In this document: positions 1 through 38,332 of the stretch, one piece after another
Layout: the number at the start of each line of letters is the position of its first letter
Numbering within the stretch: the first letter of the stretch is position 1
Virus record (IMG/VR): IMGVR_UViG_3300005077_000047
Span: 1 to 38,332 of that record
Reading direction: 5' to 3' (one strand)
Origin: a virus
Taxonomy: Duplodnaviria; Caudoviricetes
Length of the DNA stretch: 38,332 bases
The notes under the pieces: model-generated
What the model was told of the DNA's origin: nothing
Seen by the model: only the letters and a program-made list of their open reading frames with translations
The model's database searches: none
Program-made: the position numbers and the translations under genes

Positions 1-99
1 TGACATTCATCTATCGCAGTTTCTGTAGATAAAGATGGAGCTACTGGTGGTAATAATTGATATTGAAAAGATATTTTTCAAAGATCTTGAACGGCATAA
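1..99 (+). CDS. 3' end of an upstream gene (partial, unknown product)
   Basis: With TGA=W frame 1 reads WHSSIAVSVDKDGATGGNNWYWKDIFQRSWTA to TAA at 97-99, 6 nt before the next ATG. Confidence 0.55.
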
Positions 100-105
100 G
101 AAAAA

Positions 106-981
106 ATGAAATTTGTAAATAAAAATACTCTTAAAAACATAACGGTTGGTACGATTTCAAGCGACTGAACTGTAAAATCTATGTGAACTGCATTAAACGT
201 TTTCGATGATATAACTAATTCTAGTTGGAAAAATATAACAAAAAAGGTTTTACCATATCAAGAAGTATTAAGCGGTTATACAGATTATCTTAATGTTTCT
301 AACACGAATGTTGTTGGTGTAACAAGATCTTTAAGTTCAATATATTCTAACACAGATTTATCAAATGTGACTTATTATATTTCATTATCATCTGTAGGCG
401 ATAGTTTAGTTCCGAGATCATTTTATTATTCTAATGGAACTTCTTCATATAGAGATTACGATTCTTCAGAAATCACATCTCCTTCTAATAGAGTTGGAGT
501 AATAAGGAAAGATGGAACTGCTAATAATTACGGCTTTGTTTATTATGACAAAGGAATAATATTGTTAAGTGGCGAATTAGCAACAAATCTTTCAACGTGA
601 TCAAATATATCAAGTTCTGGTGCTTTGTTAAAATATTCTACATATTTAGATCAGTATGAACATAAATATTGTTGTAACATAAATAGAAAATCTAACATAG
701 TTTCTTCTAACTTAAGTTATTGAACATCGGTTGATCAAAATAATGATACACTAACATCTTCTTTGACTGCATATTGAGCAGAGTTAGGGATAACAGAATA
801 TTCGATTACTGGAAACGTTAATGATTGATTGATTATAGAAGAACAAGAATATCCAATTTACGTAACTGGAATCGGTTTGTATGATGATTATAATAATTTA
901 GTCGCTATAGCTAAACTTCGTCGTCCTCAAGTTGTCTTTGACAACTCAAATATGAGCTTCATTGTAAATTTACGATTTTAA
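106..981 (+). CDS. Putative baseplate/tail structural protein (291 aa)
   Basis: ATG 106 to TAA 981 with TGA=W; includes track ORF 367-600. Ser/Thr/Asn-rich; the C-terminal PIYVTGIGLYDDYNNLVAIAKLRRP resembles baseplate/tail-associated proteins of large myoviruses. Confidence 0.6.
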
Positions 982-995
982 TTTAGGAAACATTT

Positions 996-1544
996 ATGAA
1001 TCAATCACTTTTTATGGGACTTGACATTTCAACGTCTCACATTGGAATATGTATAACAAGTAGAGATGATAAAATCTTACATTTTGAAAATTTAGATCTT
1101 TCTAAGTTGGGCGAAATAACAATTTATGAAAAAGCGAAATATTTTAGATTGAAAATGATTGATATTTTTGAACAATATGAAAACATAGAAAAAATTTATT
1201 TAGAACAAGCTTTATTGATGTATAAAAATGCTTCTTCTAGAATTCAAATTATAGTTCTTCTTCAACAATTTAATGCACTTTGTCAATTCATTCTTAATGA
1301 ATTAGGGAAAACAGTAATACTTGTTCCAGCTAGTACGGCAATGAAAGCTGCTATAGGGTTTGGAAGAAAACCAAAATACGTAGATGATAAGAAAATTTGA
1401 TCAGCTGAAATATTTGCAGAAAAACATCCAGAAACACAATTAAAGAAATTTGAAAAAGGAAAAAACGAAGGAAAAATTCATAGTGATATGTACGATATTA
1501 TCGATGCATACTTTCTTTCTAGATCTCATCTTTTAGGCAAATAA
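996..1544 (+). CDS. RuvC-like Holliday junction resolvase (182 aa)
   Basis: RNase H-fold acidic motifs GLDISTSHIG, IYLEQ and C-terminal DMYDIIDAY. The last motif is reached only by reading through TGA at 1398-1400. Confidence 0.8.
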
Positions 1545-1548
1545 TCAC

Positions 1549-1556
1549 TATATATT
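1549..1556 (+). promoter_or_regulatory. TATATATT putative phage promoter element
   Basis: Intergenic, upstream of primase; the same motif recurs in other intergenic gaps. Confidence 0.5.
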
Positions 1557-1573
1557 AAATAAAAAGGTGAATT

Positions 1574-2518
1574 ATGACAAAAGATGAAGCTATTCAAAAA
1601 ATTATTTCTGTTCTTGGAGAACCATACGGAACTGGTGATGAGCTTTCTTTTTCATGTTGTAACAAAGATTGTTCTAGTCATCAAAAAAACAAGAAAAAAC
1701 TTTCTCTTAATACAATAAGCGGAAAATGACATTGTTGAGTTTGTGAAATTAGTGGAAATAGTTTTAGTTCTTTATTAAGATCTTGTGGTGAAAAGGGTAT
1801 AAGAATATCTAAAGAAAATTTAGATGAGTTTAGTAGCGTAAAAGAAAATCTTGAAAAAATAGATGTATTAGAAACAAAAGAAAAAATAAAATCAATAGCA
1901 ATTCCATCACAATTTAAACCAATTATTTCTAATCAAGACTTAGATTCTGATTACTTTAAACAAGCTCTAATTTATTTAAGAAAAAGAAAACTTTCATATT
2001 TTGATATCATAAAATATAGAATTCACTACAATACAGAAAAATATCAAATTTTGATTCCAAGTTATGATAACAACGGAGATATTCTTCTTTATTTCATAAG
2101 AAATATATTTGATTCATGAAAAGAATATCCGAGTGTTGAAAGAACAAAAATAATTTTTAACGAATTATTCATAGATTGGCAATCACCAATTATTTTGACA
2201 GAAGGTATTTTTGATGCTTTTACAGCTGGATCTAACGCTATACCATTGCTTGGCAGTAACATCAAATCTGATCATCTTCTATTTAAGAGAATAATCAATA
2301 AGAAAAGTGAAATCTATATAGCGTTAGATCCAGACGCTAAAGATAAGATGATGAAAATATCAAAGCTTTTTCATAGTCATGGTATAAAAGTTAATGTTGT
2401 AGAATTACAAAATGGTGACATAAATGAATTAGGAAAAGAAGAATTTAAGAAATGTTTAGAAAATTCTTATGTATATAATGATATGAGAGACATAAAATCT
2501 AAACTTCTAAGTCTATAG
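1574..2518 (+). CDS. DNA primase (Zn finger + TOPRIM), 314 aa
   Basis: N-terminal CCNKDC..H..KWHCWVC zinc-binding region (both W = TGA); TOPRIM motifs TEGIFDA, ALDPDA and GDIN; AAGGTGA RBS. Confidence 0.88.
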
Positions 2519-2532
2519 ATTGGAATAAAAAA

Positions 2533-2811
2533 ATGATAGACAAAAAATTATTGGGACCACAAACAAAAAAAAGCGTTTTAGATTATTTTCGTAAGACAGG
2601 AACTTACATTAAACCATCGACAGCTGAAGATGAGTTATTTCTATGAATAGAATATGGTTTTAACGAGTATTGTATAGAATGTATTAATACGTGTAAACAA
2701 CATGGAGCGTGTAAAATTGTACAATGTCCAATGTTTGAAAAAGACACAACAAGAAAATCAGTTAATAAAACAACAACTAAAACAAAGAAAACAAAAACTG
2801 GGAGTAAATAG
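2533..2811 (+). CDS. Small Cys-rich hypothetical protein (92 aa)
   Basis: Fills the gap exactly; YCIECINTCKQHGACKIVQCP plus a Lys/Thr-rich tail; its TAG overlaps the next GTG start. Confidence 0.65.
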
Positions 2812-5800
2812 TGATAATTGTTTCAATAAGTGATTTACACATAAGGATAGCTAGCAGACACAAAGAATATCACAAAATCTTCACAAAATTTCTAAAACAA
2901 ATAAAAGCTCTCCAACCCGACTACATCTTTAACTTAGGTGATTTGTTCCATAACAAATTAACACTAAGTCCAGAATCGATTATGATTACACGATGATTTT
3001 TTTCTGAACTATCAAAAATATGTAAAGTTGTATCAATAGTGGGAAACCACGATATAAATCTTACAAATTTAGATAGACCTAATTCCGTAGAAGCGGTGCT
3101 AGAAGGAATTGAAAATCAAATAATTTTAGCTAAGAGTCAATATGTTGAATTAGAAGACGGTTTGGCTGTTGGTGTTTTTTCTATCCTCGAACAAAAAGAA
3201 ACATGACCAAAAACACTATCCGAAAAAAATAAAAAGAACAATATCAATATAGCTTTATATCATGGAGCTGTAAATTTATCTCATGATGATTCTGGATTTG
3301 CTATTGATAATTCTATTGATTCTAATGAATATTTCAAAGATTATGATTTTGTAATGTGTGGAGATATTCATAAAGCCGAACAGTTAGATAACGAAGGTCG
3401 TATTTGAATGACAGGCAATATGATTCAACAGAATTTTGGCGAATCTCTTGATAAGGGATATTTAGTTTGAGAAATAGAATCAAAAAATAAATGAAAAGTA
3501 AGAAAAGTTGATATAAAAAACGATTATAATTATATCACAGTATTTATTGATGATGATGATTACGAAAAAAATATACAAAATATTTCTAAAACACTCAAGA
3601 AAAATGCAGTTACTCAAAAGAGTAATGTACGAATAAAAATTTCTACAGATAAAATTTCTGATCAAACTTTTAAAGAAAAAATTAAGACATATGTTATTAA
3701 TGAATTTGGTGTTACACCAATTCTGAATGATGTGTATTCATTTAAGTCAAACGATTTTGTTATATCTTCACCAAATAAATCGATTAATTTTGCAAATAAT
3801 AATGTTCAAAATCAACTTATTCAAAATTATATTAATGAATCGATTATTAGAGAAAAACTGAATGTAGAAGAAATTATAAAGATCAATAATGAACTAAATC
3901 AAGAAATAGGATATCTCAAAGATAATAGTGATGATAGTATATGAGAACCAATCGATTTAGAATTAAGTAATATTTTTTGTTTCGGTGAAAACATAAAATT
4001 AGATTTTAAGAAAAAATTGAGAGGATTAGTTGGTCTTTTCGGGAAAAACGCTTCTGGAAAATCTAGTTTATTTAACGCTTTAACTTTTGCAATATTTGGA
4101 AAGAGTATTAAGAAAGTAAATATTCAAGATATTCTTAGACACGGAAGTTCGCACGGAAGTACAAAAATAGTGTTGAAAAAGGGAGATTTTATCTACAAAA
4201 TAGAAAGATCAATATCTGGTTCGAAAAAACAAAATCATGTAAGAAATAACGTTTCGTTTAATCGATATAATTCAGAAACAAAAGAATGAATTTCATTAAA
4301 TCAGGAAACAATTCCAGAAACAAATAAAGAAATTACAAAGTATTTTGGTACATTTGAAGATTTTTTGATGACTTCCATGAGTACTCAAGAAGATTATAAT
4401 CTTTTTATTAATAGTGGAAATTCTAATCGTAAAGATGTAGTTATGAAAAATTTAGGTCTTGGTATTTTTAAAGAACTTTACGATTTATCTAATCAAAAAA
4501 TCAAACAAATTGGAGATGTTATTGACCATGTTGATGATACAGATATTCTTATAACAAAACTTCAATCTTTAAGAAACAACATATTTGAAATAGAACAGCT
4601 TCAAGATCAATATGACACGATAATTAAAAATGAATCTAAACTATCTAAGGATCTAGAAAATCAAATAAAAGATCTGTCAAAGAACGTATTTTTTGTTCCA
4701 CAGTGTGATATAAATGAAGAAGAAGTAAAGAAACAACTAGAAAAAGTTACTAAAAAGTTCGAAGATGTAAATAGAGATATTGCTCATACTGTGTCAGAAG
4801 TTAGAAAACTTAAACAACAAATAGAATTAGAAGAATCAAAAATAGATGAATTAAAAAAAGAAATAGAAAAATCTATAAAGAAAAAGAATTCAGAAGTTGC
4901 AGTATTGAATAGTAATGTTTCTCGTTTAGAAGAAAAAAATTTAGAACATTCTTCTATCAATTGTGATAGATTCGATTGTAGTCTTCTTCGTTCTTATAAA
5001 GAAGATATAGATAATCTAACTCGTTATAAAGAAGAATTAAAAATAAGAAAAGAAGAACTCAAAGAATTAGAAAAAAGAGAGAATTTTATAAAAGATCAAT
5101 TTCATATTCATCTTTCTCTTAAGGAATATAAAACAAAAGCTTCTGGATTATTGAAGGACGCAAAATTATTAGAACAAAAGATAGAGACTTATTCTAATCA
5201 ATTGAGAGATTATGAAAACAATAAAACAACTATTAGAAACAACGCAATAATTTTAGCACAAATTGATAATTTGAATGAACAAAAAAATAATAGTGATATG
5301 AAAGTTACAAAAGCAACGTCACAAAAAGAAGTAGATAAAAGACTGATATCTGAATATGAAGACAGAATAGAAGAAATTAATAATACTCTCGAAAAGATAA
5401 GAAATATGAAGAAAAAATTAGAAATTCTTATTAATTACAAAGATATTATGAATCCAAATGCTCTTCCAAACATTTTATTAAATTCATATGTTGATCTCTT
5501 TGAATTAGAAGTCAATAGAATTCTAAGTTCTTCTACCGATTTGTCCGTAAAAGTCAACCTTCTTAACAAAAAAGACGCAAAGAATACAGAACTAGAAATT
5601 AATTACATGAATTCTTCTAGAAATCCAGATTTAATGCCAATAGAATTAGCTAGTGGTGCAGAAAAAATGTTGCTATCTCTTTCCATTAGAGTTGCTTTGA
5701 TAAATATTACTTCTATTCAGAAATCTAACATATTAATTGTTGACGAAGGATTTGGAACGCTTCACAGCGAATGAATTCCAGTTCTCAAGAATCTTTTTGA

Positions 5801-5918
5801 ATCTTTTAAAGAAATGTTTCATTCAATTATTATAGTTAGTCACCTTGATTCTATTCAGGATTTACCAAATATTATTATAAATGTTGCAAAAGAGAATAAT
5901 GTGAGCTTTTTATACTAA
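2811..5918 (+). CDS. Fused SbcD/Mre11 (gp47-like) nuclease - SbcC/Rad50 (gp46-like) ATPase, 1035 aa
   Basis: Track ORFs 2811, 3732, 4017 and 4365 share one frame and are separated only by TGA. Phosphoesterase motifs SDLH, GDLFH, GNHD, HG and GDIH; Walker A GKNASGKSS; coiled coil; signature ASGAE; Walker B LIVDEGFG; H-loop IVSH. Confidence 0.92.
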
Positions 5919-5941
5919 ATGATTGTTTTTCAAAACTGGTG

Positions 5942-5949
5942 TATATATT
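5942..5949 (+). promoter_or_regulatory. TATATATT putative promoter upstream of bS21 gene
   Basis: Intergenic GGTGTATATATT; GGTGTATATA also precedes the scaffold gene. Confidence 0.5.
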
Positions 5950-5983
5950 GAAAAGTAATATCTTATCTAATGTGGGAGGTTTC

Positions 5984-6313
5984 ATGTCTAAAAATAGTGC
6001 TTGTAACATTTATTTAACAATCAAAAAAAGTAACGTTAGAACCGAAGAAGAAGAGAGTGATCGAATGATTAATCTTTTTTTCAAAAAATGAAAAGAATCT
6101 AATCTAACAAAAAATATTAGAAAAAATGAAAGTTATGAAAAACCTTCTGTCACAAAACACGACGATAAGAGAAGAAGAATTCATCTTAGAGAAATTAATG
6201 AAAAGATAATTCTCGGTAAACTAAAACCTAGAAATAAAAGATTGCATCAGCAAATTCTTAATGATTTCAAAAATGGAAAAATTTCTGTTAGAAAAAACAA
6301 GAAAGGAAAATAA
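5984..6313 (+). CDS. rpsU: Ribosomal protein bS21 homolog with basic C-terminal extension (109 aa)
   Basis: DRMINLFFKKWKESNLTKILEKNESYEKPSVTKHDDKRRR fits the bS21 pattern (alrrFKr..k.gil.e.r.re.YEKPs..r); RBS GGGAGGT at 5974-5980. Confidence 0.72.
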
Positions 6314-6316
6314 GAC

Positions 6317-6625
6317 ATGGGACTTTTCAAGCTGGATGAAAATGTCAATTCTCGCTATAGTCAACTTTTGGGAGAAAGCATTTTAAAAGATGATGTACAT
6401 CTTAAATCATTTTTTGTAGAGGGTAGTATTTATGATCCTTGATTAGAAGATGTAGAATGAGTTTTTTTGAATGATCTCAAAGAAGACTACGAGGGAGTCA
6501 AAATTAATTCTACTAAAAATAGAATATCTTTCTTATTTATTGATGAATATGCTCGTAATAAAGCTCTTAATATATTAGAAACAAGATTTAAAGAATTTAA
6601 TATCAAAACAACTCTTGTAAACTAA
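6317..6625 (+). CDS. Hypothetical protein (102 aa)
   Basis: ATG 6317 to TAA 6625 with two TGA=W; tiles between neighbours. Confidence 0.7.
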
Positions 6626-6637
6626 GAAAATAAAAAT

Positions 6638-6982
6638 ATGCTTCCTACATCAGAAACTATTTATATCCAAAGAGGTACGTACGGTACTTCGTTGGAATTT
6701 CGTTTATACTCTGGAGAAACTTCTAAAGATCTTCCAGCTAGTTCTTATAGTAAGATTATCTTAAGAGCATATTCATATCCCGATATGAATTTATTTTTTA
6801 GTGGAGATGTAGATCAAACTCTTAGTTCAGTAACAACAAATGAAGTAACTTACACTTTTAAAGAGAGTGATACTCTCAAAGAAGGAGCGTTTAGTTTGAA
6901 ACTAGAATTACTTAATCTTTCCGGAATTTCTATAGTTTCGAAAGAAGTTGTGGATTGTGGAAAACTTAAAATAGAAAAATAA
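6638..6982 (+). CDS. Ig-like/BppU N-terminal-like virion protein (114 aa)
   Basis: TIYIQRGTYGTSLEFRL...VTYTFKESDT..G.F.LELE pattern resembles BppU_N-like beta-sandwich proteins. Confidence 0.55.
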   Translation: MLPTSETIYIQRGTYGTSLEFRLYSGETSKDLPASSYSKIILRAYSYPDMNLFFSGDVDQTLSSVTTNEVTYTFKESDTLKEGAFSLKLELLNLSGISIVSKEVVDCGKLKIEK

Positions 6983-6984
6983 AA

Positions 6985-7080
6985 ATGCAAATAATTAAAG
7001 CAATAATCAGATACATAAATAATAAAGCAACTGTTCGATATACTCGAACAGTCGTTAAAGTTAGATTGGTTTCACTATAG
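6985..7080 (+). CDS. Possible small basic protein (31 aa)
   Basis: MQIIKAIIRYINNKATVRYTRTVVKVRLVSL fills the gap exactly; no recognisable motif. Confidence 0.4.
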   Translation: MQIIKAIIRYINNKATVRYTRTVVKVRLVSL

Positions 7081-7088
7081 GAGAAACT

Positions 7089-7445
7089 ATGAAGTTAATA
7101 ATTGCCGGCGATAGAAACGTTACAGACATCAGAATAGTAAAAGAAGCTCTTCTTCAGTTTCATAATGAACATCCAGACTTCAAAGTTACAGAAATCGTAA
7201 GCGGATGTGCAAGAGGAGTCGATACTCTCGGCGAAAGAATAGCAGAAGAATACAACATTCCAGTTAAAAAATTTCCAGCTGATTGAGAAAAATTTGGAAA
7301 AGCAGCTGGTCCAATTAGAAATATACAAATGGCAGAATATGCTGATGGTCTTGTAGCAGTTCTTGTAGAGACTTCTAAAGGAACTAGAAGTATGATCAAA
7401 GAAGCAACAAAAAGAAATTTGATAATTAGCATTAAAGAAATATAA
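7089..7445 (+). CDS. SLOG-superfamily DUF2493/YspA-like protein (118 aa)
   Basis: MKLIIAGDR, IVSGCARGVD, FPADW(TGA)EKFGKAAGPIRN..MAEYAD, SKGTRSMI. Confidence 0.85.
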
Positions 7446-7457
7446 GTGGGAGGCTAC

Positions 7458-8855
7458 GTGGATAAAACAAAACTATCTCAGTATGAACTTGAAAACTATG
7501 ATAAGATCTGTGAAATAGAATCTGATATGTCTTCTGAAGAAGACTTAAATTTTATTCATGATTTTTTCATTAAGATGTGAGAAAAGTATGATTATAAAAC
7601 AGAAAAAAGACCCGTAATTATTTTCTCAACTCCGTCATTTACGGGAACAGATTGGTTTAGATTAAGAGTTCCCCTCTATAATCTTTGAAAGAAACACGCT
7701 GACAAGTACTATATCATACTTACAACAGCTTTCAATTTAAATATGATGAAACATGCAGATCTTATTATTTCTCACAGAGCTGGTGATATGCATCTTTATT
7801 CTCACAAAATAGAATCTATGTGACCATCTTTTATTAAGAAACCAATTATAATTCACGAAGTAGACGACAATGAATTCAACCTTCCAGATAGTCATCCACT
7901 TAAATCAATGTGATTACAAGCTGGAAAGGATCAAATGTCTAAAAAACAAATTGCAAATGCTCATTATGTAACTACAACCGGAAGAGTTCTTAAAAGAGAG
8001 TTTTCTAGACTTAATCAGTTTAATAAAATTGAAATAATTCCAAATGCATTTCAGTGATCTCATAAGCAATGAGACATTCTTGATTGAGAAGAAAAAGAGC
8101 TAAGAAAACCAGAAAGAGCAAGAAATAGAATAGTTGTTGGTTGAGCCGGATTAACAAGCCATTTTCCAGACTTAGTTAAAATGCTTAAATGTTTGAAGGG
8201 TATTCAATCAAAAACTAAAGAAAAAAATCCTTATTTTATTTTATCCGGCATGCCGACAGAAGATAGAATGACAATGACAGGTCCAGATGGAAAACCTATG
8301 CAAATAGAAACTCCAAAAGAACATAGATATTCTTATCGTATTTTAAATGGTTTTCAAATGTCAGAAAAAGAAAGATTCGAAGGTTATATACCAGCATTAG
8401 GATCTGAAAATATTGAAGGACAGGATGTTAAATCGCTTTGAAATTATGGAGAATTTTATGATCAATATGATATTAATCTCGCTTATCTTGCTGAATTTAG
8501 CGTGTTCAACAAATCAAAATCAGCGATTAAAGTTATCGAAGGTTTTCGAAAAGGAGCAATATCTGTTTGAACAGAATGAGGAGGTTATCAAGAATTTCTA
8601 GAAAATCTTCCATCGGATCTTAATGTTATCGCTTCTAAATATATGTCTGCAAAAAGTGATGAACAATTTATTGATAATGTTGTTTATTGAATAAATGCTG
8701 ATGAATCTTATAGAAGAGAAATTGTTGAAAAATTTAGAAAATACGTTACAGAAACTTTTGACATTGAACAAATCAATAAAAAGAGAATAGATATCTATGA
8801 CAAGATCTTATTCAAAAATAAAAATGGAGATGGCTCAAAAGATGAAAATAACTAA
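7458..8855 (+). CDS. GT-B fold (GT4-like) glycosyltransferase (465 aa)
   Basis: GTG start after GGGAGG; motifs WFRLRVP, HEVDDNEF, VTTT, IIPNA, VGWAGLTSHFPDL, DINLAYL..FNKSKSAIKVIE. Confidence 0.8.
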
Positions 8856-9102
8856 GGGTATGATTAAAGAGATCATAAAAGAAGAAATAGATAATTATGA
8901 TCCTAACTCTTATTCTAAAAGACTAGCTCAAAAGTTGATAGCTCAAAAATTAGTTTCACCTCAATCTAGTGAACAAGATATCTTAGATAAAGCTCGAGCT
9001 TTAGCTTCAAAAGAATTGGGCGTGAAAACAGCAAACTTTTTATTTTCGTTTGATGAGGATTTTCCTAGTGAAGTTATATCGTACGTTAAAAGTGCCAGAT
9101 AA
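8842..9102 (+). CDS. Hypothetical protein with 'IIKEE' leader (86 aa)
   Basis: Begins MKITKGMIKEIIKEEI; start chosen from the motif (track start 8797). Confidence 0.7.
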   Translation: MKITKGMIKEIIKEEIDNYDPNSYSKRLAQKLIAQKLVSPQSSEQDILDKARALASKELGVKTANFLFSFDEDFPSEVISYVKSAR

Positions 9103-9126
9103 TAAAGTAAGGAAATCTAAAAAGAA

Positions 9127-9576
9127 ATGAGTAAAATAAAAATACCAAAAAAACTATTTAATGAAATTCTAGCTGAAATCATTATAGAAGAAGGACACTA
9201 TGCTGATCCTATTCCTAAGAAGAAACTAAAAGAAGCGATGGGAGCCGGGGATACACCTATTCCAACCGATAGGGGCACTCAACCACTACCAAATCCAAAT
9301 AATGATGAAGAAAACGTTCCAATTTCAGATCAAGAAGAGTTAGCTTTAAAATCAAGAGCAATTAAAGAAGGTATCATGGATTGATTTAAAGCTTTCAAAA
9401 TAAATGAAGATACAATCATGTTAAAGCATGGAAACAAAGCTATTATTTCTGATGGAACTGGAGATAGTTATTATGTTGTCTTTAAAGTTGCGAGTTGAAA
9501 TCCGCCTTCTGTTAAAATTAAAGAAATGAAAATAGTAGACATATCTGATTTTGGCGATTTACCTCAGGAACTTTAA
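9127..9576 (+). CDS. Hypothetical protein with leader motif (149 aa)
   Basis: MSKIKIPKKLFNEILAEIIIEE; extends through TGA 9382 to TAA 9576. Confidence 0.7.
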
Positions 9577-9580
9577 TGAG

Positions 9581-9793
9581 ATGAAGATATCAAAGAAAGA
9601 ACTTAAAGAGATAGTAGATGATATTTATAATTCTTTTAATTCTACTATAGTTTTAGATTTAGAAGATGCTGCTCATGAAATAAAAGATGTTATTGAAGAA
9701 TTTCGTCATAATAAAAGAATTCAAAAATTATTATGACATTCTTATAATTATTTAGAAGAAGCTATCAATTCAATCAAAAGATTAGAAACATAA
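9581..9793 (+). CDS. Small helical hypothetical protein (70 aa)
   Basis: MKISKKELKEIVDDI...; one TGA=W; TAA at 9791-9793. Confidence 0.65.
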
Positions 9794-9840
9794 AATTAGC
9801 AAATAATCATCTTTTTTTTGAAAATAAGTAAGAAATGCAA

Positions 9841-9848
9841 TATATATT
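9841..9848 (+). promoter_or_regulatory. TATATATT putative promoter upstream of Hc1-like gene
   Basis: Intergenic CAATATATATTTTT, identical to 20251-20264. Confidence 0.5.
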
Positions 9849-9885
9849 TTTGTAGTTCAATAAACATACAAATTTGGAGGTCTCA

Positions 9886-10074
9886 ATGGACGATCGCATT
9901 AATGAATTGGCGAACATGATTTTAGATTATGCAGAAGAGTTTCGCATTAATCATGAAAAATCAGTGTTAAAGGGAAATATGTCTGCTGCTCGTAGAGCTC
10001 GTAAGGCTCTTGGAGAGATTAGAAAGCTCGTCACAGAATATCGTAAGGAGTCAATTGCTCTTTCTGGTGAGTAG
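9886..10074 (+). CDS. Histone H1-like Hc1 family DNA-binding protein (62 aa)
   Basis: KGNMSAARRARKALGEIRKLVTEYRKES matches the Hc1 core GNKaAa.RaRka..el.kl.kefRk.S; RBS GGAGGT. Confidence 0.8.
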   Translation: MDDRINELANMILDYAEEFRINHEKSVLKGNMSAARRARKALGEIRKLVTEYRKESIALSGE

Positions 10075-10108
10075 TAGAATCTAATCCTTAAACAACCAAT
10101 TAAAAAGA

Positions 10109-10136
10109 AAAACCCTTAGTAAAAACTAAGGGTTTT
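10109..10136 (+). terminator. Hairpin, probable intrinsic terminator
   Basis: Perfect 12-bp stem AAAACCCTTAGT-AAAA-ACTAAGGGTTTT downstream of the Hc1-like gene. Confidence 0.75.
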
Positions 10137-10189
10137 CAGTATATACTTTTGTAGATAGCATAGATATATTATTTGGAGTTGAGTTGTAA

Positions 10190-10696
10190 ATGAAAAAACA
10201 AAAAATTAGAAAAATTATATCTGAAGAATTATGAAATTGAGAATCAGATATAATAAAGAATTTGTCTCCAAATGATAGAATATTTATGACTAATTCTGAA
10301 AACATCGATTTAAAAAAAATTTACTTAAATGTAGATTCGATGAAAATGAAACCAACTGGTTTATGATATGGTTTTGGAAAAAGTTGAATTGATTGAGTTA
10401 GAGAAAATATGCCTCATTGAAAAAAAGAACATATTTTCAAAATACAAATTGATGAATCTAAAGTGTTAAAATTAAGAAGTGAAAGAGAAGTGTTATTATT
10501 TACTCGAGGGTATAAACAAGATAATTACCACGAATGAATCGACTGAAAAACAGTAACAAAAGCATACAACGGAATAGAAATTCCAGAATATTTTTGAAAT
10601 CTTAGACTTAAACTATTGTGATATTATGGTTGAGATGTGGCCTCTGGTTGTATTTGAAATCTAAAAACTATAAAAAAAATTGAAAGATTAACATAG
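10190..10696 (+). CDS. Trp-rich conserved-looking protein with leader motif (168 aa); possible ADP-ribosyltransferase-like fold
   Basis: Absent from the track (about 12 in-frame TGA). MKKQKIRKIISEEL...KPTGLWYGFGKSWIDW...IDWKTVTKAYNGIEI...WYYGWDVASGCIW. The fold assignment is inference. Confidence 0.7.
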
Positions 10697-12838
10697 ATGA
10701 AATTGAACAAAGGACATTTTTTTCTAATTAAAGAAAATGAAAGATCTCAACTTATTAAAGAGTTAAGTGCAGAAGAACTAGTTCAAAATCAAGGTAGTGA
10801 TGCAGAAAATATTGATAATAAGGGACAAATAGTTCAACATTCTGTTGGAATCATTTCATGAAATAACAGAAATAACCTTATAGTATTAAGAACGAAATCT
10901 GTTTCTAGAAATCCATTAAATCACAGAGTTCGTATTTTGTTTGATTCTATGTCAGACTTAAAAAAATCTATTTCTAAAGGTGAAATAAATACTTCAGACC
11001 CAACAATTCTAAGAGAAGTTATTCAAAAAGTAATAAGAGGTGACATTAAGATTCATTGTGAATGTGAAAGTTATAAATATTATCGCTCTTATCAACTTAC
11101 ACAACTAGACAGTGCAATAGTTCCAGAACCAAGACCGCCGAAAAGAAACGATCCAAAATTAACTAGATCTCATCTATGTCACCATCTTCTTGCGGCACTA
11201 AGATATCTTATGAGATTCGAACAACATATTATAGAATATCTTATGAAAAACGACGAAATGCTACAACCAGAACAAATAAAAAAAGCTCCAACTGGAGAAA
11301 TAGAAGTTGGAGTAGAATCTGCTATCGCTAAACAGCTTGGAGATTTGATCGACACTTGAGCAAATAGTATAGGTCAAGCTTTAGATGATATGTCAATTTC
11401 AAGAAAATTATCAGATGGAATTAAAAATATTCTTAAGAAAAGAAGACTTAGAGTTGAAAAATTTATCAAAGAAGATGTTGATCCGTATAAACTAAGAGCA
11501 ACTATAGATCAATTTATTCAATATGTTGTGGATAATTTTGTTCCAAGGGGAGATAGAGAATCAGTTTCGAAAGAAATGTTAGATTTTATTGAATCAACTA
11601 TAGGACCACAAGAAGAAGAGGAAGAAGAATTACAACCTCAAGAAGAAAATCAACCTGAAGAAGAACAAGAAGAGGATCTTCTAAAACCTGAGAATTTCTT
11701 AAGAAATAGAATTGATATTCTAAATGAAGGAGTTAATACAACAAAAGAATATTTACTTAAAACCGTTGGTGAAGATAGATATGAAGAAATTTTCAGAAAA
11801 GTTTTATCAATAGATCCAACAAAACAAAAAAAATATTCAGATTGAATTGCTAGACAATATGTAAATACAATGGGCGAAATAGGCAATCTTGCAACAATAA
11901 TAAAACAATACGACGAACTCAATAGAAGAAACTTAGTTCCAGTTGAATATAGAGATATTAACAAATTAGAAGATATTGAATTTTTAGAAGATGTTGTTTA
12001 TCAAATTACGAGCAAAGATAAAAAAGTTAGAAATACTTCTGCAGAAGAAGAACAAATAATGAATAAAGAATCTAAAGTTATCGTAAATCAACCAGATTTT
12101 AAAGTTATCATGCCTCTTACTCATAAAGCGTGATGTTATTGAGTTCCTAAATTATGATGTACTTCTCATAATACTCCAAAGGGTGTAGAAGCTTTTGAAA
12201 TGGGAGAAAATATGGGAGTTAAAAATTGAATCATTATGGATGATTCAAATAAAAAAGATAGATATACTAGAGTTGCAATCTCCATGTATGGAAGAAAAAT
12301 GCCACCCCCTCCATCCGAAGAAGAATTTAGACAACACTTAAGAACTCAACAAGATAGATTGAGACAACAAGGACATACAGAAGAAGAAGTTCTTGCTCAT
12401 TATCAAACATATGTTTTTCCAAGAAATCTTCCATATGTTCAATTTGAAGTTACTTTCAAAGATAATACTGGATCGATGTTGTTTGATACTTTAGATAATG
12501 TTCTTAAGGAATTACAGTCACATACGAATAAAAAATTAGAAAAAAGTTGATTTCAATCTTCTTTAAGAGAGAATAGAATTTTTAGATTAGATGAATCTAA
12601 GAAAAATGCTTATGAAAAGTATGTAAAAACTAAACAAATTGATAATGCTACTTGAAATTATCTTTTACAATTTGATCCTTCTAATAATTTTCAATATATT
12701 GAAAAAATATGTGAATTTTATCTTGAGAAATTTGGAAAAAGATCGGCTATTATGGGAAATTATCGAAATATGCCAATAATTGCAGCAGAAGACAATCGTT
12801 TTTTTTGAGAAACTTTCAGATGCTATTCGAATCTTTAA
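10697..12838 (+). CDS. Multi-module protein (713 aa): SWIM-type Zn finger module, acidic linker, 'DP..KY...WC' module, start of duplicated module
   Basis: Track ORFs 10937, 11390, 11870 and 12236 share one frame joined by TGA; HCECESY...LCHHLLAAL fits the SWIM CxC..CxH pattern; ends at TAA 12836-12838 after a T8 run. Confidence 0.75.
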
Positions 12839-13317
12839 CGAATATCTTCAAAGAAAAGTTCCTTTAACTCCTGAAGAAAAAAATATTTATAATTAAATCT
12901 TTTAAACAATTTATGAGTGTAGTTAATAAATATCGTGATTATGAATCAAACACTCAAAAAGCTAAAGCTGCAAAAGCAGAAGGTGCACCCTGAAAAATAG
13001 TTCATATAACTTCTTTAAAACAAGCTATGGAACTTGGATCAGGAAGTAAATGATGTATTTCTGCAAGAGAGAATAATCAATATTTTCATTATCGCTATGA
13101 AGAAGAAGAATGTTTTTATTTCCTGATAAAAGGAATGAAAAAATTTATTTTAGCCTTTTTGCCAGAGATGACTACTAAAGATGGAAAATATTTATACAAA
13201 ATAACGGATCAAAATGATAAAGAAATAGAAAGAGGAAAAGATTATAATAAATCTCCAATTCTCACTCAATGAGGATTAAATGAGAAAGAATTTCCATACA
13301 TTGGAAAACTTAATGAA
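12593..13317 (+). repeat. Duplicated module, copy 1 (two frameshifts relative to copy 2)
   Basis: Near-identical stretches with 16272-16979, e.g. GATCCTTCTAATAATTTTCA, GAATATCTTCAAAGAAAAGTTCCTTTAACTCC and GATTATGAATCAAACACTCAAAAAGCTAAAGCTGCAAAAGC. Confidence 0.9.
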
Positions 13318-13704
13318 GTAGAATTATATGAATACGAAAAATGAATGTTGATAAAAATGGATGAAATTATAAAAGATAATCAGCGAGATAAATCAAATTT
13401 TTCAGCACAAATTGAAGAAATTTATAGTAATTGTTTAGATAGTTTTTACGAGAATTATGAAGATGAATTTAACAAAGATTATCAAGATGAAGAAGATGAT
13501 AAACTTAACGATAGCGAACGCGAACAAATGATTCATAATTTTACTGTAGATTTTATTGATTTTTTTAAACGTACACTAGTAGAAGAGTTAGCACAAGATT
13601 TAACGGAATTATGTATGCAATTTGATTCATTCTTTAAAAAACTCAATATAATTATTAGTAGAGTTCGCAAAGAATTTGTATTTCGTTTAGAAAGAAATTT
13701 ATAA
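12913..13704 (+). CDS. C-terminal part of duplicated module plus acidic helical module (263 aa; possibly a frameshifted continuation of the 10697 gene)
   Basis: Open with TGA=W: MSVVNKYRDYESNTQKAK...ELGSGSKWCISA...KLNE then track ORF 13345. The start is uncertain. Confidence 0.6.
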
Positions 13705-13722
13705 CAAAGGAAAAAATAAAAA

Positions 13723-14286
13723 ATGATTTCTCAAAAAAAACAACAACATATTCTTGAGTCAGTTAGACCACAGATCAATACAATAGTCAAAAGAATAATT
13801 GGAGAAGCTTTTGACTTCATGGACGATATGCCAGAAAGAGACAAAGTTAACGGTCCAGATCCTTCAGCCATGAATCCAGGAGAAGAAGTTCTCGTTCAAG
13901 CTATAAAAGAATATTGTAATCAAACTGGAAAATCTATGTATTTCAAAGATTTTCAAGATATTTTAATTGGTATCGTAAGAGCTTATGATACTACAGATAA
14001 AATTGCTCAACTTAAAAAGATGGTAGGCGCGGTCGCTAACGATGAAGCTGAAGAAAGATTCAAAGAACCAGAACAACCAGATTTAGAAGATAATGATCTG
14101 AATGATTTTGGTTCTGAAGATGACGATTTAGCGTTTGGATCAGATGATGAGAGCGAATTTCAAAGCGAAGAGGGTGGAGAAGATGAATTTGTAGCCGATC
14201 AACCCAATCCAGAAGGAGAAGAAGAATTTGATACGGAGGGTGCAGAACAAAAGATGCAGAAAAAGAAAGAAAATTTATCTCTTTAA
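13723..14286 (+). CDS. Acidic hypothetical protein, probable head/prohead-associated (187 aa)
   Basis: Track ORF with AAGGA RBS; ILE/IIGE sites near the N-terminus and a D/E-rich C-terminus. Confidence 0.75.
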   Translation: MISQKKQQHILESVRPQINTIVKRIIGEAFDFMDDMPERDKVNGPDPSAMNPGEEVLVQAIKEYCNQTGKSMYFKDFQDILIGIVRAYDTTDKIAQLKKMVGAVANDEAEERFKEPEQPDLEDNDLNDFGSEDDDLAFGSDDESEFQSEEGGEDEFVADQPNPEGEEEFDTEGAEQKMQKKKENLSL

Positions 14287-14309
14287 GAAATAATTTAAGG
14301 TATTAAACA

Positions 14310-14513
14310 ATGAATATTCAAAAATTAGTAGAATCTCTATCTAAGAATGAAGCTATCATAAAAGAGTTTCAAGATAAGGGATTTATATCTGAAGAGTTGA
14401 GTCGTTCAGATATCGAAATTATAAAGAGACTTATCATTTCTGGTGTTGAGGGCATTTTAACGAATTTGTTCCTCAGACGCAATATTGCAACACAAGGAAT
14501 CATATGAAGATAG
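14310..14513 (+). CDS. Small hypothetical protein upstream of terminase (67 aa)
   Basis: Track ORF extended by W-R to TAG 14511-14513. Confidence 0.7.
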
Positions 14514-14535
14514 TATGATAAAAGAAGAAATTTAA

Positions 14536-16224
14536 ATGAGTACTAAAAACAAAAACATAGTCTTAACTCCAGAACAATTATTTGTTATCAAAGAAAGGGA
14601 GAAATGTAAGAAAAATGTAATATATTTTCTTGAGAAATATACTAAAGTTTTAACTGAATCTGACGAACCTCAACCGTTTAAACTATATGATTTTCAAAAA
14701 GAAAAATGTATTATGCCTTTTCTTAAATATGATACAGTCGCTATAGCAAAAGGAAGACAAACCGGAGTTTCTACTATTGTTGCTGGTTATGCTTTATGAA
14801 AAATGTGTTTTGTTGAAAATTTCTTAGTTGTTTGTTTAGCTATAGATAAAGATACTGCACAAAATATTATTGAAAAGGTTCAGTTAATGATTGACAACGT
14901 TCCATCTTGACTAATGCCAAAACAAACAATGAAAAATAAACAATCAGTTGGATTCAAAAATAAATCTAAGATTATTGCTTTAGCAAGAGGTGGAAAGAAA
15001 GGACGTTCTTATTCTCCTAAACTTCTTATCTTTGACGAAGCAGCATTCATAGATGATGCTGAAACACTATTCGTAGCATCTTCTCCAGGACTAGCAAAAA
15101 CAAGAGGACAATTTATTGCAATTTCTACTCCAAATGGTGTAGGTAATTGATTCTATAGAATTATTCATGAAGCACCAGAAAATGGTTTTCATACAGAAAA
15201 TATTTATTGATATGAGATGCCAGATAGAGATGAAGCTTGAAGAGTAAAAGAACTCGCAAGACTTGGACCAAAAATGTTTGGTCAAGAATATAATATCGAC
15301 TGATTACAATCAGGTAATACAGTAATAGATATAGATGATATTTTATGACAAGAAAAAAATAATATAAAAGATGCTGAACAGATGTTAAATGTTAGCGATC
15401 CGGATCACGCTATTAAAATGCTTAATAGAGATAAAGAACTTTGAATTTGAGAAAATCCTATTCCCGGAAGATCTTATGTAGTTTCTTGTGACGTTTCTAG
15501 AGGAGATGGATCTGATTATTCGGCTATGTCTATATGAAAATTACCAACAGAAGAAGATGTTTCTGTAAATAGAGGACCGGAAGAAGTTGCTGAATTCAGA
15601 GGTAAAATTAAAACAGATGATTATGGTAAGTTAGTAAATATTATGGGATTAACTTATAATAATGCTCTAGTTATCGTAGAAAATACTGGTGGATTAGGTA
15701 TTGCTACTCTCAACGTTTTAGTTGAAAAAGATTATCCTAACTTATATTTTACTGATAAAGCTTCTAAACAAATAACTTTCGATGAAAGCGTTAACTTAGA
15801 ATCTTCTACTATTGTTCCAGGATTTTCAACAAACTTAAAAACTAGACCGCTTTTAGCTGACGCGACAGAAGCTGCTTGAAGAAGTAAACAGTATATAATT
15901 AGAAGTAAAAGGATGTTAAGTGAAGCTAAAACTTGAATTTGAAGAGATGGTAGACCGGATCATGAAGAAGGTTGTCATGATGACTTAATTATGTCAAGCG
16001 GTTTTTTCTTTTATTTATATCAAACATCTCTTCGACGTCAGGGAGTAGCAAATGATAAGTTTATAGGAGCATTAAACTTAGTTTTCGAAAGCAAAGAAAG
16101 AAAAAATGAAAATCTTCTAGAGTTAAAGAGAGTTGGACAAAAACAAAATAATGGTTGACAACTAAATTACGGCGGTGATGATAAACAAGATACATGAAAT
16201 TTAGCGGAGATGATAGATAGATAA
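14536..16224 (+). CDS. terL: Terminase large subunit (T4 gp17-like), 562 aa
   Basis: FKLYDFQ, KGRQTGVST, Walker B LLIFDEAAF, ISTPNGVGNWFY, nuclease motifs CDVSRGDGSDYS, VIVENTGG and HDDLIMS; one frame joined by TGA. Confidence 0.96.
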
Positions 16225-17300
16225 TGAAAAAATTAAGAAAAATTATAGAAGAAGAATACAATTTACTTTTTGAAAGTAAAAGAAGTGCTTATGAAAAGTA
16301 TGTGAAAACTAATTTAATTCCAATAAATATGATGAATATACTTCTTAATTTAGATCCTTCTAATAATTTTCAGTACATTGAAAAAATATGTCAATTTTTT
16401 CTTGAGTTATTACACGATAAATATGATAAAAAAGATTTTAATGATGCAATGCGTTATGAATGAACAGCTGGAACTGAAGAAAAAATTGGAGATGCTTTCA
16501 GAATTTTTAATGAATATCTTCAAAGAAAAGTTCCTTTAACTCCAGAAGAAAAAAACATTTATAATTATAAAAATTGAGACCAATTTATAGATGTAATTAA
16601 CAAATATAGAGATTATGAATCAAACACTCAAAAAGCTAAAGCTGCAAAAGCGGAAGGAGCTCCATGAGAAATAGTTCACGTAAATTATCGTGCATTAGCT
16701 AAAGAATTAGGGGCTGGAACTAAATGATGTATTTCTGCTAAAAATAATAATCTATATTTTCACTATAGACTTGACAGAGGCGAATGTTTTTATTTCTTAA
16801 TAAAAGGAATGAAAAAATATATTTTAGCTATTTTGTCAAATGAAGGGCAATATAAAATCACAAATCAGCAAGATACTGAAATTGAAAGCGGTGATGATTA
16901 TCATGAGTCTCCTCTTTTAATTGAATGAGGGTTGAACAATAAAAAATTTCCATACATCGAAGACCTTAGTATCAATGAAAAACATGAATTAGCTCAATCT
17001 GAACGTAATATCAATAACATTGATATAAAATCTGACTTATTTGGAGAAAAAAGTGATTTAGTATCAATTGAAAAAGAATTGCGAAAGAAAAAAGTATACG
17101 GCGATATTAATGAAAAAGACATTGAATATGCTAGTTATGAATTATATCATAATTTAATAAGCTGATATGGTAATATCATTGGTTTAGATATTTTAGATGA
17201 AACTAATGAATATAGTGAAAGATTAGCAAAATTAATTTCGCGTACAGTTCGTACATATCAAAATTTATGATCAAGCATATATTTATCTAATGATAGATAA
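16224..17300 (+). CDS. Leader + intact duplicated 'GTKWC' module + helical module (358 aa), between terminase and portal
   Basis: TAATG overlap with terL; MKKLRKIIEEEYNLLFE-SKRSAYEKYVKT...DPSNNFQYIEKIC...LGAGTKWCISA...SINE. Confidence 0.8.
16272..16979 (+). repeat. Duplicated module, copy 2 (intact)
   Basis: Paralog of 12593-13317. Confidence 0.9.
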
Positions 17301-17338
17301 GATTTTGCTATATAACCAACAAAATTAGGAATAATTAA

Positions 17339-19252
17339 ATGGCAAGAACATTTAGACCAAAAAGAATAGAAGATGAAAATGAAGTTGTAAAAGATGTGCA
17401 TGCAGAAGCACCAACTTCTAATCGTTTTCGAAATTATGCTAGACAAGCAGAAACTTTTAATGACATGGGTCTTACTAATCAAAGATTATCTAGATCTAGA
17501 ATTCAAAGACAATCTCTTCAAAGTGGTCAGCGTGTAGACGGTGAAGAAAGAAATATTACAATAAAAAGAGAAGAATCAATGTTTCAACATCTATTTAAGA
17601 TGTTGATTGGTCAAAGTTTATTACCCGATTTTGATGAATATGCTGGGAAGAAGTTGAGTTATGGTCAAAAGAAAAAGATAGCTAAGTGAGAAGAGTATTT
17701 CAAAAAAATACAAAACATGACTTACTATGGAGTTATGAATAATGAGGGTGATAGAAGATTACGTTACATGGAATATGACAGAATGGAATGAATGACTCCA
17801 GAAGTAGGAAGAGCTTTAGACGTATTAGCAGCAGATTCTACAATAAAAAATGAAGAAAACAATGTCATAACAATAGTTTCAGAAAACGAAAAACTTAAAG
17901 AAGAATTAGAAATTCTTTTCTATGATATTTTAGATCTAAACTCTCAAGCGTTCTGAATGGTTAGAGACATGATAAAATATGGTGATTCTTTTTGAACGAA
18001 TCACATAGATACAAAGAATGGATTTAGAAAAATACTTCCAGCTCCAGTTGAACAATGTGAAAGAGAAGTTGGATATGATGAAACTAACCCACTAGCTTAT
18101 CGATTTAGAATAGCTGGATTGGGTACTGATTATCTTATGCCATACGAAGTTTCTCATTTTAGATTAAGAAGTTCTGTTGATTTTGGTGAATATGGTAAAT
18201 CTGTTTTAGAAAATGGAAGAAGAATCTGAAGACAACTTATTACTATAGAAGATTCTATGCTTATCTATCGTTTAGTAAGAGCTCCAGAAAGACGTATTTT
18301 CTATTTTGATGTTGGTAATTTGGGCCCAAATGAAGTTGAAAATGCAGTAAACAGATTTGCTGCTACAATGAAAAAAGATAGAATATTTAGTGATAATGGT
18401 GAAATCGACTATAGAATGGGACTTAATTCGATTGATGAAGATATCATAATCCCAACAAGAGGAGAAAAATCTTCTACAAAAATCGAAACTCTTCCATCTA
18501 CACAATGATCAGCAATTGATGACGTTAAATACATTTTACAAAAATTCATTACGGCTTTGGGTGTTCCAAACGCTTATCTTGGATATGAAGAAGCTTTAAA
18601 TTCAAAAGCAACTCTCGGAAATGAAGATATCAGATATGCTAAATATGTAGAAAGAATTCAAGCTTCATTTTTAGAAACTTTGTATGACATAGCTTTAATT
18701 CACCTCTATATTAAAGGTTTCAAAACAGTAGATCTTAAAAGTTTTGAACTTCACCTATCAAATCCTTCTCATATTAACGAACTTCAAGAACTTGAGATTA
18801 TTCAAGCTCGTTTAGATTTATACATTAATGCTAAAGAATCTGGTGCTTTCTCTACTTATTATCTCTATAAAAACATATTAAAGTTGTCAGATGATGAAAT
18901 AGAAGAAGAAGAAAATCTTAAACTCAGAGATGGTATTTACCAATTCTGTATTGCGAATTCTCAACAGGGTGTATTCCTTACCGTTAAAGACGTTTTGGAT
19001 TACAATAAAAAAGAAGCTAAAGCTGTTCAAGCCGCTGGAGATGAGCTCGGCGGAGGAATGGGTGGAGGAGGATTTGGTGGAGATATGGGAGGAGGCGGAC
19101 TTCCGGGAGAATCTCCAGAAGAATTTGGCGATGAGATGGGTGCTGAAGGCGGCGAAGATATTGGAGGAATGAATCCAGAACAAGTTAGCGATCAAACTGG
19201 ATTAGATGTACCAGAAGAAATTTCTTCACCCGATTTAGAGAAGGAAGAATAA
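17339..19252 (+). CDS. Portal protein (T4 gp20-like), 637 aa
   Basis: YGKSVLENGRRIWRQLITIEDSMLIYRLVRAPERRIFYFDVGNL, EDIIIPTRG, IDDVKY, ALGVP, EDIRYAKYVERIQ. Confidence 0.96.
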
Positions 19253-19255
19253 GAA

Positions 19256-20212
19256 ATGAATGATTGACTTAAACAAAGAATAAATCGTTTAAATGAAAGT
19301 AAAATGTCTAATTTTAATAGATGAAAACGTGATATGCAAAGAAAACTTGAAACATTAAAAGACAGAGGTGTTGATGTTTCTGAGCAAGAAGCAGCTGTTA
19401 ATAGTGTAAATATAAATTCTAGAAAAGATGCTGTTGATGTAATAACTAGTGCAATTAATAATTTTTTTGATAGACATAGTGAATCACAACAACAAGATCA
19501 AGGACAAGATGAAGAACAGAATCAAGGACAAGATCAGAATGACACATCATTAGAAATAGATAAAAAAGAAGTAATTGAAAAAATAAAAGTTTGTATTCAT
19601 GATTTATCTTTATATTTGTCTATGGGAGATGAAGGAAATGCTCAAAAAATAGAAAAATGTTTTGTTGAATATTTAAGTCCAATTATTAATGAAAATAATT
19701 TGAGAATAAACGAATCTCTTTTTTCAAATATTCTTGGAGGAGATATATCATCTCTTTTTAGTGCGTTAACTTCAGTTTTTTCTGGAGGATCTTTGATAGC
19801 TAAATCAATTTTTTCGACTGGTGGTGATATTTTTAAGACGGCCAACGATACGTGAGGCAAGAAACCAACTAATAAATTAGAACAACAAGAACAAAATTTA
19901 CGAAAAAATATTAATGGCGTTAAAAGACAAATTATGTTATTAGAATCACTAATTTTTTCGCTACATGAAGATAAGGATCAGATAGAAAAGACTTGAAAAG
20001 CATTTAAAAGAGGACCGTATCAACGCTTTTTAACAGAAATGGAACAAGCTGTTGAACAATATCAAGAGATCATTGATTTAATTAAGAGCGGAAAAGAAAA
20101 AGAAGCGAGAAAAATAATAAAAGATTTGCTAAACAAAACATCTAGTCAACAATCTCAACAACCAAAAACAACAACACAAAATAATAATCAATCAAATGAA
20201 GATACAATATAA
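19256..20212 (+). CDS. Hypothetical helical protein (318 aa)
   Basis: MNDWLKQRINRLNES...; open to TAA 20210-20212 with TGA=W; Q/D-rich low-complexity patch; LNE/INE sites. Confidence 0.75.
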
Positions 20213-20253
20213 GAAAATAATACAATTATCCATTTAGTTGATTTGTTTTTCAA

Positions 20254-20261
20254 TATATATT
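20254..20261 (+). promoter_or_regulatory. TATATATT putative promoter
   Basis: Intergenic copy of the recurrent motif. Confidence 0.5.
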
Positions 20262-20293
20262 TTTAACTAATGAAAAATTGGAGTGTAAAATAA

Positions 20294-21169
20294 ATGAATC
20301 ATAACAAAAATACAAACGTTTCACTTGTTTATCAAGCTTTACTACAAATAGTGGCAGAAGCTGTAATAACAGAAAGTACGAAATCTTTAAGAGATGCTAG
20401 TGTTGCTAAGAAAATTATCAAAAATTATTTCATTCCAGGCACTTCTCTTAAAAATTATATCGATATAAGTGAAGCGATTATAAATTCTAAGATGATAGAT
20501 GAAAAAAAAGAAACAGCTTTCAGATATCTCGAAGAAGTTGAATCTTTTATTCAAATTAAAAGATGAAAAAATTATACAAAAGAGAAAATCGATTTTTTAA
20601 AAGAGACTAAAAAATTCTTCAACTTAGAAGAATTAACAAATCGTTCTTTTCCCAACTACAAATTGATAGCTTCTACTCATCTATTTATCGAAAGTTGTAT
20701 TGGAGAAAAATCAATTCATAAATTAGATGATAAAGTCAAAATTTGTTTTACTCTAATAGAAAGACTCTTAAATAGAGATGATTTTGCTCTTAGAAGATCA
20801 CAATTATCTGACTTTTTAAAAGAGAATAAAATAGACAAATATACTATTCTTCTTGCAACAAACGAATTTAAGAAAAAACTAAGTAATCTTAAAGAATCAC
20901 ATAGAGAAATAGTTTCTATGTTTTTAGTAGAAAACGATCCAATCGTTCTTTCAAGATTTTTATCTACAAAAATAAAGAATTATTTGATTGAACTTAGAAA
21001 GTATTTCAATGAAATTGAAGATAAAGACTTAAAAGAAAAAATTTCTTTAGTTATTTCTAACTTAAGTGATTATAGAAATGAAGTTCCAAAAGAAAAACTA
21101 GAAGAAATAGCAGAAAAACTTATAGATGTAATTGATCTCTTTGACATACTAAAAGAAAACATAAATTAA
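20294..21169 (+). CDS. Hypothetical head-module protein (291 aa)
   Basis: Track ORFs 20294 and 20663 joined by one TGA; GGAG RBS; lies between portal and protease. Confidence 0.8.
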
Positions 21170-21191
21170 ATAAAATTAAAAGAGAATAACC

Positions 21192-21647
21192 ATGAATTTG
21201 AAAGAAGAAAAAATGTCAGATTCACATATACCAACTATTCTAACGAAAGATGATTTAATTATTAATATGTTGTTAGCTGAAATAAAATCAATGAAAAATG
21301 ATATAGATGAAATCAAAAATGGAATTCATTCTCACTGCGAAGCTTTTCAAGCTTTTAGATTAGATATGTCAAAGTTTTCGAATATAGATATAAAAGCGTT
21401 AAATAATCTTTTAGCGATCGATTCAAAATCTATAGTAGAAACCATTCATTCTGTAAATACTTTGAATAACATTAATAAAATAGTTTTACCAATTTTATTA
21501 ACAATTGTTTTTGGATTAACTTTTTTGGGATTGAAACAGTACGTACACTCAGGTTCAGCAACAGTACAATCCATAAAACCAATTTCTCAATTGGTAATTG
21601 AAAAACAAGAGAAAAATAACGAATGAGAGAATTTAATAAGGAATTAG
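21192..21647 (+). CDS. Coiled-coil + single transmembrane helix protein (151 aa)
   Basis: Hydrophobic stretch IVLPILLTIVFGLTFLGL after a heptad region; extends through TGA 21624-21626 to TAG 21645-21647. Confidence 0.7.
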
Positions 21648-22438
21648 TTTTTATGGAGCAAAAAATAAACGAAATAGAAAAATTATTAAAACAAAGAGTT
21701 GACGCGTTATCTTTAGTAAAATTGTTTTTAAGTCATGTTTCTTCTTCTATAGTAATGTTAGATAAAAATCTAAATTTGTTATTGTGATCTAGAAAATTTG
21801 CACAAGAATTCTTCAAACAAAATTTAACAGATTTTCAAGGTAAACCATTAAAAGAAGTTGCTCCATCTGTTTATAACGCTCTTCAAAACAAAAACGTGTT
21901 AAAATTGTCTTTAGATGGAGAAGATTTTGAAGGATTTATAGGAATAAATGGAGATAGAAGATTTTTTTCTTATTCTGTTTCTCCTTGAATTAAAGAAGGT
22001 TCTGTTTGTGGCATAATTGCATCATTTAATAACATAACATCAGAAAAAATATTAAAAGATAAATTAGGAATATATGAGTCTAGATTAAACTTAATTTCAT
22101 CTTTAGCAGAAGAGGGTATTTGAATAATAGATGAAAACGAAGACACTGTTGCTGTTAATGAAAAACTTTGTGAAATTTTAGAAATAAATCAAGAAGATAT
22201 TATTGGAAAAAAGATATACGAATTTGCGGCAGATGAAAATTGAATTTCTAATGCAAGAGAAAAAGTTAAAAATAGAAAAAGTGGAGTTTCTGAAGTTCAT
22301 GATTTTATGTTTAAAACAAAAACTGGATTTGTATTATGTGAAATAAGAACTTCTCCACTATTTTCAGATAATAATGCTTATATTGGAGCTATAGCTTTAA
22401 TATCTAAAATTAAAATAAAAACGACAGAGGAAAACTAA
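21623..22438 (+). CDS. Stand-alone tandem PAS-domain protein (271 aa)
   Basis: Absent from the track. PAS1: SIVMLDKNLNLLLWSRKF...FQGKPLKEV...SVSPW...GIIASFNNIT. PAS2: EGIWIIDENEDTVAVNEKLCEILEINQEDIIGKKIYEF...TSPLFSDNNAYIGAIALI. No output domain. Confidence 0.85.
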
Positions 22439-22440
22439 AA

Positions 22441-22743
22441 ATGAAAACTAATACTAAGAAAGTTTCTAGAGATCAACTAAAAGAGATTATTAGAAAAGTT
22501 TATTTGAAGAACATCATCAATGAAGATCATTTAGAAGAATATAAAACAATAATATCTTCTAAATTAAGTAATTTTTTCGCAAATGAAAAAAATCTTAATC
22601 TAGCCGAAGAATACATAGATGGACAACCCATTATTTCTGTTTTTCCAGATATCGATAAAATACAATTATTATTTAGAGAAATTGCTAGTCAAGTAGATGG
22701 TTCTATAGAGATAGTTATAACTTTAAAAAATAGAAGAATATAA
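22441..22743 (+). CDS. Hypothetical protein with leader motif (100 aa)
   Basis: KVSRDQLKEIIRKVYLKNIINE. Confidence 0.75.
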   Translation: MKTNTKKVSRDQLKEIIRKVYLKNIINEDHLEEYKTIISSKLSNFFANEKNLNLAEEYIDGQPIISVFPDIDKIQLLFREIASQVDGSIEIVITLKNRRI

Positions 22744-22745
22744 AA

Positions 22746-23465
22746 ATGTCAAACAGAATACTTCTAATAGAGCATCCTCTTGGAAACGCCACTTCTATAA
22801 AGACAAATAAAGTATCAATATCTCAATTTGTCAATGAATCCGCAATACATCTACCAGAAGGTGTTGGTGATGATTCAATTCTTATTAGAGGACCGGTTCA
22901 AAGAGCTAATGTAGAAAATAAAAATAGAAGAATTTATCCTCGTGCTATTCTCAATAGAGAAATGAATAAACTTCAAGAAGTAATCAATACAAATGGCGGT
23001 TTCTTGGGAGAATTAGATCATCCAGATATTGCTACTGTTGGTTTGCAAAAAGTTCCAATGTGTGTTAGAAAACTTTGATGAGATGATAAAAATACAAATG
23101 AAATGTACTGTATTGCAGAGATTTTAGATCCTACCATTAATCCTTCGGCTGGTATTGCTTATTCTATAATAAAATCTGGAATTCCCTTGGGTATATCTTC
23201 TAGAGGTTTAGGTTCTGTGCAATCTAAAGATGGTGTATCTATAGTTCAAGAAGATTTCGAAATGCTAACTTTTGATTTAGTTTCAGATCCTTCTACTCAC
23301 GGCGCTCTTCTTAGACACTTCAAAGCAAATTCAATAAAAGAATCTAAAGAAAAAGCGTTAGATATTAATTCAGATCTTAAAAAAGAAATAAAGGGTTGAC
23401 ATCTTGCAAAAGGTGAAAAACAAGAAATAGAAAAACTTCTAGATTCTTTAACTTTAAAATGATAG
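22746..23465 (+). CDS. Prohead core protease (T4 gp21-like), 239 aa
   Basis: NKNRRIYP, GELDHP (His), GISSRGLGS (Ser), FDLVSDPS; the two catalytic halves are joined across TGA-TGA (WW). Confidence 0.95.
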
Positions 23466-24100
23466 ATACAACAATTAAAAATACGATTTGATTATTTAAT
23501 GATCTATATAGAGATGGAACACATAGTTTAATAAAGTTCCGTAAAGCTAGAAAAATAATTTCTGACTTTATTCTAAGTAAAATTCATGGTACTACTGTAG
23601 ATAATGATTATACTTCAATCAGTTACTTGGGAAAATCAATCTTAGATTTAGTGTCTGTTACAAATATAATGATTCAAAAAAGAAAAGAGAGTCAAGAAGA
23701 GATGATAAAAACTTTGAATTCATTAATTCAAAGTTTGAAAACAAAACAAAATGCTGTTTCTAATAAATTCGAATCAATTATAAAAGAAATGAAATCCTTC
23801 AAAGAAAAAACCAAAAATAAGGTAAAAATCATTTTCGAAGAAGATACTATTTCTATATTCTTTGATCCAGAACAATTCGAACAATACAAAGAAAAAATAA
23901 AAAATGCGTTTGATTTATCAGAAATAATGTTTTCAGAACCAAAAAAAATTGAATCAATTGGAATGTTTAGTGTTAAATGTAAAAATTCTGAAAATATCAA
24001 AACACAAATAGTTGATATGATGAAAGATATTTTAGATTCTGAATATTTTGATGGTACTATAGTATCAGAAAACGAAATTCTTATAAATTTTAGTAATTAA
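23459..24100 (+). CDS. Hypothetical protein (213 aa)
   Basis: ATG 23459 is in frame with track ORF 23627 via one TGA; central coiled coil. Confidence 0.7.
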
Positions 24101-24118
24101 ACAAGGAATTATATTGCG

Positions 24119-24835
24119 ATGTCAACAAAAAAGACACTAAAAGAAATCAAAGAAGATTTAAGAGTTATTTTCGGATCTTCGAATTGCTTTGAACTAATTC
24201 AATTTTATGATTATGTTTCGAAAAGCGATTTCTCAAAGAAAATAACAGAATCTAAAATTAATAAGAATAATTATTTAGATAATAAAATTAGAGTTGCTTT
24301 TGATCAACTTTTAGAAAATTCTAAACCATCTTATCTTATTGATCTCTGAAATTTTGTTGTTAATAAAAAAGGAAATACTCAACAATTCTTTGAATGAGTA
24401 GATAGAGAAAGAGCTGAGAAGATGGGTAAATTTGGTACTGCAATGAAATCTCTTTTGAGCAAAATAGAATCAAAAGGATTCGAAGTTAATGTCGATGCTC
24501 AGCCCGGTGAAGGGACTTTATCAATAGAATTTATGACAAGTCAAGAAGCATGTTATATGGATTTTATAGACTTTTTAAGAGAAGAATTCTTTGAAAAAGA
24601 AGACAATGATAAGACTTGAATGTTAACGGCAAAGAGTGGAAATCTCGTAGTTCTTAACTATTTACCTGTTCAATCTACAGCAGAAGTAGAAGAAAAATTA
24701 GATGATCCTATTGAAGATGAAATAGAAGACGAAACAGAAGATATGGGTAAGAAAAAAACTTATGGAACTGGAGTTGATCCCGCTTCAGATAAGAATAAAA
24801 TTTCTGTTAAAGAGTGAAATACGTGACTAAAATAA
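24119..24835 (+). CDS. Hypothetical protein (238 aa)
   Basis: Track ORFs 24119, 24422 and 24620 are in one frame joined by TGA; TAA at 24833-24835. Confidence 0.75.
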
Positions 24836-24854
24836 ATAATTGATGGAGTAATAA

Positions 24855-25259
24855 ATGAAAAAGTCAGAACTAAAAGATATGATTGGTGAGTTGATTGAAG
24901 AAAAACTAGAAGAGTTCTTCATCAATGATTTACCAGATATAGTTTCAGAAGTTGTTAGTAAAAAACTTTCTAAGCTTCTAAAAGAAGACGCACCAAAAAA
25001 ACTTCCTCTTAAAGAAAGAATTCTTTCTTCTTATGAAGAAATGGAAGAACTTACTTTCGGTTCAAGAGGAGACAATGTTAAAGAAGGTGTACGTCAATTA
25101 ACTAGAGAAAGCGCACAGCCAACCAATGTATTAGATAAATCAAAACAAATCAAACCAATTCCAGTAAAATTAGAAGAAATAGCAGGAGATAAAGCTAGTG
25201 ATATAGATTTATTGGCTGGATTAGAGTATGATGATTCGTTGTTAGGAATTAAAGATTAA
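24855..25259 (+). CDS. Hypothetical protein with leader motif (134 aa), probable prohead core component
   Basis: MKKSELKDMIGELIEEKLEE; many LKE/VKE sites; GGAG RBS. Confidence 0.75.
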   Translation: MKKSELKDMIGELIEEKLEEFFINDLPDIVSEVVSKKLSKLLKEDAPKKLPLKERILSSYEEMEELTFGSRGDNVKEGVRQLTRESAQPTNVLDKSKQIKPIPVKLEEIAGDKASDIDLLAGLEYDDSLLGIKD

Positions 25260-25295
25260 AATAGTACAAAAATAATACGTTTTTCTACAACGGTG

Positions 25296-25303
25296 TATAT
25301 AAT
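25296..25303 (+). promoter_or_regulatory. TATATAAT putative late promoter for scaffold/capsid
   Basis: GGTGTATATAAT in the intergenic gap before the scaffold gene. Confidence 0.5.
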
Positions 25304-25375
25304 TTCGAGTAATAAAAGGCAGACTTTAATAGTGTGTCTTTTTATTTAATATCTTTTAATAAAGGAGAAGAGAAA

Positions 25376-26272
25376 ATGTCTAAATTGAACAAAGAAGCAA
25401 AAGAAACTCTCCGTTCTGCTAGAGCATTAGCTGATGCTAATATTTTGCAGGCAAAGTCGGAAGTCCTTGCTACAATTGCTCCTCAAATCAAAGAAATCAT
25501 TGAAGAAGAAATTCAAAGAGAAATTAATAAATCTATGAATGAGAAATTCAATGACATAGAAGATCTAGAAAATCCGATTCCAGAACCAGAAGAAGAAGAA
25601 TTTCTTGATGATGAAGAAGAAGTCGAAGATGAAGAATTTGACATCGACGACGACTTAGGATCACCTCCAGAATCTTCAGATGAAATTGAAAATGGTAATA
25701 CAGAAAAAATTTCTGTAGAAATTGACGGAGCTGAATATTCTGGTGATTATAGTCCTGGAGATGAAACTATTGAACTTCAACTAGTTGGATCCGAGGACGA
25801 ATTAAATTCCATGGAAGGAGGTGAGGAGGAAGACTTAGGATTAGAGGATGAACCAATTGTGACTGATTCAGATAAATTCGGCGAAGATGAAGACGAAGAT
25901 CTAAACATCGAGCTAGAAGATGAAGAAGACGAAGAGTTTGAAGATGAAAGAAAAATTAGAGAAGCTGTTCGTAAGATTATCAGAAACAAAAAAACTTCTC
26001 TAAATGACATAAAGAGAGTAAGTAAACCAATTAATAAGAATTTACAAGAAAATAAGATTCGCCAAATAACGCGCGAAATTCTTCTTGAAAAGCTTGGTAA
26101 CAAACAAACTACTCCAAAGAAACCACAAAGAAAAAGTTTAACTATAGAAGAAAAACTAAAGAATAAGGGTCTTATTCCAGAGAAAAATACTTCTAGTAAG
26201 GGAAACCTTTTCGAAAATGACGAACAACGTAAAGAAGTATACGATCGTTTAATCCACTTAATGGGTGATTAA
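25376..26272 (+). CDS. Prohead scaffold/core protein (298 aa)
   Basis: Directly upstream of the major capsid gene; helical N-terminus, very acidic middle, repeated IRE/LQE/LLE/LFE sites; AAGGAG RBS before ATG 25376. Confidence 0.75.
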   Translation: MSKLNKEAKETLRSARALADANILQAKSEVLATIAPQIKEIIEEEIQREINKSMNEKFNDIEDLENPIPEPEEEEFLDDEEEVEDEEFDIDDDLGSPPESSDEIENGNTEKISVEIDGAEYSGDYSPGDETIELQLVGSEDELNSMEGGEEEDLGLEDEPIVTDSDKFGEDEDEDLNIELEDEEDEEFEDERKIREAVRKIIRNKKTSLNDIKRVSKPINKNLQENKIRQITREILLEKLGNKQTTPKKPQRKSLTIEEKLKNKGLIPEKNTSSKGNLFENDEQRKEVYDRLIHLMGD

Positions 26273-26303
26273 AGGTCAACAAAGTAAAAGGAAACAAAAA
26301 AAA

Positions 26304-27935
26304 ATGACTCAAAATGCAATTGATAAGTTTAATGCAAGACTTATCGAAGAGGCATCTGGTTATGATGATATGGAGCAAAGACGTGCTCAGATCTTCAATA
26401 GATGATCTAAGACACCTTTACTTCGTAAACTTAATGAGAAAGAAGCTAAAGACGTAGCTGTTCTTCTCGAAAACCAGGCCATCACTTTAAAGAAGATGAT
26501 GAATGAGAACACAAACACATCTGACATTGCTACCTTCAATAAGGTTGCTTTCCCTCTTGTCAGAAGAGTGTATGGTGGACTTATTGCTAAGGACATCGTC
26601 TCAATTCAGCCAATGTCTGCTCCTCAGACGCTTGTATTCTATATCGACTATAAGTATGTAGATCGCCATCAGAATAACTTAGGTTATCCTTACGGTCACT
26701 TAGAGTCTAACGCTTTTGATGATGCATCTTTCAATAAAGACTATTCTGCTTATACTAAAACAATTTCAAATGTTGTATTGACAGGTGCTCTTTTAACTGA
26801 TACGGTAAATGGTCAAAACTATCTTAAGATTGCAACTAGCTCTCAACTCACTTCTGATGTTGAGTGAAATAGTATCATCACTTTAGTAACAACAGCTGGT
26901 GTGACGGCTTGAGCTAACACTAACTGAAATTATGGCAGTGTAACTCAAACAGTTCCTTATGGAGCTCCAACTCAATACATGGGATCTTTCCATACCGATA
27001 GAATCTATGTTTATCGCGGTCTCGACTCGTCTAACACAGAATATACTGGTCACGCTCTTGCTGCTGTTCTTACTGGAACTGGTATAACCGCTCCTGCGAG
27101 AGTTCAGACACTGCATTACTATCAGAGAGCTGAAAAAGCTTCTTCTGAAGGTGCATCTGCTGTACCAATTCCAAGAATCTCATTCGAGATGAAGAGTAAA
27201 CCGGTTGAAGCTAAGACTCGTAAGCTCATGGTACAGTGAACAACTGAAGTAGAGCAAGACGCTAAAGCTTATCATGGTTTAGACGTAGAGAAAACACTAA
27301 CAGACTTCTTGACTGAGCACATCACTCTTGAAATCGATCGTGAAATCATCTATGATCTTTACGAAGGATATGACAAGCGCTTGACTCAAAGCTGAGATGT
27401 AACTCAAACTCCTTCTGGAGCTGGACAATTCACGAATTACGAAGTCTTCCAACAGGGTCTAGTTCGTGCTATGAATACACTCTCTCATCAGATTTTCACT
27501 AGCACAAAACGTGGACCTGCTTCGTTTGCTCTATGTTCACCAGAAGTAGCAGCTATCCTAGAGTCAATTCCTGGATTTACTTCTATTAATGACGGAAGTG
27601 GAAACATTACTGGCGCCGGTGTACAGAAACTCGGTAATATTAGCAAGAAGTGAGACATTTTTGTTGATCCTCTTCTAGCTGGTACTATTCACTATAACAA
27701 GATTCTTATGGGATATAAGGGTAACAACGTCTACGACTGTGGTTACATTTATGCTCCATACGTAATCGGTGTAATGAGCCCAGTTATCTACGATCCGGAT
27801 GAACTCTTCACTCCAAGAAGAGGTATCCTTTCCAGATATGGAAAAGTATGGATTCGTAGAGATTTCTACGGTGTCGTTGAAGTAGACAATCTCGCAAGCT
27901 TCGCTACTATTTCTAACTTACTACAAAAAGTATAG
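26304..27935 (+). CDS. Major capsid protein (T4 gp23-like), 543 aa
   Basis: AVLLENQ, PLVRRV, IVSIQPMSAP, AKTRKLMVQWTTEVEQD, EIDREII, MGYKG, GYIYAPY, FTPRRGILSRYG. Confidence 0.97.
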
Positions 27936-27957
27936 TTAGTTAAAATAGCTTAACTTC

Positions 27958-27987
27958 AAAAAGAGGAACTTCGGTTCCTCTTTTTTT
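27958..27987 (+). terminator. Rho-independent terminator with UUCG tetraloop
   Basis: AAAAAGAGGAAC-TTCG-GTTCCTCTTTTTTT after the capsid gene. Confidence 0.92.
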
Positions 27988-28025
27988 ATATTCTTCTTAA
28001 GGTTGTATCATATCGCAAAAAGTCG

Positions 28026-28033
28026 TATATATT
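28026..28033 (+). promoter_or_regulatory. TATATATT putative promoter
   Basis: Lies just after a terminator and before ATG 28074. Confidence 0.55.
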
Positions 28034-28073
28034 ACTAAATCATCCTAAACCAAAAAAAAAGGAAAAACTAAAA

Positions 28074-28682
28074 ATGGCACAAATAAAATTAACAAAAGTA
28101 GCTAAAATAGAACCTCCAGTTGCACCAATAGATCTTTCATCTGCTACATCATTAAAAATAACACCTGTCAGTGGTTATGAAAACGAACCAGAACAATTAC
28201 ATTACATGATTCCAGTAGCACATCAAACAACAAATGCAGCTAGCGCAGCATGATATGGTGCACCATTTACTTATACTCCAGGTTTAAGTGCTGCTTATCA
28301 TGTAGCTCATTCTGGAACTGGTGCGGCTTCTTTTAGTGCTACTGTTGATTCTGGCGCTATAGCAAGTTATATGGGTGCACCTCCAACAAAACTTTTATTT
28401 TTCCATGATTTAGCAGACGCTACTTCTACAGCGGGCATTTGATATAGAATTTGTCCGTGACAAGTTGGTGCTTCGGCTGTTAATATTCCAAATGGAATGT
28501 TAAATACTTTAACTGCTCATGCGTGAACTCTTATAAGAGTTAATACAAATAACAATCACGTAGTTAATATTTCTGCGAGAGCTGTATTTTTACCAAATAC
28601 GCAATCTAATCCTTGATCTATTCCTTTAAAACCGGTTGGAAGTTCTACAGGAGAAACTGGAATGGTTTATTTTAGTTGGTAA
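28074..28682 (+). CDS. Putative virion structural/head decoration protein (202 aa)
   Basis: Absent from the track; Ala/Thr/Ser/Pro/Gly-rich; flanked by its own promoter motif and terminator, directly after the capsid gene. Confidence 0.65.
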
Positions 28683-28703
28683 TTATATTGTTTGTTTAAT
28701 TAT

Positions 28704-28736
28704 GAAAAGGGAGATTCGTTCTCCCTTTTCTTTTTT
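28704..28736 (+). terminator. Rho-independent terminator
   Basis: GAAAAGGGAGA-TTCGT-TCTCCCTTTTC-TTTTTT. Confidence 0.9.
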
Positions 28737-28746
28737 ACAAAATAAG

Positions 28747-28754
28747 TATATATC
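28747..28754 (+). promoter_or_regulatory. TATATATC putative promoter
   Basis: Immediately after the terminator, before ATG 28802. Confidence 0.5.
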
Positions 28755-28801
28755 TCTAACTCCAATCATTAAAAGTAAAAATTAAAAGGAGATATAATTT
28801 A

Positions 28802-29341
28802 ATGAAAGATCAAACAAAATTATCAACAGCTCAGTTAAAAAAAATTATTAAAGAAGAAATTATAAGATTTTTTCTTGAATCAAATAAAAAACAAATAAAA
28901 GAACTTAGAATTAATGCAGATAACTTAGATAAACACTTTAGACCAAGACCAGAAGGTGGAATAAGTTCTAGATTATTTGGAAGAAAAGGAAATGTTTATG
29001 ATGAACAAATTGAAGCTATCGAACCTTTTGTTAAAAATTGAATGAAACAAAATCGTCACAAATACGGAGTTTTTAGTGAATATTATGCATATATAGAATG
29101 AGCAAAGAAATATCATAGTAGATTACCGAAAGAAATTGAACAAAAATTACAAAAATATGATAACGTTTGAGATGATTATGTTGAGTGATTTCAGACGTCA
29201 GATCATGTCTGAAAAAAAGATCCCGATAGATATCCCGTTGGTTGGAATAGAAAAGATTCAGAAACGGGTAAAAGAGATGAAATACCTGGAAGAAGTGATT
29301 CAGAAAATCGACGCAAAAGATGACCCGGTTCTAATTTATAG
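28802..29341 (+). CDS. Hypothetical protein with leader motif (179 aa)
   Basis: KLSTAQLKKIIKEEIIRFFLES...IKE; Trp-rich C-terminal half via TGA; TAG overlaps the next GTG. Confidence 0.75.
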
Positions 29342-29931
29342 TGAAAAAATATATAAAAGAGAATTCTTTAGAACCCGATTGATATTCTTCTTTTTCTCCA
29401 GAAGCTATCGATGGGACTGTTAGAAACAAAGTTATAAACAATTCTAAAAAAAAGAAGTATATAGCTAAAACAAGCAAAAATCTTATGAAAAAAGCAAAAT
29501 TTAAAGATAGACCTGAAAATTCAATAGGCATAAATGAATCAAATTTAGAGGAAAAGAAAATAATGACTTCATTAACAAAATCATATCTTATTAAGATAAT
29601 AAATGAAGAAAAACAAAAAATTGAAGAAAAGTGAGGACCATTTAGACGTAAACCGTGAGGTAAATCTGGGAATGAATATATTGATAATTTAGAAGATTCT
29701 GAATATAATCTTTATGGCCAAGAATTTGTTGATACTGCTAATAAACAACTTCAGCTTATTTATAACACTCTAAATAAAGCTTTACTTGCTGGTAAAAATA
29801 GTGATCTAGAAACCGGTGAATCTTATGGTTATAAACAGGGTGGAGAACAAGAACAAAAACTTATTCAAGCTATTAAGCTTATTAGACAAGCAAAAAGTAT
29901 AATAAATTCTATAGACGCAACAGAAGAATAA
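29341..29931 (+). CDS. Hypothetical protein with N-terminal and internal leader motifs (196 aa)
   Basis: GTG start MKKYIKE; internal SLTKSYLIKIINEE; TAA at 29929-29931. Confidence 0.7.
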
Positions 29932-29946
29932 AAGGGAACATATAAA

Positions 29947-30156
29947 ATGAAGAAATCAGATTTAACAAAGTTAATAGAAGAAACTATTAAAGAAAATAAT
30001 GTTGAACAAATAAAAAATTCAGTAGGAGAACGCGAATTCAACATGTTTGTAGATACTTTTCAAGATTTTATAAGTGCTATGTTTGAACAAAACTTTAGTG
30101 CTAGAGAAATAAAATGATTTATTAATGATTTAATTGACAGTCAATTGATTTACTAA
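29947..30156 (+). CDS. Small hypothetical protein with leader motif (69 aa)
   Basis: MKKSDLTKLIEETIKEN; one TGA=W. Confidence 0.7.
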
Positions 30157-30171
30157 TAGGGTTTAATAAAA

Positions 30172-31332
30172 ATGGCGACTCAAGAATTTAGAAATATATT
30201 TCCAGAAACCGTACCGAATTCTTTATCTTCGGAATATATTAGTTTTGAGTTGTGAGTTAAATCTCGTTTGGGTGATGATGTTGCTTCTGTTGAATTAAGT
30301 CCTCAACAAGTTTGATGAGCTTTACAAGAAGCAGATCAGGAATTTTCTGCTGAAGTTAATACAGTTTATATGAAAAATTATATGTCTCATTTTTATGGAA
30401 TGTCTCAAAATCAAAATGCTGGTGGTATCTATCCTAATTTTACTTATTCTTATTTAACTCACATAACACAAGGTATTGGAGATCTTGCTGGAATTGGTGG
30501 TGATAATCGCGATTTCTTGGGTTATATTACGCTTGTTGCTGATCAACAAGATTATCCATTAGATACATGCCTTTATGATAGAAATGGAGTTCTTGTAGAT
30601 TTTACAAATGGAGTAGAAATAAAAGAAGTATATTACAACGATTTAGATACTACTTCTCGTTACATCGATACTTGATCTTACTACAATATTATGGCTGGTG
30701 AATTTGGTGTTCAATCAGCTCTTTATAATACAATGTTTGCAATGCTTCCAGTAAATGCTAACGTTATGATGATGCAACATGTTAGATATAATAATAAGTT
30801 AAGACTAAGTAATTATACATATGAGATGTACGGCGATCAACTTTTAAGAATATTTCCTTCTCCAAATACCAGTGATAAAAAAATCTATATAAGATTCAAA
30901 CATAAACAACCAATTGATTCTACAATTTCCATAACAGGTTCTGCTAGTGGTGGTACTGTCACAGCTAATGATACAAACATTGTTGGAAATTTTGCTCAAG
31001 TTAAATTAGATCCTTTTAATTGAGATTCTTTGAATGGAATAGCAAAAAGATGAGTTAGAATGTATGGTCTCGCTATTTGTAAAGAAATTCTAGCTTTCAA
31101 TAGAGGAAAATTTAAAGAAATACCTTTTGCTTCAGAAAATAACATGGTTCAACTAAACTGAGATATGTTATCTAGTCAAGCAAAAGAAGAACAAAAACAA
31201 TTGAAAGATCTTTTAAGAGAAGATCTTAAAGACATTATGAATAATGCAGAACTATTGAAAAGAGATGCCGATGCTTTAGAACAAGTTCAAAGACAATTAA
31301 CATACGTGCCTCTTTTCCCGTATTGGAGATAA
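30172..31332 (+). CDS. Neck/head-tail adaptor protein (T4 gp13-like), 386 aa
   Basis: WVKSRLGDDVASVELSPQQV, LRIFPSP, WVRMYGLAICKEILAFNRGKF, QLNW..L..QAKEE. Confidence 0.85.
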
Positions 31333-31349
31333 TTAAAGGAAAAAATAAA

Positions 31350-31643
31350 ATGAAACAAATAAAAACTATAAAAATGTTAAGAGAAGATATTAGAAGAGAA
31401 AATGAATTGTCTGGTTATATAGATTTAGAAGATGCATCAGAAGAACTTTATAGAAAAATGGAGAAAGATATTTTTGATAAAGGAAATCTAGATACATTTT
31501 CTAACTATTTCGAACTTTTGCAAGTTGATTATGGAATCATCGATGCTTCAACAGCTGAAGAACTTCTTTTTAGATACGATAATTACAAAAAAAGATTAAA
31601 TTGAGAAATGAATCAGGGAGATATCACAAATGAAGAAATCTAA
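31350..31643 (+). CDS. Hypothetical protein (97 aa)
   Basis: MKQIKTIKMLRED...; extended through TGA to TAA 31641-31643. Confidence 0.7.
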
Positions 31644-32814
31644 AATTAATGAAAATAAATGTTTTATTATTATGAAGAAATCTAGGGCTTATGATAATCC
31701 AACTCCAAGAAATGCATACAGAGGACCTGCTGCTGAAAATTTAGCAAAAGATAATCCTGAATTTAAACCTGGCCAAGTTTATGGTTCTCGAGAAGAAGCT
31801 GAAAAGTGAGCAAAAGAATTAACAAGATATAATGGAGTTGGTTTTGAAGTCATTCCTCTTCAAGATTTCTATTCAGGAAGTGGAAATTGAAATGAAGGGA
31901 TGCATGAATCAAAAAAAATAAATAAAAAAGTTATAAAAGAAATGGGTAGAGGAAGACCAAAAAAGTACGAAATCATCATAGATCCGGATACTGGAGAAGA
32001 AATTAAAGTTCCGATTTCTGGAAAAGAAGAGAAACTTGATAAGAATATCAAGCTAGTGTATGATCCTATTTTACAAAAATATGTATCTAAAGAAGACGAT
32101 TCGATTCTCGGAAATGCTGGTAAAGACGATCCTACAGAATTAATGAAACAATATTCTCCATTTAGAATTAAAGAAAGTGATATCGCTAAAGCAATAAGAT
32201 CTTCTCTTAAAGAAATGGATACTGGTGGATTAGCCGTCGGTGTTGCTGGTGGAAACGCTGTTATCGATGATCCAGAAGGAGATAAAAATAAAATTAGTGG
32301 CGAAGAAGAAGTAGAATCTGAAGAAGTCATCGAAGTTAGAAAACATATACGCTCTATTCTTATGAAAGAGTTTATTAAAAATAAAAAACAAAATGTCGAT
32401 ATGCTTGAAGCCAAACTAAGAAAAGAAATTGAAAATTTCTTAAAAGAAAAGAATGAAGTAAGAAAATTTGTGGCAAAAAAGAAATTAACGGAGGCCAGTG
32501 ATATGAACGATTACGAAATCGACGATGAATTTGACGAAGATTTAAATGATGGCTTCGTAGAAGATGATATGTTTCCAGAAGAAACAGATTCTTCATATCA
32601 ACAACCGATAGAAATGTTAAAGAATTTAATGAAAGATGATTATGATTTAACCGGTAGATTTGGACAATTTGAAGAATACTATACTATTATTTCAGACGAA
32701 TTTGAAATAGCTGATGAAAGTTTAGATGATGATACAAGATCAGAATTAAAATCATGATTCGATTATTATGTAGAAAATCCCGAGGAGTTAAATTATGAAG
32801 AAGATGATTTCTAG
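31630..32814 (+). CDS. Multi-module acidic protein with AT-hook-like GRGRPKK (394 aa)
   Basis: MKKSKINE start in frame with track ORF 31900; frequent IKE/LKE/LTE sites. Confidence 0.75.
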
Positions 32815-32995
32815 AGATCAACTATTAAAAATAATAGAAGAAGAAATTAATTCAAATAAAGATTTACATGTTGACGATAAAATAGATACAACAATAAGAT
32901 TCATGCGTGAAAGAATTTTTCCAACTATGAGCGAAGATCAATTAATTTTATTTCTGACACAACTAAAAAACTGAATAAATAGAATGTTCGTATAA
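32795..32995 (+). CDS. Small hypothetical protein with leader motif (66 aa)
   Basis: MKKMISRDQLLKIIEEEI; TAA at 32993-32995. Confidence 0.7.
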
Positions 32996-32997
32996 TT

Positions 32998-34365
32998 ATG
33001 AAAAAACTTATTAAAGAAGATGGAAACTCAACGTTTTTTAATATACGATATAATATTGCAGAACCTATTAGTGTAATTTGTAACACAGATCATTATGCTT
33101 ACGTAGACAACTCTAAAAATATAATAGTCATTGATAATAGAAAATATTCAACAAAATTTATTGTAATTGGTCATTCTAGTTTAGAAAGTGAATTAGAAGA
33201 ATTGGGAGTATGAGCAGAAAAAACGACTGGAAAAGTTATTTTTTCTTATCATCAAAAAGATCTTCTTCGTTTTAGAATCTTTAAAGCAAGCGATTTTAGT
33301 GTATTAGATTGTGACATTGTTGCTTTTTATACGTCGGAAGAAAATGTAAAAAAAAATTCTAATATAATAAATCAAGTAATAAAAAAAGTTTGTGAAACAC
33401 CAAAAATTTATATAGATTGAGGATTTTTTTCAAAAGAAGATTTACAGAATAATATGAAAAAATATCCAAAAAATTATTTTGAACAAAGAAAGAAAATAGA
33501 CCCACAACTTTCGCAAAGAACCGCTTCTAGAAAATGAATGGACTCTATTTATCAAAAATCTGGAGTATGGGAAAATTATCTTAATTTTAAGATAAAATTA
33601 GAGGAGACTAGCCTTATGCCCGGAAGTGGTGAAATGCCAACGAACATGCCAAATAGAACTCAAAGTCAAAAAGAACAATTAAGACCTAATCAAAATGATT
33701 ATGCTTATGGAGACGATTCAATTGAATGTGAATATTGTAAAGATGGTTGACAAGAAGATGGATCTATGTGTACTCATTGTCAAGGATATGGAATAAGACA
33801 AGAATCTTTAAATTGAGATGATTGAGATATAGATTTTGGACATGATTTAAATACTATGTCAAAAAAAGGTAACTTTAAAGTTGGACAAAGAGTTAGTTAC
33901 GAAGGAAAATTAGGAACAATAATAAAATATAATCTTTTAGGAGCATACACAGTAAAATTTGATGATGGTTCAATCATTAGAAAAATTCATCAATCTGAAC
34001 TTGAACCAGAAGAAGAAAATTTAATTGAAGTTAGTGAAGGTTTTATGGGAAGTGAAGAAAATGAAGATATAAATACAATAAACAACACAACTAGACAAAA
34101 AACTCAAACTGGAATTGGTCATAAGGCGATAGAAAGTTTAGAAAATAGTTTAGAAAATACTAAACTTTCAACAAATATTTTGAAAAAAGTTTCAACTGGG
34201 CAAAACGCCGAATCAGATGCAAACAAATTACTAAACAATCCAAATAATACAAATAATTTAATTGGAAAAAAAGTTGGAGATGTAGATCAAGATTTATTGT
34301 CTTCACTATTAGCTTCTGGTATTATCGAAATAGATTCGAGCGGAATTGTTAGAAAAAAAGTATAA
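32998..34365 (+). CDS. Multi-module protein (455 aa) with DnaJ-like Zn knuckle and SH3/KOW-like barrel
   Basis: Track ORFs 32998, 33538 and 33856 are in one frame; CEYCKDGW..G..CTHCQGYG; FKVGQRVSYEGKLGTII...YTVKFDDG. Confidence 0.75.
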
Positions 34366-34371
34366 TAAAGA

Positions 34372-34803
34372 ATGTTTTTATCTAAGAACGACATAAAGCT
34401 TTTTAATTCTGTTCAAGAAGAATTAATGCAAAATTTTAGACAACAGGAGATAGATTATCTTACTGTTGATAATTTAGAGTCGTTTGATGAAGATGAAAAC
34501 ATCTATAATGAAATAGAAAAAGAAAAATTAATATTTTCAGATCCTATTACTATTTATGCATATGTTCAACAAAATGCTCCCGAATTTGATGTTAATGAAA
34601 TTGGTGGTAAATATAAAAATAGTATTGTAGTTTTTATTCATAAATCTTATTTAGAAGATATGAATTTAGAAATAAAAGAGGGTCAATGATTCAGATGGTA
34701 TGAAAATCTTTATCAAATTCTTCATCAGACTGGAAGACAGGTTCAGATATGGGGAAATCCAGATTGACAAGTTTACAGAAGATTTGTATGTGTACAAAAA
34801 TAA
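34372..34803 (+). CDS. Putative neck/head-closure protein (gp14-like), 143 aa
   Basis: ENIYNE...FSDPITIYAYV...VFIHKSYLEDMNLEIKEGQWF...YQI; located between the gp13-like gene and tail genes. Confidence 0.65.
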
Positions 34804-34831
34804 CATTTAACTATAAAAAGGAAAAAAAATA

Positions 34832-35449
34832 ATGAAACTAACAAAAGAAATTCTTTCTAAAATGATATCTGAAATCATTTCAGAAAAAGCCGAATCTCAA
34901 AATCAACAGATTTCAGCAGCCATAGCTCTTAAAGCTAAGAGAGAGGGAAAGAAATTAAAAAAGGGTACTGCTTCAGAAAGTATGTCAAATATGTCTGAAA
35001 AAGAACTTGAAAAATTTGCTAGTACTAAAAGAAAAGGTCTTCCAAAGAAAAAAGAAGAGAAAAAAGAAGAAAAAAATGAAAGCGTGAAATCTCAAAAATT
35101 AACTAAATCTGTTTTAGAAGAGATGATAAAAAAACAACTTTCTGAAATGGGTGGTAATATGTATGATCAATATCCTCATGATGAAGATGAAGATTATGAA
35201 GAAGAAGGATGTGGAGTAGGTTGTACAGAAGATGGTTGAGATGAAGAATGATTTGAAGAAGTTGGTATTTTACAAAAACTTGATTCATTAGCAAGAGTTG
35301 AATATGAAATTAAAAATGGCATAAGAAATTCTTATGTTGGTATTGGTGATAATACCGCTGAATTTTTGCAAGGTTTAATGAGAATAGCTGAAGAATTAAA
35401 AGATATTTGTGAAGATGCATTAAATACATTGGAACATTACGAAAGATAA
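34832..35449 (+). CDS. Leader + DUF3008-like module + second leader + acidic module (205 aa)
   Basis: MKLTKEILSKMISEIISE; AESQNQQISAAIALKAKR...MSEKELEKFASTKRKGLP (DUF3008 pattern); QKLTKSVLEEMIKKQLSE. Confidence 0.75.
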
Positions 35450-36112
35450 TTGGAAACTCTAAATGTCATAAATGAACTAGATAAATTAGTAGTTCATCAT
35501 TTCAACAAGGAAAAACCTTTTGAAATAGCTGATATTATAGTACCAGTTTCGTTTCTTAGAGGAAATCCTGATACTTTAGCTATATCCGAAATATGATCAA
35601 ACGTACAAGATATTAAATATCCAGTTTTGGTTGTATCAAGAGATTCATCTTTACGGGTTATGTCAGAAAGAAATACGATGCAAACAGAAGGAACTCAAAT
35701 AATTATTAACAGAATTGCAAAAAACAAGTATATATCTTCAAGTGAACCGAATATAAACGTTGAAACATATACTTATAATGCACCAGTTTATTTTTCAACT
35801 AAATATAGTCTGATTTTGTTCTGTGAATCAATGAAACACGCTACAGAATTTCAATCGTTGTTCTTAGACAGAATAAATCAAGAGTATCTTGAAATAAAGT
35901 CTGAAAAATTTAATTCTGTTTTCTTTGACGCTTTATTCTTATTCAAAGATGGATTTCAAATAGAAGATAATTTTGAAAGTACTTCTGAATCTAAAAGAAT
36001 TATAAAAGTTTCTGCGAGTATGAATTGTGAAGGTTATTATATTTCTCAAGCATCTGAAGTAAGAGTTAGAGAAGTTTCGAAAAAAGTATTACAAGCATAC
36101 TTAAGATCTTAA
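35450..36112 (+). CDS. Putative tail terminator/sheath stabiliser (gp15-like), about 220 aa
   Basis: Probable TTG start right after the previous TAA; VPVSF, IKYPVLVVSR, APVYFSTKYSL, RIIKVSASMNCEGY; directly upstream of the sheath gene. Confidence 0.65.
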
Positions 36113-36146
36113 AAAAAAATAAAATATATAAGGGAGAAATCTTATA

Positions 36147-38332
36147 ATGGCAAGAAACCTAGTAAGTGCTGGAATTTCTTTTGGAGAGATTGACTTAAGC
36201 CAAGTAGCTCAAGTTGCAGCTCTCATGGGACCAGCAATTGTAGGAACAACTCAAAGTGGACCTGCTTTTAAACCTATCACAATAAATAATTATTCAACAG
36301 AATTCGTACCAATTTATGGAGGTTTAAATACTTCTCATTATGTTCCTTACACTGCTAAATTTTATCTTCAGTATGGATCTAATGCTAGTATTTGTAGAAT
36401 ACTTGGAACAAACTCTTCTACACCAGCGAAAGATGCTGGATTTATTGTTCCTGCTTCCGCTTTTTGATATGATATTGTGGGTGGTGTAGCCGGTACAGCT
36501 TCTACTACTTCAGAAAGAACTGGCGGCCTTATTCCTTTAGCTGTTCTTAGAGAAAGAAATGGAACAACTACAATCGGCGGAATAACTGCTACATGTGGTT
36601 TGAGTGGTGGAGTTCTAACTTGATCTATCGGATTAGGAGCTGCTAGTGCTGCGGCTACACTTGGAACATATACTTTTAATGTTGATAATATTGAATCTGT
36701 TTTTACAAGAGATCCAATTAATATTCCTGCGTCTCCTGCATGTACAGCTCTTTATTTAGATGTTTTCTATTATACTCAATCATCTGAAAATGCAGCAGAT
36801 CCATATACAACAAAAACAACTCTTTCTGACTTAACATATACTTCAATGACAGCACATGCACCAGGAAAACTTTCTGGAGATGATTTAACTGGCGCTTATG
36901 ATCATGCTGTTACACCATGAATCGTAGGAGCGCCGGATGTTACTGGCGCTGTACAAGACTTGTTTAGATTTCATTCCTTAAGTGATGGAAGCGAATCTAA
37001 TAATGATTGTAAAGTTTCTATTGATAACATAACTAGAAAAACAGATAGTTTTGGAAATCCATATTTTACATTCGATGTTCTAATTAGAAAAGTCGATGAT
37101 AGTGATCTTCAAATGCAAATTTATGAGAGATTTTCTGGATGTAATCTTCTAAAGAGTGATAGAAACTACATTGTTAAGAAAATTGGTGATACAGCTGAAA
37201 CATTTAATACAACATATTCAAGAATGGATATTTCTGGAACTTGACCAAATAAGTCTAAGTTTATTAGAGTAGAAGTTTCAGAAGGTATTCCAATGCACGC
37301 TAGACCATCTGGATTTAGAGCGCCTGAAAGTGTAACGAAATCTGATCATTTAGGATTAGTAGCTTATCCATATAGAAATTTCAAAGTAAGCCAAGCTTCT
37401 GGAAATAGTTTATACAAGAAATCTATTTTCTTGGGATACGATGGACTTTCTATAGGTGCTAGTGAAATGCTTTATGGATGTACAGATGGAGAAGATACTA
37501 GCTATAAAGGAATCATTCTTTTTGATAATGGAATTTGATCAGCGTCAGCTGATGAATTAAATGCTGCAAGAGCTACTTCTTTAACAGCTAGTTTCCACAC
37601 AATTGCTATGTTCCCAAACAAAACAAAATATGAAGAAGCAATTAACGCAAATAAATTAGCTGCAGCTGGTGTAGATTGAAAGTTTACTGTCCCGATGTTT
37701 GGTGGAAGAGATGGTTATAAGAAATCTTTAGGTGGATCTAATCTTATCACAACTCTTAGTGGCGATTTTGAGAAAGCAATGACACTTCTTTCTAATTCAG
37801 ATATCTATGATTTCAATATGCTAGTAATTCCGGGTACTATTGCTTCATATAGTCCTCACGCAGGAATTATCGAAAATGGAATCAATATGGTAGAAACAAG
37901 AGGTGACGCATTCTATATCGCAGACATGTTTGCTTTGACTGCTGATAACGCTTCAGAACCAGATTCTACAACTCTTAATACATTCGATTCAAGTTATGCA
38001 GCAACATATTGACCATGAATTAAGATATATGATAACGAAAATGAAGATTTCGTTTGAGTACCACCTTCAGTTCTTGTTCTTGCACAATTAGCTTACAACG
38101 ATAAGATAGCATATCCTTGATATGCTCCAGCGGGTGTAAATAGAGGTCAAATAGCAAATGCTGTATCAACTAGATATACTTTGAATCAAGATGATAGAGA
38201 CGTTCTTTATGATGCAAGAGTTAATCCTATTGCAACATTTAGAAACGAAGGTATCGTAATCTGAGGACAAAAAACTTTACAAAAAACTCAGACAGCTCTT
38301 GATAGAGTAAATGTAAGAAGACTTCTTGTCTA
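36147..38332 (+). CDS. Contractile tail sheath protein (T4 gp18-like), runs off the window end
   Basis: SAGISFGEIDLS, GPAFKP, FNMLVIPG, SSYAATYWPW, WVPPS, PWYAPAGVNRG, LYDARVNPI, IWGQKTLQ, LDRVNVRRLL. Confidence 0.96.

What the first reader, a model, noticed from the sequence alone, without database searches (positions are those of the whole stretch)
1..38332. Window-wide TGA-to-Trp recoding in a large T4-like phage
Seen: essential genes (terminase, portal, protease, capsid, sheath, primase) are interrupted only by TGA, at positions that are Trp in these families (KWHCWVC, PADW, GNWFY, YWPW, PWYAPAG, IWGQKT). TGG is rare (about ten noticed), and no gene needs TGA as its stop. Known: stop-codon-recoded phages exist, and recoded codons are often concentrated in late genes. 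Here DNA-metabolism genes (primase, RuvC-like, SbcCD) are recoded too. Inference: either the host uses code 4, or the phage switches code early with its own tRNA-Trp(UCA) and RF2 suppression.
Basis: partly seen in the sequence, partly recalled or inferred. Interest (0 to 1): 0.85.

Follow-up and report, generated by a model that had tools for sequence, protein, structure and literature searches.

The report
Aquatic phages reading TGA as tryptophan
This T4-like phage fragment writes almost every tryptophan (170 of 180 codons) with the stop codon TGA, and its aquatic relatives are recoded too; because relatives keep TGA out of their DNA polymerase gene and often their capsid gene, the phage likely imposes the code change on a normal host during infection, although the decoding machinery was not found.

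Summary
Confirmed. The window is an estimated 18% of a roughly 200-kb myovirus, distantly related to Flavobacterium phage immuto. Its 46 genes hold 170 TGA and 10 TGG and end only in TAA/TAG. TGA aligns to Trp and swaps with TGG in relatives; Gly (code 25) is excluded. Twelve of 13 relatives are recoded and form one deep clade. The window alone cannot show an early switch, because primase, RuvC and SbcCD lie inside the virion block in this phage group. Replication modules of two relatives are more telling. Helicase, RecA, exonuclease and SSB use TGA (22 of 32 Trp codons), but DnaE polymerase avoids it (1 of 25) despite saturated silent sites; code-4 bacteria do not (24 of 35). Most relatives' capsid genes also avoid TGA (17 of 68); the window's does not (7 of 8). 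Best reading: phage-driven UGA suppression, starting before replication, in a host that still has RF2 (0.62). A code-4 host remains open (0.2). No UCA tRNA, release factor or TrpRS was found in these fragments; the host is unknown. TGA recoding is known from gut phages, and this scan noted it before in other aquatic phages.

The parts
106..38332 (+). Single-strand gene block read in code 4: 46 genes, 170 TGA, 10 TGG, stops TAA/TAG only
996..1544 (+). RuvC-like resolvase, 1 TGA
   Evidence: phrog_159 E 1e-8
1574..2518 (+). DNA primase, 3 TGA and 1 TGG
   Evidence: phrog_47 E 7.5e-37
2811..5918 (+). Fused SbcD-SbcC-like nuclease/ATPase, 8 TGA
   Evidence: phrog_77, PF00149, PF13476
5984..6313 (+). 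Ribosomal protein bS21 homologue, 1 TGA
   Evidence: PF01165 E 0.0024, below the cut-off; its orthologue in G004 scores E 2e-9, above it; PDB bS21 E 0.001
7446..8855 (+). Glycosyltransferase, 12 TGA and 1 TGG
   Evidence: phrog_7162
9874..10074 (+). Hc1-like small DNA-binding protein, no Trp codon
   Evidence: PF07432 E 2.6e-11
12587..13705 (+). Decayed paralogue of gene 16224-17300, in three frames; holds the one doubtful TGA (12806-12808); absent from a close strain
14536..16224 (+). Large terminase, 15 TGA and 0 TGG; TGA columns align to Trp
17339..19252 (+). T4-like portal (gp20), 6 TGA
   Evidence: PF07230 E 1.8e-66
21623..22438 (+). PAS-domain protein, 4 TGA
   Evidence: PF00989
22746..23465 (+). 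Prohead protease, 4 TGA
   Evidence: PF03420
26304..27935 (+). Major capsid protein (gp23), 7 TGA and 1 TGG despite strong expression-type codon bias (TTC share 0.74). Start put at 26304 because a close strain has a 1-base deletion at 26296
   Evidence: PF07068
27958..27985 (+). Terminator-like hairpin after the capsid gene (consensus match only; 5 such sites found, 5.6 expected)
30172..31332 (+). Head-tail adaptor, 7 TGA and 1 TGG
   Evidence: phrog_211
36147..38332 (+). Tail sheath, cut by the contig end, 11 TGA
   Evidence: phrog_23, PF04984

Best explanation
The phage writes tryptophan as TGA in every Trp-containing gene of the window, and likely decodes it by switching the code of a standard-code host itself, probably with a phage UGA-reading tRNA that competes with host RF2, early enough to make helicase and primase. 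Shown: (1) TGA is Trp; (2) the recoding is shared by a deep clade; (3) outside a few genes TGA use equals the genome's own GA/GG bias, so it is not penalised there; (4) in relatives TGA is kept out of the DnaE polymerase and mostly out of the capsid gene. Inferred: (5) UGA still terminates at some rate, so genes needed before the switch is complete (DnaE) or in very large amounts (capsid) keep TGG; (6) replication cannot start until UGA is read through, because helicase, primase, RecA and exonuclease depend on it, so the switch precedes replication instead of only gating late genes; (7) the window's lineage has a more complete switch, since its capsid gene has moved to TGA; (8) the decoder lies in the unseen four fifths of the genome.
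For: TGA/TGG 170/10 matches NGA/NGG 737/27 in the Arg/Gly boxes (Fisher p 0.20). At 353 aligned pairs with relatives, window TGA faces TGA 178 times, TGG 79, F/Y 48 and Gly 2. The capsid tree has 11 recoded rows as one clade at 100/100; the terminase tree agrees (7 rows, 100). Replication modules G039 and G040 belong to the clade: G039's PolA-like protein is 37% identical to G002's (E 5e-76), against E 8e-5 to immuto, and G039's tetranucleotides match G004 best (r 0.91). There SSB, RecA, exonuclease and DnaB have 22 TGA and 10 TGG, but DnaE has 1 TGA and 24 TGG (p 3.6e-7). The two DnaE genes are saturated at four-fold sites (0.35 identical, 0.32 expected), yet all 8 shared Trp are TGG/TGG, while shared Lys/Glu/Gln are G/G in only 12 of 102. 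Control: dnaE pieces from 5 of 5 code-4 Patescibacteria use TGA freely (24 of 35). Capsid genes of 8 relatives have 17 TGA of 68 Trp codons against 75-88% in their other genes. Precedent: Jade phages carry a suppressor tRNA, RF1 and TrpRS (Borges preprint).
Against: No decoder was seen: no tRNA in the window, none in G001-G005, only a tRNA-Met(CAU) among G038-G041, and no release factor or class Ib synthetase in 10 of 10 records. The DnaE evidence comes from two relatives, not from the window's phage. In the window itself nothing avoids TGA, capsid included (7 of 8), which is what a code-4 host would give. Capsid genes also lean to G-ending Lys/Glu/Gln codons (A share 0.28-0.80), which explains part of their TGG excess, and G039's DnaE is somewhat G-shifted (NGA/NGG 31/16). 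The ORF sets called under code 4 need no TGA stop in the window, G004 or G039, but no early region was seen. The relatives are kin, so the pooled p-values overstate independence. 85% of window genes carry TGA, above the 26-71% clade means Borges et al. give for phages of standard-code hosts and near the 90% for code-25 phages of code-25 hosts, though the window is a late-gene block.
Confidence: 0.62

Rival explanations
1. The whole clade infects a bacterium that itself uses code 4 (no RF2, own tRNA-Trp(UCA)), such as the code-4 Minisyncoccia lineages or an unrecognised one. The phage simply follows its host, and TGG-rich genes reflect tRNA supply or late gene arrival.
For: TGA is at compositional equilibrium. 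The clade is uniformly recoded over about 50% terminase divergence, including a 42% GC member (L010, 14 TGA/20 TGG). Replication genes are recoded. No phage decoder was found. Code-4 Patescibacteria exist (PMC13695967 passages), and five with tRNA(UCA) were retrieved.
Against: DnaE keeps 24 of 25 Trp codons as TGG with saturated silent sites, and code-4 cells show no such avoidance in dnaE (24 TGA of 35). BLAST of window 1-19500 against those five genomes gave only short A-rich chance hits, best E 2.4e-4 (5 genomes and half the window only). Their genomes are about 0.5-0.9 Mb, small hosts for a roughly 200-kb phage (inference).
Confidence: 0.2
2. Mixed history: the clade began as phage-driven recoders, and some lineages (window plus L023; L029) lost the cost of UGA altogether, by removing RF2 activity completely or by moving to a code-4 host.
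For: The capsid gene moved to TGA twice, in separate branches: window 7 of 8 and L023 7 of 9 against sister A 1 of 8; L029 10 of 11 against sister B 1 of 9. The window has the highest TGA share seen (94%).
Against: Counts per gene are small. No dnaE or early gene is known for these lineages. A stronger suppressor in the same kind of host would give the same capsid pattern.
Confidence: 0.14
3. TGA is read as glycine (code 25; Gracilibacteria or Absconditabacteria host).
For: Code-25 phages exist and carry TGA in about 90% of genes.
Against: Gly is 0 of 1710 cells in the terminase TGA columns and 2 of 353 in relatives. Trp would fall to 10 of 12,385 codons.
Confidence: 0.01
4. Decayed genes or an assembly artefact.
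For: One local paralogue is frameshifted.
Against: No in-frame TAA or TAG occurs in 46 genes, the same TGA sites recur in independent relatives, and a strain mostly 95-99% identical is present in two public runs.
Confidence: 0.01

Closest known systems
TGA-to-Trp (code 4) recoded gut phages: Jade, Agate and Sapphire clades (Borges et al., bioRxiv 10.1101/2021.08.26.457843; parts 1-3 of 6 read)
   Same: TGA aligns to Trp; low GC; virion and packaging genes recoded; size estimate similar to Jade (201 +/- 22 kb); some genes avoid the recoded codon (integrases there, DnaE and capsid here).
   Different: The only runs found holding it are aquatic metagenomes. TGA carries 94% of Trp codons, at compositional equilibrium, where Agate has only three gene families that prefer TGA. 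Helicase, primase, RecA and exonuclease are recoded, where the Agate examples keep replication genes in standard code (the paper calls this variable across clades). The clade is uniformly recoded instead of mixing codes among close relatives. No suppressor tRNA, RF1 or TrpRS was seen in the fragments.
Immutovirus (Flavobacterium phage vB_FspM_immuto, MW353177.1)
   Same: Best cultured terminase match (35.7%). Same layout: primase inside the virion block, terminase-portal-protease-capsid, then tape measure, PolA-like gene, conserved small protein, SSB, RecA, exonuclease, DnaB.
   Different: Immuto uses code 11 (coverage 0.93 under code 11; 114 TGG in the stretch) and has few Shine-Dalgarno sites (5 of 48 against 25 of 46). 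It is annotated with family A polymerases, where the clade has DnaE. It lies outside the clade on both trees.
Code-4 bacteria (Mycoplasmatales, Eggerthellaceae, Minisyncoccia JAKLIH01 and GCA-2747955; PMC13695967 passages)
   Same: TGA is the ordinary Trp codon and TAA/TAG are the stops.
   Different: Their dnaE uses TGA freely (24 of 35 in five Patescibacteria); the clade's DnaE does not. No link to any of them was found.
bS21-encoding freshwater phages (Chen et al., PMC9723584 passages)
   Same: A bS21 gene near the virion genes of a large myovirus.
   Different: There bS21 is on the reverse strand beside terminase and capsid, hosts are predicted Bacteroidetes, and the text has no occurrence of 'genetic code'. 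Here it is co-oriented after SbcCD, divergent, and itself carries a TGA.

Membership tests
TGA-to-Trp recoded phages (code 4) | Coding density rises strongly when TGA is read through | tested here: met
   0.47 to 0.94
TGA-to-Trp recoded phages (code 4) | In-frame TGA aligns to Trp, not Gly | tested here: met
TGA-to-Trp recoded phages (code 4) | Structural genes recoded | tested here: met
   56 TGA and 3 TGG in 7 structural genes
Phage-driven code switch (Borges model) | Suppressor tRNA, RF1 or TrpRS on the phage genome | tested here: inconclusive
   None in 10 records, each at most 22% complete; 29 viral tRNA-UCA pattern hits, none tied to the clade
Phage-driven code switch (Borges model) | Genes needed early are compatible with code 11 | tested here: inconclusive
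   Met for DnaE of two relatives (1 TGA of 25); not met for helicase, primase, RecA and exonuclease; no early region seen
Phage-driven code switch (Borges model) | Host uses the standard code | not testable with these tools
   No host link; no spacer database search is offered; one search covered five genomes only
Phage-driven code switch (Borges model) | Lysis genes biased to the recoded codon | not tested
   No lysis gene was identified in the window
Jade, Agate or Sapphire clade | Terminase falls in the named clade | not testable with these tools
Immutovirus | Close marker-gene kinship and shared branch | tested here: not met
   Terminase 35.7%; separate branch on the capsid and terminase trees
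Phage of a code-4 host | No gene-specific avoidance of TGA | tested here: inconclusive
   Met in the window (39 of 39 Trp-containing genes); not met in relatives' DnaE and capsid genes
Code-25 phage | TGA aligns to Gly | tested here: not met
   0 of 1710 and 2 of 353

The most novel reading that the evidence does not exclude
The window's lineage has finished the change: UGA is a cost-free sense codon from the start of infection, either because a roughly 200-kb myovirus infects a free-living aquatic code-4 bacterium, or because the phage removes RF2 activity outright by a device not yet described. The clade would then preserve a graded series from leaky suppression (TGA-free polymerase and capsid) to full reassignment, reached at least twice.
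Probability: 0.25. Interest if true: 0.8.

Novelty: new variant of a known kind. Interest (0 to 1): 0.48.

Why it matters
The usual model treats phage stop-codon recoding as a gate on late and lysis genes. In this clade the replisome is split: helicase, primase, RecA and exonuclease need UGA read-through while the polymerase avoids it. The switch would therefore act before replication, and the TGG-only genes mark which proteins are made under an incomplete switch. The clade is deep, uniformly recoded and graded (41-94% TGA; capsid exemption lost twice), which makes it a natural series for asking how a stop codon becomes a full sense codon. It is also largely invisible to code-11 gene calling. 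The principle, a phage reading TGA as Trp, is not new.

Tried and rejected
tRNA search: ARAGORN and Rfam found none in the window (the MIR403 hit, E 0.34, is chance). A tRNA-UCA pattern gave 29 viral loci; 24 were submitted and 23 searched for the terminase, 6 had distant terminases and none looked like the clade. G013, which has a UCA tRNA and partial recoding, has no such terminase. The capsid scan of species-representative genomes found nothing. Host by BLAST against five code-4 Patescibacteria gave chance hits only. Walking from the end of G002 found only G002; the profile search added proteins without context. The clamp-loader motif was absent from immuto and was dropped. G041, found by the helicase motif, is recoded but closer to immuto, so it was left out of the clade counts. 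L032 (1.6 kb, 3 Trp codons, all TGG) is uninformative. A 5' skew of TGA and a context bias after TGA were not seen. Sigma-70 promoter-like sites are no more frequent than in shuffles (74 against 89). Pfam did not confirm the intein in the split terminase of L001. RNA run X2 holds contigs over nearly the whole window, but contigs of one study cannot show expression level or strand. The structure-atlas check of the bS21 homologue could not be run, so that label rests on Pfam and PDB sequence matches.
Full report
Observation. The window is the whole record G000, which CheckV estimates as 18% complete, i.e. about 200 kb, at 29.6% GC. With TGA read through, 46 genes on the + strand cover 96.7% of it; they hold 170 TGA and 10 TGG, and the 45 complete genes end in TAA (35) or TAG (10). 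One ORF procedure gives coverage 0.47, 0.94 and 0.54 under codes 11, 4 and 15. All 39 genes with a Trp codon use TGA, and the 7 without TGA have no Trp. The families found are RuvC-like, primase, SbcCD, glycosyltransferase, terminase, portal, protease, gp23 capsid, adaptor and sheath. One TGA (12806-12808) lies at a frameshift in a decayed paralogue that a close strain lacks.

Which amino acid. In the terminase, 15 TGA columns against 114 distant homologues give W 986, F 394, E 103, Y 79 and G 0 of 1710 cells; the six closest hits were counted apart, as they may have been translated in code 4. Against code-11 immuto, 14 of 37 aligned sites are TGG, 11 are F/Y and 1 is G. Against recoded relatives, 353 pairs give TGA 178, TGG 79, F/Y 48 and G 2, and 31 of 108 window sites show TGG in at least one relative. 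TGA is therefore Trp. That it is translated so in the cell is inferred; there is no proteomics.

How much. TGA/TGG (170/10) equals the GA/GG bias of Arg and Gly codons (737/27; p 0.20), and TGA is spread evenly along genes. In the window it behaves as the ordinary Trp codon.

Relatives. Scans of viral and metagenome contigs gave 13 distinct relatives with capsid identity of 51-91% or close terminase or portal matches. Twelve show in-frame TGA, and L032 is too short to tell. The TGA share outside the capsid gene is 41-88% in the eight with 30 or more Trp codons. The 11 recoded capsids form one clade (100/100, long stem) apart from five code-11 rows, and the terminase tree agrees. Distant outgroups are mostly code 11, but L011 shows a few internal TGA and G041 is a separate recoded lineage nearer immuto, so recoding arose more than once in this wider group. 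The nearest cultured phage is Flavobacterium phage immuto (35.7%). Two public runs of one aquatic study, one of them RNA, hold a strain mostly 95-99% identical. An RNA-run contig over 24347-27904 has depth 204 against 11 in the DNA run; this fits transcription of the capsid region, but contigs cannot prove it.

Why the window alone does not settle timing. In immuto the primase lies inside the virion block, and the PolA-like gene, SSB, RecA, exonuclease and DnaB follow the tape-measure block. The window stops at the sheath. Relative G002 just reaches that module, with a PolA-like gene (1 TGA, 4 TGG) and a small conserved gene (1 TGA). To see further I scanned viral contigs for a helicase motif (recalled) with Trp written as TGA. 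It gave 4 loci: G038 and G039 (99.98% identical), G040, and G041. G039 belongs to the clade by its PolA-like protein (37% to G002, E 5e-76) and matches G004 by tetranucleotides (r 0.91, next 0.76) and by dataset number. G040 pairs with G039 in all five genes compared. Because the scan selected for one TGA in the helicase, that codon is there by construction in each; removing both leaves 20 TGA and 10 TGG.

The split replisome. In G039 and G040, SSB, RecA, exonuclease and DnaB have 22 TGA and 10 TGG, and DnaE has 1 and 24. The two DnaE proteins are 50% identical and their four-fold sites are saturated (0.35 against 0.32 expected), yet 8 of 8 shared Trp are TGG in both. Recent import from a code-11 donor does not explain this well, although DnaE is more conserved than its neighbours (35-40%). 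As a control, dnaE pieces of five Patescibacteria with a UCA tRNA carry 24 TGA and 11 TGG. G039 has TGA in 23 of 28 Trp-containing genes; the 5 TGG-only genes are DnaE, its neighbour, a HAD phosphatase, a glycosyltransferase and the PolA-like fragment. The capsid gene shows the second exemption: 17 TGA of 68 Trp codons in 8 relatives, against 7 of 8 in the window, 7 of 9 in L023 and 10 of 11 in L029, which sit on two separate branches. For relative A I used 1 TGA/7 TGG, because one search counted an overlapping fragment twice. Part of the capsid effect may be a general G-ending preference in highly expressed genes.

Mechanism. Gene-specific avoidance of TGA means UGA costs something in those genes. 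The simplest cost is termination by host RF2 while a phage suppressor is still accumulating (DnaE), or summed over very many copies (capsid). From established knowledge, RF2 reads UGA, and code-4 cells typically lack prfB (PMC13695967 passages). The switch must come before replication, as helicase and primase depend on it. The decoder was not found: no UCA tRNA, release factor or class Ib synthetase in 10 fragmentary records. Borges et al. found TGA suppressors in only 35% of code-4 genomes even when these were near complete. I put phage-driven switching at 0.62, a code-4 host for the clade at 0.2, and a mixed history at 0.14.

Host. Unknown. Shine-Dalgarno-like sites precede 25 of 46 window genes (23% in shuffles) and 21 of 30 in G039 (31%), against 5 of 48 in immuto. 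This argues against a typical Bacteroidota host. The caveat is a divergent bS21 homologue at 5984-6313, since bS21 helps occlude the anti-SD in Bacteroidota (PMC7797042 and PMC9976891, search listing only; PMC9723584 passages). BLAST of half the window against five code-4 Patescibacteria gave chance hits only.

Known work. Borges et al. (parts 1-3 of 6 read) describe TGA-to-Trp phages of gut Firmicutes and Bacteroidetes, with late genes recoded, replication genes variable, and a code-change module in Jade phages. PMC13037316 (passages) finds alternative codes in 0-0.65% of non-gut jumbo phages. PMC10746230 and PMC7162821 were seen as passages. Seven literature searches showed no paper on this clade in their listings. 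Subscription papers and bioRxiv supplements, which hold the Jade, Agate and Sapphire genome lists, were not visible, so overlap cannot be excluded. Earlier notes of this scan report TGA recoding in other aquatic phages, some with odd tRNAs and one with an exempt capsid gene; none matched the window or P0001 by sequence.

Verdict. A real, well-supported recoding of a known kind, in a clade I did not find described. The variant features are near-complete TGA use, recoding of most of the replisome with a TGA-free polymerase, and repeated loss of the capsid exemption. Interest 0.48.

Noticed in passing
window 5984-6313; L007 4874-5152: Divergent ribosomal protein bS21 homologue right after SbcCD, co-oriented, with one TGA in the window copy; the G004 orthologue passes the Pfam cut-off.
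   Followed up: partly
L001 1472-2068 and 2164-3678; P0002, P0006: Terminase split into two ORFs 95 bases apart, with intein-like ends (Cys about 31 residues before the first stop; His-Asn-Cys in the second ORF; motif recalled, Pfam gave no intein hit). It looks like an early-split intein. P0002, 96% identical to the window's terminase, has the same second half, and run X1 shows a break at 15039-15043.
   Followed up: partly
window 12587-13705: Decayed copy of gene 16224-17300 in three frames, fused to the end of gene 10697-12838; a close strain lacks the stretch.
   Followed up: yes
window 23026-23030 and 27943-27952 (run X1): The close strain has 1104 extra bases inside the protease gene and 1757 after the capsid gene; relatives L003, L004 and L030 carry endonuclease-like ORFs after the capsid gene.
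   Followed up: no
G041 (L217, L221, L222): A second TGA-recoded lineage, closer to immuto: SSB and RecA 0 TGA of 12 Trp codons, helicase 2 of 4, ribonucleotide reductase region heavily TGA.
   Followed up: partly
L029 2614-3369: PAS-domain gene with 0 TGA and 8 TGG in a phage otherwise at about 35 TGA to 4 TGG; the window's PAS gene has 4 TGA. It may be a recent arrival or another exempt gene.
   Followed up: partly
L004 1538-5029: Large protein with an N-terminal 2H phosphoesterase/RNA ligase-like domain (phrog_755) between portal and head genes; such domains include anti-CBASS Acb1 (recalled).
   Followed up: no
G039 16958-26301: Block of sugar-nucleotide and glycosyltransferase-like genes plus tRNA-Met(CAU) between the PolA-like gene and SSB, mostly TGA-recoded.
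   Followed up: no
window 9874-10074: Hc1-like histone homologue (PF07432) among virion genes.
   Followed up: no
L051/L064 (G013, G022): Unrelated 24.6% GC phage with a UCA-anticodon tRNA and a ribonucleotide-reductase-like gene using 8 TGA and 7 TGG, i.e. a recoded nucleotide-metabolism gene.
   Followed up: no
L087, L142, L148, L154: Code-4 mitochondrial-type contigs sit inside bacterial genome bins of the species collection.
   Followed up: no
L011 344-1117: Distant terminase relative (30%) with a few internal TGA at Trp-like positions: low-level recoding in yet another lineage.
   Followed up: no
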